64,000 nt of DNA from Candidatus Saccharimonadales bacterium (GCA_038317055.1 JBBQBA010000002.1:266164-330163); one strand, 5' to 3'; numbered from the stretch's first letter, positions 1 to 64,000 are shown. Translations and numbers: made by a program. Notes: generated by a model from the letters alone, not told the origin.

Positions 1-488
1 CTGGGTTCCATAGGAGCTATACCAAAATCATCACCCAGACCATCGTTCCTAATTATTCCGTAGTTAACTACTAAATTACTATTACCATTAATTACTTCTA
101 TGTAGCTCTTATTTCGTTCTATACCGGCATCGCTTAGCATTTTATCGAATACTGACGTTCGCGCAAAGAGACCTTGTTCGGTTTGCTTTATTTCATCATA
201 GCCAACAATCAACACCTTATTGCCGCTCGTATACTTTTTAAGTAACCAGTTATTAGCATACATAACAGGTAATGTTACGAAAGCATCCTCTGGTCTAATA
301 TCACCATCATCAATAATTTCTATCATTGTCATGAATCTATTTTCACTAATTAATAGATTCGCTATCTTATCGGCTGTTTCTTGTAGATGACTACGGGGTT
401 GTTCTGGGTTTATGCGTTTTCTATTAAAAAAAGCCCTTTTACCTTTAGTTGAATAGTCACCTGGAGGTTCTTCGTGACCTGATTTCAT
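1..488 (-). CDS. hypothetical protein, partial (C-terminus lies beyond the left window edge)
   Basis: The minus-strand frame is open from the ATG at 486-488 (MKSGHEEPPGDYSTKGKRAFF...) to the window edge. A TATAAT box at 498-503 sits 9 nt upstream. I recognise no family. Confidence 0.5.
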   Translation of the reverse strand, partial: MKSGHEEPPGDYSTKGKRAFFNRKRINPEQPRSHLQETADKIANLLISENRFMTMIEIIDDGDIRPEDAFVTLPVMYANNWLLKKYTSGNKVLIVGYDEIKQTEQGLFARTSVFDKMLSDAGIERNKSYIEVINGNSNLVVNYGIIRNDGLGDDFGIAPMEP

Positions 489-497
489 AATTTAGAT

Positions 498-503
498 ATT
501 ATA
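498..503 (-). promoter_or_regulatory. -10 box (TATAAT) 9 nt upstream of the ATG at 488
   Basis: The minus strand reads TAGTATAATatctaaattATG. Confidence 0.4.
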
Positions 504-532
504 CTATGTTTGCTTAAACTAACTAAACATAC

Positions 533-575
533 GAGTTCGGAACTCCGACTCTAGCCCAGCCAAACTATATAGGAA
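533..575 (+). repeat. intergenic cassette-boundary repeat, copy 1
   Basis: Sequence GAGTTCGGAACTCCGACTCTAGCCCAGCCAAACTATATAGGAA. It is almost identical to copy 6 at 2682-2724. Confidence 0.8.
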
Positions 576-626
576 TGCCCCCCCTACGCACTTTGACCTA
601 ATATAGGTGTCGATTTCATCAAAAGG

Positions 627-665
627 TGTTGAACTCTGACCATAATGGCCAGCCAAGCTTAAGCG
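627..665 (+). repeat. intergenic cassette-boundary repeat, copy 2 (degenerate)
   Basis: Sequence TGTTGAACTCTGACCATAATGGCCAGCCAAGCTTAAGCG. It shares the GTT..GAACTC head and the CCAGCCAAGC tail. Confidence 0.65.
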
Positions 666-686
666 TTTTAGTTTGATTCCTTACTG

Positions 687-995
687 GTGTATTATTCAAC
701 CTACATGAATAATAACTGTGAGAAGTGTCCCTTAAATAAAATGTTGCATAGAGATTTGGTTCCTCCAACTGAAGCTGATGCCCAAGATATAGACACAATT
801 AGGAATGGTATAACTGAGCATATGGGTGATTGTGAAGGGTACAGTCGGACTATGTATTTATCGGCAAAACTCCTTCGCACGATAATGGGTCCATTAGCAG
901 CCATTCAAGATCCTGAATTTACTATGTGCCAAAGCCCATATAAAGAAACAGAAGAATATCATCAGACTTTAATTGATATTGGTGAAAGAGGCTAG
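687..995 (+). CDS. hypothetical small Cys-containing protein
   Basis: A 102-aa ORF with a GTG start (an alternative ATG lies at 705) lies exactly between repeat copies 2 and 3. I recognise no family. Confidence 0.4.
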   Translation: MYYSTYMNNNCEKCPLNKMLHRDLVPPTEADAQDIDTIRNGITEHMGDCEGYSRTMYLSAKLLRTIMGPLAAIQDPEFTMCQSPYKETEEYHQTLIDIGERG

Positions 996-1017
996 TCTAA
1001 TATAGTTAGTGTCACTA

Positions 1018-1052
1018 GGCTCGGAACTCAACCTCGATAACCAGCCATAAGC
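1018..1052 (+). repeat. intergenic cassette-boundary repeat, copy 3 (degenerate)
   Basis: Sequence GGCTCGGAACTCAACCTCGATAACCAGCCATAAGC. Confidence 0.6.
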
Positions 1053-1067
1053 ACCTAGACTAAACTA

Positions 1068-1607
1068 TTAATCCTTGCCAAGTTTCTCTTCTGCGATTTT
1101 TCGCATTAAATTTGCCCTTAACTCTGCATTTTTTAAATCCATAATAGCTGACACATGTCTCTGTAGGATTGGGTTATCGTCTAGTTGATGATGGTATTTT
1201 CTATTTAGAAGAGGATAACCCTCTAGTCTTCTTTTTACATAGTCACTGAAAAACGTAGGAACGAATTTGTTTTTACTGCTCTCGATTAAGAATGTTGGAG
1301 TAACGCGCTTAGAAGTTATATCTATTATAACTTTAGTAGCTGTAGTTTCATTAGTAATTTGAGTTGCTACTTGACCAAGTTGTTTATATATTTGTGTAAA
1401 GGCGACTGCTGGCCTTTCAGCATCTGTCGTAATCATAACAGTATCACCCCGAACACCCTCGTCTCCGGTGGCACCAACATTCCTTGGAAGTTCGCCATAT
1501 TCTATGTCAAAGTTATTGCCCAGCTCACTATCAACTAGCTTGGCAGCTCTATCTACATCATCCTGATCAAACGGTCTTATCTCCCTTTGAGGTATCTTGT
1601 CTTCCAT
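1068..1607 (-). CDS. hypothetical protein
   Basis: A 179-aa ORF bounded by repeat copies 3 and 4. An extended -10 box lies 6 nt upstream of the ATG. Confidence 0.55.
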   Translation of the reverse strand: MEDKIPQREIRPFDQDDVDRAAKLVDSELGNNFDIEYGELPRNVGATGDEGVRGDTVMITTDAERPAVAFTQIYKQLGQVATQITNETTATKVIIDITSKRVTPTFLIESSKNKFVPTFFSDYVKRRLEGYPLLNRKYHHQLDDNPILQRHVSAIMDLKNAELRANLMRKIAEEKLGKD

Positions 1608-1613
1608 TGAATT

Positions 1614-1622
1614 ATTATATCA
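1614..1622 (-). promoter_or_regulatory. extended -10 promoter (TGaTATAAT) 6 nt upstream of the ATG, implying a leaderless mRNA
   Basis: The minus strand reads TGATATAATaattcaATG. Confidence 0.5.
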
Positions 1623-1630
1623 AACTAGAA

Positions 1631-1670
1631 AGTTCGGAACTCGGACTCTAGCCACAGTCAAGCGTGAGCG
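1631..1670 (+). repeat. intergenic cassette-boundary repeat, copy 4
   Basis: Sequence AGTTCGGAACTCGGACTCTAGCCACAGTCAAGCGTGAGCG. Confidence 0.8.
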
Positions 1671-1672
1671 AT

Positions 1673-2248
1673 TCAAACCTTACTATACTGAAGGTGCACA
1701 AAACCATTTTCAAATTTTCGCAAATCCACCAACTTTAGATTGGTTTTAATATCTTTCGGTAACCAATAATTGCCACTTCCTATCGTGATAGGAGCAATAA
1801 TTTGATGATACTCGTCGACAATATTGGACTTTATTGCTTCCGCCGCTAAATGAGGGCCGCCAATGTCAAAATCTTTATCTGACTCTGCAACTAATTTTTG
1901 TATTATGTATGGATCGAAGGATCGCTCAATCGTAGCATTAGCTATTGTGACCTCAGAAAGCGAAGTGGAATAGATTATCTTCTTTGCATCTCGCCAAATT
2001 TTAGCATATTCATTCATAGCTAAACTTGGGCCGTCCATGGGTCCACCTGTCCCTTCTGTCGGAATGTCGTCCCATACTTTCATCGTCTCGTACAAGTTAT
2101 GACCCATAAGAATTGTCCCAATATTACGTAAAGTGTCATTTACAAAAGTATGTACTTCTTCAGTTGGCTTAGCCCATTCAAAATTACCATTCTTATCAGC
2201 CACAAAGCCGTCTACCGATGTCGTTATAAGGTATATTAGCTTGCCCAT
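1673..2248 (-). CDS. dihydrofolate reductase family protein (RibD C-terminal domain type)
   Basis: The N-terminus MGKLIYLITTSVDGFVADKNGNFEW, then ...ILMGHNLYE..., and the C-terminal DIGGPHLAAEAI...VDEYHQIIAPITIGSG match the RibD_C/DHFR-like pattern. Confidence 0.75.
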   Translation of the reverse strand: MGKLIYLITTSVDGFVADKNGNFEWAKPTEEVHTFVNDTLRNIGTILMGHNLYETMKVWDDIPTEGTGGPMDGPSLAMNEYAKIWRDAKKIIYSTSLSEVTIANATIERSFDPYIIQKLVAESDKDFDIGGPHLAAEAIKSNIVDEYHQIIAPITIGSGNYWLPKDIKTNLKLVDLRKFENGFVHLQYSKV

Positions 2249-2290
2249 AAATTTATTATCTCACAAATCCATCAGCCGTAATAAGCAATT

Positions 2291-2330
2291 GGGTTCTAGA
2301 AGTGTCTGATCCCCAGCCAAGCATAAGAGA
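2291..2330 (+). repeat. intergenic cassette-boundary repeat, copy 5 (degenerate)
   Basis: Sequence GGGTTCTAGAAGTGTCTGATCCCCAGCCAAGCATAAGAGA. Confidence 0.6.
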
Positions 2331-2331
2331 T

Positions 2332-2658
2332 TTAAACTTGAGGCTTAATCCCTTGAACAAAGGTAAGTACTCGCCCTATAAAGGTTGCTGGAGTGTTAGC
2401 TCGCGCCTCAGCGTATTCTGGCGAATCGTACCAAGCTTTAGCATCTTTCATTGAGGGAAATTCAACTACCGACATATGACGGGTTAGCGACTCTCCTTCG
2501 ACAATCACTGGCTCAGCATTAGAGACAATGAAACGGCCACCAAAGTGTTCAATTGCTGGACCTGCTACCTCGGCGTAACGTTTGACTGTTGCTTCATCAA
2601 CAAATCCTTCTATTTCTGAGATTACATATGCTACGGGTGGTTTGGCTTCGTGATTCAT
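2332..2658 (-). CDS. DUF1330 domain protein
   Basis: The segment ...GGRFIV...VVEFPSMKDAKAWYDSPEYAEAR... is the typical DUF1330 signature. Confidence 0.75.
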   Translation of the reverse strand: MNHEAKPPVAYVISEIEGFVDEATVKRYAEVAGPAIEHFGGRFIVSNAEPVIVEGESLTRHMSVVEFPSMKDAKAWYDSPEYAEARANTPATFIGRVLTFVQGIKPQV

Positions 2659-2664
2659 AACTAG

Positions 2665-2673
2665 ATAATATCA
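2665..2673 (-). promoter_or_regulatory. extended -10 promoter (TGaTATTAT) 6 nt upstream of the ATG
   Basis: The minus strand reads TGATATTATctagttATG. Confidence 0.45.
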
Positions 2674-2681
2674 CGTCATAA

Positions 2682-2724
2682 AGTTCGGAACTCGGACCAT
2701 AGCCCCAGCCAAACTATATAGGAA
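2682..2724 (+). repeat. intergenic cassette-boundary repeat, copy 6
   Basis: Sequence AGTTCGGAACTCGGACCATAGCCCCAGCCAAACTATATAGGAA. Confidence 0.8.
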
Positions 2725-2760
2725 ACAACGTTAGGAAAATTGTGGTGAAGTAATCAGTAT

Positions 2761-2810
2761 AGTTCTAACTTCATACAAAGTGACCAGCCAAGGATACTCA
2801 GTCAAGCGTA
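2761..2810 (+). repeat. intergenic cassette-boundary repeat, copy 7 (degenerate)
   Basis: Sequence AGTTCTAACTTCATACAAAGTGACCAGCCAAGGATACTCAGTCAAGCGTA. Its tail CAGTCAAGCGT is shared with copy 4. Confidence 0.6.
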
Positions 2811-2817
2811 ACCCTTA

Positions 2818-2826
2818 TGCTACAAT
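2818..2826 (+). promoter_or_regulatory. extended -10 promoter (TGcTACAAT) 6 nt upstream of the ATG at 2833
   Basis: The plus strand reads TTATGCTACAATtcaataATG. Confidence 0.5.
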
Positions 2827-2832
2827 TCAATA

Positions 2833-3378
2833 ATGAAATCCAATCAAAAAGGATTTACTCTTGTTGAAGCCCTTATCTTGTTTATTGTATTAGTGATTGT
2901 TGTTGGTACTGGCATATATATCTTCCAATACAATAACAATAAAGATAATACTCAACACCTAGAAGTAAATATGCCTGACGATACTCCACCATATATCTTT
3001 TCTATAAGTGAGTGGAAAATTCAGGCACCTTATCATGGCGAACAAGCTCTGAGATATACAATTGATCCAAGTGATCCCAATGAAGCGGGTCTTACGTCTA
3101 CGCAGCTAGTTAATGCTGACAGTAGTTGTCCATCTAATGCAGCTGGTTCTATCGAACGTGCTCAGGCAGGCGAACAATCTGTTTTGGGTGCGATTCCGCA
3201 AACTCCGGAACAATACGTTCAATCGGGCGCCAAATACTACACTAAAATTGGTAGTTATTATTACTTTTTCTCAGGACCACAGATGAATTGCTCAAGTGAG
3301 AGTTCAGTAAATATAATACAAAAAACTACAACCAAAGAGATACAAAATCTGATGTCAAAGTTTGTGACTAGCAAATAA
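2833..3378 (+). CDS. type IV pilin-like protein (prepilin-type N-terminal cleavage/methylation domain)
   Basis: The N-terminus MKSNQKGFTLVEALILFIVLVIVVG carries the class III signal G|FTLVE followed by a hydrophobic helix. Confidence 0.8.
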   Translation: MKSNQKGFTLVEALILFIVLVIVVGTGIYIFQYNNNKDNTQHLEVNMPDDTPPYIFSISEWKIQAPYHGEQALRYTIDPSDPNEAGLTSTQLVNADSSCPSNAAGSIERAQAGEQSVLGAIPQTPEQYVQSGAKYYTKIGSYYYFFSGPQMNCSSESSVNIIQKTTTKEIQNLMSKFVTSK

Positions 3379-3380
3379 AT

Positions 3381-3402
3381 AGTTCGGAACTCTTGACCCA
3401 GC
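3381..3402 (+). repeat. intergenic cassette-boundary repeat, copy 8 (truncated)
   Basis: Sequence AGTTCGGAACTCTTGACCCAGC, starting 2 nt after the pilin stop codon. Confidence 0.6.
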
Positions 3403-3412
3403 TTTATGTAGA

Positions 3413-3994
3413 ATGATCTGTTATCATATCTTAGTGAAAAGTCTAATATTTTCAACTAGTAACGAAGGCAAATATAAAACAGCTCAATCTGTATTTAGCC
3501 AATATGGTATAGCTGTTATTCAAAAAACTGCAGATGTGGATGAAATACAGTCTGAGGATGCCAGAATAGTAGCTATAGACAAATCCACCAAAACATATGA
3601 ATTATTAAAACAACCAGTATTGATAACGGACGACTCTTGGTCATTTCCTGGTCTTAAAGGATTTCCTGGTGTATATATGCATTCTATAAATACATGGTTT
3701 AGCCCAGAAGACTTTTTACATCTTACCCAATCACTTAAAAATCGTAGAGCTATATACACTCAATATCTTGTATACAATAACGGTGAAGAGCACAAAGTAT
3801 TTAAGTCTGAGCATAATGGGACGCTACTAAAAGAAATAAAAGGAAGCTCTCCTCATGCAAGCCATATGATTATAGCAATGGACGGAGAGAACGGTCTTAG
3901 TATTGCAGAGATACATAACAAAAATGTAGATCGCTCTAAACGAGATATGTCAGAAGCTTGGCATGAGTTCGCTAAGTGGTTTAGTAAAGCATAG
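3413..3994 (+). CDS. Ham1/ITPase-like non-canonical NTP pyrophosphatase
   Basis: The segment LIFSTSNEGKYKTAQSVF...ITDDSWSFPGLKGFPGVYM resembles the Ham1 family (TgNkgK...DDSGL..L.G.PGvyS). The true start may instead be the GTG at 3434. Confidence 0.6.
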   Translation: MICYHILVKSLIFSTSNEGKYKTAQSVFSQYGIAVIQKTADVDEIQSEDARIVAIDKSTKTYELLKQPVLITDDSWSFPGLKGFPGVYMHSINTWFSPEDFLHLTQSLKNRRAIYTQYLVYNNGEEHKVFKSEHNGTLLKEIKGSSPHASHMIIAMDGENGLSIAEIHNKNVDRSKRDMSEAWHEFAKWFSKA

Positions 3995-4026
3995 TTCGGC
4001 AATCGGACTCAATTCCCAAACATAAG
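3993..4026 (+). repeat. intergenic cassette-boundary repeat, copy 9 (degenerate)
   Basis: Sequence AGTTCGGCAATCGGACTCAATTCCCAAACATAAG. It overlaps the stop codon of the preceding gene. Confidence 0.6.
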
Positions 4027-4048
4027 TATTCATAGGTATTTTATTACA

Positions 4049-5719
4049 CTACTCAGCAGCACCGATAGATAAACCTTTAGTGGTGGGAACTGTCACCTTA
4101 TAGTAATCAACTCCGCCAATATTGGTGCCGAACACACTTGTTAAGTTAATGCCCGAGTTTTTGATTGGTGAACCACTTGCTGGTTGATAAGCTGTTAATT
4201 GTGTTGGGCTATAACCACCAGCAATCGTACCTCCACCACCAGCATTGTTAAGTTTGGGGTTGGAGGTTAGACCAATAGACACGCCATTTAATTTTTCTTG
4301 ACCTGTAGCTGACCGCCAAGAACTAATCGTATTATAGGTTTTTGTTCCCCAGTAAGCCGTAAATGTGTAGTAGTCATTTGATTGGAAATTAATTGTAGAT
4401 GTAGTTGTAGATCCAGTAACTATTACCGGGTAAGTACCACCAGTTGCTATAAGTATGTTATTACGCACATTAGTTAATCCGCTTCCAGTCAGATAGGCTT
4501 CAAAGCTAGAAGGTTTAGCTCCATTACTCGGAGTTATATATACCGTATTGTTATATATCGAATCTCCAGAAACATTACCATAAAGTTCAATGGCACCGTA
4601 GCTATTCTTTCTAGCATCATTCTGGCTAATATTAAATCGTATGGTGTTACCCTTATGGGCTTCGTTTGAAGACTCACCGAAAACGAGATAGCCTGAACCA
4701 TCATTATCGTGAGAGTAGTTATATTCAATAAATGAATTAGAGGTATTTTGATCTAAGTCAAATCCATCGCCATCTACTTTACCTCCAGTATGATTAGAAT
4801 AAGATTGATTGTATTCTATTGTGTCACCAGTGGAATCGTAAGCCCATATGCCAACAGCACAAGCGTTTGACTTACAATTTGCGCCATTATTGTATGCAAG
4901 CGATTGATATATTTTGGAATTCTTACTATTCCCAAGAACAATGCCACTTCCAGACCAAGTGGTTCCGGTTATACTGGAGTCTCCATAATTGTTATAGGCA
5001 GTAACTTTACTAACATTTACATTTTGATTAACATAAGTTGGACTCGCTGGGTTAAAGGTTGGACCGTAAGTTTGTAAACCAGCAATCTGATTATCATGAA
5101 AAGTTGAGTTGTTTACTGTAACATTACTAAATCCACTGCCTCCATTACCTCCCCCCATCAAGAAACCGTTTTTGAAGCCGTTCGCAGTAACATTATTCAC
5201 GGATACATAATTTAGTATCGTGTTATTGCTATCATCGTTATAGAAATTTAGGCCTGAACCAGTGTCATTACCAGCCCCAGAACCAACTATATTTAGATTA
5301 GATATGCTGATACCGGCAGCATCATAGGCAAGTATTCCGTTATTAGTACCAGTTTCTGAAAGGACAGCTTTTCCTGTTCCATAACTACTAATATTTATTG
5401 GAGATGTAGAAGTACCGCTTTCACCTGGAACAAAGTAAATTTGTCCACTAAATGTATCACCACCATTAAATAGTATGCTATCTCCTGGGTTAAAGTGAAC
5501 GGAATTTACGCGGGCAATTGTTTGCCATGAAGTTGATGGGCTAGTTCCGTTATTTGAATCTTTACCTGTTGAACTAACATAATAAGTCGTCCCGATCTGA
5601 GCTGCGTGGCTGGCAGTCATTACTCTTATTCCAACTAAAGCTATCAGAGCAATAACTATTATTGGAAGAAATATGTGATGGACGAAACCTTTAGAATTAA
5701 GTTTTACTTTTATTAACAT
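4049..5719 (-). CDS. secreted right-handed beta-helix (pectate-lyase fold) protein
   Basis: It has an N-terminal anchor/signal ending in SHAAQ, then TYYVSSTGKDSNNGTSPSTSWQTI...PGDSILFNGGDTF, then many N/G-rich beta-helix coils. Confidence 0.75.
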   Translation of the reverse strand: MLIKVKLNSKGFVHHIFLPIIVIALIALVGIRVMTASHAAQIGTTYYVSSTGKDSNNGTSPSTSWQTIARVNSVHFNPGDSILFNGGDTFSGQIYFVPGESGTSTSPINISSYGTGKAVLSETGTNNGILAYDAAGISISNLNIVGSGAGNDTGSGLNFYNDDSNNTILNYVSVNNVTANGFKNGFLMGGGNGGSGFSNVTVNNSTFHDNQIAGLQTYGPTFNPASPTYVNQNVNVSKVTAYNNYGDSSITGTTWSGSGIVLGNSKNSKIYQSLAYNNGANCKSNACAVGIWAYDSTGDTIEYNQSYSNHTGGKVDGDGFDLDQNTSNSFIEYNYSHDNDGSGYLVFGESSNEAHKGNTIRFNISQNDARKNSYGAIELYGNVSGDSIYNNTVYITPSNGAKPSSFEAYLTGSGLTNVRNNILIATGGTYPVIVTGSTTTSTINFQSNDYYTFTAYWGTKTYNTISSWRSATGQEKLNGVSIGLTSNPKLNNAGGGGTIAGGYSPTQLTAYQPASGSPIKNSGINLTSVFGTNIGGVDYYKVTVPTTKGLSIGAAE

Positions 5720-5783
5720 TTTTATTTTTAACTAATACCCTAGAATAGTACTTTTTTAGCTTAATATTCTCAAGCATACATAA

Positions 5784-5817
5784 TGTTCAGAACTTGGCAT
5801 ATAACTCTAGTTATAAG
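5784..5817 (+). repeat. intergenic cassette-boundary repeat, copy 10 (most degenerate)
   Basis: Sequence TGTTCAGAACTTGGCATATAACTCTAGTTATAAG. Confidence 0.4.
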
Positions 5818-5838
5818 AATTTTAAAATAGCTAGTTAT

Positions 5839-7236
5839 TTAATAAGGACTTACTTGTGCAAGATGAGTTTTGTAGTTTGACCCTTGGGGCGAGACAGTAC
5901 TGGCTGTACCATCATAATTCGACAATAGGCCATAGTTTGACCAATATTTAGCACCGTCACTAATATTTACCGAACACTGTGTAGCACTTGTGCCGGTTGG
6001 ATTCCATGTCCAGGCTAAGTATGATTCATTATTTTGATCAGCCCATGTCATATACATATTCATGAAGTTAACACTACAATCTGATTCGCCGAATTCATCA
6101 GTAACCACCGGTATACCAGCTGATGTAATTGGGTTTTGTTCTGCGTCCCAGTGAGGAATCCAGTAAGATGATGCTGGAATGCTGCCGTCAGAATAATTAT
6201 GGTAGGCGACTATTAGTTTATGGTTAGGATCTGTTGGCATATTTGCTAGCTCTGGGCAGGCTGCCGAACTACCAAATTTATTTATAACTCCACATGGATC
6301 ACTTGATCCTCTAATTCCACTTAATATTATGGGCTGAGAGGCTCCGGTAGCGCGAATTGTATTAACAAGCTGTTGCATTCCAGCGGTGTTATAAGTCACG
6401 GCAGGGTTTACGGGGCTTGTAGTGTTACCCGAAAAAGTTAAACTGCATCCATTTAGCCAGCAAGTCCAAGGTGGTGTAGTGGTTGTTGCATTTGGGTTTC
6501 CGATAAATGGCTCGTTAAAGAGGTCATACATGACAGCCGGATAAGATTTGAAGGTGGTCGCAACAGATGACCAGAAAGTAGGCGAATGATCTTGGTCAGC
6601 CATCCCCCACTGTTGAACAGTTAGTATATTGCCCGGAGCTGACCAATGTAGATCTATTATTGTATATATACCTGCATTATTAAGATCAGTCACCCAACTC
6701 TCAATAGCTGTTTGGTAAGCTTGGGCAGCTGCTGATCCAGTAAGAGTTACTGATTTACCATTTACAGTTGAACTTAATGAAACTCCATTTATTCCTAACC
6801 AACAGTCCTCATTAAGTGGAACTCTAACAGCATTGATTTTCCACGAAGCTATAGCTTCTGCTTCAGTACTATTTAGAGGCCTACCACCATTAATTGAATG
6901 AGTGGTACTACAGTATTCAGAGCCAGATACATTTGCCCCCAATAACCTAATAGTCTGTCCGTTTCCATTCACTAGGTGATTACCGTTTACACTTATAGAT
7001 AGAGGAGCTCCAAACTGTACCCCATGCCCATCTCTAGCGGTAGCATCATTAGTTATTGATGCTCCACCATTAAGCTTGCCTGTGTCAGCATTAACTGAAA
7101 CAAACGGTGATGCTGCATGAGATCCAATTAGAAAATGGACACCAATTATTGCAATAATAATTACTATAGCTATTTGACTGGCTGTTTTTATATTTTTATT
7201 GCTTTTCTTTTTTAGCTTTGTAGCTAGTTTTTTCAT
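5839..7236 (-). CDS. glycoside hydrolase family 5 (cellulase/mannanase-like), secreted
   Basis: Motifs NAVRVPLNEDCW, IIDLHW, MYDLFNEP (acid/base) and VVTDEFGE (nucleophile) are present. The signal ends in SHAAS. The ORF stays open up to a TTG at 7245. Confidence 0.8.
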   Translation of the reverse strand: MKKLATKLKKKSNKNIKTASQIAIVIIIAIIGVHFLIGSHAASPFVSVNADTGKLNGGASITNDATARDGHGVQFGAPLSISVNGNHLVNGNGQTIRLLGANVSGSEYCSTTHSINGGRPLNSTEAEAIASWKINAVRVPLNEDCWLGINGVSLSSTVNGKSVTLTGSAAAQAYQTAIESWVTDLNNAGIYTIIDLHWSAPGNILTVQQWGMADQDHSPTFWSSVATTFKSYPAVMYDLFNEPFIGNPNATTTTPPWTCWLNGCSLTFSGNTTSPVNPAVTYNTAGMQQLVNTIRATGASQPIILSGIRGSSDPCGVINKFGSSAACPELANMPTDPNHKLIVAYHNYSDGSIPASSYWIPHWDAEQNPITSAGIPVVTDEFGESDCSVNFMNMYMTWADQNNESYLAWTWNPTGTSATQCSVNISDGAKYWSNYGLLSNYDGTASTVSPQGSNYKTHLAQVSPY

Positions 7237-7318
7237 AAAAATCAATGACTAGTTAACTTATAGTTACGTTAGTATTAGCATAACATTAATAACTTCTGCT
7301 TGAGTTAGTCATTTTCTT

Positions 7319-7843
7319 TTAGATATCATATATATCTCTTACTGTCTCTGTAAGATCAGTATAATGTGGAAAATCTTTTTCATAATTTGCCTCTGCACGT
7401 AATGCTCTAATTACAATTTCACCATAATCTTTTATATCTTCACATTTAACCGGCAAAGTATAAGGGTCAGGCTCAGTAGTGTCGGATAGTTGTACTGATT
7501 TAAGTGTCATTTCTGATATGCCGCTAGACTCAAATATAAATAGAGCTAGTTCATAACCCTCATAAGCAGCTTTTCTGAATGTATTTCTTAGTATAAGACT
7601 CAGGTAAATTTCATTATCAGTATTACACATTCCATAACCTGCTAATAGACCTAAATCAACACAAGTAGCTATAACTGCATCTTCATCTTCCTCTGGTATT
7701 TCGTCTACATTTGGTATTTGAAAGGTAACTTCTACTGCCCATAACCGGGGTATAACATCATCGACTTGCTCCAAAACACCATAGGATTTTTCACTCATTA
7801 ATATATATTCCATCTTACTCATGTTTTTCGCAAGCACTAGCAA
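7319..7843 (-). CDS. hypothetical acidic protein
   Basis: A 174-aa ORF, probably starting at an internal Met (MSKMEY or MSEKSYG). I recognise no family. Confidence 0.5.
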   Translation of the reverse strand: MLVLAKNMSKMEYILMSEKSYGVLEQVDDVIPRLWAVEVTFQIPNVDEIPEEDEDAVIATCVDLGLLAGYGMCNTDNEIYLSLILRNTFRKAAYEGYELALFIFESSGISEMTLKSVQLSDTTEPDPYTLPVKCEDIKDYGEIVIRALRAEANYEKDFPHYTDLTETVRDIYDI

Positions 7844-7892
7844 TAAGCCTATTAAAGATATATTTTGGTCATATGGCGACTATATTATATAG

Positions 7893-8492
7893 TTGAAGAT
7901 AAATATGGGTAAAGATAGAGAATTAACAAGTAATACTCGCATTCTTTTTTTTGAAGTCGGAACACTGGGTTGTGCACCAAAGGATTTCGAAAAAAATTTA
8001 GCAGAGCGAAACCATGCAGAGTTAGTTAGTGCAAGTGAACCTTATAGCCCAATTCTACGTCCACCCGAAAGTGTACCGGTTCGACATATGTCTAAGGGTT
8101 TAACTAGATTAATTGGTCAAAAATGTATCAATGCAGTTTCGCATCATCTATCAAAAGATAGAGATGTAGTTTTCGATAGATTTGTTAACACACCACCATC
8201 ACGTCGTTTAATTGAAGAATTCGTATCGTTAGGTGACATTGCAACAGTTGCTCTAGATTTCACCTGTACACCTCGTGAAATAGTAAAGAAACGACTTAGT
8301 GCTGAAGCCGCTGAGAGCTCAGTTGCATATTCCACATGGATGATAGCTCAAGCAGTTGGTAACAGGGTAATTCGACCAACATTTGCCGAGCCAGTCGATA
8401 TAATAATCAGGTTAGATGGCAGTAACTCTACGCCGGATTTATTTGATCAAATTGAAGATGTTTTGGATATAAAAGGTCTTATTAACGATTAG
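7893..8492 (+). CDS. hypothetical protein
   Basis: A 199-aa ORF with a TTG start (an ATG lies at 7905), divergent from 7319..7843. I recognise no family. Confidence 0.5.
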   Translation: MKINMGKDRELTSNTRILFFEVGTLGCAPKDFEKNLAERNHAELVSASEPYSPILRPPESVPVRHMSKGLTRLIGQKCINAVSHHLSKDRDVVFDRFVNTPPSRRLIEEFVSLGDIATVALDFTCTPREIVKKRLSAEAAESSVAYSTWMIAQAVGNRVIRPTFAEPVDIIIRLDGSNSTPDLFDQIEDVLDIKGLIND

Positions 8493-9901
8493 CTACCACT
8501 CAGGCAAATTCGATAAACTGCTGAAATAGTCCAAGCTTGTCCTGGTTCGGGAATAGGCAGATTTCCCCCAGGGGAACGCAAACTAAAATAATGCAAAGCC
8601 TCAGCTTTGTCGTACCAAACCTTATTATCGCTATCTACATATGTAAACTCGCTGAATTCACCAGCTTTAACAACGCTATCAATAAGCTTTGATTCGAGAT
8701 TTTCGGCAAGTTCTATTCGGCCGTGATTTCTTAGCCCTTTAGCTATTTCATTAGTCTCTTTGTGCCAAACAGTATAAGTTCCATGATAATCAATAAATCC
8801 AGGTATAGACTCATGTCGAAGGGCTCTCGATCGTATTCCTGCATCGGTCATGAACTCTTTACTGCTAATCATCTCGGTAATTTTATTGACAAACATATCT
8901 CTTTTTTCGGGTGCTAAATTTTTAATTAGCTGGCTATTTAATATAAGTGCACCATTTGAGGTCAGACTATCGATCTGCCGATGTTCATCATTATCGTTAA
9001 AATCTAGGGCTTGGGCAAAATAGCCCACATCCTCCATCCAAAACCAATTGGTTACCCGCTCTGATATACCCGCCGCCATTGCTCGCCAATACTGTGCTTG
9101 TTCGTCATTTTCGGCAATTAATTTTGCACTATCAAGCAGTGCATCGTAGGTATAGCCTTGAATCTCAATTGAAGCTACACCCATATTAAAGTTAGGTAGT
9201 GATCCATCGCGGTGCAAATATCCGGTTCTAGAATCTTTCCATGCTTGATTCTCAATTCCATGAGGATTAATTCGCTTATATTCAATCAGTCCTAAACTTG
9301 ATTCATTTAACTTATAGCTAATCCAACCCATCGCAAAACGTAAGCTGTCTCTAATTTTATGGGTGTCATTATCCCGACCTTTGTAGGTTTCTTCTAAAAT
9401 TGAAACACCATGGATATTTACATATCGGCAAACTAAACGCACATACAGGGGAGTGGCATCGTAGCCACCATAGTAAATCATCATGTCTGAACCTTCGTTG
9501 CCCCATTGTCGCTGTAAGTTACGTAAGATTCCTAATGAGTACTCAGGTATTTGCACTCCGTCGTATTTTAGTGATCTAAACTCATGGTGAATCTTACCGG
9601 GTTCTTCTTCGGAATCATTATTTAAATTGAAGCCCTGCAACTTAGCCAACTCCAAAATGATGTCATGAACTAGCTGCTTATGAGTTGGCAGTAAATCATC
9701 GGCAAGTACAATTGAATCGCGCCCAAAAATAGCGTACTTAAAGTTAGGTCCATTGCTGGCAAAAACGCCCCAACCATCTGGTGCATCAACAATTCTTAGA
9801 TAATCTGGATTAGAAACAGCATTGGGATCACGAATGAACCGCTCTAGTTCAGATATCCTATCTTCGGTTTTTTTATTTGACCACTCATCTGCGAAATCCA
9901 T
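8489..9901 (-). CDS. amylo-alpha-1,6-glucosidase / glycogen-debranching (GDE_C) family protein
   Basis: It carries the FGRDSI motif and has an (alpha/alpha)6-type length and pattern. Confidence 0.7.
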   Translation of the reverse strand: MDFADEWSNKKTEDRISELERFIRDPNAVSNPDYLRIVDAPDGWGVFASNGPNFKYAIFGRDSIVLADDLLPTHKQLVHDIILELAKLQGFNLNNDSEEEPGKIHHEFRSLKYDGVQIPEYSLGILRNLQRQWGNEGSDMMIYYGGYDATPLYVRLVCRYVNIHGVSILEETYKGRDNDTHKIRDSLRFAMGWISYKLNESSLGLIEYKRINPHGIENQAWKDSRTGYLHRDGSLPNFNMGVASIEIQGYTYDALLDSAKLIAENDEQAQYWRAMAAGISERVTNWFWMEDVGYFAQALDFNDNDEHRQIDSLTSNGALILNSQLIKNLAPEKRDMFVNKITEMISSKEFMTDAGIRSRALRHESIPGFIDYHGTYTVWHKETNEIAKGLRNHGRIELAENLESKLIDSVVKAGEFSEFTYVDSDNKVWYDKAEALHYFSLRSPGGNLPIPEPGQAWTISAVYRICLSGS

Positions 9902-9924
9902 TTAAGGCTATGTTAGCATAAGAA

Positions 9925-10989
9925 CTACTTCTTATTAAGCTTTTTAGAACTGTTATCCATATTGATTACTTTCCGATAAGCCTTGAGATAATTCTTTGCC
10001 ATAATTCTTGCCGTAAAGTGCTCTTCAACATGAGCCCGACAGACAGCACGGTTGATCTTATCGATTAGTTTAACTTTTTTAGTTAGTTCAGCTATGTTCT
10101 CACAAGCGTATCCAACCTTAGCATCTTTAAAAATCTCCGGCATTGAACCTCGATTAATAGTAAGTACCGGTACACCGCAGGCCATAGCTTCAATATTAAC
10201 CAGTCCAAATGGTTCGTCCCATTGAATTGGCGAAATTAAAGCTTTAGCTTCACTGAGTATTTCGATTTTCTGTTTTTCAGCAAGTTCACCTAAGTAATTT
10301 ATATTTTTCCCGTTAATTAGAGGTTTAATTACATTACGAAAATATATTCTATCTGGCGGATCTACTTTAGCCACAATAATTAATTTCTGATGAGTAGCTT
10401 TGGCTATCGCAATTGCTTCCTCGATTCCTTTATCCGGATTAATCCTACCTAGGAATATTAAATAGTTTTTGGGTTTAGGGTTAAATTTAAACTTTTCAAT
10501 GTTTATTCCGTTATAAACCGTTGCTGCATAATGAAGGCTAGGTGAGAGTCGACGCTGTGAATTAGAAATACTAATAAAATATTGTTTAGCATAGGCTTTA
10601 TCTAAATACGCCGGAACTGGATTATGCAAGGTAGTAACTACTGGGTCACGTAAGAACTGTTTAACCAAAGTAAAAGGTTCATCCATATTGCTATGAATGA
10701 TGTCGTAGCGCGTATTTTTTAGTTTCTTGTTTACAAAATAGACAGCTTCAATTTGTTTAGCAAACCAATCTCTTGGTTTAAAAGCTATTAGACTTCGAAC
10801 AGGTAGGTCGGTAATAGGAATTAGGTTAGCACTAGTGACGGAATCTCCAGTTGCAAACAGATCGACTTCATGACCCAGCGCCACTAATTCTTCGGCGAGA
10901 TTAAATACAACCCTCTCAGTGCCACCATACTTTTTGGGAGGTACGCTCTCTTCAATAGGTGCAAGTAAAGCAATTTTCACCTTAAACAA
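9925..10989 (-). CDS. glycosyltransferase family 4
   Basis: Motifs GGTERVV and the EX7E region EPFGLVNIEAMACGVPV are present. Confidence 0.85.
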   Translation of the reverse strand: MFKVKIALLAPIEESVPPKKYGGTERVVFNLAEELVALGHEVDLFATGDSVTSANLIPITDLPVRSLIAFKPRDWFAKQIEAVYFVNKKLKNTRYDIIHSNMDEPFTLVKQFLRDPVVTTLHNPVPAYLDKAYAKQYFISISNSQRRLSPSLHYAATVYNGINIEKFKFNPKPKNYLIFLGRINPDKGIEEAIAIAKATHQKLIIVAKVDPPDRIYFRNVIKPLINGKNINYLGELAEKQKIEILSEAKALISPIQWDEPFGLVNIEAMACGVPVLTINRGSMPEIFKDAKVGYACENIAELTKKVKLIDKINRAVCRAHVEEHFTARIMAKNYLKAYRKVINMDNSSKKLNKK

Positions 10990-11069
10990 ATACCCTTATA
11001 AGTAAACCTCTACCAGTTAAGTATAAAAGTTACTTAACCATGGAAGTACTTTTAATATAGTTTATCCGA

Positions 11070-11100
11070 AGTAAAACGACAATCTTATCGTCGTTTTTTT
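11070..11100 (-). terminator. putative rho-independent terminator overlapping the 3' end of 11085..11696
   Basis: The stem AAACGAC/GTCGTTT has a 9-nt loop and T-runs on both strands. Confidence 0.4.
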
Positions 11101-11696
11101 CTATTTCGCCAGGATTTAAAAAGCTGAAATACACCGATTGTTTTTTTTGGATCTTCTGATACTTTGAGTTCTGGTACTTCTTGAGGTACATATTCAGTTT
11201 TATTATCGTCAACCCATATTTCTGGAACGGCTCTAGGTGCACTTTTATGCTTAAAGATTAGATGTGCTTCTTGTTCATAGATGTAGTTTCCATTATCAAG
11301 TCTTATAATTTTAATTCCATGCTTACTAGCACTTTCTTGGTCGGACCTAATAACCGTACCGACATGTAGATAAGTTCCAGTCGAAATCTCTTCAAGATAT
11401 GGGGTCATGTGTACATGAACTCTCATATTTAATTCTTCAGTCTTCTGGGGCGGCTGAGTATAAGCCCTTAGATCTTCGCCGGCGACAATTATCATATCGT
11501 TTTCCAGTTTAGAGATGGCTTTTTTACCATTAACGTCAAAACGTAGTATTGTGCCTTGGAGATTATCAACTCCGTCGGCAGTCACAACATTTACATCAAT
11601 TCGCTCACCTACAAATGTGCTTTGAAGTGGAAATGTGTTATTTGTTGGTCGCAGTATATTATATGTCGTCTCATACATAGAACGAATATTATACAA
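11085..11696 (-). CDS. hypothetical protein
   Basis: A 203-aa ORF with a basic C-terminus. I recognise no family. Confidence 0.55.
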   Translation of the reverse strand: MYNIRSMYETTYNILRPTNNTFPLQSTFVGERIDVNVVTADGVDNLQGTILRFDVNGKKAISKLENDMIIVAGEDLRAYTQPPQKTEELNMRVHVHMTPYLEEISTGTYLHVGTVIRSDQESASKHGIKIIRLDNGNYIYEQEAHLIFKHKSAPRAVPEIWVDDNKTEYVPQEVPELKVSEDPKKTIGVFQLFKSWRNRKKRR

Positions 11697-11726
11697 TATT
11701 ATTGCGCTTTTTCGTAACTTATTTAT

Positions 11727-11900
11727 TTAAAGTTTAGTTTCAATCCGTTTATTGTTTCGAATACCAATTGCAGATACAAGACCACCACCAAGACTATTAC
11801 TAATTGAAGGTAGTGCTACATTTACAACTGAGCTATCTAAAAAGGCAACAAATGATGCTAAAACACTGATAATTATTACTAGACGTTGCTGTCTGGACAT
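11727..11900 (-). pseudogene. remnant of an MFS (DHA2/EmrB-type) transporter, first ~45 residues only
   Basis: My own translation gives MSRQQRLVIIISVLASFVAFLDSSVVNVALPSISNSLGGGLVSAIGIRNNKRIETKL*. The FLDSSVVNVALPSI segment is the TM1 signature of DHA2 MFS pumps, and the ORF stops after 57 aa. Confidence 0.55.
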
Positions 11901-11920
11901 GGATTTAGCATAACATTTAA

Positions 11921-13096
11921 TTAGAAGCTGAATGTTTGGGCTGGCGCACTAGCTTGATACAGAGAACTTGAGTAAACCTGTTGAAAAGCTGCTAGAGAAT
12001 TGGGACTAGAATCAATTGGATAACTATAGCTAGTTGATCCACTAGAATCAAAATAATTTATAGCTTTTATATGAGGAAAAGATGTCGGAATAGCTTTGAG
12101 GTAAGCATCTGTAACCCACTCTGCTTTTGAACTCGGAGCAAAAGCTAAACCGCTATATTCTAATGTACCCGTCTCAGCGATAATTACAGGTCTTTTAGTT
12201 AATGCAACTATATCGTTATAACCTGGTGTAAAGATTTTGGTAAATGAAGATGGATTTGTAGAATTTTTATTATATCCGTCCATAGAGGCCCAACTAATGT
12301 TACTATCCCCTGGATAATATGAATCTACATTAGCTATCGATGTGCCACTTGAAAAACACCAAATAAATTGTACGTTTGTTGCTCCAGCTTGTTTAAATAA
12401 TTGAACGACATGGTTATATGCAGCAACATACATTTGAGGAGTATTAGTATATGGGTAATTTCCAGTCGGTGAGGTAGGGTCAAGTTGATTATTCGAAAGG
12501 GGAGTGGAGTTTGCAGCTACGTTTCCCCAAGGATACCAATTACCGTTAAATTCATGCATAAGTCTCAAATAAATAGGGTGATTTACGGCTTTTGCGCTTT
12601 GAGCCCAAGCTGTAATATAACTATCTTCACTTCCGTTAGACATGCTCGTCAAGACGCTAGTGGTTTTATAAGAACTCAGATTTGCCTGCCAAGTAATCAT
12701 TGGTGTAGAACCCATAGAAATTATGTTATTTACATTAGTTAGCGGAAATTTTTCTGGCACTCCATTAAATTCCCAACCATAAAAAGCATTTATTAATTTA
12801 GGTGTTACACCAATTTGGTTTATGGCATTTTGCAAATTTGAAAGTGGAGTATTTAGGCCAATCGTAATGCCAGCTGGTGGAGATAAATTTCCAAACTGAA
12901 CTGCTCTTCCATTCGAAGCATTACTATCCTGGGTAGCTATGGCTGGTGAGGTGAGAGATCCAGATTCAGCTTGAATGGTGACATAAGAAGAAAGTGCATG
13001 GATGCTTATTAATAAACTAACACCGACCACAGTTATTATCGCGATTATTAATATACCAGCGACTTGTTGTTTGTTAAATTTTTTAATATTAGACAC
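11921..13096 (-). CDS. glycoside hydrolase family 26 (beta-mannanase-like), secreted
   Basis: The YLRLMHEFNGNWYPWG motif is present, and the N-terminal anchor ends in IHALS. Confidence 0.7.
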   Translation of the reverse strand: MSNIKKFNKQQVAGILIIAIITVVGVSLLISIHALSSYVTIQAESGSLTSPAIATQDSNASNGRAVQFGNLSPPAGITIGLNTPLSNLQNAINQIGVTPKLINAFYGWEFNGVPEKFPLTNVNNIISMGSTPMITWQANLSSYKTTSVLTSMSNGSEDSYITAWAQSAKAVNHPIYLRLMHEFNGNWYPWGNVAANSTPLSNNQLDPTSPTGNYPYTNTPQMYVAAYNHVVQLFKQAGATNVQFIWCFSSGTSIANVDSYYPGDSNISWASMDGYNKNSTNPSSFTKIFTPGYNDIVALTKRPVIIAETGTLEYSGLAFAPSSKAEWVTDAYLKAIPTSFPHIKAINYFDSSGSTSYSYPIDSSPNSLAAFQQVYSSSLYQASAPAQTFSF

Positions 13097-13287
13097 TATG
13101 AGTACTCTTAATTATTTACTAATTATAACAAACGTTATTAATTATTATGGAAACCTCAATGAATTTAAATATATAAATAACAGATTACACGTAGGGGTTT
13201 ATACACAGCTAAATACTTTTTCTATTATTTTTTCATAAAAAAGCTTTACAAAGGGAATATAATATTTGTTAGAAAGCAAAAATAAAC

Positions 13288-13566
13288 ATGACGTTAGTAG
13301 AATCAAGAGAAAAAATTGCTGATTTTTCCGAACCTCTTAAGCAAACAGGTCCTGATTTAGAAGTAATTTCCGCAGCAGTTATAAATTTCGGAACCAGAGA
13401 AAACTTAGTAATAACAAGTGATAGTCCAGGTCACATTTTCATAGAGAATGGTGTAAGACCATTTGAAATACCACATATCGAAGGTCAAAGTTCACTTCAG
13501 TTCGAGCAGTGGTTTCTTGATGTACCACCCTGTGCAATTGTCGAACAAATGACATTTGGACTATAA
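13288..13566 (+). CDS. hypothetical protein
   Basis: A 92-aa ORF. I recognise no family. Confidence 0.4.
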   Translation: MTLVESREKIADFSEPLKQTGPDLEVISAAVINFGTRENLVITSDSPGHIFIENGVRPFEIPHIEGQSSLQFEQWFLDVPPCAIVEQMTFGL

Positions 13567-13970
13567 TCTAAATACTTGACTTTATTACTGTTTTATTGTA
13601 GTGTATTCAAGTTTCGTTGAGCTACTTGTAAGAGTAGTTACGATGCACATTGACAGAGTAATAATCCAGCTCGGCAACTAGAAGTTCACCAACTTTTGCT
13701 TGCCTAGCTGGAGAGTCCGGTTATGAGCTATTAGGAGATTTATTGCGGATAAAGAAATTTCGTTTTTAGGTTCTTCCGATTCTACAATGAAGTTGTTGCC
13801 AGAGCGTTCGAATAGGACATTGTCATGACCGAAAACGGTTTATTTTTCGATTTTTCTGTAAACTTGATGCTACTCATGTGTCTGAGCATTCTCGTGCTTT
13901 CTGCACTTGCATATGCACTAATTTAGCTCGTTACAAGAATTCACGACTGCCGACAATCAAGGAGAAACCA

Positions 13971-14060
13971 ATGGGTTGGAAAAACACATTCATGATCGTC
14001 TTACTTTCAACGGTTACTGTTATCATCAACAGCGCAGTCATCTACTGGTACGCTTTCTGA
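13971..14060 (+). CDS. candidate small hydrophobic peptide (type I toxin-like), 29 aa
   Basis: A strong SD (AAGGAG at 13960-13965, 5 nt spacer) precedes the ATG at 13971. The product MGWKNTFMIVLLSTVTVIINSAVIYWYAF has a single TM helix. A long compound hairpin lies downstream at 14115-14177. Confidence 0.35.
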   Translation: MGWKNTFMIVLLSTVTVIINSAVIYWYAF

Positions 14061-14363
14061 TTCGCAGTAAATAACGAGGGGGCTCGTATGTCGGACAAAA
14101 TGTTTTTATTGATTAGGTGGGGCCGTGGTTTATATACCATAGAGATAATGCGACGCATTATATATCTCTCCCCACCTCTACCATAACTACTCCCATTACT
14201 CTGTCACATCACCAATATACTTAATTATTTGAGTGTTTTGGCGACGTAATAAATAAACTTAAGAAGTTAAAACTACAAAAGTGCTTATGTATACAATATT
14301 GTTTTCTTCTTGTCATTTTTATGTATTTGATATACAAATATAGTACTAATTAATGGAGGTAAT

Positions 14364-14897
14364 ATGAAAAAACTAATAAGCATGTTTGCAACAGTGGCTG
14401 TAGGTATGAGCCTTGCTGTAAGTGGAGTCGCCGCAGCTGACTCTATAACTAACACGGGCCCAGGCTCAACTAACACAATCGACACTTCACAAACAAGTGA
14501 TACAAGCATAGATTGTAACAACAACATTAACAGTAGTAACTCTAACCCACAGAGTTCAAGTACTGGTTCTGGAACAACAAACGAAAACACATCAGGTGGA
14601 AGTGCAACTTCTGGTAATTCTAGTAACAACAGTTCAACAGACGTAACTGTAAACACAAATTGTGGTTCAGCTATGACTGCAAGTTCTACCCCAGCTGGAA
14701 AAGGTGCAGGATCAACTACTCCAACACCAACACCAGCACCAGCAGCAACTCCACAAGTTGTCGCGCCAACTGGTAGCGTTCATGCAGGTGGCGGCGCCGG
14801 AGTAAAAACTTCAAATCTTGCTGCTCTAGGTCTAGTAGGATCAGTTAGTGCACTTGGTCTTGGATTAGTAGCACGTAAAACTGCACTATTTCGATAA
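14364..14897 (+). CDS. secreted S/T/N-rich surface protein with an LPXTG-like (VAPTG) C-terminal sorting signal
   Basis: It has the signal peptide MKKLISMFATVAVGMSLAVSGVAAADS, and a C-terminus with VAPTG, then a hydrophobic stretch, then ARKTALFR. Confidence 0.7.
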   Translation: MKKLISMFATVAVGMSLAVSGVAAADSITNTGPGSTNTIDTSQTSDTSIDCNNNINSSNSNPQSSSTGSGTTNENTSGGSATSGNSSNNSSTDVTVNTNCGSAMTASSTPAGKGAGSTTPTPTPAPAATPQVVAPTGSVHAGGGAGVKTSNLAALGLVGSVSALGLGLVARKTALFR

Positions 14898-14961
14898 GAT
14901 ATACTTCGAAATTCTAACTGTATAGTGCGGATATTTTATCCGGAGTATTAAGGATAGGTTC

Positions 14962-15777
14962 ATGAATATTTGGCGAGCCAAATACTATAAATTCAATATT
15001 AGCCAAAATCGAAAAGTATTAATTACTATTCGCCGGTTCAAGACTGCCAAAATAAATCGTTCAAAGAAGTTTAGTCAGATAGTAATACCGTTTGAAATCG
15101 GTAAGATCAAAGAGTTCTCGTTCAGACTTCATCAGACTAAAAGACGTAGTCGAAAACAAAAAGAACTAACAACCTTGCAACGATTTACTCCAACTCCTGC
15201 GAGCGTACTTATTACACTGGGTTTAATTGGAACAATAGTATTTGGCATACAAATAAGCTCAAGTCATGCTCTTGAACCGACCAAAACTTTCTCAACCACT
15301 AAACAGGTGGCGCCGGTCAAATCATTGCCGGCGTCCGTTCCAACAAATATATCTATACCATCTGTTAATATAGATTATCCAATCATTACAGTTGGACTAG
15401 ATACTGCTGGTGCTATCCAGTTGCCACCAGTACTGTCCTGGAATACAGGTTGGTATAATGGAAGCCCTACTCCTGGACAAATTGGACCCTCAATAATAGT
15501 TGGACATGTCGATAGTTATCAAAATATCTCAGTATTTTGGCGTCTACGTTATGTTCAGCCAGGTGCGTTAATTTATATCAAACGAACAGATGGAACTACT
15601 GTCACGTTTAAAGTAACCGATTTAAAGCAATTCGACCAAAGTGCGTTTCCAACGGCAGAAGTATATGGCAATATAAAATATCCGGGACTTCGCCTAATTA
15701 CCTGTGGTGGAACATTTGATTCTCAATCTGCAAGCTATTCGCAAAATACAGTAGTATTCGCAACTATAGTAGATTAA
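14962..15777 (+). CDS. sortase family protein (class E/F-like), no Arg downstream of the catalytic Cys
   Basis: It carries the His motif SIIVGHVDS and the Cys motif LRLITCGG. The tail TFDSQSASYSQNTVVFATIVD contains no Arg. Confidence 0.75.
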   Translation: MNIWRAKYYKFNISQNRKVLITIRRFKTAKINRSKKFSQIVIPFEIGKIKEFSFRLHQTKRRSRKQKELTTLQRFTPTPASVLITLGLIGTIVFGIQISSSHALEPTKTFSTTKQVAPVKSLPASVPTNISIPSVNIDYPIITVGLDTAGAIQLPPVLSWNTGWYNGSPTPGQIGPSIIVGHVDSYQNISVFWRLRYVQPGALIYIKRTDGTTVTFKVTDLKQFDQSAFPTAEVYGNIKYPGLRLITCGGTFDSQSASYSQNTVVFATIVD

Positions 15778-15982
15778 TGCCTGTGCTTTTGCACCCCAAG
15801 AGAGAAAGCATAAGTGATACTATAAAATGTATTTTACATTTACTCATTTCTAGTGTATAGTAATATTCATAACGAGCGGAGATGGAGGGCTTTCTCACTT
15901 GATTTGGCAGATTTATCTGACTTATCAGTAGTAAGTTCTGTGTTGAAACTCGTCTTTTTATAAACCTATACAAGGAGACGCT

Positions 15983-16195
15983 ATGTACGGAATGGGCGGA
16001 GGCGGAATATCATCAGTTGGTACCGCAGTTACCACTACAGCTACAGGCGCATTTGGCGTTGCATTTCTTCCTAATACTGGAAGTCTTTCAGTAATGTTTT
16101 ACATCGCAGCAACTTATATTGCTATCGGAATTGTAAGCTTACTCGTAAACGGTGCAATTAAGTTCAAAAAGAACTTAAGCAACAAAGCTCAATAA
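15983..16195 (+). CDS. 70-aa LPNTG mini-protein (sortase substrate without a signal peptide)
   Basis: An SD (AAGGAG at 15972-15977) precedes the start. LPNTG occupies aa 29-33, followed by a TM helix and a KFKK tail. The N-terminal 28 aa are G/T/A-rich and uncharged. Confidence 0.6.
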   Translation: MYGMGGGGISSVGTAVTTTATGAFGVAFLPNTGSLSVMFYIAATYIAIGIVSLLVNGAIKFKKNLSNKAQ

Positions 16196-16245
16196 ACTAA
16201 ATAGACTTATAAGTAACCCTTATAAACTAAATAGTTAGGTTTAAT

Positions 16246-16899
16246 ATGAAGAAAATTCTTTCTCAGATTAAAAACAGAAAAATAAGTAATGCTCAACTAG
16301 TTAGTCTAGTTAGTATCACTTTACTTGCAATTGGACTCGTAATTGTATTACCTTCGCTTTATTTTAGGTGGAATAACACTGGTACGGCATCAGCTAATCC
16401 GATAACTGCGAGTCAGGTATGGTCAAAAGTTAACTCAGAAGCTAAACCAACCACAAATCAAGTAAAGGTAACTGGATTTCCTATATCTATATCGATTCCA
16501 GGGTCTCGACCAGCCCTAAATATTTACGATCAAGTTATTCCTGGTTATTATAATAAAAACAGTGGTCAGTGGACTCTAAGCGGCAAGGCAGCTCAATTTG
16601 CTGTGATATCTAGTCAACCTAATAACATTTCTGGAAATACTTTTATTTATGGTCATTATAATCCATATGTGTTTGCATACTTACATTTAATTACCCCAGG
16701 TACAGTTGCTACTATTACAACTGACAATGGCTATGAATTTAGCTATAAGTTTGTAAATACATATACAGTCCAGCCAACTGATACTAATGTTCTAAACTAC
16801 AGTGGATCACCAATCTTAACAGTTCAAACATGTTCAGGTGCTTTTTTCCAAAACCGACAAATGTTTGTATTTAGCTTCGAAAGCTATAAGAAAATATAG
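16246..16899 (+). CDS. sortase family protein
   Basis: It has an N-terminal TM anchor, the His motif FIYGHYN, the Cys motif LTVQTCSG, and Arg in FQNRQMFVF. Confidence 0.8.
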   Translation: MKKILSQIKNRKISNAQLVSLVSITLLAIGLVIVLPSLYFRWNNTGTASANPITASQVWSKVNSEAKPTTNQVKVTGFPISISIPGSRPALNIYDQVIPGYYNKNSGQWTLSGKAAQFAVISSQPNNISGNTFIYGHYNPYVFAYLHLITPGTVATITTDNGYEFSYKFVNTYTVQPTDTNVLNYSGSPILTVQTCSGAFFQNRQMFVFSFESYKKI

Positions 16900-16904
16900 A
16901 TCAA

Positions 16905-17054
16905 CTAAACAGTTTTTACGAAGATTATAGTCTCGTAGAGTTGGTAAGTTAGATATCCTAAAGATCCTAGGGTAGCGATGATTGCTAGATAATGGGCTAG
17001 TTTGATAGTAAGCTTCTTGAATTTTGTATTCTTCTTAGACTTAGTTTTACTCAT
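16905..17054 (-). CDS. small membrane protein (49 aa) coupled to the upstream GT2 gene
   Basis: My own translation gives MSKTKSKKNTKFKKLTIKLAHYLAIIATLGSLGYLTYQLYETIIFVKTV. An AAGGAG SD lies 8 nt upstream and overlaps the GT2 3' end. Confidence 0.45.
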   Translation of the reverse strand: MSKTKSKKNTKFKKLTIKLAHYLAIIATLGSLGYLTYQLYETIIFVKTV

Positions 17055-17066
17055 AACTCTAACTCC

Positions 17067-18422
17067 TTATATCTTTGCTGTATCTTTAAGTGCACTTGTA
17101 CTAATTGCATAACGACGACCTTCGGTTGCCCAACCTTCAGTTTGAGCAAGGAATTTACGAAATACTACTACTTCAACGAAAGCAGCTATAAATAGGCACA
17201 ATTCAAACCAACGAAGAAAATAGAAGTAGGGTAGTGACGCGATGATGGTCCAGCGCTTAATAACTATGGTAGAGAAGATAGCCAATACAATTACAGCCAT
17301 AAAATCACCAAGAATAAGCGTAGGAAGAACTACCCAACGTCCAGTCGTGTAGATAATAAATGGTATGAAGATTAGGATCTCAAACAGATACAGAAATACC
17401 TGTATCATTGAGTAGGCAATACCAATGTCCAAAGGGTGAAGTTTGAGACCGACTTTATATTTCATTGCACACTGGAAAAATCCTCGTTGCCACCTCATTG
17501 TTTGTTTAGAGAAGTCTCTCAGTGTTTGAGGGTCTTGGGTATAATTAACGGCTCGGGTTATAAAGTGAACTTTACCTAGTTTTTTACGGTGCACTTGATA
17601 GGTGAGATCAAGGTCTTCAGCTAGAACTTTAGAGTTAAAGTCTAGATCTTTAATGATGTCTGTTCTAAACGAGGTAAGCGGTCCAGGGAATACAGATATC
17701 ATTCCAAACCAAGATTGCCATCGACGAGTTAGATGTTGAGCATATGTGTAACAAAAAGCCCGATAATGAGCTATCCAGTTACCGCGCATACTTTGAATAA
17801 AACCGATTGCGACTGCATATTCTTTAGAGTTAGAAAGTTCTTTTCGATAAATTCTAAAATAATCTTCACCGAAAATACTATCTGCGTCAGAAACATGAAC
17901 CCAAAGATACCTTTTCTCGATCTCAAAATGTCCTATAGCGCTAAATATAGCTTTTGCTTTTCCACTTCTTTCAACACTTAAGATATTTTTCTTACCTAGT
18001 GCAGCAATAACCAATTTTCGGGTGTTATCATCTGAATTATCATCGACTACAAATATATCTTCTTTTTTCATACCGGCTCGAATTGCTGAAGCGATAGTAG
18101 CGCTAATAATTAATTCTTCGTTGTGCGCAGGTAGAAGTAGGGCTAATTTCTTTCGACGTGTAACTTTCTGAGTTTTAGTAGTCTTAGTAACCTTTTTAAC
18201 AGCTTTTTCAACAATTATATTGCGATTAGTAGTAAGATTAATGGTTTTTCTAGAGTTGAATTGAGTACGAGATGGGGTAATAGTAGTCCTAGGAACCGTT
18301 ATAGAAGCCCTAGGAGCAGTAATTACAGCTCTGGACGTTACGATATCAGATCGTGGCGTTTTAATACTAGAACGTTCTAATATGATTGGGGCATGTCGTT
18401 TAAATCGTCTAAATATTCTCAT
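17067..18422 (-). CDS. processive family 2 glycosyltransferase (cellulose/chitin-synthase-like)
   Basis: Motifs LLLPAHNEE, SDADS and the Q-x-x-RW motif (QTMRWQRG) are present, followed by C-terminal TM helices. The N-terminus has short tandem ITxPR-type repeats. Confidence 0.85.
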   Translation of the reverse strand: MRIFRRFKRHAPIILERSSIKTPRSDIVTSRAVITAPRASITVPRTTITPSRTQFNSRKTINLTTNRNIIVEKAVKKVTKTTKTQKVTRRKKLALLLPAHNEELIISATIASAIRAGMKKEDIFVVDDNSDDNTRKLVIAALGKKNILSVERSGKAKAIFSAIGHFEIEKRYLWVHVSDADSIFGEDYFRIYRKELSNSKEYAVAIGFIQSMRGNWIAHYRAFCYTYAQHLTRRWQSWFGMISVFPGPLTSFRTDIIKDLDFNSKVLAEDLDLTYQVHRKKLGKVHFITRAVNYTQDPQTLRDFSKQTMRWQRGFFQCAMKYKVGLKLHPLDIGIAYSMIQVFLYLFEILIFIPFIIYTTGRWVVLPTLILGDFMAVIVLAIFSTIVIKRWTIIASLPYFYFLRWFELCLFIAAFVEVVVFRKFLAQTEGWATEGRRYAISTSALKDTAKI

Positions 18423-18572
18423 TCTTGTCTCGGTTGAGGAAATATATTTTTCCGCAATTAATAAACAATACTATAACTGATTTTGTACTTTTTTGCAAGT
18501 TCTTTATGTAATATAGTATTTGTTTGCTAATATCTCAAAGTTCTTATCCTGTAATACTGCAATGAAATAGGA

Positions 18573-18599
18573 TTGACAGCATATCAATTTTAGTATAAT
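18573..18599 (+). promoter_or_regulatory. sigma70-type promoter (TTGACA-15-TATAAT)
   Basis: TTGACA lies at 18573-18578 and TATAAT at 18594-18599, 11 nt upstream of the ATG at 18611. Confidence 0.45.
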
Positions 18600-18610
18600 G
18601 TATTTTCATT

Positions 18611-20032
18611 ATGGTTATTACTGAGGCCCAGCCTAAGCCTTTAGATTTAATTTGCCCCGATGAACTAACTACACGTGATGGCATTGTAAATGCTATGCAA
18701 AATTTAGTTAGTAGCGACATGTCCGGTGAAGAGCAAATTGATCATCTAAAAAACTTAACCGAAAGACTTATTGCTGTTACGGGAGATGTTGCAGTAGATG
18801 AATATGACCGATATAGTAAAACTAGCGAGCGTGGTCTACAGCTTCCTCATCAAAAACTTTTCGAACAACTTGAAGATAAATCAGTAATTGTCACTGGTGG
18901 AACTGGTTTAATAGGCTCAAAATTAATACCACTTATAAAAGGTTACAATCCTAGAAGAATAGTTAGCCTAAGCCGTGGAATTACAACTCCCATGGAACAA
19001 ATAGAAGGCGTTGAATATCATAATGTAGATATTAGAAACGCCGATAAATTAAAAGTTAGTATCGATACAATCTCACCGGATGTTGTGTATCATTTAGCTG
19101 CTCAACGACTACCTGATTTAGCCGAAACTGAAGTAAATCGAACTGTTACCACGAATGTTGACGGAACAAAGAACATTATTGATGCCTTAACAAATGCTGG
19201 TGTAGATCAATTGATTTACGCTTCTACCGGTAAAACACTACGACCATTTTCGCCCGATGTTTATGCAGCATCTAAACAATTTACTGAGGCAATACTTGCT
19301 CAAGCGTCTTCTGAATCGCCAATTCAAATTTCTGCTGGTAGATTTACACACGTAGTGGATGGTTCAAATATTATTCGAAAATTAGCTTCATGGATTGAAA
19401 ATGGTGAAGTAATCGACATTCATGACCCTAACAGCGTGATGTACGTTCAATCTGCCCGAGAAGCAGCCATGTTACTTCTAATTGCTGGAGTAGATAAGAA
19501 ACCGGACGTATTGAACATTCATGCTATTAGAGATTTAGGCTACCATATTAATACCGCCAATGTTGCTATTGGAGCATTAATTAAGATGGGTGGAAAATCT
19601 CCAATACGATTTACTGGATATAGTTCAGGTTACGAAGAAGAGGCATATCACGGACTGTTTCACCCTCGTACCTCACTCGATATAAGTCCGCTAATAAATC
19701 AGCATGAAGCAGAAGCCGCAAAACCGTCTGTATTATGTGAAGAAGTTGATGTATTTCCATTTCAAGTTGGTGATCTTAGTGTTTTTAATGAATACGTTGA
19801 ACTGCTTAAAGAAGCTTGTAATAATGATATGGACTCAGGCTTTATTAAAGAATTAATGGCCGAAGTATCATGGGCTTTATGGGATGCAAAAATTGATGCA
19901 ATGCCGCCGCTTGCTGTACTTAAGGCAGCTAAAAAAGCAGCAAATATTCGAAGTCATCCAATAGCTAGCACTAACAAACATCATTTTCGAACAGACCAAG
20001 CATTTATAGATAAAGCTATATTATTAAGCTAA
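18611..20032 (+). CDS. NAD-dependent epimerase/dehydratase (polysaccharide biosynthesis, CapD-like)
   Basis: It has the Rossmann motif VIVTGGTGLIGS and the YxxxK motif (YAASK). Confidence 0.8.
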   Translation: MVITEAQPKPLDLICPDELTTRDGIVNAMQNLVSSDMSGEEQIDHLKNLTERLIAVTGDVAVDEYDRYSKTSERGLQLPHQKLFEQLEDKSVIVTGGTGLIGSKLIPLIKGYNPRRIVSLSRGITTPMEQIEGVEYHNVDIRNADKLKVSIDTISPDVVYHLAAQRLPDLAETEVNRTVTTNVDGTKNIIDALTNAGVDQLIYASTGKTLRPFSPDVYAASKQFTEAILAQASSESPIQISAGRFTHVVDGSNIIRKLASWIENGEVIDIHDPNSVMYVQSAREAAMLLLIAGVDKKPDVLNIHAIRDLGYHINTANVAIGALIKMGGKSPIRFTGYSSGYEEEAYHGLFHPRTSLDISPLINQHEAEAAKPSVLCEEVDVFPFQVGDLSVFNEYVELLKEACNNDMDSGFIKELMAEVSWALWDAKIDAMPPLAVLKAAKKAANIRSHPIASTNKHHFRTDQAFIDKAILLS

Positions 20033-20035
20033 TTT

Positions 20036-20482
20036 TTATCTAACCAAAAAATGATGTGATAAAAGGAATTCGTCCTGATCAGCATGCATATCATCAGGCA
20101 ATTTTGAAAACCAACCACCATCAGAAGCTTCACTATTTATTTTGGGTTCACCGGAGTATTTAGTAATCTCAAAAACAAGCCCAACTAAGGTACCTAATCC
20201 TTTAGCTTTATGGCTAGGGTATTCCACATATCCAATAAATTTTGATTCAGATACAGAAATACTAAGTTCTCTTTGGGCAACCCTGATTAGAGCATCATTG
20301 AGTGTTTCACCGTTGTAGAGCGTTCCACCAGGAACTGTCCATTCAGTGCATGGTTCTATAGCACGTCGTGTTAAATATACTTCTTGTTTTTCATTCCTAA
20401 CAAGTGTTTCAACTGATAATCTTGGGACTTTAGAATAGATATTATTAAATTCTTCTTTTGTAAGTGGGAAGTCATTGCTCAT
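20036..20482 (-). CDS. NUDIX hydrolase
   Basis: It has the Nudix box GGTLYNGETLNDALIRVAQRELSI. Confidence 0.8.
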   Translation of the reverse strand: MSNDFPLTKEEFNNIYSKVPRLSVETLVRNEKQEVYLTRRAIEPCTEWTVPGGTLYNGETLNDALIRVAQRELSISVSESKFIGYVEYPSHKAKGLGTLVGLVFEITKYSGEPKINSEASDGGWFSKLPDDMHADQDEFLLSHHFLVR

Positions 20483-20513
20483 AAGTTCATTATACCTATA
20501 TTTAAATACATAT

Positions 20514-20547
20514 AAAAAGGAGCCTAATCAGAGGCTCCTTTTATTTT
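20514..20547 (-). terminator. rho-independent terminator
   Basis: The stem GGAGCC/GGCTCC has an 8-nt loop and is flanked by A- and T-runs. It lies downstream of 20565..21101. Confidence 0.7.
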
Positions 20548-20564
20548 AGTTTTAAATGTTTTTA

Positions 20565-21101
20565 TTAATCTTCGATTGAGCGTGCAGCCATTAATTCTAC
20601 GATACCAACTACGATAGCGTAAATTCCAATAAGCCATACAAATGCAATACCTGCAGTTGCTTTTTGGTCAAGAATTATAATTCCAACCACAGCAGCAAAT
20701 AAACCTGAAAATACAGACATTCCACGACTACCACCGTCAGCCTTAGTATCAAGTAATGCACCTACCAGTTCCATAACACCACGTATGATTAGTATAAAAC
20801 CAAGCAAACCTATGAATAGACTAAAAGTTTCAGCTGGATGTCTCAAGATGTAAACACCGAAACCAAGCTCGACAAGCCCTAGAACTGCAGTTAAGAACCA
20901 ATAACCACCATGTGTCATGCTTGCAAGACCATGGAAGATATGTGCGATTCCACTAACTAACAGGTATGCACCTACTAGATAGATTAATATTACTAGCGTT
21001 AAACTGGGCCAAAAAATGACAGCTACTCCGAAAAGTAGAGTCAAAATACCCTGAAAAACCAAAACGCCATGAACGTCTTTGGCCGTTACTGCTTTTGCCA
21101 T
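20565..21101 (-). CDS. HdeD/DUF308 family membrane protein
   Basis: It has six hydrophobic helices and the repeated pattern G.l.l..G...i..P typical of DUF308. Confidence 0.7.
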   Translation of the reverse strand: MAKAVTAKDVHGVLVFQGILTLLFGVAVIFWPSLTLVILIYLVGAYLLVSGIAHIFHGLASMTHGGYWFLTAVLGLVELGFGVYILRHPAETFSLFIGLLGFILIIRGVMELVGALLDTKADGGSRGMSVFSGLFAAVVGIIILDQKATAGIAFVWLIGIYAIVVGIVELMAARSIED

Positions 21102-21210
21102 TAATTTTCTCCTTAAAACTTACTATTGTTGACATATTACTACTAAATTGTCTGATTTAAAAACAAAAATACTGAAAATGTGTTGTGGTTTTACTGCGGA
21201 TAATTTTACT

Positions 21211-22947
21211 TTAAGGGGTGAAACTGCTGATGTTTTGAACACGTTTCTGATTATCTGTGCCGCTCGCAGGGATTATAGATAATTTAAGTCCATTTGAATT
21301 CAAGAGGATATAATCATCGGTCCACCAGCCATATGGCGTGTACTGATAATTATCAAAATTAGCAATTGCCTTAGCACTTCCACCATTTTTATCTCCTACA
21401 TAAATTGTAGTTTTACCATCAACTAATCTTGACCACATTTGATATGCACCGGAAGGTGATAAATAGTATGGTGAACTTGTTGGAGGATTTGCAATCGTAG
21501 TTGCAAGAGCCTGAGCAGTAGAAGCGGTTATCTTCCCCTTAGCAAAAGTGAAGTAGCTAACTTTATTTGTTGCCGCATTAGTATAAGCGATGGCGACAGT
21601 ATTTGGAGATGTATAAATAAATTTAGGCGGAGAACTGTAGTTAGTGGTTGGTGTCAGCGATTGTTGAGATTCAGGTATTTGGAATACTTTGTTTGATGAA
21701 CCCAGAATCGCCGTAATTGTAGTTGAACTAGATGCGATCGTTGCTGGAACTCCTGTCCAATACTTTGAAAAAAGTACATTATCGTCATTTAGAACAATTA
21801 CTGAATTATAATTTTGTTGAGATGAAGAGAAGGAATTAAAACCACCAATATTTGCAGTATCTAAGCGATAAGGTTTAGGTGATTTAGAAGATGCATTATA
21901 AGCAATCAGTTTTGAACCGCTTCCTCCATCATCAGGAATACCGTTTGCGACAGCAGTGTAGATTAAAATATCATCGGGTGTCCATCCATATATATTCATT
22001 CCGAGTGGTGACTGACCAATACTTACGAAGTTCTTTTTAGCTACGTTATATACATAAAGCGTTGGTGTATTTGCAGCATCGGGCATTGTAACTGCAATAT
22101 ACTTTGAATCAGGCGAAGCTAGCATGTGAGTATTGGCTGGCGTAGCTGAAGCTGATGCTGGTACGACCGGCACAGAATTTGTTCCATCTAGATCTGATTG
22201 AACCAATGACACATTTGGACTGCCAGAATTTAAGTAATAAGTTTTTCCAGTAGGCACCATCGTATAACTATTAATAGTATTGTTATTTATTGAGACTTTA
22301 TTAACATTGTACGTATCAGCAGTAACACTTGCTTCTACTAGTGCCTGATCACTTGGTAAATTTATAACAGCATGGCCTATTGAATTCGTAGTAACAGAAC
22401 TTTGCAGTGCATTTACTACTGCTCCACTAATTGGTTTTTGTGTAAACCTATTACTTACAAAGATGCTTATTTCAGTACCAACACCTTTAATAGCAAAGAC
22501 ATGGTAATTATGATTAGTGAAAGTAACGAGTGTTGTAGTCTGGTAATTTTGATAATAGATATGTTTTATCGAAAGTACGGCATCACCAACCTTAATTCTC
22601 GGGAAGGTTGCTTGACCTGCACTATTAGTAGTCACAGTTTGCCCCCGTAAATTGACTGTTGCATTTGAAAGTGGTTGTGAAGTTTGGGAATCAATCACCA
22701 TAATTGAATAATGCTGCTTCTTAACTACACCAAAAATGTCGTATTTATAAACTAGTATTACAAAAATAGTCGGTATCAGGATTAGAAGAGTAACCAATAA
22801 GAAGATTCGGCGTTCTTGAAGATATCTAATTATTCTACTACGTTTTGGTTTATTCGGTGGTAGAACGTTTGAAGCGCCACTATACTGATTATATGAATTT
22901 GGCGGGAAATAACTACTTGGTACTTGAGGTAATTTTTTTGGTTGCAT
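21211..22947 (-). CDS. membrane-anchored protein with carboxypeptidase-regulatory-like and beta-propeller-like regions
   Basis: It has an N-terminal TM segment, then two SQPLSNATVNL/GQTVTTNSAGQA-type Ig-like segments, then TolB-like repeats. Confidence 0.55.
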   Translation of the reverse strand: MQPKKLPQVPSSYFPPNSYNQYSGASNVLPPNKPKRSRIIRYLQERRIFLLVTLLILIPTIFVILVYKYDIFGVVKKQHYSIMVIDSQTSQPLSNATVNLRGQTVTTNSAGQATFPRIKVGDAVLSIKHIYYQNYQTTTLVTFTNHNYHVFAIKGVGTEISIFVSNRFTQKPISGAVVNALQSSVTTNSIGHAVINLPSDQALVEASVTADTYNVNKVSINNNTINSYTMVPTGKTYYLNSGSPNVSLVQSDLDGTNSVPVVPASASATPANTHMLASPDSKYIAVTMPDAANTPTLYVYNVAKKNFVSIGQSPLGMNIYGWTPDDILIYTAVANGIPDDGGSGSKLIAYNASSKSPKPYRLDTANIGGFNSFSSSQQNYNSVIVLNDDNVLFSKYWTGVPATIASSSTTITAILGSSNKVFQIPESQQSLTPTTNYSSPPKFIYTSPNTVAIAYTNAATNKVSYFTFAKGKITASTAQALATTIANPPTSSPYYLSPSGAYQMWSRLVDGKTTIYVGDKNGGSAKAIANFDNYQYTPYGWWTDDYILLNSNGLKLSIIPASGTDNQKRVQNISSFTP

Positions 22948-23004
22948 AGAGTTTACTTAAGTATAAGCACTTATTTAAATAAACTCTAGTCGAGAAGTGT
23001 TAAA

Positions 23005-23943
23005 TTAGTCTTTAATTTTTATGACTACTTTACCTTTTGGATGATCATGTTCGAGTACATCAAAAGCTGAAGCCGTTTGCTCAATAGGGTAGTCTTTTTC
23101 AATTTGTGGTTTTATAACAACCTGTTCAACAAGTTCTCTAACATTATTAAGCGATTGTGAATCGACTTTTGTTGACTGATGTCGAGCTCGAACATTATAT
23201 TTTTCAGAGAGTTCTGAATCTGGTTCTTGCATCATTGAGACAAGTATTCCATTTGGTTTTAATACTTCGAATGATTTCTTATATACTTCTCCACCAATCA
23301 AATCAAAGACTGCATCATAGTCTTTAATTATTTTTGCAAAATCCTCAGTTTCATAATTAATGACTACTTCTGCGCCCAAGCCTTTAACATAATCAATATC
23401 TTTTCCTGCACAGGTTGTAGCGATTGATGCTCCCAGATGTTTAGCTAGCTGTATTGCTATACTACCAATTCCTCCAGCGCCTCCATGAATTAATAACTTT
23501 TGACCACTAGATAAACTCATATTATCTACCAATGCTTGGTATGCACTTACGGCTGTTAGTGGGAGTCCGGCTGCTTCGACAAAGCTAATATTATTAGGTT
23601 TAAGAGCAAGTGAGCTCGGTTTAGCTAGAGTAAACTCAGCTATTGCTCCGCCTCCGCTAAAGAATGCCGCTTGACCATAAACTTCGTCGCCAACTTTAAG
23701 GTTTTCATTTGCAGATCCTACTTCGTTTATAACTCCTGCCATGTCCATTCCTAAAGTTTTAGGAAATTGTAGGGGAATTGAATCTTTCATAGCACCAGAA
23801 TTAACTTTGTAATCAAACGGATTAATACTTGCTGCATGTACCTCAACGACGACTAAACCATCACGAGCGGATGGCTTAAGGGCATCCTCGACTATCTTAA
23901 TAACTTCACTAGAACCATATTCATTTATAACTGCTGCTTTCAT
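23005..23943 (-). CDS. NADPH:quinone oxidoreductase / zinc-type alcohol dehydrogenase superfamily
   Basis: The protein begins MKAAVINEYG, carries the GGAGGIGS Rossmann motif, and ends in the KGKVVIK tail. The ATG at 23941-23943 is preceded by a GGGGG SD. Confidence 0.85.
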   Translation of the reverse strand: MKAAVINEYGSSEVIKIVEDALKPSARDGLVVVEVHAASINPFDYKVNSGAMKDSIPLQFPKTLGMDMAGVINEVGSANENLKVGDEVYGQAAFFSGGGAIAEFTLAKPSSLALKPNNISFVEAAGLPLTAVSAYQALVDNMSLSSGQKLLIHGGAGGIGSIAIQLAKHLGASIATTCAGKDIDYVKGLGAEVVINYETEDFAKIIKDYDAVFDLIGGEVYKKSFEVLKPNGILVSMMQEPDSELSEKYNVRARHQSTKVDSQSLNNVRELVEQVVIKPQIEKDYPIEQTASAFDVLEHDHPKGKVVIKIKD

Positions 23944-24014
23944 ATATACCCCCAATAATCATTTACTATACTAAGTATAGCTTGATTATCACGACGTTCC
24001 AAAACATATACTAA

Positions 24015-24629
24015 TTAACTGGCCTGAACGCTGAGACGTACACGTTCTACTTTTATTTCTGTCCGTTCTTCGTCAGTAGTACCACCCCAAATTCCACGTT
24101 CGTTGCTAAAAAGTGCTACTTCAAGACATTCCAAACGAACCGGACATTTATCACAGGTTTGTTTGGCTACTTCTTCCTCGGCTTGGCCTCCACCGAAAAA
24201 CAACTCTTGAGGAAGACCCTTACAGGCACCAGCTGCTTTTACAGTATCAGATAAAGGATGTCTGGGAAGATAGTTTGATTCATTCCTTTTATGGACAACT
24301 TTTGGCAGTATATCTGGAGGTGCGGTTTTTTTTGAGCTACGATTTAATTTGTGCATGACGGTGGACAAACGTTCACTACATCCAGGAGTAGAATATTTAA
24401 ATGAATCGATAGCTACTTGGCAACTAGCAAATATTAGACTTTTATCGGCGAGTTCAGCAGGTGAAACATCGATTTGAGCATCTTCATCTAACTCAGTATC
24501 AAGAATAAAATCGACCAATCTATAAAAGAGTTCAACTTGTTCTTCTTTAAAGACATTAGGCGTTCTGTCTAAATTTCCTACTACGTCAGGAAAATTATTA
24601 TTTACACCTCCAGGTGGTCTTTTATTCAT
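24015..24629 (-). CDS. WhiB-like (Wbl) Fe-S transcription factor with a long N-terminal extension
   Basis: It has the pattern C-x22-C-x2-C-x5-C (ACKGLP...TCDKCPVRLEC) followed by the GIWGG turn. Confidence 0.75.
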   Translation of the reverse strand: MNKRPPGGVNNNFPDVVGNLDRTPNVFKEEQVELFYRLVDFILDTELDEDAQIDVSPAELADKSLIFASCQVAIDSFKYSTPGCSERLSTVMHKLNRSSKKTAPPDILPKVVHKRNESNYLPRHPLSDTVKAAGACKGLPQELFFGGGQAEEEVAKQTCDKCPVRLECLEVALFSNERGIWGGTTDEERTEIKVERVRLSVQAS

Positions 24630-24636
24630 TTTAGTT

Positions 24637-24999
24637 CTATATAGATCTTGCTTCGCGGTTTCTCTTCAATTCACGATTAAAAAGTTTACGATTAATTTTT
24701 ACCTGAGTACTTTCACTTAGTCCCATATACTTGCCACCAGCGATAAATATAGGACCCAAATACTCTCGAGTAGTATCTAAAGTTTTAGAAGTAGGTGAAT
24801 TTATAGTTGCTGTAGCCAAACATTCATCGCGTATTACACACGTTCCACAATATTGTCGGGCTCGCTCTACGTTATCTGCAAGTTCAGCTATAACCCTTGT
24901 TGGCTCTGGGATAAATATATTGGTGTCAACACCGCGACAATTTCTGTCGTAATAATCATCTTCACCTACTACGTTTTCTAAGAACACAAAAGTTTCCAT
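24637..24999 (-). CDS. WhiB-like (Wbl) Fe-S transcription factor
   Basis: It has NCRGVD...YCGTCVIRDEC (C-x29-C-x2-C-x5-C) and a basic C-terminus. Confidence 0.7.
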   Translation of the reverse strand: METFVFLENVVGEDDYYDRNCRGVDTNIFIPEPTRVIAELADNVERARQYCGTCVIRDECLATATINSPTSKTLDTTREYLGPIFIAGGKYMGLSESTQVKINRKLFNRELKRNREARSI

Positions 25000-25024
25000 A
25001 ATACATACGATACAACTTTTTTAA

Positions 25025-26737
25025 TTAAGAGCCAAATGTAAATGTATACAGCGAAATGCCAGCCGGTACTGTCAAAGTTATTATGCCTTGACCAAAGTTA
25101 TTTAGTGAAGTTATGTGATAGAGGCGAGAACCACTTACGACCAAATTACCATTCTGATCATCACTACCAAATTGACCTTCAGCTCCGCCAGACAGTCCAA
25201 CCTTTATGTTCATTGGGGTGTTATTAGAGCTTCCGGCAACGACATAAACATCCTTAGCCGCAAAACTGAATGTCAAAGTTGAGCTGCTACTTCTGCTTGT
25301 TATATTTTCGGAATTTATTTGCCATTTACCATTAAGCGTCCAATTATTTTGATTTAGGGAGTCAGATGGAATTTGTGTAAAGTTTGCTGAACCGTTTGTT
25401 AGATCAGGTTTACCAGAGTAGTTTGACTGACGATTTGTTCCAAAATAAGTTTCTGGGGTTTGCGCTGAAGTTATAGGAACTGTAGATACAGGACTAACTA
25501 TTGAGTGTTTAATACTCAATAGTTGTTGAATTGCTCGTTCAGTTACGTCATAAGATCCTTCACCTAAACTGATATAGCGAATATTACCGTCCTTATCTAT
25601 CAAATAATCTGCTGGCCATGAGTTATTTTGAAAGGCATTCCACGTATCATAGTTATTATCGAGAGCAACCGGATAAGTTATTCCTGTTGACTTAACAAAG
25701 TTAGAAACATTGATTGGGTTATGCTCAAAAGCGAACTCAGGTGTATGAACACCGATAACAACTAAACCTTTATCTTGATAGGTTTTATACCATTTTTCGA
25801 CGTAGGGTAGAGCTCTATTACAATTCACACATGAATAGGTCCAGAAATCAACCAACACAACTTTTCCATGAAGTTGAGACAATTGCAGTGGTCCACTATT
25901 TATCCAATTTGTTAAACCAGCTAGTTGCGGTGCGGGTGTTGATTTGACATTCAAGACACTTTTAGTTCCGTTACCAGAGTTGGACAGGGTAGTGGCAATC
26001 GATTTATGTTGTTTCGCAAGTAGTACAGATTCAATATGAGTCTCGTCAAATGGCAGATGATTAGCTAGTGATGTTTCAAGACGTACTTCCTGACCACTAA
26101 TAATCGCTATTCCTATTAAAATGAAAATAACACCTATGATCCTTCTAAAAAGACCATGGGTGTCAACAGCCCAATTCAATTTGGAAATAAACTTTTTACC
26201 TAGAAGTGAAACTAGCAGTAAGGCAATAACAAGTGCAAAAACATAGGTTAGTAAATATATAAATCCACCCAAGAAATTACTAGGTAGTACTGAAGCTAGG
26301 ATGAATGCATATGTAGGACTACAGCTAGAAAATACAGGACCTAGCGCTAGACCAATTAATATCGGTCCAATATATTTGCCTGAGTTACGCTCACTTTGAC
26401 CTAAGAATCTTTGTGATGCAGCTTGCCAGTTAAGTCTAATTATTAATTTTTCCCAAAGTTCCGGGAAAACACTAACTAGACCTAGCGCAATAACTAGTCC
26501 ACCCGAAGCATACAAAAGGAAGTTAGGTGACAAGTTAACTAAGCTTGTGCTAACTTTTAATACTAAAGTGAAAATTATAATTGAAGCCGCTAGTGATCCT
26601 GCAATAATGTAGGGTCGGCTTTTTTGTTTAGAATTGCCACTAATTGATCCGCCTATTATCAAAGGGATTAAAGGCAGGACGCAGGGCGCCAATATAGTTA
26701 GAAAGCCAGCGATGAAGCTGATTAAAAGCAGCAGCAT
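25025..26737 (-). CDS. dipZ: DipZ-like protein (CcdA/DsbD membrane domain + thioredoxin-like domain + C-terminal beta domain)
   Basis: The CcdA motif LAPCVLPLIP is followed by DFWTYSCVNCNRALP (CxxC). Confidence 0.8.
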   Translation of the reverse strand: MLLLLISFIAGFLTILAPCVLPLIPLIIGGSISGNSKQKSRPYIIAGSLAASIIIFTLVLKVSTSLVNLSPNFLLYASGGLVIALGLVSVFPELWEKLIIRLNWQAASQRFLGQSERNSGKYIGPILIGLALGPVFSSCSPTYAFILASVLPSNFLGGFIYLLTYVFALVIALLLVSLLGKKFISKLNWAVDTHGLFRRIIGVIFILIGIAIISGQEVRLETSLANHLPFDETHIESVLLAKQHKSIATTLSNSGNGTKSVLNVKSTPAPQLAGLTNWINSGPLQLSQLHGKVVLVDFWTYSCVNCNRALPYVEKWYKTYQDKGLVVIGVHTPEFAFEHNPINVSNFVKSTGITYPVALDNNYDTWNAFQNNSWPADYLIDKDGNIRYISLGEGSYDVTERAIQQLLSIKHSIVSPVSTVPITSAQTPETYFGTNRQSNYSGKPDLTNGSANFTQIPSDSLNQNNWTLNGKWQINSENITSRSSSSTLTFSFAAKDVYVVAGSSNNTPMNIKVGLSGGAEGQFGSDDQNGNLVVSGSRLYHITSLNNFGQGIITLTVPAGISLYTFTFGS

Positions 26738-26798
26738 TAGCTATATTATATAGCTTTTGAAACTATCTTTTAGCTGCAGATAAACTTAAGACTAACTA

Positions 26799-27995
26799 TT
26801 ACGCTTCAATAAAAGTAATGGCGTATCCGGTTTTACCGGCACGACCAGCTCGACCGATTCGGTGAACATAGTCAGTATAAGTTTGAGGAGTTGAGTAGTT
26901 AATTACATGCGTAATGTCACTAACATCAATTCCACGAGCGGCAACATCAGTTGCAACTAAGATATTAATCTGACTAGACTTAAATCGGTTAAGAGCACGT
27001 TGTCTTTGACCCTGGCTTTTTCCACCATGTATAGCATCAGCTGAAAAGCCGCGGGCTATAAGATCATTACTAAGTCGCTCAACACTTCGTTGAGTTTCAT
27101 CAAAGACTAGAACTTTAGAAACTTTTTCATCAATAAGTAAGTCATGAAGCTTGTCAGCTTTTTGAGACTTAGATGAATAAGTAACGACGTTTTGGTCAAC
27201 AGAATCTGTTGTATCACCACTCTTTACAGATATGGTTACTGGTTCTTTAGAAAAAGCACTGATTAGCGCATTCACTTTGTGATCAAGTGTTGCTGAGAAA
27301 AAGAAAGACTGACGTTCTGGGGCTAGCAATCCTAAGATTGTTCGCATATCGTCAACAAAACCCATGTCTAGCATTCGGTCAACTTCATCTAGCACAACTA
27401 GATTGAAATCATTGACTTTTAAGCTGCCTCGTTCTAAATGATCTTTAATTCGGCCAGGTGTACCAATTACGATACGTGGACGAAAACTTAGATCTCTAAG
27501 TTGAGGACCCATTGGTGTTCCACCAATAAGTACAGCACCAAAAAGTCCACTGTTTTTAGCAAGACTTCTGATTTCATCTTCTATTTGTTGAGCTAACTCA
27601 CGAGTTGGAGCCATGATCAAAACTTTAGAAGTTTTATCAGTTAGAAGTTTTTGAAGAACAGGTATTGCAAGGGCAATTGTTTTACCAGTACCAGTATTAG
27701 CAATACCAATTACATCTTGACCACCAAGTCCTACTGGAATTGACTGATCTTGAATTGGTGAAGGTATAGTATAGCCTTTAGCATCAATGTTAGTCTGCAG
27801 AATTCGCTCTAGTTCAAAGTCATGAAATGTATGCTTTGAAACATATGGCGTTGCTTCTGTTACTTGCTTAGCTGCTTTAATAAAGCGCGAAGGGTTAATA
27901 TTTTCTTTACTTCCACGTCGGTTATTATTCCTTTGTGAATGATAAGATTGGTAGCGACCTCTTTGAGATCGACTATTATAAGAGTTATATGGCAT
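26799..27995 (-). CDS. DEAD-box ATP-dependent RNA helicase
   Basis: Motifs ANTGTGKT, PTRELA, VLDEVD, SAT and HRIGRAGRAG are present. The ORF stays open to 28052, but the ATG at 27993-27995 (MPYNSY) is more plausible. Confidence 0.9.
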   Translation of the reverse strand: MPYNSYNSRSQRGRYQSYHSQRNNNRRGSKENINPSRFIKAAKQVTEATPYVSKHTFHDFELERILQTNIDAKGYTIPSPIQDQSIPVGLGGQDVIGIANTGTGKTIALAIPVLQKLLTDKTSKVLIMAPTRELAQQIEDEIRSLAKNSGLFGAVLIGGTPMGPQLRDLSFRPRIVIGTPGRIKDHLERGSLKVNDFNLVVLDEVDRMLDMGFVDDMRTILGLLAPERQSFFFSATLDHKVNALISAFSKEPVTISVKSGDTTDSVDQNVVTYSSKSQKADKLHDLLIDEKVSKVLVFDETQRSVERLSNDLIARGFSADAIHGGKSQGQRQRALNRFKSSQINILVATDVAARGIDVSDITHVINYSTPQTYTDYVHRIGRAGRAGKTGYAITFIEA

Positions 27996-28171
27996 AAAAA
28001 AAGAATCCTTTATGTGTTTAAAATTATTACATCGACTGTCGGCAATGAACATCGAGTAACATCTCTAAAACACCCGGATTCACTGAAACAATAGCTCTAT
28101 ATTAGCATAAATATTATTAAAATACAAGGGTAATCTTTATAAACGTATCAATAACAACTTCTGTGAAAAAT

Positions 28172-29050
28172 CTATATTGTTTTCAAAAATTCCAAAGCTA
28201 GAGCAGGATTACCGGTTCCACATTTAGGGCAATATGTAGATTGTTTAGGTATATTTAACCAATAGCCGTTAACGTACTTCTGGGTTTGTCTAAAGTCATT
28301 TCTTAATTGGGCTAGAGTTACTGCTCCGGCGCTGGGTTCACTGCTAAGTCCTGCGAATATTGCGCCGTGTTTACCGGCATTAATCTGTGCAGCTGCTTGT
28401 TGAACAAAAGTCTTAAATTGTGGTGTTCCTTCTAAGTCTTGAGATTGAAACTCAATAGCGTCTACATATGGTGCTGTCTGACCTAGAATATTAAGTGCTA
28501 GAAAGGCATCAAATCTATTTTTATTTCCCGGAGATAAAACATTAGCTAAGTTAGCAGCTGGAGTAAACACTATCTTATAACCGTTTGCTCGTGCCAATGT
28601 TGCAGCTTTTTTAGCATATAATACGGGATTTTGCTGTTCGATTACCGGAGTAAATGTCCAGTTCTCGTTATCATACAATATTGCGCCTACACTGGGGTTT
28701 ATCTGCTTGTTAGCAATTGCTGTCTGAAGTGTTGCATAACTAGTAAAGGTTTGAGTATTTACTGCATTAGGAAATCCTGAGTTATCTCCATTTGAAACAT
28801 AGTAAGTTCTACTGTTATTAAATATTGAACCTAGCAACTGAGGTGAAGCATTGACTGACCGTAGCTGATTATAGGCTCCACGACCTATGATCCACTGTGT
28901 AGAATAGCTTTTTATAGGGGCAGCGTGACTTTCAAATATAACTCTTGCGCCGACTAAACTAATCACAGCAATTATTGCCAGAAGTCCGAAAATTTCAATA
29001 TGACCAAAGCCGAAACTGTTTTTGAATATTTTTATTTTATGTATTTTCAT
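28172..29050 (-). CDS. secreted hypothetical protein
   Basis: The N-terminal anchor ends in SHAAP. I recognise no catalytic motif. Confidence 0.55.
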   Translation of the reverse strand: MKIHKIKIFKNSFGFGHIEIFGLLAIIAVISLVGARVIFESHAAPIKSYSTQWIIGRGAYNQLRSVNASPQLLGSIFNNSRTYYVSNGDNSGFPNAVNTQTFTSYATLQTAIANKQINPSVGAILYDNENWTFTPVIEQQNPVLYAKKAATLARANGYKIVFTPAANLANVLSPGNKNRFDAFLALNILGQTAPYVDAIEFQSQDLEGTPQFKTFVQQAAAQINAGKHGAIFAGLSSEPSAGAVTLAQLRNDFRQTQKYVNGYWLNIPKQSTYCPKCGTGNPALALEFLKTI

Positions 29051-29225
29051 ACTGTTCTTCTAGATAAAACTTTATCATAAATTTTGATAATTTAATAATA
29101 GGTATGTAATTTATACAAAGATATCGATTTTTTATATATTATTCTGGATTAAATATAGTTGAAAACGAATAACTTTATTTAATTTTTATTGAACATATGC
29201 CCCATGATTGCAATAATAAGTTCAT

Positions 29226-31292
29226 ATGTTAAGGAATAAATACGCGCGAATAACATTATCATTATTAGTGATTATTATTTGGTTTGTGATTGCTAGTATT
29301 GGTGGGCCGACTTTTGGCAAGTTAGCAGGGGTCTCAGATAATAGTAATGTAGCTTTTCTACCAGCAACCGCAGATTCAACTAAAGTTCAAAATCTTCAAG
29401 AAAAATTTTTAGGATCAAGCAATATACCAGCAATAGTAGTTATAAAATCCTCTTCAGAAATTTCCTTGAGTAGTTTAGCTAATTTCACGAAACTAAATCA
29501 GAAGTTCAGCTCAATCAAAGGAGTATCTACACAACCTAGTGCAGTGATTGGTCCAATACCCTCAAAGGATGGTAAGGCTGTTGAATTTATAGTAGAAGTA
29601 TCAAATACCGGAGATATAAATAACATCGTTAAGGAAATTAGATCTAGCGTAAACAGTAACTTAAATCCAAGTTATAGTGCTTATGTAACAGGTCCGGCAG
29701 GTTTAACGGCCGATCTAGTTAACGCATTTAGTGGCATTGATGGAATACTGTTGTTAGTTGCCGTACTTGCCGTGTTTATCATTTTACTACTTGTCTATCG
29801 GTCTTTAATATTACCGTTCTTGGTTCTACTAACGGCAATGTTTGCACTGTGCGCAGCTATTCTATTTGTATATATTTTAGCTAAACACGGAATAATTAAA
29901 CTAAATGGGCAAAGCCAGGGAATCTTATCTATTCTTGTGATCGGAGCAGCGACAGATTATTCGCTTCTTTTGATTTCTCGATTTAAAGAAGCCCTTCACC
30001 ACGTAGATTCGAAATGGTTAGCTATGAAAAAAGCCTATAAGGCTGTAATTGAACCAATTGCAGCATCAGCAGCCACCGTAATTCTAGCTCTACTTTGTCT
30101 ATTGTTTTCTCAGTTAAACTCAAACAGAAGTCTTGGTCCGATCACAGCTCTTGGTATAGCTTTTTCATTCCTAGCAGCTATAACTTTTCTACCAGCACTT
30201 CTAGTCTTATTTGGTAGGACTGCATTTTGGCCATATAAACCAAAACTAGAAACTAAGGCTACTAAAGCAGGGTTTTGGGTTAAAGTATCTAGATTTGTAT
30301 CTAAGCATCCAAGAAGTATTTGGATTACTTGCACAGCGGTACTTCTACTATTTTCATTAGGATTATTACAAATTAAAGCTAATGGCGTTTCAGTTTCATC
30401 GACAATATTAGGAAAATCTAATGCAGTCGCCGGCCAACAAGTTGTTGTTGATCATTTTACTGCCGGCAGTGGAAGTCCAGTCATAGTAATCGCTCCTCAA
30501 TCTAAAATGGATCTGGTTATATCTAAGATTAATGAAACAACCGGAATAATTAATCCAATTCCTCAGACAATCCCAACTAGCACTAATCCGGTAGTTGTTA
30601 AAGGAAATATATTAATTAACGCTACCCTAAAATACCAGGCTGATTCACAAAAAGCTCAACAAACAGTTGCCAACCTTAGATCGAGTCTAAGTTCAGTCAA
30701 TTCGGGTGCGATTGTGGGTGGTGAAACGGCTATAAATCTTGATACAAATAACACCGCAAAAGCTGATCTGAGAAAGATTATTCCAATAGTATTAGTGGTT
30801 ATTCTTATAGTATTGATGCTCTTATTAAGAGCAATACTTGCACCAGTTCTACTTATACTAAGTGTAATATTAAGTTTTGCAGCATCTTTAGGAATTGCTG
30901 CGTTAATGTTTAATCACGTATTTCACTTCCCGGGTGCTGACCCAACAGTACCGCTTTTTAGTTTCATATTTTTAGTAGCCCTGGGAGTTGATTATAATAT
31001 TTTCCTAATGACAAGAGTAAGAGAAGAGTCAAAAGAAATCGGCACAAAGAAGGGAATATTAGATGGATTAAGCGTAACTGGTAGCGTTATTACTTCTGCC
31101 GGTGTAGTACTTGCTGCAACTTTTTCAGCACTTGCAGTAATACCAATATTATTTTTGGCTCAAATAGCTTTTATAGTAGCTTTTGGTGTTCTACTAGATA
31201 CAATTGTCGTTCGTTCTTTGCTTATACCATCCATTAGTTTCGATATAGGAAAAGCAATATGGTGGCCGTCTAAGTTATGGAAAAATGGATAA
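29226..31292 (+). CDS. MMPL family (RND superfamily) transporter
   Basis: It has two 6-TM bundles, each followed by a large loop, and the GxDYxLFL-like motifs GAATDYSLLL and GVDYNIFLMTR. Confidence 0.85.
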   Translation: MLRNKYARITLSLLVIIIWFVIASIGGPTFGKLAGVSDNSNVAFLPATADSTKVQNLQEKFLGSSNIPAIVVIKSSSEISLSSLANFTKLNQKFSSIKGVSTQPSAVIGPIPSKDGKAVEFIVEVSNTGDINNIVKEIRSSVNSNLNPSYSAYVTGPAGLTADLVNAFSGIDGILLLVAVLAVFIILLLVYRSLILPFLVLLTAMFALCAAILFVYILAKHGIIKLNGQSQGILSILVIGAATDYSLLLISRFKEALHHVDSKWLAMKKAYKAVIEPIAASAATVILALLCLLFSQLNSNRSLGPITALGIAFSFLAAITFLPALLVLFGRTAFWPYKPKLETKATKAGFWVKVSRFVSKHPRSIWITCTAVLLLFSLGLLQIKANGVSVSSTILGKSNAVAGQQVVVDHFTAGSGSPVIVIAPQSKMDLVISKINETTGIINPIPQTIPTSTNPVVVKGNILINATLKYQADSQKAQQTVANLRSSLSSVNSGAIVGGETAINLDTNNTAKADLRKIIPIVLVVILIVLMLLLRAILAPVLLILSVILSFAASLGIAALMFNHVFHFPGADPTVPLFSFIFLVALGVDYNIFLMTRVREESKEIGTKKGILDGLSVTGSVITSAGVVLAATFSALAVIPILFLAQIAFIVAFGVLLDTIVVRSLLIPSISFDIGKAIWWPSKLWKNG

Positions 31293-31387
31293 GATTGAAT
31301 TCAGCTCAAGTGAGAATTAATTAGAATAAGAGCAGTCTATGCATAGATTGTATAATGGTATTAGTACATTATTGAGTAGGGAGAATT

Positions 31388-31807
31388 ATGACAAAGCAAA
31401 TATATATTAATCTACCAGTTAAAGATTTAGCTAAATCGACAGCTTTTTATGAAGCGCTTGGCTTTACTAAGAATCCCATGTTTTCTGATCAAAATGCCTG
31501 CGGACTAGCCTGGTCCGACAATATTATCGTAATGTTATTAACACACGATTTTTATAATAAATTCCTAAAAGGTAAAGCTATTATCGATGCCCAAACTACA
31601 AGCGGTGTCTTGCTTGCACTATCAATGGAAACCAAAGAAGCAGTTCAAAAATTCGCTGAAACTGCCAAAGCAAATGGTGGAGATTACTACAAAGCTGGCC
31701 CTGAAGCTCCTGAAGATGTTATGTTTGGATACGAAGTATTAGATCTGGATGGAAATGTTTGGGAACCAGTATGGATGAAACCAAACTTCAACCCTAAAGA
31801 AAATTGA
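31388..31807 (+). CDS. VOC (glyoxalase/bleomycin-resistance) family protein
   Basis: The N-terminus IYINLPVKDLAKSTAFYEALGF and the ...DLDGNVWE tail fit the family. Confidence 0.7.
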   Translation: MTKQIYINLPVKDLAKSTAFYEALGFTKNPMFSDQNACGLAWSDNIIVMLLTHDFYNKFLKGKAIIDAQTTSGVLLALSMETKEAVQKFAETAKANGGDYYKAGPEAPEDVMFGYEVLDLDGNVWEPVWMKPNFNPKEN

Positions 31808-31854
31808 GTATTATAGTTTCCGGTAATTAGTAACTAGGGTTAGAATAGTCTTCT

Positions 31855-32160
31855 ATGGAAAATTCAGAAGGATTATATGAACATCTACCAGATTCTATTA
31901 AAAATGATCTTTACGAAAATAGATTAAATGTAGTATTAGCTATTGAGCTTGCAGGTCAAGATGGAGCTGAAATAGCTAGTATTGTGGATCAAAATACGGA
32001 TGTGTCCAGGATTACTGGAATTGTTGCCGCAATAGTGTCTTTGGCAAATGATGGGTATATCCGAGGCCGTTGGAATGATCCTAGATATCTAAAGCTGACT
32101 AGGATGGGTGAAAAATTAGCATTGACAGGGGTTATTTCCGAGATTCATAAAATAGATTAA
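31855..32160 (+). CDS. hypothetical protein (possible winged-helix)
   Basis: A 101-aa ORF. The DGYIRGRW...LKLTRMGEKL segment is wHTH-like. This is weak evidence. Confidence 0.4.
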   Translation: MENSEGLYEHLPDSIKNDLYENRLNVVLAIELAGQDGAEIASIVDQNTDVSRITGIVAAIVSLANDGYIRGRWNDPRYLKLTRMGEKLALTGVISEIHKID

Positions 32161-32307
32161 GCCAGAAAAGTATTAGTGTCCTGATTAGTTCAAGGAATCT
32201 CTTTTATTATTAAATTGACAGGAAGACTTTTATTAAGCATAACTATGTACATTTGTTGTAATTTAATTTATTATTATATGTAGGTAACTTAAACAAAGAA
32301 TAAAAGT

Positions 32308-33756
32308 GTGAGATATATAAAATACTTAGTTGCAGCATTTTCCGTTTTTGCAGTAGTTTTCGTGTTTATGTCACTATCACCTGCTCATAGTTCAGCATTT
32401 TCTAGTCAAACTGGTGGTGATGGATATATACCGTTTGTATACCAAGGTAAAATTTATAATGTATCGCACCATCAAACACCTTCAGGTGATCCGGCTAATC
32501 CTAAGTATGATCTACATTGTACTTTGCCTAGTGGTCAAGTTTGCACAGGCTATCCTGTATACTTCAGTTCCGACAACGGTTCAACCGGCAATTTAACTAG
32601 TGGTACAGCTGGTACAGCCGATATTTATACGTCAACTATAGCTAACGCAACTATAATTGGTAGTAAGTTGTATTATGCTGGTCAACGTGTTTCGGATAAT
32701 GGAATAGGTTGTTTTGATTTAAGTACTAATTTAAACTGTGGTTATTTTCAACTTGGATCTTTGGCAGTAAGAACAGGATATATAGGTTCTGTATATCCTT
32801 CAATGGTTGATGGTATAGAAGCAATTGGCAATAGACTTTATTCTTTAGGCGACGATTTAAATATGTATTGTTTAGATATAACTGTACAAAACTCACCAGT
32901 TGCTTGTGCTGGTCAGCCATTTTCTGTGAATAGTGGGATTACAGGGACGATGCCCGCTGCAACTCTCGGCCTAACTTCAAGAATAATCCATAACGGATTA
33001 ATTTACATGGTGGTTAATTATAATTCAAATACCACACCAGCAGATGCTAGAGTTACTTGTTACGATCCGTCAACAGATAGCCGATGTTCAGGATGGTCTA
33101 GTTTAGATGTAACCAGTAGTGCAGGTAGTCAAAATACTTTATCGCTATTTGAATATCCGGATACTTCGGGAGTTGTATCATCATTTTGTGTAGATCAGGT
33201 AGCTTCAATTACTCCACAATGTTGGAATTTTAATACTCAAGCTAGTGTTCCAGCTCCGCCTGGACTATTTGATAATATAACCACTTCCGTACCAGTTAAT
33301 GTTAGAAATGTGTTAAGAATTGGAAACGTGTCCTATATTGCCCTAGAAGGAGCTACTTTCGTGAATCAAGATGCAATGGCAGTTTGTTATAACTTTACAA
33401 CCCAAGCACGTTGTAGTGGTTTTGGATCTGGAGGAGTTAAAAGGTGGGATGGTAGTGATGGTGATCCACAAGTAGCGGCTGGCGGAACTAGAGATTATGG
33501 TTATGCTCAATTTAATAACAACTGTTTAGTAGGACTTGGAGATGGCGGAGTACTTTGGAGTTTCGTTTCACAAACTGGACACACATCTGAAATACTAGAC
33601 TGTAGTGACGTACTAAACCCTAGTGCTAAAATTGCAGCCCCTGATACTGGAAGTCAATATAATCCACCTAAGATATTGTTATATGGAAGCATGGTTGTAA
33701 TTACTGGGGCAGCAATTGGCATAAGACACACTTATTTATCTTATAGGCGAAAATAG
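32308..33756 (+). CDS. secreted surface protein with seven Cys-pair repeats and an APDTG C-terminal sorting signal
   Basis: It has a signal peptide and seven C-x8-12-C units (for example RVTCYDPSTDSRCSGW and MAVCYNFTTQARCSGFG). The C-terminus has APDTGS, then a TM segment, then YRRK. Confidence 0.7.
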   Translation: MRYIKYLVAAFSVFAVVFVFMSLSPAHSSAFSSQTGGDGYIPFVYQGKIYNVSHHQTPSGDPANPKYDLHCTLPSGQVCTGYPVYFSSDNGSTGNLTSGTAGTADIYTSTIANATIIGSKLYYAGQRVSDNGIGCFDLSTNLNCGYFQLGSLAVRTGYIGSVYPSMVDGIEAIGNRLYSLGDDLNMYCLDITVQNSPVACAGQPFSVNSGITGTMPAATLGLTSRIIHNGLIYMVVNYNSNTTPADARVTCYDPSTDSRCSGWSSLDVTSSAGSQNTLSLFEYPDTSGVVSSFCVDQVASITPQCWNFNTQASVPAPPGLFDNITTSVPVNVRNVLRIGNVSYIALEGATFVNQDAMAVCYNFTTQARCSGFGSGGVKRWDGSDGDPQVAAGGTRDYGYAQFNNNCLVGLGDGGVLWSFVSQTGHTSEILDCSDVLNPSAKIAAPDTGSQYNPPKILLYGSMVVITGAAIGIRHTYLSYRRK

Positions 33757-34419
33757 ATGTATGTTTTATCTGGTACTTCTAGGTACAAGGTATTGCGCAG
33801 AAAACAATTTAAAAAGTCTATAATAATTTCTTCAGTACTTTTAATTGTTATGGTCTTTGGTGCACTAATTGCTGTCAATCTTATTCGAGGTCAAGTAATT
33901 CTTGCATCTCCCACCCAAACTATCCATCCTGTTTTAAACGCTCTTCATATATCTTCGTCAGTGACTTCTCCTCCGGTTAGTTCACAATATAAACTTATAG
34001 TTCCGAAAATTAACTTAAACATCCCAGTTATACCTGTTGGTCTCACAAAATCGGGAGCAATGGACGTACCTTATCAAACAAATGCCGCAGGACTTTATAA
34101 ATACGGACCTTTGCCGGGTCAAAAAGGTAGTGCGGTAATAGATGGCCATAATGAAATAAAACAAGTTGGGGAAGGTGTATTTGGGAGTCTAAACAAAATA
34201 AGTGTTGGTGATAAAATAATTTTCCAAAATAAAGGTGTATCCTTACAATTTAGTGTAAAAAGTATGGTGCAATATCCGGTTTCTCAACTCCCGTCGAATA
34301 AAGTATTCAACATCAAAGATGGATATCATTTAAATCTAATTACATGCGCCGGAAAATGGAATAGGTCTACCCAATCTTATCCTGATCGTTTAGTTATATA
34401 CAATGATCTAGATAAATAA
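33757..34419 (+). CDS. sortase family protein
   Basis: It has a TM anchor, the His motif AVIDGHNE, the Cys motif LNLITCAG, and Arg in PDRLVIY. The start codon directly abuts the substrate gene's stop codon. Confidence 0.8.
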   Translation: MYVLSGTSRYKVLRRKQFKKSIIISSVLLIVMVFGALIAVNLIRGQVILASPTQTIHPVLNALHISSSVTSPPVSSQYKLIVPKINLNIPVIPVGLTKSGAMDVPYQTNAAGLYKYGPLPGQKGSAVIDGHNEIKQVGEGVFGSLNKISVGDKIIFQNKGVSLQFSVKSMVQYPVSQLPSNKVFNIKDGYHLNLITCAGKWNRSTQSYPDRLVIYNDLDK

Positions 34420-34451
34420 CTTTTGGTAGTTACTAACAGATTAAAGAAGTA

Positions 34452-35387
34452 TTGATAATTATGAATGAAAAGCAAACAAAAATAATTACTCCCACTGCAG
34501 AGCAAAATTTAGATGGTGAACAGAATAAAATAGCACCTGCACCACATATAAGTAACTCTTCTATTATTGAACAATCAGCTAACAAACCGAAAAAACACCG
34601 TACATTGAAAACGATTTTGTTGATTTTTCTATTAATTGCATCTGCAATCACATTATTTTATACAATTATCAGAAAACCCCTAACATCTCAAAAGGTTTAT
34701 TTGAGTCAATCTAGCCAAAGAGTTGAAGCGACAAACTACTTAAAGAAATTGTCAGCGAACTTGCAACCTTCGAATTTACAAACTACTAATAATTATTTGG
34801 TAGATTTCGGATGTGAGGGACAGGCCGGATATAGTGGTGGTTTAGGTGAGCCAGGAGGTAGTGGTCCAATAATGTCTTGCAATCTTGGACTGTTAAGTTT
34901 TTTTCAAACTAACAATAATGTTAATAAAAATATTAGTGATCTTGCCAATAAACTAAGTAAATCAGATTTGAATATAGGCACAGTTAACATGGCTCCACTA
35001 TTTGGGTCAAATTCTTCTGATGGAATAAATGAAAATGGCTACAATGGTAATTTTGCTAGCGTAAGTCCTTATAACAGACCATCAGTACGTTCTGGTAAGG
35101 TATTTGATAATATTAAAAGAAGTTACAATATGGCTGATTTTACTAATTTCTTTACAGGTAGCTATAGTCTTGAGCAGAAAAATTTTGGTTTCACTTCTAA
35201 TAATCCAGACTCAAATTCAAAACTATATTATTTTATCAATAATGCTATTTCAAAAAATACAAATAATGACTATGGATATTATCTTATTTATCAATATTAC
35301 ATGGCAGATAAAATTTGTAATCAAATTAACGTAGCTTGTAAATCTGATACATTTCCGCTACCTCTACCTTTGCCACAAAAATTCTAG
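34452..35387 (+). CDS. membrane-anchored hypothetical protein
   Basis: A 311-aa ORF with one TM segment (ILLIFLLIASAITLFYTII) and an N-rich ectodomain. Confidence 0.55.
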   Translation: MIIMNEKQTKIITPTAEQNLDGEQNKIAPAPHISNSSIIEQSANKPKKHRTLKTILLIFLLIASAITLFYTIIRKPLTSQKVYLSQSSQRVEATNYLKKLSANLQPSNLQTTNNYLVDFGCEGQAGYSGGLGEPGGSGPIMSCNLGLLSFFQTNNNVNKNISDLANKLSKSDLNIGTVNMAPLFGSNSSDGINENGYNGNFASVSPYNRPSVRSGKVFDNIKRSYNMADFTNFFTGSYSLEQKNFGFTSNNPDSNSKLYYFINNAISKNTNNDYGYYLIYQYYMADKICNQINVACKSDTFPLPLPLPQKF

Positions 35388-35455
35388 TTAAATTAATAGA
35401 GTATAAATTAATACACATCGTAAAGTTATTATAATATGTTATTTTTATTGACTAT

Positions 35456-36250
35456 ATGAGTACTTTATGGTATTATATATGTAATATGTCTTTGTATGAA
35501 CAGATTCATGCGACCGAGACTCAAACTCCTGAGGCAGTATTAATAATTCCTGCTTTGAACGAAGCATCACGTTTAAATGGTGATCCATTTAAACGGGCAC
35601 TATACGCAAATATGACTGAATTTTCTCGATTATTTACGCAAGAGAATCAACTACGAATGGTCGTTGTTGATGATGGCTCAACTGATGAAACCGGCAATTT
35701 AGCAAGCGAATTTGGATATGATGTTGTTTATCATCCAGTTAATCTTGGTAAAGGTGCGGCAATAAGATCGGGTGTCAGAGCGGTTTTAGATTCACTTATT
35801 GAACCTGTTGTATCAAACGTTAGTATGGCATTTACGGATGCTGATGGATCATATTCTGCAGAAACACTTATTAGACTTATTGCAGCTACAAAAGAAAGTG
35901 CAGATATTGGAATAGTAAATAGATTTGAAGGAGATAAGTCCAATAAAAACTGGCGTGATTTAGCTCATCCAGCCGTTCAACAATTTCTACGTTTTGTCAC
36001 TCCTACAGGTGTTTCAGATCCTCAAGCGGGAGCAATGGCATTTAGTGGTGCAGCAATAGATCTTTGGAAAGATTCTAAAATTGATCGTTATGCTACTCCT
36101 ACAGAAGTATTATATAAAGCAAAGAAGCTCGGATTAGCAACAGTTGAAATTAGCGCATTAATGACAAACGTAGGTGAGTCTCACGTTAAACCAATAGATG
36201 GACTAAAAATAATGTCCGATGCATTGCGAATCAGATTAAATCGAGACTAA
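35456..36250 (+). CDS. family 2 glycosyltransferase (polyprenol-phosphate glycosyltransferase-like)
   Basis: Motifs LIIPALNEA, VVVDDGSTDET and FTDADGS are present. The true start may be at MSLYEQ. Confidence 0.8.
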   Translation: MSTLWYYICNMSLYEQIHATETQTPEAVLIIPALNEASRLNGDPFKRALYANMTEFSRLFTQENQLRMVVVDDGSTDETGNLASEFGYDVVYHPVNLGKGAAIRSGVRAVLDSLIEPVVSNVSMAFTDADGSYSAETLIRLIAATKESADIGIVNRFEGDKSNKNWRDLAHPAVQQFLRFVTPTGVSDPQAGAMAFSGAAIDLWKDSKIDRYATPTEVLYKAKKLGLATVEISALMTNVGESHVKPIDGLKIMSDALRIRLNRD

Positions 36251-36256
36251 TTATTT

Positions 36257-36997
36257 TTAATCAATTGTTACTTTGAAATAATCGCATATTAATTTAAAGT
36301 AGTCGTCGTCACTAACTATGTCATTATATTTTAGAATAGCTCCCCTAAATCCTTTAGTTTGCCAATATGAAGGTTTAGGCAGAGTAATCCCAGTAAAATT
36401 GTTGTCCTCAGGATATTTAGTAACATAAAAATAAGGTTCTGCTATATTTTCGTCTCCAATAGAAAATCCATAAGTGTAGGAAATTGCATCATCTTTATTA
36501 ACAGGTCTTGTTATTGATAGATCAAAATGATGTGGATATAACAAAATAGGGCTAAATTTTTCAGACTTGGTTGATTTTTCTAATTCAACTAGACTTTTTT
36601 CAGCTAAATAAAGAAGTTTTTTAATAATTTGTGCTTGTTTTATATCAATAGACTTGCTTTCAGAAGTAAATTCAATTTCAGGAATTTTCTCAGTCTTATC
36701 TGTAGAATTAAGCCAGTCTTGTACATGTTTTAACACTTCCTTTACAGAAAGCCCGTCGAGTTTTTGGCAATGCTTGCCGATTATTAATTGTAGTTCACTC
36801 AGGTCTAATATAATTCTAAGTCCATCATCTAGGTCTTGAGATGATATTCCATTCTCATTTACTTCGAGACCTCTTTGCCAATCATTTGGACTAAAAGGTA
36901 AAAATAGTTGTTGAACTTTACCAATAATTTTTGATATGTCCTGAAGATAATCTCTGGTTGTTTTTAAATCTTCGTAATCAACTTTATCCATATACAT
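36257..36997 (-). CDS. hypothetical protein
   Basis: A 246-aa ORF. I recognise no motif with confidence. Confidence 0.55.
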   Translation of the reverse strand: MYMDKVDYEDLKTTRDYLQDISKIIGKVQQLFLPFSPNDWQRGLEVNENGISSQDLDDGLRIILDLSELQLIIGKHCQKLDGLSVKEVLKHVQDWLNSTDKTEKIPEIEFTSESKSIDIKQAQIIKKLLYLAEKSLVELEKSTKSEKFSPILLYPHHFDLSITRPVNKDDAISYTYGFSIGDENIAEPYFYVTKYPEDNNFTGITLPKPSYWQTKGFRGAILKYNDIVSDDDYFKLICDYFKVTID

Positions 36998-37014
36998 AGA
37001 TTATCAGGTCAATG

Positions 37015-37815
37015 CTATTTAGAACTCAAAAATTCTATGATTAGATCAGAAGTTATTTTTGGACTAATCACTACGGTATTGTGACTAACTCCATCGAGTT
37101 CTTGGAGCTTTATATTACTGTAATTCTTTATACCCTCCCTGATATTAACTACAAGGGACCAACTATCTTGAACGCCGTGGATAAATAGTATTTTTTTACT
37201 TACGAGTTTTTTTATCAAATCTGGCATAAAGTCATGTAGGATACAGCCATATATTGTTGATCGAAATACCGCGAAGGGGTTCATGAGTGATTCTTTTGCC
37301 ATTTTATCGGTGTAAAGTTGAGTTGCAAATAAACCCCTTATAAACTTAGAATGTAGGCCTAAAAACCAACTAGTTTTCGTAATAATATCACCCTTAATTC
37401 GATTTCCAAGTGCATAGCGTACCCATATATTTGTTGACATCAATGATCTAGCTTGAGACTCATTGTTATAAAAAAGTGCACCAATTCCAATAATTTTGTT
37501 TACTTCCTTTGGGTATTTAATTGCATAGTTCATCGCTAGAAGACTACCCATTGAGAGTCCAACAATATCAAATGGTCCAGTAATGCTTTGGTTATCTAGA
37601 GTAGCCTTAATTGCTTCAATATGATTATTGTAGGTGTAGTTAATCTTAGGTTTAGGTGAATGACCATATCCAAGTAAGTCCATTCTAATTACTTCAAAAT
37701 GTTGTTCTAGAGCTGGCATTATAGGGTCCCAAATAGATATACCTCCAGCTACTCCATGAATTAGTACTAATAAAGGACCTTTTCCACTCCTACTAATATT
37801 TAAGATATTCTGCAT
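37015..37815 (-). CDS. alpha/beta hydrolase
   Basis: It has the HGVAGG oxyanion region, the nucleophile elbow GLSMGS, and a C-terminal His (VSHN). Confidence 0.8.
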   Translation of the reverse strand: MQNILNISRSGKGPLLVLIHGVAGGISIWDPIMPALEQHFEVIRMDLLGYGHSPKPKINYTYNNHIEAIKATLDNQSITGPFDIVGLSMGSLLAMNYAIKYPKEVNKIIGIGALFYNNESQARSLMSTNIWVRYALGNRIKGDIITKTSWFLGLHSKFIRGLFATQLYTDKMAKESLMNPFAVFRSTIYGCILHDFMPDLIKKLVSKKILFIHGVQDSWSLVVNIREGIKNYSNIKLQELDGVSHNTVVISPKITSDLIIEFLSSK

Positions 37816-37818
37816 AAA

Positions 37819-38448
37819 TTAAGTTTTAACTATATATGGAGCTTGTTTAGAATATTTAGTTTCTGTAATGAGATCTAGCATTGCTAAGACCACCGATTCT
37901 CGGTTAATCATATCCCAGGGTAGGGGGGTTTTATTGACTAGCTTAAACTTATTTTTGTCGCCAGATTCATTCATTACTGGAGACCTTAGAATTGTCCAAT
38001 CAAGATCACTCTGGGCCAGTAACATATTGTGAATCTCGCCATCAATTAGAATTTTATGACCAATAATATTAAGACTAAGACGCGATAGTTTATCGGCAAG
38101 TCCTGACTTATCACCTTTCATTTTTGCAGCAGCACCAGTTAGCGATATTATTCGATTTATCTTATTGGCATGCATGCCTGGAATTATATTCTTCATACCT
38201 TCACTGAGAATATCTTTTTTTGGTGTACCCCAACTACCAAGCGAACTGATTACTAAATTTGATCCTTTCAATGCATTTTTAACTGATTCTGCATCATAAA
38301 TATCACCCTTAATTATTGTAAGTTTTGGTTTATTTCCTAGACTATTTTTATTATGCGTAAAAGCAACAACTTCATGACCGCGAGAAAGCGCACCATCAAC
38401 TAATAATCTACCGACTCGTCCATTTGCACCAAAAATTGTTATCTTCAT
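37819..38448 (-). CDS. NAD(P)H-binding (atypical SDR / NmrA-like) oxidoreductase
   Basis: The N-terminus is MKITIFGANGRVGRLLV. Confidence 0.8.
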   Translation of the reverse strand: MKITIFGANGRVGRLLVDGALSRGHEVVAFTHNKNSLGNKPKLTIIKGDIYDAESVKNALKGSNLVISSLGSWGTPKKDILSEGMKNIIPGMHANKINRIISLTGAAAKMKGDKSGLADKLSRLSLNIIGHKILIDGEIHNMLLAQSDLDWTILRSPVMNESGDKNKFKLVNKTPLPWDMINRESVVLAMLDLITETKYSKQAPYIVKT

Positions 38449-38480
38449 GAACTTATTATACTTTTTTTAGCCGAGAATAG

Positions 38481-39500
38481 TTATAATACTGTGCTTATTA
38501 TAGACACGGTTCTTTTATGCTGTTGGATATTAACGAAAGTATGTTTATCTATTTTCCTAACTTCTGCATCTGCGTGCATAAGCACATCCGATTCAAGCAA
38601 GAAATCGTAGGCATCACCTTCGTATAAATATTCACCAGGAAGACGACCTAATGCCAAACGTCCCATCCAACTTGCGGATTTAACAAAATTTCCCTTTTCG
38701 TAAGTGAGCTTAAGAAGAGTAGGGTCAGTTAATTTCAAACCCGGATCTGGCTTTCCGAGTTTAGCCATTCGAGGTCCACTAACTACAGTAATCTCGTGAA
38801 CTTCTTTGGTGCTACCATCACTCTCTCTGATACTAAATTCTTCTAGCTTTGATTTAGGCATCTGGCGAATTAGAATTTTACCTTGTTCGAAAAGTCTTTT
38901 GTACTCTCCAGCTCCGTGTATTTTCGCTCGGTAATCAGCACCATTAAATTTATGGGAAAGCATCGCAGTATTTCCAAATCCGACATATGAAAATGCTGGA
39001 ATCGTATACTCATCTCCATCGGGTGCTATAAAACTTGCGTCTATTGGATTAATCCGTCTAATTTTACCGTTTTCAATAATCTCAATAAGTGAAGTCTGGT
39101 TAGGGTCACCGTTAACCATGAAAGCTAAATCATTAGCGTCACCGCAAGCAATTGGGAGAGTAACTATATCGAGATGATTAAGCTCATCACTAAGAAGGGG
39201 CCTAAGTACCCTGGTAGCTGTACCGTCTCCACCTAAAGTTATTAATAGTATTGTTTGACCTTCATATTCCCATAGTTTGTTGATTAGTTCTTGTTCTTCA
39301 GTTTCTCTATCAAGTCTAGTTTTTATAGGTTCAAGCATAATACCACCGAATTTTGAGTGCTTAAGTAAAGTTAAATGTTCTTCGGCAAGCTCTGCCTGAG
39401 AAGAACTAGGATTATGTAGGACTACAATAAGGTCAAATTGATTACCAACTTGTTCAATACCTCCCTGGTCTCTGTAAGGACCAATTTCTCCCGCATTCAT
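38481..39500 (-). CDS. diacylglycerol/lipid kinase family (DAGK catalytic domain) protein
   Basis: The LITLGGDGTATRVL motif is present. Confidence 0.65.
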   Translation of the reverse strand: MNAGEIGPYRDQGGIEQVGNQFDLIVVLHNPSSSQAELAEEHLTLLKHSKFGGIMLEPIKTRLDRETEEQELINKLWEYEGQTILLITLGGDGTATRVLRPLLSDELNHLDIVTLPIACGDANDLAFMVNGDPNQTSLIEIIENGKIRRINPIDASFIAPDGDEYTIPAFSYVGFGNTAMLSHKFNGADYRAKIHGAGEYKRLFEQGKILIRQMPKSKLEEFSIRESDGSTKEVHEITVVSGPRMAKLGKPDPGLKLTDPTLLKLTYEKGNFVKSASWMGRLALGRLPGEYLYEGDAYDFLLESDVLMHADAEVRKIDKHTFVNIQQHKRTVSIISTVL

Positions 39501-39520
39501 TTAATTTAAGTATAGTAAAA

Positions 39521-39550
39521 GAGCGGAGACCATACAATCTCCGCTCAATT
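39521..39550 (-). terminator. rho-independent terminator
   Basis: The stem GAGCGGAGA/TCTCCGCTC has an 8-nt loop, followed on the minus strand by TTTTAC. It lies downstream of 39572..39973. Confidence 0.65.
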
Positions 39551-39571
39551 AATTAAATAGTTTTTTATATA

Positions 39572-39973
39572 TTAACGTTTTACTTCGTTACCATGAACCA
39601 CTATTGCATACATTATTAATGAATCAACGATCAATATAAGAATTGACCAAATAGGATAAACTGGAATTGAGGAAGCTGCAGCTAACATACTAAGTACCAC
39701 TACTAAACTTCCAAAAACTCGACCAAATATGCCGCCTTTTAGTAAAGATAGTGCTGCAATAATCAGAAGTACTCCGATTATAATATTAATCCAACCCCAT
39801 TTATTATAATTTAATACCCATACGTCTCCCGAGCTATGGATAAAAACTGCTTGTCGTGCTCGATCTGCTACTCCTTCAATAATATTGAAGAAACCAGCGA
39901 ATAAAAGCATAAAGCTAGCAAAACCTAGCCAACCTACCCATCCTGTAATTTCGTTATTGTTTGTTGTTGCCAT
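39572..39973 (-). CDS. small integral membrane protein (4 TM)
   Basis: A hydrophobic 133-aa ORF. The WGW...YPIWS pattern resembles actinobacterial membrane DUFs. Confidence 0.6.
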   Translation of the reverse strand: MATTNNNEITGWVGWLGFASFMLLFAGFFNIIEGVADRARQAVFIHSSGDVWVLNYNKWGWINIIIGVLLIIAALSLLKGGIFGRVFGSLVVVLSMLAAASSIPVYPIWSILILIVDSLIMYAIVVHGNEVKR

Positions 39974-40050
39974 TATAGAACCCTCCTAAAGTTTTTATAC
40001 TTTAAAATATAGTCCTGATTTTCTATAAATACAATAACTGAAGTAGATAA

Positions 40051-41358
40051 TTAGGGATCTAACCTATTTATACCCCTATAAATGTAGGTAACTTCTCGAA
40101 TATTACTTATGTCTAGCATTTTCATTATTAATCGGGCAGGTCCATTACCAAAACCACCATGTGGAGGACATCCATACTTAAAGAAATCTACATAAGTTTG
40201 CATGTGTTCTAACTTGATGCCTTTAAGCTTAATATTTTCTAATACTTTATCGTGACGATGTTCACGTTGAGCTCCGGAACTTACCTCAAGTCCATTCCAT
40301 AGAAGGTCAAATGATTTACACAAATCTCCCTCGTCATATCGCATACTATAGAAAGCTCGACCGGCAAAAGGATAATCTTTAACAAATAAGAATTCATTGC
40401 CGGTTTTATCAAAGAAATGCTTGGAAATAGCTTTTTCTTCTTCGGGACTCAAATCTGCTGGTTTTAAGTTAGGTATATTCATACCTTTTAATATTTCTTT
40501 TGCCTCGTTAAAGGAAACAACTGGGAAGGGTAGTTTAGGAACTTTCAAATCTCTGTTATATTCTTTCTTTATTTGTTCACCGTGTTTATCTATAACTTTT
40601 TCGATCATATGCGCTACGACTTTGGCATGTTCATCCATAACATCATCAACAGATGTAATATAAGATATCTCAGCGTCATAACCAGTGAATTCAGTAGAGT
40701 GTCTCGAGGTAAAAGATGGGTCGGCACGGAAAACTGGACCAACTTCGAATACTTTTTCTAGACCTGCTGACATTGCCATTTGTTTATAGAATTGTGGTGA
40801 TTGTGCCAAGTAGGCCGTGGTATCAAAATAGGGAACTGCAAATAATTCAGCCCCTGATTCACTTGGAGTACTCATAAACTTTGGTGAAAATATTTGTATA
40901 TAGTTTTCTTTTATCCAATACTCTCTCATGGCTTCTTCCATAGATGTCCAGACTTTGAATATAAGACTATTTTCGGGCTTTCTTATATCTAGCCATCGCC
41001 AATCTAGTCTCTTTTGTAGATCTGTATCTGAATTGGTTTTAACGTTAACTGGAATTGGTAACATTGGGTCGGAAAGTGATAATATCTCCAACTTTTCAGC
41101 TTTAATCTCAAGATCAGAGTCAGAACCAGGCTTCTTAACAACCATTCCAGAAATAGATAAAACTGATTCCAATGTGGTAGATGAAGCAACTTTAAAGATT
41201 TCTTCATTTTCTTTAGATACTACAACCTGTATTGTTCCTGTAATATCACGCAGTTCAATAAAGATAATTTTGCTTTGTTTTCTTAAATTTTGAGCAAAAC
41301 CAAATACTTCTGCAGTCTCATCTATTTTAGTTTTTAGCTCATCTATTCTTGTTCTCAT
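40051..41358 (-). CDS. aspS: aspartate--tRNA ligase, archaeal/short type (possibly non-discriminating)
   Basis: It has an N-terminal OB fold, the class II motifs FRADPSFTSRHSTEF and GGFGNGPARL, and a T-box leader upstream with an apparent GAU specifier. Confidence 0.8.
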   Translation of the reverse strand: MRTRIDELKTKIDETAEVFGFAQNLRKQSKIIFIELRDITGTIQVVVSKENEEIFKVASSTTLESVLSISGMVVKKPGSDSDLEIKAEKLEILSLSDPMLPIPVNVKTNSDTDLQKRLDWRWLDIRKPENSLIFKVWTSMEEAMREYWIKENYIQIFSPKFMSTPSESGAELFAVPYFDTTAYLAQSPQFYKQMAMSAGLEKVFEVGPVFRADPSFTSRHSTEFTGYDAEISYITSVDDVMDEHAKVVAHMIEKVIDKHGEQIKKEYNRDLKVPKLPFPVVSFNEAKEILKGMNIPNLKPADLSPEEEKAISKHFFDKTGNEFLFVKDYPFAGRAFYSMRYDEGDLCKSFDLLWNGLEVSSGAQREHRHDKVLENIKLKGIKLEHMQTYVDFFKYGCPPHGGFGNGPARLIMKMLDISNIREVTYIYRGINRLDP

Positions 41359-41361
41359 ATA

Positions 41362-41549
41362 ATTCCTTCTTAAAATAAAAAACCTTACGACATATATTAT
41401 GACGTAAGGGCGATGTTGCTCGCGGTGCCAACCTTACTTTACCCTGGTATGGGTCTATTTTTAAGCTGTATCGGGCTAACCCGGAGAGTTCTAGTTACCA
41501 TTATGGCTTTCTTCTCTCGCCTCAGCTGTGTCAGCAGCATCAGTGGCTT
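41362..41549 (-). promoter_or_regulatory. T-box riboswitch leader (tRNA-Asp-responsive) with a terminator/antiterminator switch
   Basis: On the minus strand, the T-box sequence AAGGTTGGCACCGCG maps to plus 41421-41435. The antiterminator pairs GTAAGG with CCTTAC around a UGGC bulge. The terminator CCTTACGTC...GTCGTAAGG plus T7 maps to plus 41374-41409. Stem I ends ...CCCGAUACAGC, with GAU followed by the conserved purine. Confidence 0.8.
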
Positions 41550-41555
41550 ATTTAT

Positions 41556-41583
41556 ATTCTACAGATGTTTAACAGATTATCAA
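41556..41583 (-). promoter_or_regulatory. promoter of the T-box leader (TTGATA-16-TAGAAT)
   Basis: The minus strand reads TTGATAatctgttaaacatctgTAGAAT. Confidence 0.5.
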
Positions 41584-41588
41584 ACAGG

Positions 41589-41813
41589 TTAACGTGGTTG
41601 TCTTGAACTTAACTCTCTATTAAGTTCAATTATTTCTTCTGGTGTTTGAGGGGTTCTTCTCGATAATTCAAGTATTTCTCTCCTTGTTGTGCCCTCATAG
41701 TCATCACAACCAGATGGAACTGCAATTCGACCCACTTCATTTGTTAAATCAGTATTCAATCCTAGGCTTTCAACCACGTCTCTAAGATCATTGTCTTCCG
41801 GTCCTCCTATCAT
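41589..41813 (-). CDS. hypothetical small protein
   Basis: A 74-aa ORF. I recognise no family. Confidence 0.4.
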   Translation of the reverse strand: MIGGPEDNDLRDVVESLGLNTDLTNEVGRIAVPSGCDDYEGTTRREILELSRRTPQTPEEIIELNRELSSRQPR

Positions 41814-41859
41814 AAAAAACTCCTCGATTATGTTATAGAAACGATTATAGATTATAAGT

Positions 41860-42240
41860 TTATTTTATTCCAAGCGTACTATAAATAACATCTATTACTT
41901 GTGCAGGAGTATGTTGAACTTTTACGATGTATCTATCAACGTTTAATAATCTTAGTGACTGTGAAGCTTCATCCTTACTTACGTTTGTAAGCACTATAAC
42001 TCTTATTCCAGCGCCAAAAATAGTTTGTCTTAATATCCTTAACATTTCATCTCCACTCATCCTTGGCATCTTAAGATCCAAAAGAATTAGGTGAGGTTTA
42101 TTTTTATGAATAACCTTAAGTCCTTCAATTCCATCTGATGCTTCAAACACTTGAAACCCAGACTTATGAAGTTTATATTTGTACATCATTCTAATTGCGT
42201 CATCGTCTTCAATTAAAACTATTTTGATCTGTTCTTGCAA
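41860..42240 (-). CDS. response regulator, receiver domain only
   Basis: It has IEDDD, the phospho-acceptor D in LILLDLKMP, T in VLTN, and the K region. It has a TTG start and no output domain. Confidence 0.85.
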   Translation of the reverse strand: MQEQIKIVLIEDDDAIRMMYKYKLHKSGFQVFEASDGIEGLKVIHKNKPHLILLDLKMPRMSGDEMLRILRQTIFGAGIRVIVLTNVSKDEASQSLRLLNVDRYIVKVQHTPAQVIDVIYSTLGIK

Positions 42241-42387
42241 TTCTTAAACCTTGATTTTCACCTTATATAGCGTTATAATAGTATCATGTAATCCCCTTAG
42301 CGGGCTTGTATATTAGCAGACTAAACAAAACTTAAACATTCTATTTTTTAGATGATTGAGTTTTGTTTTTTTATTTATAAACTAACC

Positions 42388-42416
42388 TTGACAAATGTTG
42401 CTAAATAATGTAGAAT
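42388..42416 (+). promoter_or_regulatory. near-consensus sigma70 promoter (TTGACA-17-TAGAAT)
   Basis: TTGACA lies at 42388-42393 and TAGAAT at 42411-42416. The ATG lies 10 nt downstream, so the leader is very short or absent. Confidence 0.6.
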
Positions 42417-42426
42417 ATGTTTTATT

Positions 42427-43038
42427 ATGACAGAGGCGCTTACACAAGGGTTTACCCCTGATTTAATTGGAGAATTCCAACAAACAGTGCTAGATACTGC
42501 CCATAACGGTGCAAATATCGACTTATTTTTGGAACAAACTGATTTACAAACAGACATCATAACTAGGGAAAACTGGCTAAAGAGACACTCGAAAGCTCTA
42601 GTTGTGGGGTCTGTTGTTGTGGCCGGTGCTTTATCGTTCTCACATTTAAATAAAACATTAGACGCTGTAGGCCACGATGCAAAATGGGCGGGCCCAGCAA
42701 TTGTTGGAACTGAAATTCTGGCGTGGGGTGGCGCTGGGGTAATGCTTGCTTCTGCAGGTTCAAAATTAGGCAATCCTCTTACTGTTAAAAAGCGATTGAG
42801 TCAGATAATTACAGACATGGAGCATAACAAAGTTTTTAATACTGGGGTGTCATTAAATGTGTTAGGTGCTATAGGTACATCAGCGGTAATAATGAGTGGT
42901 GCAATAACTTCAATGCCCTTAAGTAGCTGGCCATTAGCGGTAGAAGCTGCAGGTGCAAGTTTAGCATTATCTTATTTACCAGTTGTTATTTCACAAAATA
43001 GTGGTAATAAGAACGAAAGTACCCAAGGGATAAAATAG
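42427..43038 (+). CDS. polytopic membrane protein (about 4 TM), unknown family
   Basis: A 203-aa ORF with G/A-rich helices. Its stop lies 2 nt before the next start. The antisense ORF 42375..42773 was judged spurious. Confidence 0.6.
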   Translation: MTEALTQGFTPDLIGEFQQTVLDTAHNGANIDLFLEQTDLQTDIITRENWLKRHSKALVVGSVVVAGALSFSHLNKTLDAVGHDAKWAGPAIVGTEILAWGGAGVMLASAGSKLGNPLTVKKRLSQIITDMEHNKVFNTGVSLNVLGAIGTSAVIMSGAITSMPLSSWPLAVEAAGASLALSYLPVVISQNSGNKNESTQGIK

Positions 43039-43040
43039 TT

Positions 43041-43832
43041 ATGTCAATTACTTCACCGATACAAGAATTTGGTCTTGATAATAGTGTTTCTGCAGAAGTA
43101 TTTTCTGGTCACGAAGATGCAGTCTTCTGGCTAGGTCATGTTGCTACCGGAGACAATATTATAGACCAAAATTATTATAATGGTCTGATGCGTTTTCGTG
43201 GGAATGTATACGTAAGAGAATTACACTTTTTAACAGAATCTCAATTGGATAGCAAGGGTAGAGAAATAGATGAAGATGATATAAGATCTGTTGAATTTGT
43301 CGTTTTAGAAAAAGATAAAAGCGAAGATGGCGTTCTAGCTGAAGTCGTAGGTAGTACTAGACTAATAATGAAATCCGACGATAAGAAAAAATTACCAATA
43401 GAACACTATTTTCCTGAAGTATTTACTGACGAGCCGGCCAGTAAAGGTACTGGTGAAGTATCCAGGTTTATTGCTCGTCATCATGATAAAGCAACTCAAA
43501 GCGCTTTATCTCTATCGTTAATAAGGACCGCTGTTTTGTATTCTATGAAAAATGGAATAGACACTCAATACTTCATGATCGAAGAGCCATTAGTTCGTTT
43601 ATTTAATGCAATGCGTATACCACTTGATTTAATGGGAGAATCAAAATACGTACCAGAATATGAAGGAATTCTTTATCCCGCCAGAGTACACCCAAAGGAG
43701 ATATTTGACAAAATTACTTCAATTGAAACTGGAAGTATTGCCCTAAAACTAAAAGCTCATTTCGAAACAGCTGCAAGTGAAACTGGAGAAGGATATTATG
43801 ACGCTTCTTTACAAGGAGTAAGTAATGACTGA
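43041..43832 (+). CDS. LuxI/FeeM-like N-acyl synthase (GNAT-fold acyltransferase)
   Basis: Four motifs appear in the order seen in autoinducer and N-acyl-amino-acid synthases: MRFRGNVYVRE (R..VF), REIDEDD (E-x-D-x-x-D), VGSTRLI and GEVSRFIA (E-x-SRF). Confidence 0.55.
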   Translation: MSITSPIQEFGLDNSVSAEVFSGHEDAVFWLGHVATGDNIIDQNYYNGLMRFRGNVYVRELHFLTESQLDSKGREIDEDDIRSVEFVVLEKDKSEDGVLAEVVGSTRLIMKSDDKKKLPIEHYFPEVFTDEPASKGTGEVSRFIARHHDKATQSALSLSLIRTAVLYSMKNGIDTQYFMIEEPLVRLFNAMRIPLDLMGESKYVPEYEGILYPARVHPKEIFDKITSIETGSIALKLKAHFETAASETGEGYYDASLQGVSND

Positions 43833-44709
43833 TTCAGCTAGATTTGAAAGAAATCTCGGATTTTTATCAGTCGAAGAACAAGCGATTATCCAAGGTTCAA
43901 GTGTGGCAATAGCCGGAGCAGGTGGAGATGGTGGGATGCTTGCAATTCAACTTGCAAGAATGGGCGTGGGTGAACTTAGATTAGCTGATCCAGACCCTTT
44001 TGAAATTGAAAACATTAATAGACAAGCAGTTTGTACTGATCTAACTGTAGGAAAGAATAAGGCTACTGCTGTAGCGGAATTTGTTAAATTAATAAATCCA
44101 GATATATCTACAATAGTTTATGAAGATGGTATAAACATACTTAATGTTGAATCTTTCTTAACAGGTGCTGATTTGCTAATAGATGAAACTGAATTTACAC
44201 TCCATGCATTAGCGGTTTTATTAGCACGAGAAGCAAGAAACCAAAATATACCAAACTTGACAGCAATGAATGTAGGTTTTGGTACTGTAGTAACAACATA
44301 TAAACCTGATGGTCCAAAGCTAGAAAAAAGATTGGGCTTCAAGGAAGATCAAGGAATAATAGAAATAGACGAAGCAGTCGTACCTCTCAGCCGGTGGTTA
44401 CCATATATACCTCCATATGCAGATTTAAAAGTATTTGAAAAAGTGGCAAAAGGCGAAAAATCCGCACCATCAGTTGCTCCGGGGGTTGCGATGGCTGCAG
44501 GAGTAGGGGCTAGTCAAGCAATGTTAAACTTATTGCGAGAAAGCGATAACAAACGAGTGAAACCCACTTATGCACCTCGCGCTATTGTAATAGACGCTAT
44601 GACTATAAAAGCAAGAAAAGTTCGATATAACAGAACATCGCATTACAAATCATTGTCTAGAATGGTTGCACGAAATACTCTTCACTTAAATCCATCAGCA
44701 AGTTATTAG
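43825..44709 (+). CDS. ThiF/MoeB/HesA-family E1-like adenylyltransferase (no CxxC zinc motifs, single Cys)
   Basis: Motifs VAIAGAGGDGGMLA, LADPDPFEIENINRQ, GKNKA and LLIDETE are present. It overlaps the upstream gene by 8 nt. Confidence 0.8.
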   Translation: MTDSARFERNLGFLSVEEQAIIQGSSVAIAGAGGDGGMLAIQLARMGVGELRLADPDPFEIENINRQAVCTDLTVGKNKATAVAEFVKLINPDISTIVYEDGINILNVESFLTGADLLIDETEFTLHALAVLLAREARNQNIPNLTAMNVGFGTVVTTYKPDGPKLEKRLGFKEDQGIIEIDEAVVPLSRWLPYIPPYADLKVFEKVAKGEKSAPSVAPGVAMAAGVGASQAMLNLLRESDNKRVKPTYAPRAIVIDAMTIKARKVRYNRTSHYKSLSRMVARNTLHLNPSASY

Positions 44710-44777
44710 TATAATTACCTTCATAAATTAATCCATTTTATGGTAATTTAACTACTGTTTATGACATAATTAAACTA

Positions 44778-46955
44778 ATGTTTAATGTTTATGCTTTTAT
44801 TACAGTATTCAGTATTACAGTTACTTTAATTTTAAGTTTATTTATTTTCTTAAGAAACCCAAAAGCAAAGTTAAATAGACTGTTCTTTTTGAGTAGTATT
44901 TTGATAGCTGGTTGGTTAGCAACAAATTATCTAGGGAGTACCTTAAGTGTTTCTTATGACATTGCAATTGTTGCAAATAAACTGACTTTCTTTTTAGGAG
45001 CAGCTGGTTCTTTAGCTATATTTTATTTTTCTGCAAATCTAGCGCACAGAAAATCAAATTTTATCAGTAAAGCGCTTACGATTTTCAACGCATATGCACT
45101 ACTATTTTCACTAACACCAGTTGTAGTAAGTTATATTACACCATCTCAAAATACATGGACTATAGGATTCGGAAGTCTTGCTAATTTTTACTTTTTTGTA
45201 CTTTTTGCAAACGTAGTTATGACTTTATTTACTTTACTTTCTGCACACAGAAAATTAACTGGATTTGCAAGATCACAAATTAATTCAGTATTAATAGGAC
45301 TTGCTGGTTTTTTACTTGGTGTGATTATAACTAATGCAGTTCTTCCAATTGCACTTAATTATTACGGCCTAACAAATGCTGGGGCATTATTCTCCTTACT
45401 ACTAACAGGCGGCATGGCGTACGCAATAACTAAACACAAATTATTTGATATCCGCTTAATTATTGCGAGATCGTTAGCCTATGCGACAGCATTAATTACG
45501 ATCGCGCTTTTATATGGTCTGGTTATATTTGCAGCATCAAAATATATTTTTAATTTAGAGATTCCTATATCTGCTCAAATCTTCTTAGCATTGGCTACGG
45601 CTATTGCTGCACTATCTTTCACGAGAATCCAAACATTATTTGATAGACTGACAAATAAGATTTTTTACAGAGATGCTTATAATTCATCGTTATTTTTAGA
45701 TCAATTAAACAAAGTGTTAGTTTCAAATATCGAGATAGAACCTCTTCTTTCGTTAAGTGCTGGTGTAATAAGCTCAAACCTAAAATCTGAATATTGCGCA
45801 TACTATATAGAGGAGTCATCAAATCAAAAAAAATATAAGATAGTTGGAAATAGTGGATTTGATAATACAAGTGGAATATTGAGTTTAATAAATCAACTTG
45901 AAGAATATAAGGATAGAATTGTAGTTTTGGATGAGATAGAATCGGGTAAAGTTAATCTCAGAAATGAGATGTCTAAGAATAATGCTTCAGTTTCGGTTCG
46001 ACTAGATATTAATGAAAGTGGTAAAACAGATAAAATAGGATATTTGATTCTGGGTTCAAGAAAAAGTGGTAATGCATATGTAAACCAAGACATTATTATT
46101 CTAGATATAATCGCAAAAGAACTAGTAATAGCAGTTCAAAATGCACTTAGATTTGAAGAAATTGAGCAATTTAATATTACATTGCAAGAAAAAATTGATG
46201 TTGCAACCTCACAACTAACTAAAGCAAATAAAAGATTAAAGGCACTTGATGAAACAAAAGATGATTTCATAAGCATGGCTTCCCATCAACTTAGAACTCC
46301 TCTATCAGTTATAAAAGGATATGTAAACATGGTAAGCATGGGAGATGCTGGTAAAGTCAACAAACAGCAAAAAGAGTTCTTAGACCAAGCACTAGACGGC
46401 TCAGAAAGTATGGTCAGATTAGTCTCAGAACTTCTTAATGTTTCGAGAATTACATCTGGCAAGTTTAGTATTGAAGCTAGCCCAGTAAACTTGGCAGATC
46501 TCGTAGACGCCCAAGTTAAACAACTAACTAATATGGCAGCTTCAAAAGAAATTACTTTGAACTATCAGAAACCTGAAAACTTCCCATCAATAATGTTAGA
46601 CGAAGATAAGACAAAGCAAGTAATTATAAACTTTATTGATAACGCTATTCATTATTCTAAACCTAAAGGTGCAAAAATTGATATTCAGTTAACAGCCAGT
46701 GACGAAATAATATTCAAAGTTGTCGATAACGGAATTGGAGTACCAAATAGCGAGAAAGATCATTTATTCACTAAGTTCTATCGAGCAAAAAACGCCAAAT
46801 TAGTCAGGCCTGATGGTACAGGTGTAGGTATATATCTAGCCAAAGTAGTAATAAATGAACAGGGTGGTGATCTAATATTTGAAAGTAAAGAGGGTGAGGG
46901 AAGTACTTTTGGATTCAAATTCAAACAGGAAAAAATCACAAAAGAAAAAGCCTAA
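44778..46955 (+). CDS. sensor histidine kinase, N-terminal multi-TM (7TM-type) + GAF-like + HisKA/HATPase
   Basis: It has the H-box FISMASHQLRTPLS, the N-box IDNAIHYS and the G-boxes DNGIGV and GTGVGIYL. Confidence 0.85.
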   Translation: MFNVYAFITVFSITVTLILSLFIFLRNPKAKLNRLFFLSSILIAGWLATNYLGSTLSVSYDIAIVANKLTFFLGAAGSLAIFYFSANLAHRKSNFISKALTIFNAYALLFSLTPVVVSYITPSQNTWTIGFGSLANFYFFVLFANVVMTLFTLLSAHRKLTGFARSQINSVLIGLAGFLLGVIITNAVLPIALNYYGLTNAGALFSLLLTGGMAYAITKHKLFDIRLIIARSLAYATALITIALLYGLVIFAASKYIFNLEIPISAQIFLALATAIAALSFTRIQTLFDRLTNKIFYRDAYNSSLFLDQLNKVLVSNIEIEPLLSLSAGVISSNLKSEYCAYYIEESSNQKKYKIVGNSGFDNTSGILSLINQLEEYKDRIVVLDEIESGKVNLRNEMSKNNASVSVRLDINESGKTDKIGYLILGSRKSGNAYVNQDIIILDIIAKELVIAVQNALRFEEIEQFNITLQEKIDVATSQLTKANKRLKALDETKDDFISMASHQLRTPLSVIKGYVNMVSMGDAGKVNKQQKEFLDQALDGSESMVRLVSELLNVSRITSGKFSIEASPVNLADLVDAQVKQLTNMAASKEITLNYQKPENFPSIMLDEDKTKQVIINFIDNAIHYSKPKGAKIDIQLTASDEIIFKVVDNGIGVPNSEKDHLFTKFYRAKNAKLVRPDGTGVGIYLAKVVINEQGGDLIFESKEGEGSTFGFKFKQEKITKEKA

Positions 46956-47022
46956 TAGAATTATTATTGCCTTAATATTTAAAGTGTTAGAATATAACCA
47001 TATATTTGTAAACAGTTAATGA

Positions 47023-47412
47023 TTGGATTTTCACCGAATGGATAAAACAAAGCGAATACTTGTAGTAGATGATGATGATCAGATAGCTAAAATGTATATT
47101 ACACATTTAGAAATAAAAGGATTCACTACCCACAGAGTAAGTAATGGTGAGGATGCTCTTGCTGCTAGTTTAGATTTTAAACCAGATCTTATTCTTCTTG
47201 ACGTGATGATGCCTAAAATAAGTGGATTTGATGTGCTTGATATTCTTAAAAACACTGATCAAACTAAAAAAATACCCGTAATAATGTTGACTGCATTAAG
47301 TGGAAAAGAAGACATGGATAGAGCGAAAAAACTTGGTGCTGACGAGTACTTAGAAAAATCCACAACTGATCTTCCAATGATTCTTGAAAAAATCAAAGCT
47401 CATATTAGTTAA
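47023..47412 (+). CDS. response regulator, receiver domain only
   Basis: Motifs VVDDDD, LILLDVMMP, MLTA and the K region are present, with no output domain. The TTG start could instead be the ATG at 47038. Confidence 0.85.
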   Translation: MDFHRMDKTKRILVVDDDDQIAKMYITHLEIKGFTTHRVSNGEDALAASLDFKPDLILLDVMMPKISGFDVLDILKNTDQTKKIPVIMLTALSGKEDMDRAKKLGADEYLEKSTTDLPMILEKIKAHIS

Positions 47413-47415
47413 TAA

Positions 47416-47964
47416 TTAAACAAAAACAGGGAAGAGTGAGTAAGTAGTAATTAAACTTGGTTCATCTCTAGTAAAAGTTCTAACCTCACCAGTCGATCTA
47501 GAAAATATAAAACCAAATGGCTTATCACCAGATTCTACATTAATTATTCTTAAGTTAAGTCTACCGTAAGCCCCTGAAACACTTTGACTTTCTATTTGTC
47601 TTTGCCTTGTCGAACTATTACCATAAATCAAAGTTACTTCTTTGTGAGATTTCCGATTCACATCAACCATAATTTGATTTGATTCAAATTCATCATTTGA
47701 TAAATTTGCAATTGTAACTCTATTTGTAGATGTATCTTTTATTATTAATCCACAGAATCTAATAAGTCCATCACAAGCAAATGAATCAATTTCGTAATCA
47801 TTTATATCTGTTTGTTCACCTTCATACAAGATGCCACCAAACCTCGAAGTATCGATTCCAAGTTCTAACGGACTAGGTACAAAAAGATCCGTTGAATCTA
47901 TCGGATCCCAATATTGAACGGACATAACTGGTACTTCTTGGGTTGCTGCGAGACGCTCCGACAT
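47416..47964 (-). CDS. hypothetical protein
   Basis: A 182-aa ORF between the two paralogous kinases. I recognise no family. Confidence 0.5.
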   Translation of the reverse strand: MSERLAATQEVPVMSVQYWDPIDSTDLFVPSPLELGIDTSRFGGILYEGEQTDINDYEIDSFACDGLIRFCGLIIKDTSTNRVTIANLSNDEFESNQIMVDVNRKSHKEVTLIYGNSSTRQRQIESQSVSGAYGRLNLRIINVESGDKPFGFIFSRSTGEVRTFTRDEPSLITTYSLFPVFV

Positions 47965-48128
47965 ATTGCTAATACTATAACATTGAAAGTGCTTATTTAA
48001 ATCTACAAAAAGCTAATATAAAATGATTGTTAATTACATGACTTAAGCGGTATAATTTAAGGAGTTAACATCAATAACAAAAACAATGAAAGTTAACCCT
48101 AATCAAAAAAATATAAAGTAGGTAATTT

Positions 48129-50279
48129 GTGATTTCCGTTTACAATAACGTATCAAGTATAGCCACCATTGTTGGCCTTATTGTTATTCTTACTTTAGTT
48201 GCTGCGAAAAACTATCGTAGCAAAATTAATCAGGTCTTTTTGGTTTTTGGTTTTGTTGTGTTGGCTTACGTTACTGTAGGTTACATTTCTAATTTCCCAA
48301 GCTCATACTCCGGCGCATTACTGTTTTCTCGAATATCACTTTTGGCAGCAAATTATATTCCAGTAGCATTTTTAGCTTTTACTTATGCTTTTATAGGTAG
48401 AAAAAAAATCCTTAATGTATCAATGGCAATGCTTATAGTTTCTGCGATGATTCTTGGTGTGTTGGCGTTTTCTCCGCTTGCAATCGGCGGAATTACTCGT
48501 GGGACTAACGGTGTTACAACTACTAATACCGGCCCTCTTCTTTGGTTAACGTTAATCAATTTTATATTTGTAACTTCATATAGTTTTACACTTTTAATAA
48601 GATACGCAAAAAGAAGCGATCAGTTAGTTCGTTCTCAAGTAAATATAATAGTCTATAGCTCTTCTTTGGTCATTATTCTAAACATGATTACACAAATAAT
48701 ACTTCCTGAATTTCACTATACTACTCTGGGAAATATTGTCGGTACTCCATCTATTCTCTTATTTGTTGGTGGTATGGGATATGTAATCCTTAAACACAAA
48801 CTATTCGATATAAAATCAGTAGCTCTGCGAAGCATGGGCTTTGTTGCGACACTTTTGATCGTTATGATCACTTTCAGTATTATCATGCTTGTTCCTACTA
48901 AAATACTTTTCTCACATTTGTCTTTAAATACCCTAGAAAATCTTTACTTTATTACGGCTGCAATTATTTTAGCTTTATTATTTAATCCTCTTAAAGCTTT
49001 ACTTAAAAAGCTAACTGATAAATTATACTTTCAAGTAAGTTATAACTCCGAACAACTAGTTAATGAGATAAGTAAGATTTTAGCTTCAGAAATCCGACTT
49101 GAAGAAATGAGTAGGCAAGTTATAGCTGTCTTAACTAAGAAAATGAATATAAAAGAAATTGACATTGTGGTTCTGGATAAAGGAAAGATTTATTTTGAAT
49201 CAGGTGAATACTTTAGTTCTGTAATTGATAAGTTTCAAAATGACCTTGAATCCATCAGTGATAATATTGTAGTCACTGAAGATTTGGATCCTGGCCAAGA
49301 AAAAACTATTCTGGAGACCTATAAAATACAAGTTGCCGCACAAATGAAAGTAAATAATGAAAAAGTAGGCTATATTTTATTTAGTAATCGAAACCGTGGA
49401 CTACCGTATGTAAAGAAAGATGTTCTGTTAACTAATATAATTGCAGATGAGCTTGCGATTGCCATCCAAAATAGTCGTGCCTATGATCAAATTCGACAGT
49501 TTAATGCCAGTCTACAAAGAAAGGTAGAAGAATCAACTACACAGCTCCTTATAGCAAATGATGACCTAAAAAAAGCTAGTGCAACTAAAGATGACTTTAT
49601 CTCAATGGTATCTCATCAACTTGGTACACCGCTAACAGTTATGGAAGGCTTCTTATCATTAATAACTCAGGGCTTTTATGCTAAAGATAGTGATAAAGCT
49701 AATGAAGCACTTAAAAAAGCATTATCTAGAACCCGAGTAATGAAAAACCTCGTATTTGATTTACTAAATTTAAGTAGGATGTCAGCAGGAAAGTTTTTCC
49801 TTGAAATTTCATCAGTTGATTTAAACGAAACTGTTAAGGACGAAGTAAGTCAACTGGAGATGGAAGCAAAAGACAAAAATGTAACGCTAACTTATCATCA
49901 GCCACAAACGCCAGTACCTGCTATTCAATTAGATGAAGCTAAGACTAGACAGGCGATTATGAATTTAGTTAATAATGCGATTTTTTATTCTTCAGGTGGT
50001 AAAGTCGATGTCTATCTGAGTTCTGATCAAAATAATGTGATATTCAAAGTTGTGGATAATGGAATCGGCGTACCAGAAAATCAAAAAGAACACTTGTTTA
50101 CTAAATTCTTTAGAGCAGATAATGCAATTAGAGAAAGCCCAAACGGAACTGGAATTGGACTTTATCTAGTTAAGAGAGTTGTTGAAGACCAACACGGTCA
50201 AATTATATTCTCTAGTAAACTAAAAGAAGGTTCAACTTTCGGTTTTAATCTACCGATTATGACTCAACTACAAACCTAA
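48129..50279 (+). CDS. sensor histidine kinase, paralogue of 44778..46955
   Basis: It has the same architecture. Shared strings include KHKLFDI, FKVVDNGIGVP and LFTKF.R. It has a GTG start. Confidence 0.85.
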   Translation: MISVYNNVSSIATIVGLIVILTLVAAKNYRSKINQVFLVFGFVVLAYVTVGYISNFPSSYSGALLFSRISLLAANYIPVAFLAFTYAFIGRKKILNVSMAMLIVSAMILGVLAFSPLAIGGITRGTNGVTTTNTGPLLWLTLINFIFVTSYSFTLLIRYAKRSDQLVRSQVNIIVYSSSLVIILNMITQIILPEFHYTTLGNIVGTPSILLFVGGMGYVILKHKLFDIKSVALRSMGFVATLLIVMITFSIIMLVPTKILFSHLSLNTLENLYFITAAIILALLFNPLKALLKKLTDKLYFQVSYNSEQLVNEISKILASEIRLEEMSRQVIAVLTKKMNIKEIDIVVLDKGKIYFESGEYFSSVIDKFQNDLESISDNIVVTEDLDPGQEKTILETYKIQVAAQMKVNNEKVGYILFSNRNRGLPYVKKDVLLTNIIADELAIAIQNSRAYDQIRQFNASLQRKVEESTTQLLIANDDLKKASATKDDFISMVSHQLGTPLTVMEGFLSLITQGFYAKDSDKANEALKKALSRTRVMKNLVFDLLNLSRMSAGKFFLEISSVDLNETVKDEVSQLEMEAKDKNVTLTYHQPQTPVPAIQLDEAKTRQAIMNLVNNAIFYSSGGKVDVYLSSDQNNVIFKVVDNGIGVPENQKEHLFTKFFRADNAIRESPNGTGIGLYLVKRVVEDQHGQIIFSSKLKEGSTFGFNLPIMTQLQT

Positions 50280-51415
50280 CTACCTATATTATAATTTCCG
50301 GTTTTAGCAATCGAACCATGAATAGGTAATGATAAATAGAATGTGCTACCTTTATTTTCAATACTCTCAAACCAAAGATCACCATTTAGATTATCGGTAA
50401 TTACTTTAGTTAAATATAAGCCAAGTCCTGTGCCGCTAACGTCATGAACCAGAATATTGTCAGCCCTAAAGAACTTAGTGAAAATATGCTCTTGTAGGTG
50501 ATCTGGAATGCCATAGCCAGTGTCTTTTATACTAAATATTACATTATTCGAATCACTTTTTAGGGAAATAGTAATTGATCCCTTTTCGGGTGTATATTTA
50601 ATAGCATTTGTAAGAAGATTCAGTATTACTTCCTTTACTAGTAATCCGTCCGTTTTAATATCTTTTAAATCATTATCAACATCCATAGTTAATTTTAGTT
50701 TTTTATTGTCAGTACTTGGAATAATTTCAGAAATAATTTCTTGCAATAAGTTATTTAGATTAGTTTTCTCAGGGCTCACCTTTATCCCACCTGCTTCAAT
50801 TTTAGTAATATTTAGAAGCGTATCTATAAGTTCGTTCATTCGACGAACAGAAGTTAATATTGTTCCAATAAATATTCTTTGCTGATCATTTATCTCTCCC
50901 GCTAGTCCCTCCTTTAACATACCAGCATATATATTTACCGAAGAAAGGGGAGTGCGAAGTTGGTGAGAAGCAACTGATATAAAATCTGATTTCATTTTGT
51001 CCATCTGAATTTCACTACTTATATCTCGAAATAGTTGAACAGACCCTATTGGTTTTCCTCGCAGCATCAATGGCGAAATAGTTGTTTGGACGGGTATTTT
51101 AGTGCCGTCTTTCTTTTTATATATAGTTTTTTGATTTATCACTTTGCCAGTTAAAAAAGCTTTTACAATTGGCGTATCTATAACACTTACCGGTAGTCCA
51201 TTTTCATAATAGGCAATAATACTATCAGTAAATCTCTTATTAATAATTTCAGATTTTTTAATTCCAAAAATATCTAGAGCGATTTTATTTACCCGAGTAA
51301 CTTTACCAATATCATTCGTGACAATTAAACCCTCACCAATACTTGCAAAAATTGCATCAATTTCAGCAAGTCGATGAAGCTGATTGTCTTGTTTTGGTTT
51401 ATCTAGTTTTATCAT
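50276..51415 (-). CDS. soluble PAS-domain histidine kinase
   Basis: It has a PAS-like N-terminus, the H-box FISVASHQLRTPLS and an HATPase domain (DTGYGIP, GTGLGLYL). Confidence 0.85.
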   Translation of the reverse strand: MIKLDKPKQDNQLHRLAEIDAIFASIGEGLIVTNDIGKVTRVNKIALDIFGIKKSEIINKRFTDSIIAYYENGLPVSVIDTPIVKAFLTGKVINQKTIYKKKDGTKIPVQTTISPLMLRGKPIGSVQLFRDISSEIQMDKMKSDFISVASHQLRTPLSSVNIYAGMLKEGLAGEINDQQRIFIGTILTSVRRMNELIDTLLNITKIEAGGIKVSPEKTNLNNLLQEIISEIIPSTDNKKLKLTMDVDNDLKDIKTDGLLVKEVILNLLTNAIKYTPEKGSITISLKSDSNNVIFSIKDTGYGIPDHLQEHIFTKFFRADNILVHDVSGTGLGLYLTKVITDNLNGDLWFESIENKGSTFYLSLPIHGSIAKTGNYNIGS

Positions 51416-51433
51416 AATAAATATATTTTCTTA

Positions 51434-51682
51434 TTAAACCGTGAGTCGTTTTAAATCCGATACATACTTATTAATTAGTGGCTCATCGTCTGTTAGTAGT
51501 GACATGGCAATCTTAATCCAGATTATTAAATCTTTAAGATCTTTTTTAGTCAATCGTTCGGGTGCCTTACCGATGTGACTTTTAATTTGTCGGGTTACAA
51601 AACGATCGGCTGCTGGACCAAGATATTCATAGGTAATATCAACTACCTCCAAATACAGTGATACAGTCCGCTTAGTCATCAT
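51434..51682 (-). CDS. hypothetical small protein
   Basis: An 82-aa ORF that overlaps the upstream membrane gene by 4 nt (ATGA). Confidence 0.5.
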   Translation of the reverse strand: MMTKRTVSLYLEVVDITYEYLGPAADRFVTRQIKSHIGKAPERLTKKDLKDLIIWIKIAMSLLTDDEPLINKYVSDLKRLTV

Positions 51683-52581
51683 ACTTCTTCAATCTTCTTT
51701 AGATTTTTAACTCCAAGGACAATTAATATATAACAAGCGGCAATCATTATTAATAATAAGTATACGACCACAAGAATCCAATCAAGGGACAGTTTTGAAA
51801 GCCGCTCAGACACTGTAGTTAAATACTGAAGAATGATTGAATACACAATCAATGAGCCAAGACCATAGGCAAGTAAAGTCCAATATTTTCGATAAATAAT
51901 TCCTTTAACTTTTTGTCGATAAATATAAATTTCATAAAAAGAAAGAATGCCGCTAAACCACATAAAAATATAAGGTGCAACTAGAGTTAACATAATTAAA
52001 ATTATAGGCATATGGTAAGGTCCCGTGAGCCTATTTGGAGTAGTAGAAACTAAATATCCATAAAATACACCAATAAATATAATCAGGGCAGCCAACATAT
52101 TTGTGCTACGAAGTGTAGGTCTTTGTTTTGTAATTTCACTTAGTTGTCTCGCGCCTATTCCAATAAAAACAAAACCGATGAACGGTAGAAATAAACTCAG
52201 ATAGTTTTGAGTAATAAGTACCGAAGTTGAAAGGTGACTGTAGTGTTCGACAAGTAAGTTTGTGTAGATATTGAAGTTCGCAGTTATTGGAAACCATACA
52301 GCTAAAAATCCAATTCCAATTGCAATTTTAGAAAGAGGCTTGCCGTCCTTATTTTCTTTAATAAGTCTTGAATAATGACTTATATGATAAAAGCCATAAA
52401 AAGCACATGCCCATATAATGGCAAATAAAATAATTATAGTCAGATCTACCAATCTAAGGTGCGCTAAAGTAATATGGTATTTTTGAAGAGTTCCTTTAGG
52501 TGGTGGAATTAGTAGTGTGCCAAGGGCGTATAAAATAACGAATAAAAAATAACCATACAAGACCTTTAGCTTATTGCTCAT
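51679..52581 (-). CDS. polytopic membrane protein (about 8 TM), possible detached sensor module
   Basis: A hydrophobic 300-aa ORF, first in an operon with the 82-aa ORF and the soluble PAS kinase. Confidence 0.6.
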   Translation of the reverse strand: MSNKLKVLYGYFLFVILYALGTLLIPPPKGTLQKYHITLAHLRLVDLTIIILFAIIWACAFYGFYHISHYSRLIKENKDGKPLSKIAIGIGFLAVWFPITANFNIYTNLLVEHYSHLSTSVLITQNYLSLFLPFIGFVFIGIGARQLSEITKQRPTLRSTNMLAALIIFIGVFYGYLVSTTPNRLTGPYHMPIILIMLTLVAPYIFMWFSGILSFYEIYIYRQKVKGIIYRKYWTLLAYGLGSLIVYSIILQYLTTVSERLSKLSLDWILVVVYLLLIMIAACYILIVLGVKNLKKIEEV

Positions 52582-52636
52582 AAATCAAACTCCATATTTT
52601 TACATATTAGGATTATACATAATATGAGTTTATATT

Positions 52637-52658
52637 TTAGAAATTAAATAATTTCTAA
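52637..52658. promoter_or_regulatory. perfect 22-bp palindrome TTAGAAATT-AAAT-AATTTCTAA (candidate operator)
   Basis: The arms are 9 bp, perfect, with a 4-bp spacer. It lies 56-77 nt upstream of the 51679..52581 start. Confidence 0.3.
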
Positions 52659-52913
52659 TTTATTGTAGATTTTTCCCGAAAAATAAGTTCAGGATATCTT
52701 AATGATTTTCTATTCAAAAAAGAATCTATTTTTGATAATAGTTCTTTTTCGCTAAGTATTGTTTTTCCCATAGTACCCCCGTCAGCTATGATAGTACCTT
52801 GAATTTGAAATAAGATTTATTGAATAAATCACAAATAAAAAGTTATAATTCTAACATTATAATTTACTAAATAGGGTTTATAATTTTCCTAAGACGGAGT
52901 AAATATATAATTT

Positions 52914-53294
52914 ATGGACAAAGCACTGAAGGATATAAATGTACTGGTTGTAGAGGATGAAAAAGACTTAAATGAAGCCTATGTTGCTATACTTAAATCT
53001 CAAAAAATAAAAGTAGAATCTAGTTTTAACGGTAAGGAAGCACTTGAATGTCTAAAGAAATTTAAGCCTGATATTATTTTACTCGACTTAAGAATGCCAA
53101 CCATGGGTGGAATAGAGTTTTTGACCAAAATAAATAAATTAAAACCAAAGTTAAAATCAAAAATAATAATTTTTAGTAATTACGACAAACAAGATGAGAT
53201 AAAAGATGCCTTCGATCTTGGGGCTTCTAAGTACATGCTAAAAGCTTGGGCGTCCCCAAATGAACTTATCAAAGTAATTAAAGAAACTGTTTAA
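52914..53294 (+). CDS. response regulator, receiver domain only
   Basis: Motifs VVEDEKD, IILLDLRMP, FSN and K are present, with no output domain. Confidence 0.85.
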   Translation: MDKALKDINVLVVEDEKDLNEAYVAILKSQKIKVESSFNGKEALECLKKFKPDIILLDLRMPTMGGIEFLTKINKLKPKLKSKIIIFSNYDKQDEIKDAFDLGASKYMLKAWASPNELIKVIKETV

Positions 53295-53299
53295 TTTTT

Positions 53300-53989
53300 T
53301 TACCGAATTTTTAATGAATCAAACTCTTCACTACCAAGTGAACTTATCAGAACCGGTAAATTAACGGTATATATTCCACCTTTATACTGAAGAGCCCCGC
53401 GCTTTTTTAACTTAATCGCTTCAATAGTTACTGACTCTCTAGTAATTCCAACTAAACTGGCGATTTGAGAATGAGTTAACTTAAATGGCATTTTATATAC
53501 GTCGCTCTTATTTCGATCAACTATTCCGAATCTCAAAACTAAGTAGTGCATTATCTTAATTATTTTATCTTGTGAGTGGGAATGTTCTAGTGCGTGAATA
53601 TGTACTGTCGAGCCAATGAAGCTATTTGCAAATTGATTAAGTAACTTGTTTGAAAGTAGATGGTCTTTATCTATACTTTCTCTAAACTCTTCACGGTTAA
53701 TTGCAGTAACAATGCAATCTGTAAAAGCACGATAATAGTAAAGTGATACAGGTGATCTGCTAAAAACCCATTCTACCGGTATTACGTCACCGACCGTGTA
53801 AAAAGCAATAATTTGTTCGTCTCCGCTATTACTTATAGTATATGAAATTACAAATCCAGATTTTATGACAAGCGCTAAGGGAGGAACTTCACCTTGAAAT
53901 AATATAATGTTTTTATTCTTATATTTTCTTAAAATAGTAGACCTAAAGTTACTAGTAAAATCATTATGATTACCCCGTGATTCCAACAT
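53300..53989 (-). CDS. Crp/Fnr family transcriptional regulator
   Basis: It has a cNMP-binding-like beta-roll and the C-terminal HTH LTHSQIASLVGITRESVT. Confidence 0.8.
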   Translation of the reverse strand: MLESRGNHNDFTSNFRSTILRKYKNKNIILFQGEVPPLALVIKSGFVISYTISNSGDEQIIAFYTVGDVIPVEWVFSRSPVSLYYYRAFTDCIVTAINREEFRESIDKDHLLSNKLLNQFANSFIGSTVHIHALEHSHSQDKIIKIMHYLVLRFGIVDRNKSDVYKMPFKLTHSQIASLVGITRESVTIEAIKLKKRGALQYKGGIYTVNLPVLISSLGSEEFDSLKIR

Positions 53990-54037
53990 GATCCTATTAT
54001 GACATAACTCTTTTATGATCGTGAAACCATACGCGTG

Positions 54038-54361
54038 TTAATTTGCTGCAAGTGCAAACTTTTCAACTACTATGTAATCATTAAATATATTTACGATTTT
54101 CTCAATTCTATCTTTCTCGTGACCCTTATATATACAAAATCTATCTCTTCTTTTATGGATTTTTTCGTATTCATCCATAGTAAGAGAAATATTTTTATCA
54201 CAGTTCAGATCTGAGCACTCACAATGAAAGGCAAGAGGTGTATTTATTAGATCGTTATGTGTAGGAAAATATTTTTTTAAGGCATTTTTTCCATGGACGT
54301 TGTGTTTTCGCATAATCTTTTCGTTTTCGATCATAAAACGATCGGATGAATTTTGGCTCAT
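54038..54361 (-). CDS. hypothetical protein with a Cys cluster
   Basis: A 107-aa ORF containing CECSDLNCDKN. I recognise no family. Confidence 0.45.
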   Translation of the reverse strand: MSQNSSDRFMIENEKIMRKHNVHGKNALKKYFPTHNDLINTPLAFHCECSDLNCDKNISLTMDEYEKIHKRRDRFCIYKGHEKDRIEKIVNIFNDYIVVEKFALAAN

Positions 54362-54402
54362 ATATCAATTATATATACTTAATCGTTATATGTCTTCAAT
54401 AA

Positions 54403-54870
54403 TTAATTACTCAGATTATTAGACATTGCTTCTAGATCCTCTTCTGAAGCTTTAGGTCCATCAATTGAGGTTACGTAACCTTGGTATTTTTCATGAAATT
54501 CTGGTTTACCAGATAAAATTGGTTTCCAAGTATTTAAATCAGCTGTTCCATGTAGCGGATATAATTTGGCATGAACATGGTCAATCTCAAAACCTTCAAA
54601 AATTAGTGCCGTTCTATTTGAATCATCAATTTTTGCATCTAGCTGTAGACCAACTTTACGAACTATATCTAAAAAATCATGATAAACAGCGTCAGGTAAC
54701 TCAAAAACGTAACTTGAGTAATGCTTTTTAGGTATTACGACCGTAGCTCCTGGAGTGTTTGGAAATAAAGTCAAAAAAGCCAAATATGAATCGTCTTCGT
54801 AAATCTTATGACTAGGCATCTCACCGGCAACTATTTTACAAAATAAACAGTCCATATTAATCACTTCCAT
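54403..54870 (-). CDS. HIT family protein
   Basis: It has the CLFCKI start and the histidine-triad region IDHVHAKLYP. Confidence 0.8.
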   Translation of the reverse strand: MEVINMDCLFCKIVAGEMPSHKIYEDDSYLAFLTLFPNTPGATVVIPKKHYSSYVFELPDAVYHDFLDIVRKVGLQLDAKIDDSNRTALIFEGFEIDHVHAKLYPLHGTADLNTWKPILSGKPEFHEKYQGYVTSIDGPKASEEDLEAMSNNLSN

Positions 54871-55528
54871 CTATTTTAGCTACATATAAATCGATTGATG
54901 TACCGTCAGGACGTTCAACAAAGCCTGGTAGTCGAACAGGCAGGGTAGTCGAATTAACTCGAAATCCCGAATCTCTAAATAACTTATCAAGTTTGTCTGC
55001 TTCTAAGTATTGAATGTGAGCATCATTTGTTGGAACCTTTAAATACTCAGACAGAAAAATAACACCACCTTTTGCGAGGGCTGATTTACATTTTGCAATG
55101 ACTAAATCAAGATCTGCAAAATGCTGTAATGCGTTATAAAATATTAATATATCAAACTTTGTTAGTACGGATAATTCTTCAAATGGTTCAAGTTGTACAT
55201 TGAATTTTTTGGCTTCGTAATCTTCATAAACCCAATGAGGATATTTTAGGGGGTCTACACCTACTCGGGTTTTACCAAGAGAGTTTCGAGCAACTAAACT
55301 TAGCGGTCCACATCCAACGTCTAAAATTTTAAGATTTGCCCAATCTTTTTTGGGATTAATGTGAAAGTAGTCTGCCATCTCTTGAAATATAAATTCACCC
55401 TTAATAACCTCGTTATTTATAAGGGCTATTCTTTCCTGAGAACTGCTGTCTTGCCATAAATACGCCCAGTGTCCTTTTTCTGCTTCTTGTGCCCTTAACC
55501 ATACCGACTTTTTGCTTGTGTCTAACAT
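54857..55528 (-). CDS. class I SAM-dependent methyltransferase
   Basis: It has motif I, ILDVGCGPLS. Confidence 0.8.
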   Translation of the reverse strand: MLDTSKKSVWLRAQEAEKGHWAYLWQDSSSQERIALINNEVIKGEFIFQEMADYFHINPKKDWANLKILDVGCGPLSLVARNSLGKTRVGVDPLKYPHWVYEDYEAKKFNVQLEPFEELSVLTKFDILIFYNALQHFADLDLVIAKCKSALAKGGVIFLSEYLKVPTNDAHIQYLEADKLDKLFRDSGFRVNSTTLPVRLPGFVERPDGTSIDLYVAKIDGSD

Positions 55529-55602
55529 TATCCTTACATCATAGCAAATACAGATTTATATCAATAATTGACAAATGTTCATATATATAGTTATATATTG
55601 AG

Positions 55603-56148
55603 ATGACACAGCAAGATAACCCTGAAAAATCAATTGGTTTATTACCACACGAAGCAGCATTTGTACTGGCTAATTATGATAAATCGGAATTCGAAAGAAT
55701 TGCCGCACGTGAGCTTTATGTAGAAGGAATCACTGCTCACGAAAGTAAAGAAATGAAGTATACAACAACTGGTGTTACGGCTTTCGAATCCAGAAGAATG
55801 GATCGAAAACAGCAAATACTTGGTGGACTGAGTTTAGTTATTCGATACCACGATCAGACTCCATATCCCGATGAAAAGTTAAGCATCGCAACCTATGGTA
55901 GTCGTGTAACAGTTAATGGTGGAGACTGGGTGCAAATTTTTGATATTGCAACTCATGACATACCCGGTATGCCTGAACCTGAAGATGTAACTATAGTTTC
56001 TGCAACTTCAGCTGTCGGCTCAGCTCTAATTAATAGCAAAGCCGGACATTCTGTAACTTGGGAACTTGATGATGGGACAAGTACTACCGTAGAAATAGTA
56101 CAAATTGATCAACAAGCTCAAGCAGCTAATTATTTGCAGGTGTTATAG
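55603..56148 (+). CDS. protein with a GreA/GreB C-terminal-like domain
   Basis: The C-terminus SATSAVGSALINSKAGHSVTWELDDGTSTTVEIVQI resembles the Gre C-terminal domain. The N-terminal 120 aa are unassigned. Confidence 0.5.
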   Translation: MTQQDNPEKSIGLLPHEAAFVLANYDKSEFERIAARELYVEGITAHESKEMKYTTTGVTAFESRRMDRKQQILGGLSLVIRYHDQTPYPDEKLSIATYGSRVTVNGGDWVQIFDIATHDIPGMPEPEDVTIVSATSAVGSALINSKAGHSVTWELDDGTSTTVEIVQIDQQAQAANYLQVL

Positions 56149-57406
56149 GTAGTTGTTGATTACAGCTTGATATATTTGGCTGACCTGCAAACCTATCACC
56201 AATCCAGGTTATAACTTGTGGTGCAATAGTTGAGGATAATTGAATATGACCTACGTCGGCTAACCATAGTGAACTAAGATTTGATCCTGCTCGACAGGCA
56301 GTCTGAATATATAATGCAGTAGTATTAGGGAGTACTACTTTATCGTTTAGACTTTCCGCAACAAGTAGTGGCTGGTCTTTAGTTAAAATTGGAGCAGTTT
56401 CAGATTTAGCAGCCCCTAACCAACTAGTAGAGCTAGATATATTTTCTTTGAAAAAGTCCTGTTTAAGACTTATTCGAACTAGTCCTCCGAGGGCGGCAGT
56501 ACTAATACATTGATTAGCTATTTTTTTATAATTATTAAAACCGGCTGAAGTAGTAATTGAACTTGGGTCTAAATTATTGTACTGAGTTGGCCATGATACA
56601 AGAACTTCTGGACCGATTACCCAGTCAAGGGTTGTTCCATATGTTTCATTAAGTAGTGGTACTAACTCAGCAGCAGGAGCAGATGCCACTGTACCCACTA
56701 AATGTAATTCGGGTGCATATATACTTGTTTGACTAGCACTAAACAGGGCAGAATGTCCACCTTGTGAATGGCCCCATATGGCAAAAGTATTACCAGCTTG
56801 AGCGGAGGTTATGAACTTTAGCGCTCTAACACTGTTTAAGACGTCTCTCGATTCATCCCCACCTATTAAATAACCTTCAGTTCCGGGTGTACCTAGACCT
56901 GCATAATCGGTAGCTGTTACTACCCAGCCCCGTGCTAACATTTCACTCACCCAGGCAATACTTGAAGTTGGATTAGTAGTTCGGGAAGGCGCACAAGCGT
57001 CTCCCATACCGACAGTCCCATGCGCCCATGCAACAACTGGTCTTGGAAAACCAGAAGCAGAATTATTAGGTACAAAAACCATTCCGGATGCAAAAGTAAT
57101 GCTTCCATTAGACCGTTGTGTCCTATAAATTATTCGCTCGGCCGTACCATTATCTACCTTTATACCTAACGGTTCTGATCTTAATACTTCTCCAAGTGGG
57201 CCAGCCGTACTGAGGTCCGAAGTATTATAAAAGGGCTGGAGTGCATTTTGTTTATGTGCAGTTTTAATTTTTGATATTGCACCAATGAGAATAAAGAACA
57301 GTATGACTGCAATAATAATAATGAATAACGTTACAAGTAGATGTTTTAGATGATGATGACGTTTTAGGAAATGTCTTTTTTTAAGTTTAGTTTTATTTTT
57401 CTTCAT
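56126..57406 (-). CDS. secreted lipase (LIP/secretory-lipase-like alpha/beta hydrolase)
   Basis: It has an N-terminal TM anchor and the nucleophile elbow WGHSQGGH. Confidence 0.7.
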   Translation of the reverse strand: MKKNKTKLKKRHFLKRHHHLKHLLVTLFIIIIAVILFFILIGAISKIKTAHKQNALQPFYNTSDLSTAGPLGEVLRSEPLGIKVDNGTAERIIYRTQRSNGSITFASGMVFVPNNSASGFPRPVVAWAHGTVGMGDACAPSRTTNPTSSIAWVSEMLARGWVVTATDYAGLGTPGTEGYLIGGDESRDVLNSVRALKFITSAQAGNTFAIWGHSQGGHSALFSASQTSIYAPELHLVGTVASAPAAELVPLLNETYGTTLDWVIGPEVLVSWPTQYNNLDPSSITTSAGFNNYKKIANQCISTAALGGLVRISLKQDFFKENISSSTSWLGAAKSETAPILTKDQPLLVAESLNDKVVLPNTTALYIQTACRAGSNLSSLWLADVGHIQLSSTIAPQVITWIGDRFAGQPNISSCNQQLPITPANN

Positions 57407-57410
57407 AATA

Positions 57411-57791
57411 TTAATCTTCTAAAGAGGCAATTATAACCGGCAGATTTTCTGGTAGTATATCAGCTTTAATTACATATCCGTCGGCGCCACTTGCAATTGC
57501 AGTTTCAGTAATAGTCTGCAAGGCTAAATTTGTTAAAACAATTATTTTAGTATCGATACAACCTAGCGCAGTATTAGTTCGTAGTTCTTTTAGTATGTCT
57601 AGGCCAGATGAACCAGGTAGCATTACATCTAAAAGAACACAGTCCGGATGATAAGACTCCAGTTTCTTATACAGTTCTATCGAGCTACCCGCAACCTCAA
57701 CCCTAAAATCTTTATTAACAAGGACGCTGCGATATAAATCACGAATCATTACATCATCTTCAACTAGGAGTACGTTTTTTAAACCAGCCAT
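57411..57791 (-). CDS. response regulator, receiver domain only
   Basis: Motifs VEDD, VLLDVMLP, VLTN and K are present. It overlaps the upstream kinase by 32 nt. Confidence 0.85.
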   Translation of the reverse strand: MAGLKNVLLVEDDVMIRDLYRSVLVNKDFRVEVAGSSIELYKKLESYHPDCVLLDVMLPGSSGLDILKELRTNTALGCIDTKIIVLTNLALQTITETAIASGADGYVIKADILPENLPVIIASLED

Positions 57792-60051
57792 GGATACCTC
57801 CCGATTCTTTTTCTTTAGACACTAATTTATCGTGTAATTCTGGTACATAAATAGGTAGATCAAAATAGAAGACTGAGCCTTTACCGGTATAAGGTTCTAG
57901 TCCAATCTTTCCGTGATGTAGGTCAATAATAGTTTTAGATATATATAGACCTAGTCCTGTTCCACGGTTACCAGCAACAAGACTTCTCTCAACTCGATAA
58001 AACTTGGTAAATAATTTGTTACGAGCATCTGTGGCTATTCCTGGTCCTTCGTCACTTACCTCAACTCGAGCTTGAGTTTTACTAGCAATAACTTTTACAC
58101 GAATGTTTCCACCCTCAGGTGTGTATTTCATTGCATTACCAATTAGGTTATTGAGTACTTCAGTGAGGGACGATATATCGCCAGGAACATATACATAATC
58201 TTCTACATTACAGGTATATATAATGTGTTGTCCCCTAATTAATGCAGTTGGTTCGTGATGACTCGATACTTCTTTAACTAGTTGAGCTAGATCTAATTTT
58301 TCGATATGAATATCCATCTCACCACGTTCAATTCTAGATATATTAAGTAGTTTGTTGATCAAATCGCGAAGTTGATCAGTACCAACAATCGCTTTTTGAA
58401 GATTTTCAATATTGTGGATAGTTAACTGATTTAGGGCTTCGTATTTAAGTAGGCTTAAGTAGCCCTGTACGACAGTTACTGGTGTTCTTAACTCATGGGC
58501 AGCTATAGCAACAAAGTCTAGTTTCATAACATCTAATTCACGACTCTGTGTTTGATCGTGAATAGTTAGAATTGCTGCTATATCACTATCTTTTCGGTCA
58601 ATTACTGTAACCATCACATCTAAGTATGAAATCTCATTACCTCGATATAATGTCAGGTCATTATATTGATATTGACCTGGCTTTATCAGTTCTATTATTA
58701 GTTGTTTTCCTTCATGAAGGAAAGGGTAGTAGTCAGTAATAGTTTTACCCTTAAGGTCAATTGGTATATTGTTAATTAATCTTGCAGCTGGTGGATTAAT
58801 AGAAATAATTTCACCCATGTCATTCAAAGCCACAATTCCATCTGACACACTACTAATTATGCTATTTAACTTAGTCTGTTCTACAACGAGGTTTTGGTTC
58901 TTGTTCTTTAAGTCTCCAACTAGATTCTTTATATTCAGACCCATACTATTAAATGTGTTGGCAAGCTCCTGAAGCTCATCGTTACTCTTAACTACAATTG
59001 TTTGATCATAATCCCCATGTTCTATACTTTTAACCCCAAACATCAATTTGTTAATTGGGTTTATAAGTTGTTTCCTAAATATAAGACTCATGAGTATAGA
59101 GAATATGACTGCACCAATGAAGATAATTTCAGATAATTTAAGGAATGAATTTATTCCCGCGAAAATACTAGATACCGGCTCTTCTACAATAACTGCCCAG
59201 TTAGTCCGAGTCAGTTTACGTGGTGTACTTATAACATTCTTACCAATTTCAGAAACGGTCTGTCGAGTTCCAGTTTGACCAGTTATAAATTCGTTAACAG
59301 CTTGGACAGTAGATATTTTTTGGTGAGATATTAAGTACTTATTATTCGGATGTGCAACTAAGTTACCTAGACCATCTACAACATAAGCATATCCTCCGTT
59401 ACCTATTTTAGTTGATAGTACTGATTGCCAAAGTCCACTAATGTCATAGTTAGCAACTATCACGCCCTGAATATCGCTAGGATCAGTATATTTACCGAAG
59501 TTAGCTGATTGTAGGTTATTATAATTTTGACTTAGGTTAGTTTTTAGTACTGGTACAGCTATAGTAATTTGCGGATTTCCTTCGCTATCATAACTTACTG
59601 AACTTATGTAATTTTTTCCACCAAGAAAACCAATAGCCTTGAATGCATCACTGCTTGCTTGATTAGTAAGATTTTGAACTTGGCCCTGTTGAGTAAATGC
59701 GTTTTCTTCAATTCCTGAAGCATTTAAATATGCGACTTTTTGAACGGTAGGATCTTCTTTTACAAGTACTGCAAGATTAGGAGAAGTACCAGAAGTGTTA
59801 AGATTTCTAACGGCGAATACACCAGCCTGAAAGGATAATGCACTGGTTTTATTAGCCAGATAGTTATCCACATTTGATGCAGTATCATCGGCTACTATTT
59901 GTTGTCTTGTTTCGGCTGCATTCAATAGTAGAGATTTTGCTGAACTTACAAGTACAATATTAACTAAGAATAGAGGTATTAAAGAAACAATCAAAAAGAA
60001 GATCAGCAACTTCGTTGATATGGTTAGTCTAAATTTTTTTATTTTCTCCAT
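57760..60051 (-). CDS. sensor histidine kinase with an extracellular Cache-like domain, HAMP and PAS
   Basis: It has two TM segments flanking a ~270-aa ectodomain, a HAMP domain (NDELQELANTFN), the H-box AIAAHELRTPVT and an HATPase domain (DEGPGI, GTGLGLYI). Confidence 0.85.
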   Translation of the reverse strand: MEKIKKFRLTISTKLLIFFLIVSLIPLFLVNIVLVSSAKSLLLNAAETRQQIVADDTASNVDNYLANKTSALSFQAGVFAVRNLNTSGTSPNLAVLVKEDPTVQKVAYLNASGIEENAFTQQGQVQNLTNQASSDAFKAIGFLGGKNYISSVSYDSEGNPQITIAVPVLKTNLSQNYNNLQSANFGKYTDPSDIQGVIVANYDISGLWQSVLSTKIGNGGYAYVVDGLGNLVAHPNNKYLISHQKISTVQAVNEFITGQTGTRQTVSEIGKNVISTPRKLTRTNWAVIVEEPVSSIFAGINSFLKLSEIIFIGAVIFSILMSLIFRKQLINPINKLMFGVKSIEHGDYDQTIVVKSNDELQELANTFNSMGLNIKNLVGDLKNKNQNLVVEQTKLNSIISSVSDGIVALNDMGEIISINPPAARLINNIPIDLKGKTITDYYPFLHEGKQLIIELIKPGQYQYNDLTLYRGNEISYLDVMVTVIDRKDSDIAAILTIHDQTQSRELDVMKLDFVAIAAHELRTPVTVVQGYLSLLKYEALNQLTIHNIENLQKAIVGTDQLRDLINKLLNISRIERGEMDIHIEKLDLAQLVKEVSSHHEPTALIRGQHIIYTCNVEDYVYVPGDISSLTEVLNNLIGNAMKYTPEGGNIRVKVIASKTQARVEVSDEGPGIATDARNKLFTKFYRVERSLVAGNRGTGLGLYISKTIIDLHHGKIGLEPYTGKGSVFYFDLPIYVPELHDKLVSKEKESGGIHGWFKKRTPS

Positions 60052-60082
60052 ATAAAAAACAAGCTAATAGGTTAAAACAACC

Positions 60083-60111
60083 TTGACATTGGAATACATA
60101 CTACTTATGCT
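60083..60111 (+). promoter_or_regulatory. sigma70-type promoter (TTGACA-17-TATGCT)
   Basis: TTGACA lies at 60083-60088 and TATGCT at 60106-60111. In-frame ATGs follow at 60113 and 60119. Confidence 0.5.
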
Positions 60112-60118
60112 AATGCTA

Positions 60119-60982
60119 ATGGCTCCAGAAAACAACACCGATAGTGGCCAAACTAACATACCGATAAATGGCGGACCTATTAAGTCGACTTCTGATATAA
60201 CTCCACCAACTACTCCAAGTGTTGATAATAGTGGCATTTCTCCAAGTAGTGACTCAGCTCCAGTTGAGACAACTACTACCGCACCAATAAGTAGTAATCC
60301 AGACTCTGGTAGTTCTGCACCTATATCTACGCCAACAAGTGCACCAACAGAAGTACCAAGCTCAACGACTCCGGACGTTCCAACCAAAGCTAAAAAACCA
60401 CACGGTAAAATGATGGTTACTTTTGTAGTAATACTTCTATTATTCGTTGGTGGTGTAGCTGGGGCATATCTTTATGGTAAACATGGTCAAAAAGTAGTAA
60501 CAGTAGCACCAGCTGTTCAACCAATTAGTCTTCCACCACAAGCAATTGTGACTTCAGCTTGTACTGTTGGACGTGGAAAGCAATATATAATTCCTAAAGA
60601 TATTCCACAAGGTCCAATTTACGATGTTAAAAATAGTAAAGTAATAGCAATTGAATATGTTCTTGGAGTAAAAGCATTACTTTCTAACCCAGATACATTC
60701 TCAAGTACATTGCTTCTACTAGCTAAAGGCTACAATGTTGATCACTTTACTGTAGTACCAGTAGCGCCACAACCTGGTGACACTGATCAGTTCATCCACC
60801 TAATTATGTTTGTTGTAACTAAAGCTGAAGCTAACAGCATAACCTGCGGTCAAACTACACCTACTACTCCTAGTACTACACCAATCACAATCCCAACTAC
60901 GCCAACTACCACAACTACGACTACTACGCCAACTACCACAAAGACGACTACTACGACTCCAGTTACTACTACTAAACCATAG
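60119..60982 (+). CDS. single-pass membrane protein with S/T/P-rich N-terminal and poly-Thr C-terminal tracts
   Basis: The ORF frame is open from 60083, but that TTG lies inside the -35 box, so the ATG at 60113 or 60119 is more likely. It has the TM segment MMVTFVVILLLFVGGVAGAYLY and the tail TTPTTTTTTTTPTTTKTTTTTP. Confidence 0.6.
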   Translation: MAPENNTDSGQTNIPINGGPIKSTSDITPPTTPSVDNSGISPSSDSAPVETTTTAPISSNPDSGSSAPISTPTSAPTEVPSSTTPDVPTKAKKPHGKMMVTFVVILLLFVGGVAGAYLYGKHGQKVVTVAPAVQPISLPPQAIVTSACTVGRGKQYIIPKDIPQGPIYDVKNSKVIAIEYVLGVKALLSNPDTFSSTLLLLAKGYNVDHFTVVPVAPQPGDTDQFIHLIMFVVTKAEANSITCGQTTPTTPSTTPITIPTTPTTTTTTTTPTTTKTTTTTPVTTTKP

Positions 60983-61061
60983 AATAATTTCTTTATTAGT
61001 GACAAATAATATAAATATAAATTACAGCTAGATTAGTACTATCTAAATTCATTATAAATCT

Positions 61062-61090
61062 TTGACATTTATTCATATTTATGGTAAGAT
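61062..61090 (+). promoter_or_regulatory. sigma70-type promoter (TTGACA-17-TAAGAT)
   Basis: TTGACA lies at 61062-61067 and TAAGAT at 61085-61090, about 165 nt upstream of the lipoprotein start. Confidence 0.45.
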
Positions 61091-61256
61091 ATATAGGACA
61101 TATTAGAGGCCAGAGCTTTTTATATAAGTCGCAATTTAACAGTTAGATAGAATTTTTTACGAAAACGCGAAGGGAGTTTTTGGTTTAATCGTTTCAGTTA
61201 CTGATTTACCTGAAATCAATGAGTATGAAAATGCTCATCTAGAGAAAGGCAATTGA

Positions 61257-61907
61257 TTGGAAAATCGATCAGTTTCGCAGATAGGTATCATTTTTGCAGC
61301 AATTGCAATCATGATTACCTTCATGGCAGGTTGCATGACAACGACACCAAGTAACACTCCATCGGTTACCAAGCAGGCCACAATGGTCGATGTTCGGGCA
61401 ACGGAATGCTTCACTCAGTTCAACTCTTTCGAGAGATCACAATTGATGGCATTCACCGCAACACACGACGTTGACCCTGGCAACACCCATACAAACGGTG
61501 CGGCTGGTGTCTGCGTGCTAACCCAAGGTCCGAAAGGACAGACGGAGCAATTTTACAACTCACCGAACACCTTCAGTGACTACTACATGTACAGCCTGAT
61601 GCTCGGAAACACACATGGTCTCGCTAATTACAGCTTGATCACCGGACATCTCAACTACAGCCAGAATTTGACGCTGAAGTTACTCACGGATGTGAACAGT
61701 ACGGGGCTGGAATATCATCCCTATAGATTCACGACTCGTGGCTGGGCATGGAAGCCAATTGCAGTTCCTAATGAACACGTTTCGTACGTGCGATACGGGA
61801 ATTCTGCGGCGGTTTCACTCCAGGAAAGCCAGGAAGCTTTTCCACCCTCGGGCTATCCACTTGCACCAGTGCTTCCACAGACCATATTCGGTCCAAACAG
61901 TCACTGA
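61257..61907 (+). CDS. lipoprotein of unknown function in a GC-rich island
   Basis: It has a TTG start and the signal IGIIFAAIAIMITFMAGC (lipobox MAGC). Local GC is near 48% in a sample I counted (29 of 60 at 61381-61440), against about one-third elsewhere. Confidence 0.6.
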   Translation: MENRSVSQIGIIFAAIAIMITFMAGCMTTTPSNTPSVTKQATMVDVRATECFTQFNSFERSQLMAFTATHDVDPGNTHTNGAAGVCVLTQGPKGQTEQFYNSPNTFSDYYMYSLMLGNTHGLANYSLITGHLNYSQNLTLKLLTDVNSTGLEYHPYRFTTRGWAWKPIAVPNEHVSYVRYGNSAAVSLQESQEAFPPSGYPLAPVLPQTIFGPNSH

Positions 61908-61913
61908 TTGACT

Positions 61914-61962
61914 CGCGTTCCCCCTGGGTTGGAATATTTAACCGACCCAGGGGGGTCAACGC
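61914..61962 (+). terminator. GC-rich long hairpin (terminator-like)
   Basis: CGCGTTCCCCCTGGGT pairs with ACCCAGGGGGTCAACGCG (16 bp with a 2-nt bulge), followed by TTTT. Confidence 0.55.
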
Positions 61963-62094
61963 GTTTTCAGATGGTCTTAGACTATCAAAAACTCCAACTA
62001 TCTAGCTGTTAATATTCAAAATTAGGTAGATTACAAATGAAAGATATATAGGATTTACTTGCTAGATATTTTTCACAGTGAATCTACAGTTTAC

Positions 62095-62505
62095 CTAAAC
62101 AGCAAATTCTTGGTATATAAATAATACCAATATGTAGTTACTAAAAAGTTTGAATTCATCGTTACTTCGTTTAAAACTTGCCCATTGCTCAAATAAAAGT
62201 GAACCATAGGGCGGTATACTTGCAAGCAAAGCTACTAAAGAGCGCTTACGAGACCATCTTAACGTTGGATATAGACATATTGCTGCAAGCGCATAAAGGA
62301 TGAATAGTAGCCCATGCGTACGCCCGGCAAGTAGTACCGGAATATTATTACCAGGTATTATATATTTCTCAATTGCTATTCCAATTATTAATAACGTCCA
62401 ACCACAAGCTTCAGCAATTGCGGCAATCTTAAATAACATCCAGCTTTCGGATTCTGTGAATACATGATTATTTTCAAACTTTATAAATATAGAATATACG
62501 CTCAT
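62095..62505 (-). CDS. DUF3817-like integral membrane protein
   Basis: The pattern AAIAEACGWTLL...GRTHGLLFILY...PPYGSLLFE fits the family. Confidence 0.6.
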   Translation of the reverse strand: MSVYSIFIKFENNHVFTESESWMLFKIAAIAEACGWTLLIIGIAIEKYIIPGNNIPVLLAGRTHGLLFILYALAAICLYPTLRWSRKRSLVALLASIPPYGSLLFEQWASFKRSNDEFKLFSNYILVLFIYQEFAV

Positions 62506-62546
62506 GCCTTAACCGTAACGTAAACTTCAAAATAAAGAAAACTGTA

Positions 62547-62813
62547 TTACTTTTTATTCTTTTGACGATGTATACAGCCAATCCAACAACAAGGTCTCCT
62601 AACACCCTGAAGTAATTCAGTAATTGTTCGATCTATATGATTATTTCTAGTCTCTAATTTCTTTGTAGTAATAACCCAGCAAATCCATTCATTGCGTGAA
62701 AGTGGCGTTAGATCCTCCCATCTTTCTAGGGCCGAAGCATCTGACAACAAGGCTTTATTCAAATCTGCAGGCACTTCGTGCACTACACCAGTTTTAATTT
62801 CTTGTGTAATCAT
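62547..62813 (-). CDS. YdeI/OmpD-associated family protein
   Basis: The pattern VPADLNKAL...LTPLSRNEWICWV...KKLETRNNHIDRTI..L fits the family. Confidence 0.6.
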   Translation of the reverse strand: MITQEIKTGVVHEVPADLNKALLSDASALERWEDLTPLSRNEWICWVITTKKLETRNNHIDRTITELLQGVRRPCCWIGCIHRQKNKK

Positions 62814-62853
62814 AGTTTAACTATATCAAAAATTTAAAGGTTATATTCTGGAT

Positions 62854-63486
62854 TTATGATCCCGTATTAGAAGGCCAAGCTTTTATTATTTTGCCAGTTC
62901 TTTCATCTGTGATTACTCGTAATTTGACTCCTCTGACTTCTCCATCATGACTATAAACATCGCGATAATAATCATACATTTTATTACTTTTACTTATTTC
63001 AATTATAGATTCAAGAACTTCCTGAGTAGTCCATTCATTAGGAAACATAGTAGATCCTCGGTGTTTAGTCTTTAAGTCACCTACGTTACTAATCATACTA
63101 AATTGCAAAGCCCTGTATACTCCATTGCTATTGACCTTTTGTTTTGTTCTTAATTTAGGTAATGAATTGTTTTTATTATTAGAATAAATTTTAGAACCGA
63201 TAAATCTACCTTCCATGTCAAGATTAACTATAGTTGGTAAATGATGGCCGCCGCTATATTTATTACCAACAAGAATATGTATTAAGGCATCACCACCTCT
63301 AACTTTATCAATATCAAAAACATCTAAAGCACCCGATGTATAAAATGGTTCTGAAATTAATTCATTCTCTACTAGAGCTAAAGCAAATAACTCTCGTTCA
63401 AGTTCAAGTATACTTAACCCTTTATCTTCTTGACTAAGTCCATTATGTAGCTCAAGAAAGTAATAATTATCAATTTTTTCTGGCAT
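62854..63486 (-). CDS. stand-alone bacterial EndoU-like nuclease domain protein
   Basis: The pattern HILVGNKYSGGHH...NGVYRA...KTKHRGSTMFPNEWTTQEVLESI resembles the EndoU_bacteria toxin domain (H..G...GGH...K..StfFP..W). Confidence 0.5.
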   Translation of the reverse strand: MPEKIDNYYFLELHNGLSQEDKGLSILELERELFALALVENELISEPFYTSGALDVFDIDKVRGGDALIHILVGNKYSGGHHLPTIVNLDMEGRFIGSKIYSNNKNNSLPKLRTKQKVNSNGVYRALQFSMISNVGDLKTKHRGSTMFPNEWTTQEVLESIIEISKSNKMYDYYRDVYSHDGEVRGVKLRVITDERTGKIIKAWPSNTGS

Positions 63487-63600
63487 CTCAATATAATAAC
63501 ATATTTTGCATTATTTTGCAATATATTGAAAGTATTTTATGGGTAGCTAATAACAGCTAAAATGTGTATCTTATATTATCTAGTTATAAAATTTTACAAA

Positions 63601-63774
63601 CTAGAATGATATGTGTAGATTGGCACCAAATAATACAAGTGGCCATAATATAATTGCTAGAAGTCCTGAGAGTAAATGAGATAACGAAGTAAGATCACCC
63701 AAGTAACCACGATTGCTAGCAATAATTATTCCTATTATAAGATATATTATTCCACCTATTGAGTAACGCTGCAT
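63601..63774 (-). CDS. small membrane protein (57 aa)
   Basis: My own translation gives MQRYSIGGIIYLIIGIIIASNRGYLGDLTSLSHLLSGLLAIILWPLVLFGANLHISF. An AAAGGAGAG SD lies 6 nt upstream. Confidence 0.45.
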   Translation of the reverse strand: MQRYSIGGIIYLIIGIIIASNRGYLGDLTSLSHLLSGLLAIILWPLVLFGANLHISF

Positions 63775-64000
63775 TGTGTTCTCTCCTTTTCTAATATATT
63801 ACGCTCATGCTAAACGTTCTCCAATCAAAATAAATAATGCGTCTGTTCCAAGTTGTAGGATTTATTAAATATTTAATTTCGTTTTTTATTCACTTTCGTC
63901 CTTTAGGACTCATCAGAATAACTACACAGTTATTGAGTGGAAATGACAAGAAGACAAGGGAATATGAGGAAAGAAAATGTAGGGAAAAGCCCATCATTCC

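Follow-up and report, generated by a model that had tools for sequence, protein, structure and literature searches.

Four HisKA-type kinases and four stand-alone receivers in a Saccharibacterium: a putative two-component set with output through protein contacts

The DNA analysed here, which we call the window, is a 64-kb stretch that, judged from its genes, belongs to a Saccharibacterium (CPR/Patescibacteria). Saccharibacteria are bacteria of very small size that depend on a host. Where they carried a name, homologues of the genes HK1, REC1 and REC2 described below came from Saccharibacteria, Saccharimonadales or Patescibacteria, those of HK1 being from Saccharibacteria/Saccharimonadales. A preliminary description had placed four histidine kinases and four receiver-only response regulators within 18 kb of the window, and gene calls, Pfam and HMMs confirmed all eight genes. 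When HMMs made from these receivers and kinase cores were run on all six reading frames of the 64 kb, they recovered the four HisKA-type kinases and the four stand-alone REC proteins of 126–129 aa, with no further match.

The receivers are REC1 (126 aa; 41860–42240, minus strand), REC2 (47023–47412, plus strand), REC3 (126 aa; 52914–53294, plus strand) and REC4 (126 aa; 57411–57791, minus strand), with Pfam Response_reg matches of 7e-19, 2.5e-23, 2.7e-25 and 2.8e-20, respectively. REC2 has 129 aa when read from a TTG start and 124 aa in the public gene call, which begins at the ATG at 47038. Pfam detected Response_reg in each protein and no further domain, whether DNA-binding or another output domain, in agreement with the earlier claim that these regulators lack an HTH or effector domain. 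They are single-domain response regulators of the CheY/Spo0F/DivK class, and the absence of Trans_reg_C from all four in Pfam places them outside the OmpR/PhoB family. In a tblastn search, an OmpR-type query from this lineage matched with its receiver part only. The acidic pair, the phospho-Asp, the Thr/Ser, the switch Tyr and the Lys are all kept in the alignment of REC1–4. An AF2 model of REC1 (pLDDT 93) has the full (beta-alpha)5 fold, with five strands and as many helices, and its TM scores against RR468, Spo0F and DivK are 0.86–0.93. With these catalytic residues and this fold, which was modelled for REC1, the four proteins can be assigned to the phosphorylatable receivers.

The four kinases gave Pfam matches of 1e-13 to 1e-17 for HisKA and 1e-22 to 1e-27 for HATPase_c, and with the H-box and the other box motifs seen in the alignment they can be assigned to the HisKA class of histidine kinases. 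HK1 (725 aa; 44778–46955, plus strand) is a multi-pass kinase of the 7TM type with approximately 7–9 predicted hydrophobic segments in its first 280 aa and the H-box SHQLRTPL. At E ≤ 1e-10 it has 1135 homologues; the closest of these other than itself is 49% identical, and many carry HisKA_7TM. HK2 (716 aa; 48129–50279, plus strand) has HisKA_7TM (1.2e-12) in addition to HisKA and HATPase_c. HK3 (379 aa; 50276–51415, minus strand) is a soluble PAS-HisKA-HATPase_c kinase in which no TM segment was predicted, and its gene is convergent with that of HK2 with an overlap of 4 nt. HK4 (763 aa; 57760–60051, minus strand) has two predicted TM segments and the domains dCache_1 (43.6 bits, where the cut-off is slightly higher, at 45), HAMP, PAS (a weak match), HisKA and HATPase_c; its H-box, AHELRTPV, is of the canonical form. 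An acidic residue (Glu or Asp) directly after the phospho-His is typical of the HisKA class but does not strictly define it. This residue is Glu in HK4 and Gln in HK1, HK2 and HK3, and the Gln is invariant among 25 members of the HK1 family.

All four kinases contain the string LFTKF(Y/F)R, as had been pointed out before, and we take this string to be the F box of HATPase_c, which lies between the G1 and G2 boxes. The string had also been called unusual, and this did not hold. Its Lys variant is an ordinary form of the F box that is invariant in the 25 HK1-family members and present in 62 of the 71 kinases scored in related loci. As a family trait it is no mark of recent duplication. The preliminary description had proposed a local paralogous expansion, and the identities argue against a recent one. 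REC1–4 are 28–33% identical to each other, whereas REC1 reaches 76% and REC2 86% with orthologues elsewhere. The full-length identity of HK1 and HK2 is 33%, and the cores of HK1, HK3 and HK4 each have closer relatives in other genomes than among their paralogues in the window. HK2 ranks only 40th among the matches to the HK1 core, and its own core is about equally distant from HK1 (50%) and from its best foreign match (52%). Judged from these identities, HK2 is an old paralogue of HK1, and the paralogues of the window are old families with orthologues across Saccharibacteria. We therefore rejected recent local expansion.

Receivers of this kind could in principle be remnants of full-length regulators that arose by assembly error, frameshift or pseudogenisation. 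JGI pipelines name many of the homologues 'DNA-binding response OmpR family regulator', and the four proteins score highest against receiver profiles of the PhoB, RpaB and MtrA type. However, the same genes with the same lengths are present in an independent Logan assembly, and the orthologues are 103–159 aa long. The best 120 homologues of REC1 are all REC-only proteins of 120–159 aa (54–76% identity), the best 120 of REC2 are all REC-only proteins of 103–154 aa (54–86% identity) and the closest relatives of REC3 by identity (44–56%) are all 122–134 aa long. No domain remnant was found downstream of REC1, the REC1 fold is complete and the catalytic residues are intact. Because the independent assembly agrees and hundreds of orthologues have the same length, truncation, which the preliminary description had named as grounds for abandoning its claim, is ruled out, and decay is refuted as an explanation of the receivers. 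As quoted in PMC8995066, single-domain proteins make up approximately 23% of response regulators in Pfam (Gao et al., 2019). Four REC-only proteins out of four would then have a probability of approximately 0.003 if the cases are independent, which suggests more than chance.

To place the set in its lineage, we used 80 comparison loci (1.25 Mb) that had been retrieved by peptide patterns from the H-box of the HK1-type kinase family. Because of this retrieval, the loci sample the receivers that adjoin that kinase family and not whole genomes; only seven kinases in them are without the retrieval patterns. Among the receiver proteins near such kinases, 76 of 80 are REC-only, against the share of approximately 23% given above for Pfam. 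A Pfam scan of 84 receivers, these 80 and the four described here, gave two proteins with Trans_reg_C, one REC-REC protein and one with an unmatched tail of 570 aa; no other output domain was found among the 84. The two Trans_reg_C proteins are the OmpR-type regulators of the lineage (loci L002 and L076). Asn follows the conserved Thr/Ser in 79 of the 84 receivers, and Ala or Ser replaces Pro after the conserved Lys in 73. At these positions the two OmpR-type proteins have Gly/Val and Pro, and a control set of 409 receiver domains from multi-domain proteins has 17% Asn and 51% Pro. By these two positions the REC-only set has a sequence signature in common. Across the loci sampled, receivers without an output domain and clusters of kinases with receivers appear to be the norm in Saccharibacteria and other CPR members, so the region is not special in the way first proposed.

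Two units of the region recur in other genomes. The first consists of HK1, the divergent REC1 and the downstream REC2. REC1 belongs to a highly conserved Saccharibacteria family that is encoded divergently from a 7TM kinase and in which residues 85–113 of REC1 form the most conserved stretch. A REC-only gene divergent from an HK1-type kinase and no more than 5 kb upstream of it was found in 15 of 21 loci, with one further locus added by BLAST. REC2 lies 67 nt downstream of HK1, and its orthologues directly follow HK1-type kinases in three related loci, one of them L082; in a fourth locus the orthologue is beside a REC1-like gene. HK1 and REC2 may be the end of an operon whose putative first gene (42427–43038, plus strand) encodes a 203-aa protein with two predicted TM segments. 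This protein had no match in Pfam or NCBIfam; in L082, the HK1 orthologue is preceded by a gene whose product shows weak similarity to it. Of the promoter-like sites in the region, the one that scores highest (42388–42416, score 11/12) lies before the gene for the 203-aa protein.

The next gene (43041–43832, plus strand) encodes a GNAT-fold acyltransferase that resembles FeeM, the autoinducer synthases and the PEP-CTERM-associated acyltransferase. FeeM is an N-acyl amino acid synthase. The product scores 27.6 bits against Pfam FeeM (cut-off 27), 18 bits against Autoind_synth (2e-3; cut-off 24) and 60 bits against TIGR03694, under the cut-off of 112, and a search by sequence gave no PDB relative. 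Related acyltransferase genes are immediately upstream of HK1-type kinases in six loci. The gene that follows (43825–44709, plus strand) overlaps it by 8 nt, ends 68 nt upstream of HK1 and encodes a ThiF-family (E1-like) adenylating enzyme (Pfam ThiF 5.6e-32) with PDB relatives that include ThiF, TcdA, PaaA and MccB. ThiF-like genes just precede the kinase gene in six related loci (from a 6-nt overlap to a 47-nt gap), and in a seventh the distance is 857 nt. The gene upstream of an HK1-type kinase differs among genomes, being ThiF-like, a methyltransferase, a decarboxylase or another. This arrangement is like that of two pairs of a signal synthase and a membrane kinase, LuxM/LuxN and the PEP-CTERM acyltransferase (TIGR03694) beside PrsK, in that the gene for a multi-pass membrane kinase closely follows one for a LuxI/FeeM-fold acyltransferase. 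Unlike in those pairs, the acyltransferase scores here are at or below the family cut-offs and the upstream gene varies between genomes.

The second unit is HK4 with REC4. The two genes share 32 nt, at the end of HK4 and the start of REC4, and the overlapping pair is kept in L091 (62% and 66% identity) and L092 (55% and 65%). A conserved neighbour of the pair is the divergent gene at 60083–60982 (plus strand) for a Ser/Thr/Pro-rich protein with a single TM segment at residues 110–128, whose homologues (44–47% identity) have the same divergent position in both loci. On the other side, 4 nt downstream of REC4 and on the same minus strand, a gene at 56126–57406 encodes a protein of the secretory lipase family (Pfam LIP 8e-25) with an N-terminal TM or signal segment. 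The LIP gene is not conserved beside the HK4–REC4 orthologues in L091 and L092; in another related locus, LIP-like genes precede an HK-REC-REC-REC operon.

HK2, HK3 and REC3 are orphans. The best relatives of HK2 are in two related loci, one of them L045. The HK3 core is nearest (43–45%) to far longer CPR kinases, and one of its five best matches sits inside a pilus gene cluster. Between REC2 and HK2, a gene at 47416–47964 (minus strand) encodes a soluble protein of 182 aa with no match in Pfam or NCBIfam and no homologue in the 80 related loci. A second gene without a match in these databases (51679–52581, minus strand) encodes a membrane protein of 300 aa with eight predicted TM segments, and weak homologues of it are found near kinases in L045 and one other locus.

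The one DNA-binding protein that Pfam identified in the region, as had been described, is a Crp/Fnr-family transcription factor (cNMP_binding and HTH_Crp_2; 53300–53989, minus strand). Its gene is convergent with REC3, with a gap of 5 nt between the two ends. This closeness raises the idea of a split regulator, in which a receiver acts on a separate DNA-binding protein in trans, either the Crp/Fnr homologue or a stand-alone winged helix. Crp-family genes are also found about 4–7 kb from a kinase in two related loci (4 kb in L082), and REC-only genes at times adjoin HTH genes in Thaumarchaeota (PMC5847659). However, the two convergent genes are not co-transcribed, and the Crp/Fnr neighbourhood is not conserved, with one weak match in the 80 loci. 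A search of the promoters of the region found no Crp- or FNR-type palindromes, and no stand-alone OmpR-type winged helix was detected in the window or the loci with an HMM that is weak, being built from two sequences. We regard a split regulator as improbable.

Our preferred reading, to which we give a probability of about 0.6 as a whole, is that the region is the main two-component complement, that its HisKA kinases feed the stand-alone receivers and that output is through protein–protein control. HisKA-class sensor kinases would phosphorylate stand-alone receivers, the build typical of the lineage. HK1, as a 7TM sensor, would serve both REC1 and REC2 and is probably co-transcribed with the membrane protein, the FeeM-like acyltransferase and the ThiF-like enzyme. 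HK4, with its extracellular dCache sensor, would serve REC4 through translationally coupled genes, and HK2 (7TM), HK3 (cytoplasmic PAS) and REC3 probably cross-connect within the set. We infer these pairings from gene order and conserved synteny. A comparable pair is HK853–RR468 of Thermotoga maritima (PDB 3DGE and related), in which a HisKA kinase is likewise encoded with a stand-alone receiver of approximately 122 aa. By fold, RR468 belongs to the closest matches of REC1 (TM 0.90–0.93, 30–34% identity), and it is also a sequence match. In HK853 the H-box is the canonical H-E, and RR468 carries Thr-Ala and Lys-Pro, whereas HK1–3 have H-Q and REC1–4 have Thr/Ser-Asn and Lys-Ala/Ser/Val. To our knowledge, the output of RR468 is likewise not known.

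Phosphorylated receivers would then bind and modulate other proteins, not DNA, through the conserved alpha4-beta5-alpha5 face. Control of proteins or pili was among the outputs first considered, and it is the one that the comparative data favour. Candidate targets, drawn from gene neighbourhoods in relatives and encoded outside the 18-kb stretch, are PilB, the motor ATPase of type IV pili, and envelope or division functions (murD; ftsEX-CHAP hydrolase-ctpA-pyrG). PilB (T2SSE and MshEN) is encoded in six related loci from several CPR phyla. A REC-only gene is immediately upstream of pilB on the same strand in five of these and one gene away in the sixth. The typical order is HK-REC-REC-PilB followed by more genes on the same strand, and three loci have pilin genes. 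REC1-type genes precede murD in related loci, and REC2-type orphans close an ftsE-ftsX-CHAP-ctpA-pyrG string. The links to murD, folD and ftsEX may simply be conserved housekeeping gene order in small genomes. REC2, REC3 and REC4 are 30–41% identical to the PilB-adjacent receivers, which does not amount to orthology. No candidate target is encoded in the 18-kb stretch, and a search of the window found no pilB and one pilin-like gene (2833–3378), approximately 39 kb away.

Direct contact of this type has precedents in PilG/PilH and in DrdR of Xanthomonas, output-less receivers that contact type IV pilus motors; DrdR binds and stimulates both PilB and PilT (PMC13507683). The likeness lies in the REC-only genes immediately before pilB in CPR relatives. 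By contrast, a CheA-type kinase serves PilG/PilH, and DrdR is an orphan with tandem REC domains, whereas the kinases here are HisKA and the window is without pilB. The pilus link, together with the name 'CheY-like chemotaxis protein' that some sources give to homologues, could also mean that the receivers are orphan CheY proteins of a Che/Chp pathway encoded elsewhere, a case that the preliminary description had also named as grounds for abandoning its claim. We consider this very improbable. In the window and the related loci alike, the kinases that adjoin the receivers are all of the HisKA class and not CheA. The ORFs of 100 aa or longer that were scanned in the window gave no match to a CheA, CheW or MCP domain. 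Patescibacteria have also been reported to be without chemotaxis genes (PMC7137472).

The receivers might instead be Spo0F-like intermediates that hand phosphate on to an Hpt or Spo0B-like protein and from there to a terminal regulator that binds DNA and is encoded elsewhere, which would make the output transcriptional. Among proteins of solved structure, REC1 is closest in sequence to Spo0F (3e-15), the stand-alone receiver of the Bacillus sporulation phosphorelay. Tandem receivers are common in related loci, and the OmpR-type regulators of L002 and L076 show that such proteins occur in some Saccharibacteria. Genes for DNA-binding regulators or for an Hpt protein may lie in the genome beyond the window, which comes from a contig of 333 kb. 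However, the similarity of REC1 to Spo0F stops before alpha4 and so before the alpha4-beta5-alpha5 region, the REC1 fold matches RR468, DivK and PhoP equally well, and both OmpR-type regulators adjoin kinases of another type. Spo0F depends on Spo0B and Spo0A, and nothing comparable was found in the window: among approximately 60 scanned ORFs of at least 100 aa in these 64 kb, no Hpt or Spo0B-like domain and no terminal output regulator was found, and none of 86 kinases in related loci is a hybrid. We consider a phosphorelay unlikely.

Slightly less likely again is that the receivers act back on the kinases, by DivK-like allostery, or compete for phosphate as sinks, so that the net effect is signal shaping and not contact with downstream machines. 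As a rule, a kinase is accompanied by two or three receivers (HK1 by REC1 and REC2; HK-REC-REC(-REC) operons), and DivK ranks with the closest fold matches to REC1. DivK of Caulobacter is likewise a single-domain receiver served by HisKA kinases (DivJ/PleC), acts through protein contacts and has links to the cell cycle and envelope. It differs in that the identity is 23–25%, with no orthology, and its partners DivL and CckA are absent here. A sink, however, has to be paired with a productive branch, and no branch with an output domain was seen in related loci. Furthermore, the REC1 and REC2 families are more conserved (up to 76–86%) than their kinases (40–49%), which suggests constraint by partners other than kinases.

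Output through protein contacts has a parallel in archaea, where stand-alone receivers make up approximately 40–75% of regulators, DNA-binding regulators are nearly absent and protein–protein output is an accepted inference (Galperin et al., 2018; PMC5847659). Archaeal sets differ in having many REC-PAS/GAF combinations and cytoplasmic sensors, whereas the sensors here are mostly in the membrane and the receivers form one sequence family. The kinase and REC-only set described here is ordinary for its lineage, and the lineage-wide pattern itself appears to be undescribed. Together, these data support the idea that the REC-only design points to signalling via protein contacts and not via direct gene switching.

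All eight genes of the signalling region (window 41860-60051), four histidine kinases and four receivers, proved to be real and to lie where the preliminary description had placed them. REC1 (41860-42240, minus strand), REC2 (47023-47412, plus strand), REC3 (52914-53294, plus strand) and REC4 (57411-57791, minus strand) each match a receiver domain (REC) alone in Pfam. The public gene call for REC2 starts at ATG 47038 (124 aa); the alternative start is TTG 47023 (129 aa). The kinases all carry HisKA and HATPase_c: HK1 (44778-46955, plus strand), HK2 (48129-50279, plus strand), which also matches HisKA_7TM, HK3 (50276-51415, minus strand), with PAS, and HK4 (57760-60051, minus strand), with dCache, HAMP and a weak PAS match. 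For both HK1 and HK2, hydropathy placed approximately 7-9 membrane segments in the N-terminal 280 residues; HK4 has two, on either side of the Cache domain, and HK3 has none. When the 64 kb were translated in six frames and searched with HMMs from the four receivers and the four kinase cores, exactly these 4 + 4 genes were recovered. REC1-REC4 all retain the acidic pair, the phospho-acceptor Asp, the Thr/Ser, the switch Tyr and the Lys. Because approximately 23 % of Pfam response regulators are single-domain, a figure of Gao et al. (2019) that PMC8995066 quotes, four REC-only proteins out of four would be improbable by chance (~0.003, if independent).

The scan of the other window ORFs, with a minimum length of 100 aa, yielded glycoside hydrolases and glycosyltransferases, sortases, a pair of WhiB-like proteins, one MMPL transporter and housekeeping proteins; no Hpt, CheA, CheW, MCP or additional regulator domain was found among them. 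The preliminary description had allowed that the receivers might be CheY proteins of a chemotaxis system. With CheA, CheW and MCP absent among these ORFs and all four kinases of the HisKA class, that explanation is refuted. Upstream of the signalling region is a cell-surface/polysaccharide block with three sortase genes (14962-15777, 16246-16899 and 33757-34419), GH5 and GH26 glycoside hydrolases (5839-7245 and 11921-13096) and several glycosyltransferases. The WhiB-like genes lie side by side (24015-24629 and 24637-24999); WhiB is an iron-sulfur transcription factor family typical of Actinobacteria, which are the hosts of cultivated Saccharibacteria. At 62854-63486 (minus strand) there is a 210-aa ORF whose counterpart on a contig from Logan, an independent assembly of the sequencing run, is annotated with an EndoU_bacteria (toxin nuclease) domain. 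The G+C content of the window ranges from 31 to 41 %, with 31-33 % in the signalling core (44000-54000) versus 35-41 % in most flanks, and tRNA and Rfam scans of the window gave no match.

The preliminary description also considered that the receivers might be truncated by assembly errors. Several observations contradict this. The Logan assembly of run SRR19962015 contains the same genes at the same lengths. For REC1, the 120 best matches in the database are without exception receiver-only homologues of 120-159 aa (54-76 % identity), the best 120 of REC2 are all receiver-only proteins of 103-154 aa (54-86 % identity), and the nearest single-domain relatives of REC3 have 122-134 aa. The REC3 search, conducted on a library of 1.84 billion representatives, was dominated by multi-receiver hybrid proteins because their receiver scores sum, and was usable for a few single-domain matches and for the control set described below. 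An AlphaFold2 model of REC1 (mean pLDDT 93) has the complete five-strand, five-helix fold and superposes on the receivers of RR468, Spo0F, DivK, PhoP and RpaA with TM 0.8-0.93. In other genomes the position downstream of REC1 is occupied by a second receiver and then murD; a search of the 500-bp gap found here revealed no decayed second receiver, murD or effector remnant. Truncation is thus refuted as the origin of the REC-only proteins. An unannotated ORF of approximately 74 aa lies inside this gap (approximately 41589-41813, minus strand).

The same design was seen in relatives. Named homologues of HK1, REC1 and REC2 belong to Candidatus Saccharibacteria, Saccharimonadales or the Patescibacteria group, and the same is true of almost every one of the 80 GTDB loci obtained via the HK1-family alignment. 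These loci were retrieved by H-box peptide patterns of HK1-family kinases, so the census describes receivers adjoining such kinases rather than whole genomes. The related loci (1.25 Mb) contain 80 receiver proteins, and together with the four of the window all 84 match Response_reg in Pfam. Trans_reg_C occurs in just two (L002:13515-14192 and L076:14739-15428) and there is no further kind of output domain; a single protein is REC-REC and another carries a tail of 570 aa free of matches. The REC-only proteins have a signature in common: Asn follows the conserved Thr/Ser in 79 of the 84, and Ala/Ser follows the conserved Lys, instead of the usual Pro, in 73 (consensus Y-x-V-K-A-x-x-T-P). In the two OmpR-type proteins these places are taken by Gly/Val and Pro. 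As a comparison, in 409 receiver domains of multi-domain proteins Asn was found in 17 % and Pro in 51 %. The signature is strongly enriched, but because these control domains also carry its residues (17 % Asn, ~49 % non-Pro) we dropped it as a unique mark. Judged from these loci, the REC-only design is the norm of the lineage and the island is a normal, lineage-typical gene set. Bacteria of the CPR (Patescibacteria, including Saccharibacteria) have very few two-component systems, approximately 5 per genome, and the lowest kinase frequencies (PMC7137472, PMC10805038); the 18-kb island probably holds most of this organism's set. Some sources (L002, L042, L052, L053, L060, L068, L070, L071, L074 and P0084) are labelled Nevskiaceae, Gammaproteobacteria or Sulfotelmatobacter; given their Saccharibacteria/CPR-typical gene content and synteny, they are probably mis-binned or mislabelled MAGs.

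Local paralogous expansion had been proposed for the kinases, with their shared LFTKF(Y/F)R string as its sign. Neither point held, and the region is no recent local expansion. HK1 and HK2 are only 33 % identical over their full length. In a comparison of catalytic cores, 39 kinases of other genomes are closer to HK1 than HK2 is, and for HK3 and HK4 the numbers of outside kinases closer than the nearest window paralogue are 42 and 15, respectively. The sole exception is HK2, to which HK1 (50 %) is about as close as the best foreign match (52 %). The receivers are 28-33 % identical among themselves, and their orthologues elsewhere reach 76-86 %. The LFTKF(Y/F)R string is the F box of the ATP-binding domain; its L, F, K, F and R are invariant across 25 HK1-family members and, of the 71 related kinases where the motif could be scored, 62 have the Lys variant. 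The alignments thus identify it as a family mark, not a duplication mark. A second motif concerns the H box, where Gln directly follows the phospho-His in HK1 (residue 503), HK2 (residue 496) and HK3 (residue 151), within S-H-Q-L-R/G-T-P-L; this Gln is invariant in the 25 HK1-family members and HK4 has the canonical H-E. Because an acidic Glu or Asp after the phospho-His is generally considered to aid autophosphorylation and phosphatase activity, the kinetics of HK1-HK3 may be unusual. H-Q occurs in 80 of the 86 locus kinases, a frequency that we did not accept as evidence for a lineage-wide trait because ASHQLRTPL was itself one of the retrieval patterns.

Gene order suggested which kinases and receivers belong together. 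In 15 of the 21 loci with enough flank and, by BLAST, in L007, the HK1-type 7TM kinase has a REC1-type gene in divergent orientation no more than 5 kb upstream; REC1-type genes often form a tandem REC-REC followed by murD, or lie near folD. L082, L086 and L087 each have a REC2-type gene (61-68 % identical) immediately downstream of an HK1-type kinase (44-45 % identity to HK1), and in L084 a REC2-type gene is back to back with a REC1-type gene. Because conserved order links both receiver types to HK1-type kinases, HK1 is probably the kinase of both REC1 and REC2. An arrangement of two receivers per kinase would also fit receivers that act in kinase feedback or as a phosphate sink, but this leaves the productive branch unexplained and we regard it as quite improbable. 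The HK4 and REC4 genes overlap by 32 nt and the overlapping pair is kept in two metagenome loci (55-66 % identity). Conserved divergently from this pair is a Ser/Thr/Pro-rich single-pass membrane protein (60083-60982, plus strand; counterparts L091:4615-5589 and L092:1981-2631, 44-47 % identity) that could be an accessory or target of the HK4-REC4 system; in these two loci the conservation does not extend to the lipase gene downstream of REC4. HK2, HK3 and REC3 have no conserved adjacent partner.

In 15 loci (L006, L016, L018-L024, L026, L028, L030, L043, L049 and L069; for example L049:10901-11185) the HK1-type kinase is directly followed by a convergent gene for a conserved protein of approximately 75-90 aa without a Pfam match. 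The N-terminus of this protein is very basic (MAKQKKKRNKKY...), its C-terminus forms a membrane anchor, and it was not found in the window. Two unknown proteins of 203 and 182 aa had no homologue in the 80 loci, including by iterated HMM.

What the receivers act on is suggested by their neighbours in related CPR loci, among which pilB, the type IV pilus motor gene (T2SSE + MshEN), is the most telling. Six loci, drawn from several CPR phyla, contain it, with a REC-only gene immediately upstream on the same strand in five and one gene away in the sixth. The usual order is HK-REC-REC-PilB followed by more same-strand genes, and pilin genes are present in 3 of the six. Other recurrent neighbours are murD, beside REC1-type genes, and an ftsE-ftsX-CHAP hydrolase-ctpA-pyrG string that ends in a REC2-type orphan. 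The REC2-type orphans of L088, L089 and L090 (REC at 6001-6400 in each) are 59-62 % identical and end a string of ftsE, ftsX, CHAP hydrolase, PDZ/S41 protease and pyrG. Conservation in the REC1 family is highest at residues 85-113, which form the alpha4-beta5-alpha5 face, the partner-binding surface of receivers. There are precedents for this type of output. DrdR of Xanthomonas, which is also output-less, binds and stimulates PilB and PilT (PMC13507683). For archaea, where stand-alone receivers account for approximately 40-75 % of the regulators, output through protein-protein contacts is the accepted view (PMC5847659). From the REC-only design, the pilB, murD and fts neighbours, the conserved face and these precedents we infer that REC1-REC4 act through protein-protein contacts, with a probability of about 0.6. 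The candidate targets (PilB, murD and fts functions) come from neighbourhoods in relatives; none is encoded in the window.

Two routes to transcription were weighed against protein-protein control. Spo0F is the best PDB sequence match of REC1, which would fit a Spo0F-type phosphorelay to a terminal regulator. However, a relay needs an Hpt protein and such a regulator, neither of which was seen in the window, and the related loci contain no hybrid kinases, which makes a relay unlikely. No stand-alone OmpR-type winged helix was found in the window or the loci by a search of limited sensitivity, because its HMM was built from 2 sequences. The second route is a split regulator in which REC3 acts with the Crp/Fnr homologue, the sole DNA-binding candidate in the island. 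The two genes are adjacent, but this adjacency is not conserved in related loci and we consider the pairing very unlikely. A local Crp/Fnr regulon was likewise unsupported, as Crp-type TGTGA-N6-TCACA palindromes were absent and no FNR-type TTGAT-N4-ATCAA-like site fell in an island promoter.

The genes immediately upstream of and co-directional with HK1-type kinases vary by genome and mostly encode small-molecule enzymes (L003, L004, L005, L007, L008, L016, L022, L038, L052, L055, L066 and L078). We counted six ThiF-like proteins, six SAM methyltransferases, four GNAT/FeeM-like proteins, one of which matches Autoind_synth at 2e-10, three AdoMet decarboxylases, and one each of an AMP-binding enzyme, an Orn/Arg decarboxylase and an aminotransferase. 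In the window this slot (42427-44709) encodes a 2-TM protein, a FeeM-like acyltransferase, with a Pfam score at the cut-off and a TIGR03694 score below the cut-off of that model, and a ThiF-like enzyme, tightly packed before HK1-REC2. A scan of the island for promoters and terminators gave no enrichment over shuffles (68 found versus 80 expected, and 7 versus 9); the only suggestive promoter-like site, the best of the region, is at 42388-42416, ahead of these genes and HK1-REC2. In gene order the slot resembles signal-synthase/receptor-kinase pairs, and it could be a variable signal-synthesis cassette beside a conserved receptor kinase. A broader reading, to which we give a low probability, would combine this with the REC-only design. 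CPR/Patescibacteria would route almost all two-component signalling via one output-less receiver family (Thr/Ser-Asn, Lys-Ala/Ser) fed by H-Q-type HisKA kinases, and the receivers would act directly on the PilB motor and the cell-wall/division apparatus, not on promoters. In a quorum-sensing-like circuit, the HK1-type 7TM kinase found across Saccharibacteria would serve as the receptor, and genome-specific enzymes encoded just upstream would make its signal, here putatively an N-acyl amino acid synthase resembling FeeM together with a ThiF-like adenylating enzyme.

The components are of already-known kinds, HisKA kinases and single-domain regulators, and the island is ordinary for its lineage. 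The value of the result lies in the lineage-wide pattern and its testability, not in an exceptional locus, and what the window itself yields is more modest. Saccharibacteria live attached to host bacteria and rely on type IV pili both to move and to bind their hosts. The control of pilus extension and retraction in Patescibacteria has been stated as an open question (PMC11623550), and in the searchable CPR-biology literature we found no discussion of how the two-component systems of Saccharibacteria or CPR are built. If almost all response regulators of these minimal cells consist of a receiver alone, the cells would respond to signals mainly post-translationally, as has been argued for archaea. 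This prediction is testable because Saccharibacteria are now genetically tractable (PMC10633639). If it is true, the conserved REC1-type and REC2-type families would offer direct access to host sensing, to motility and to growth of the envelope.
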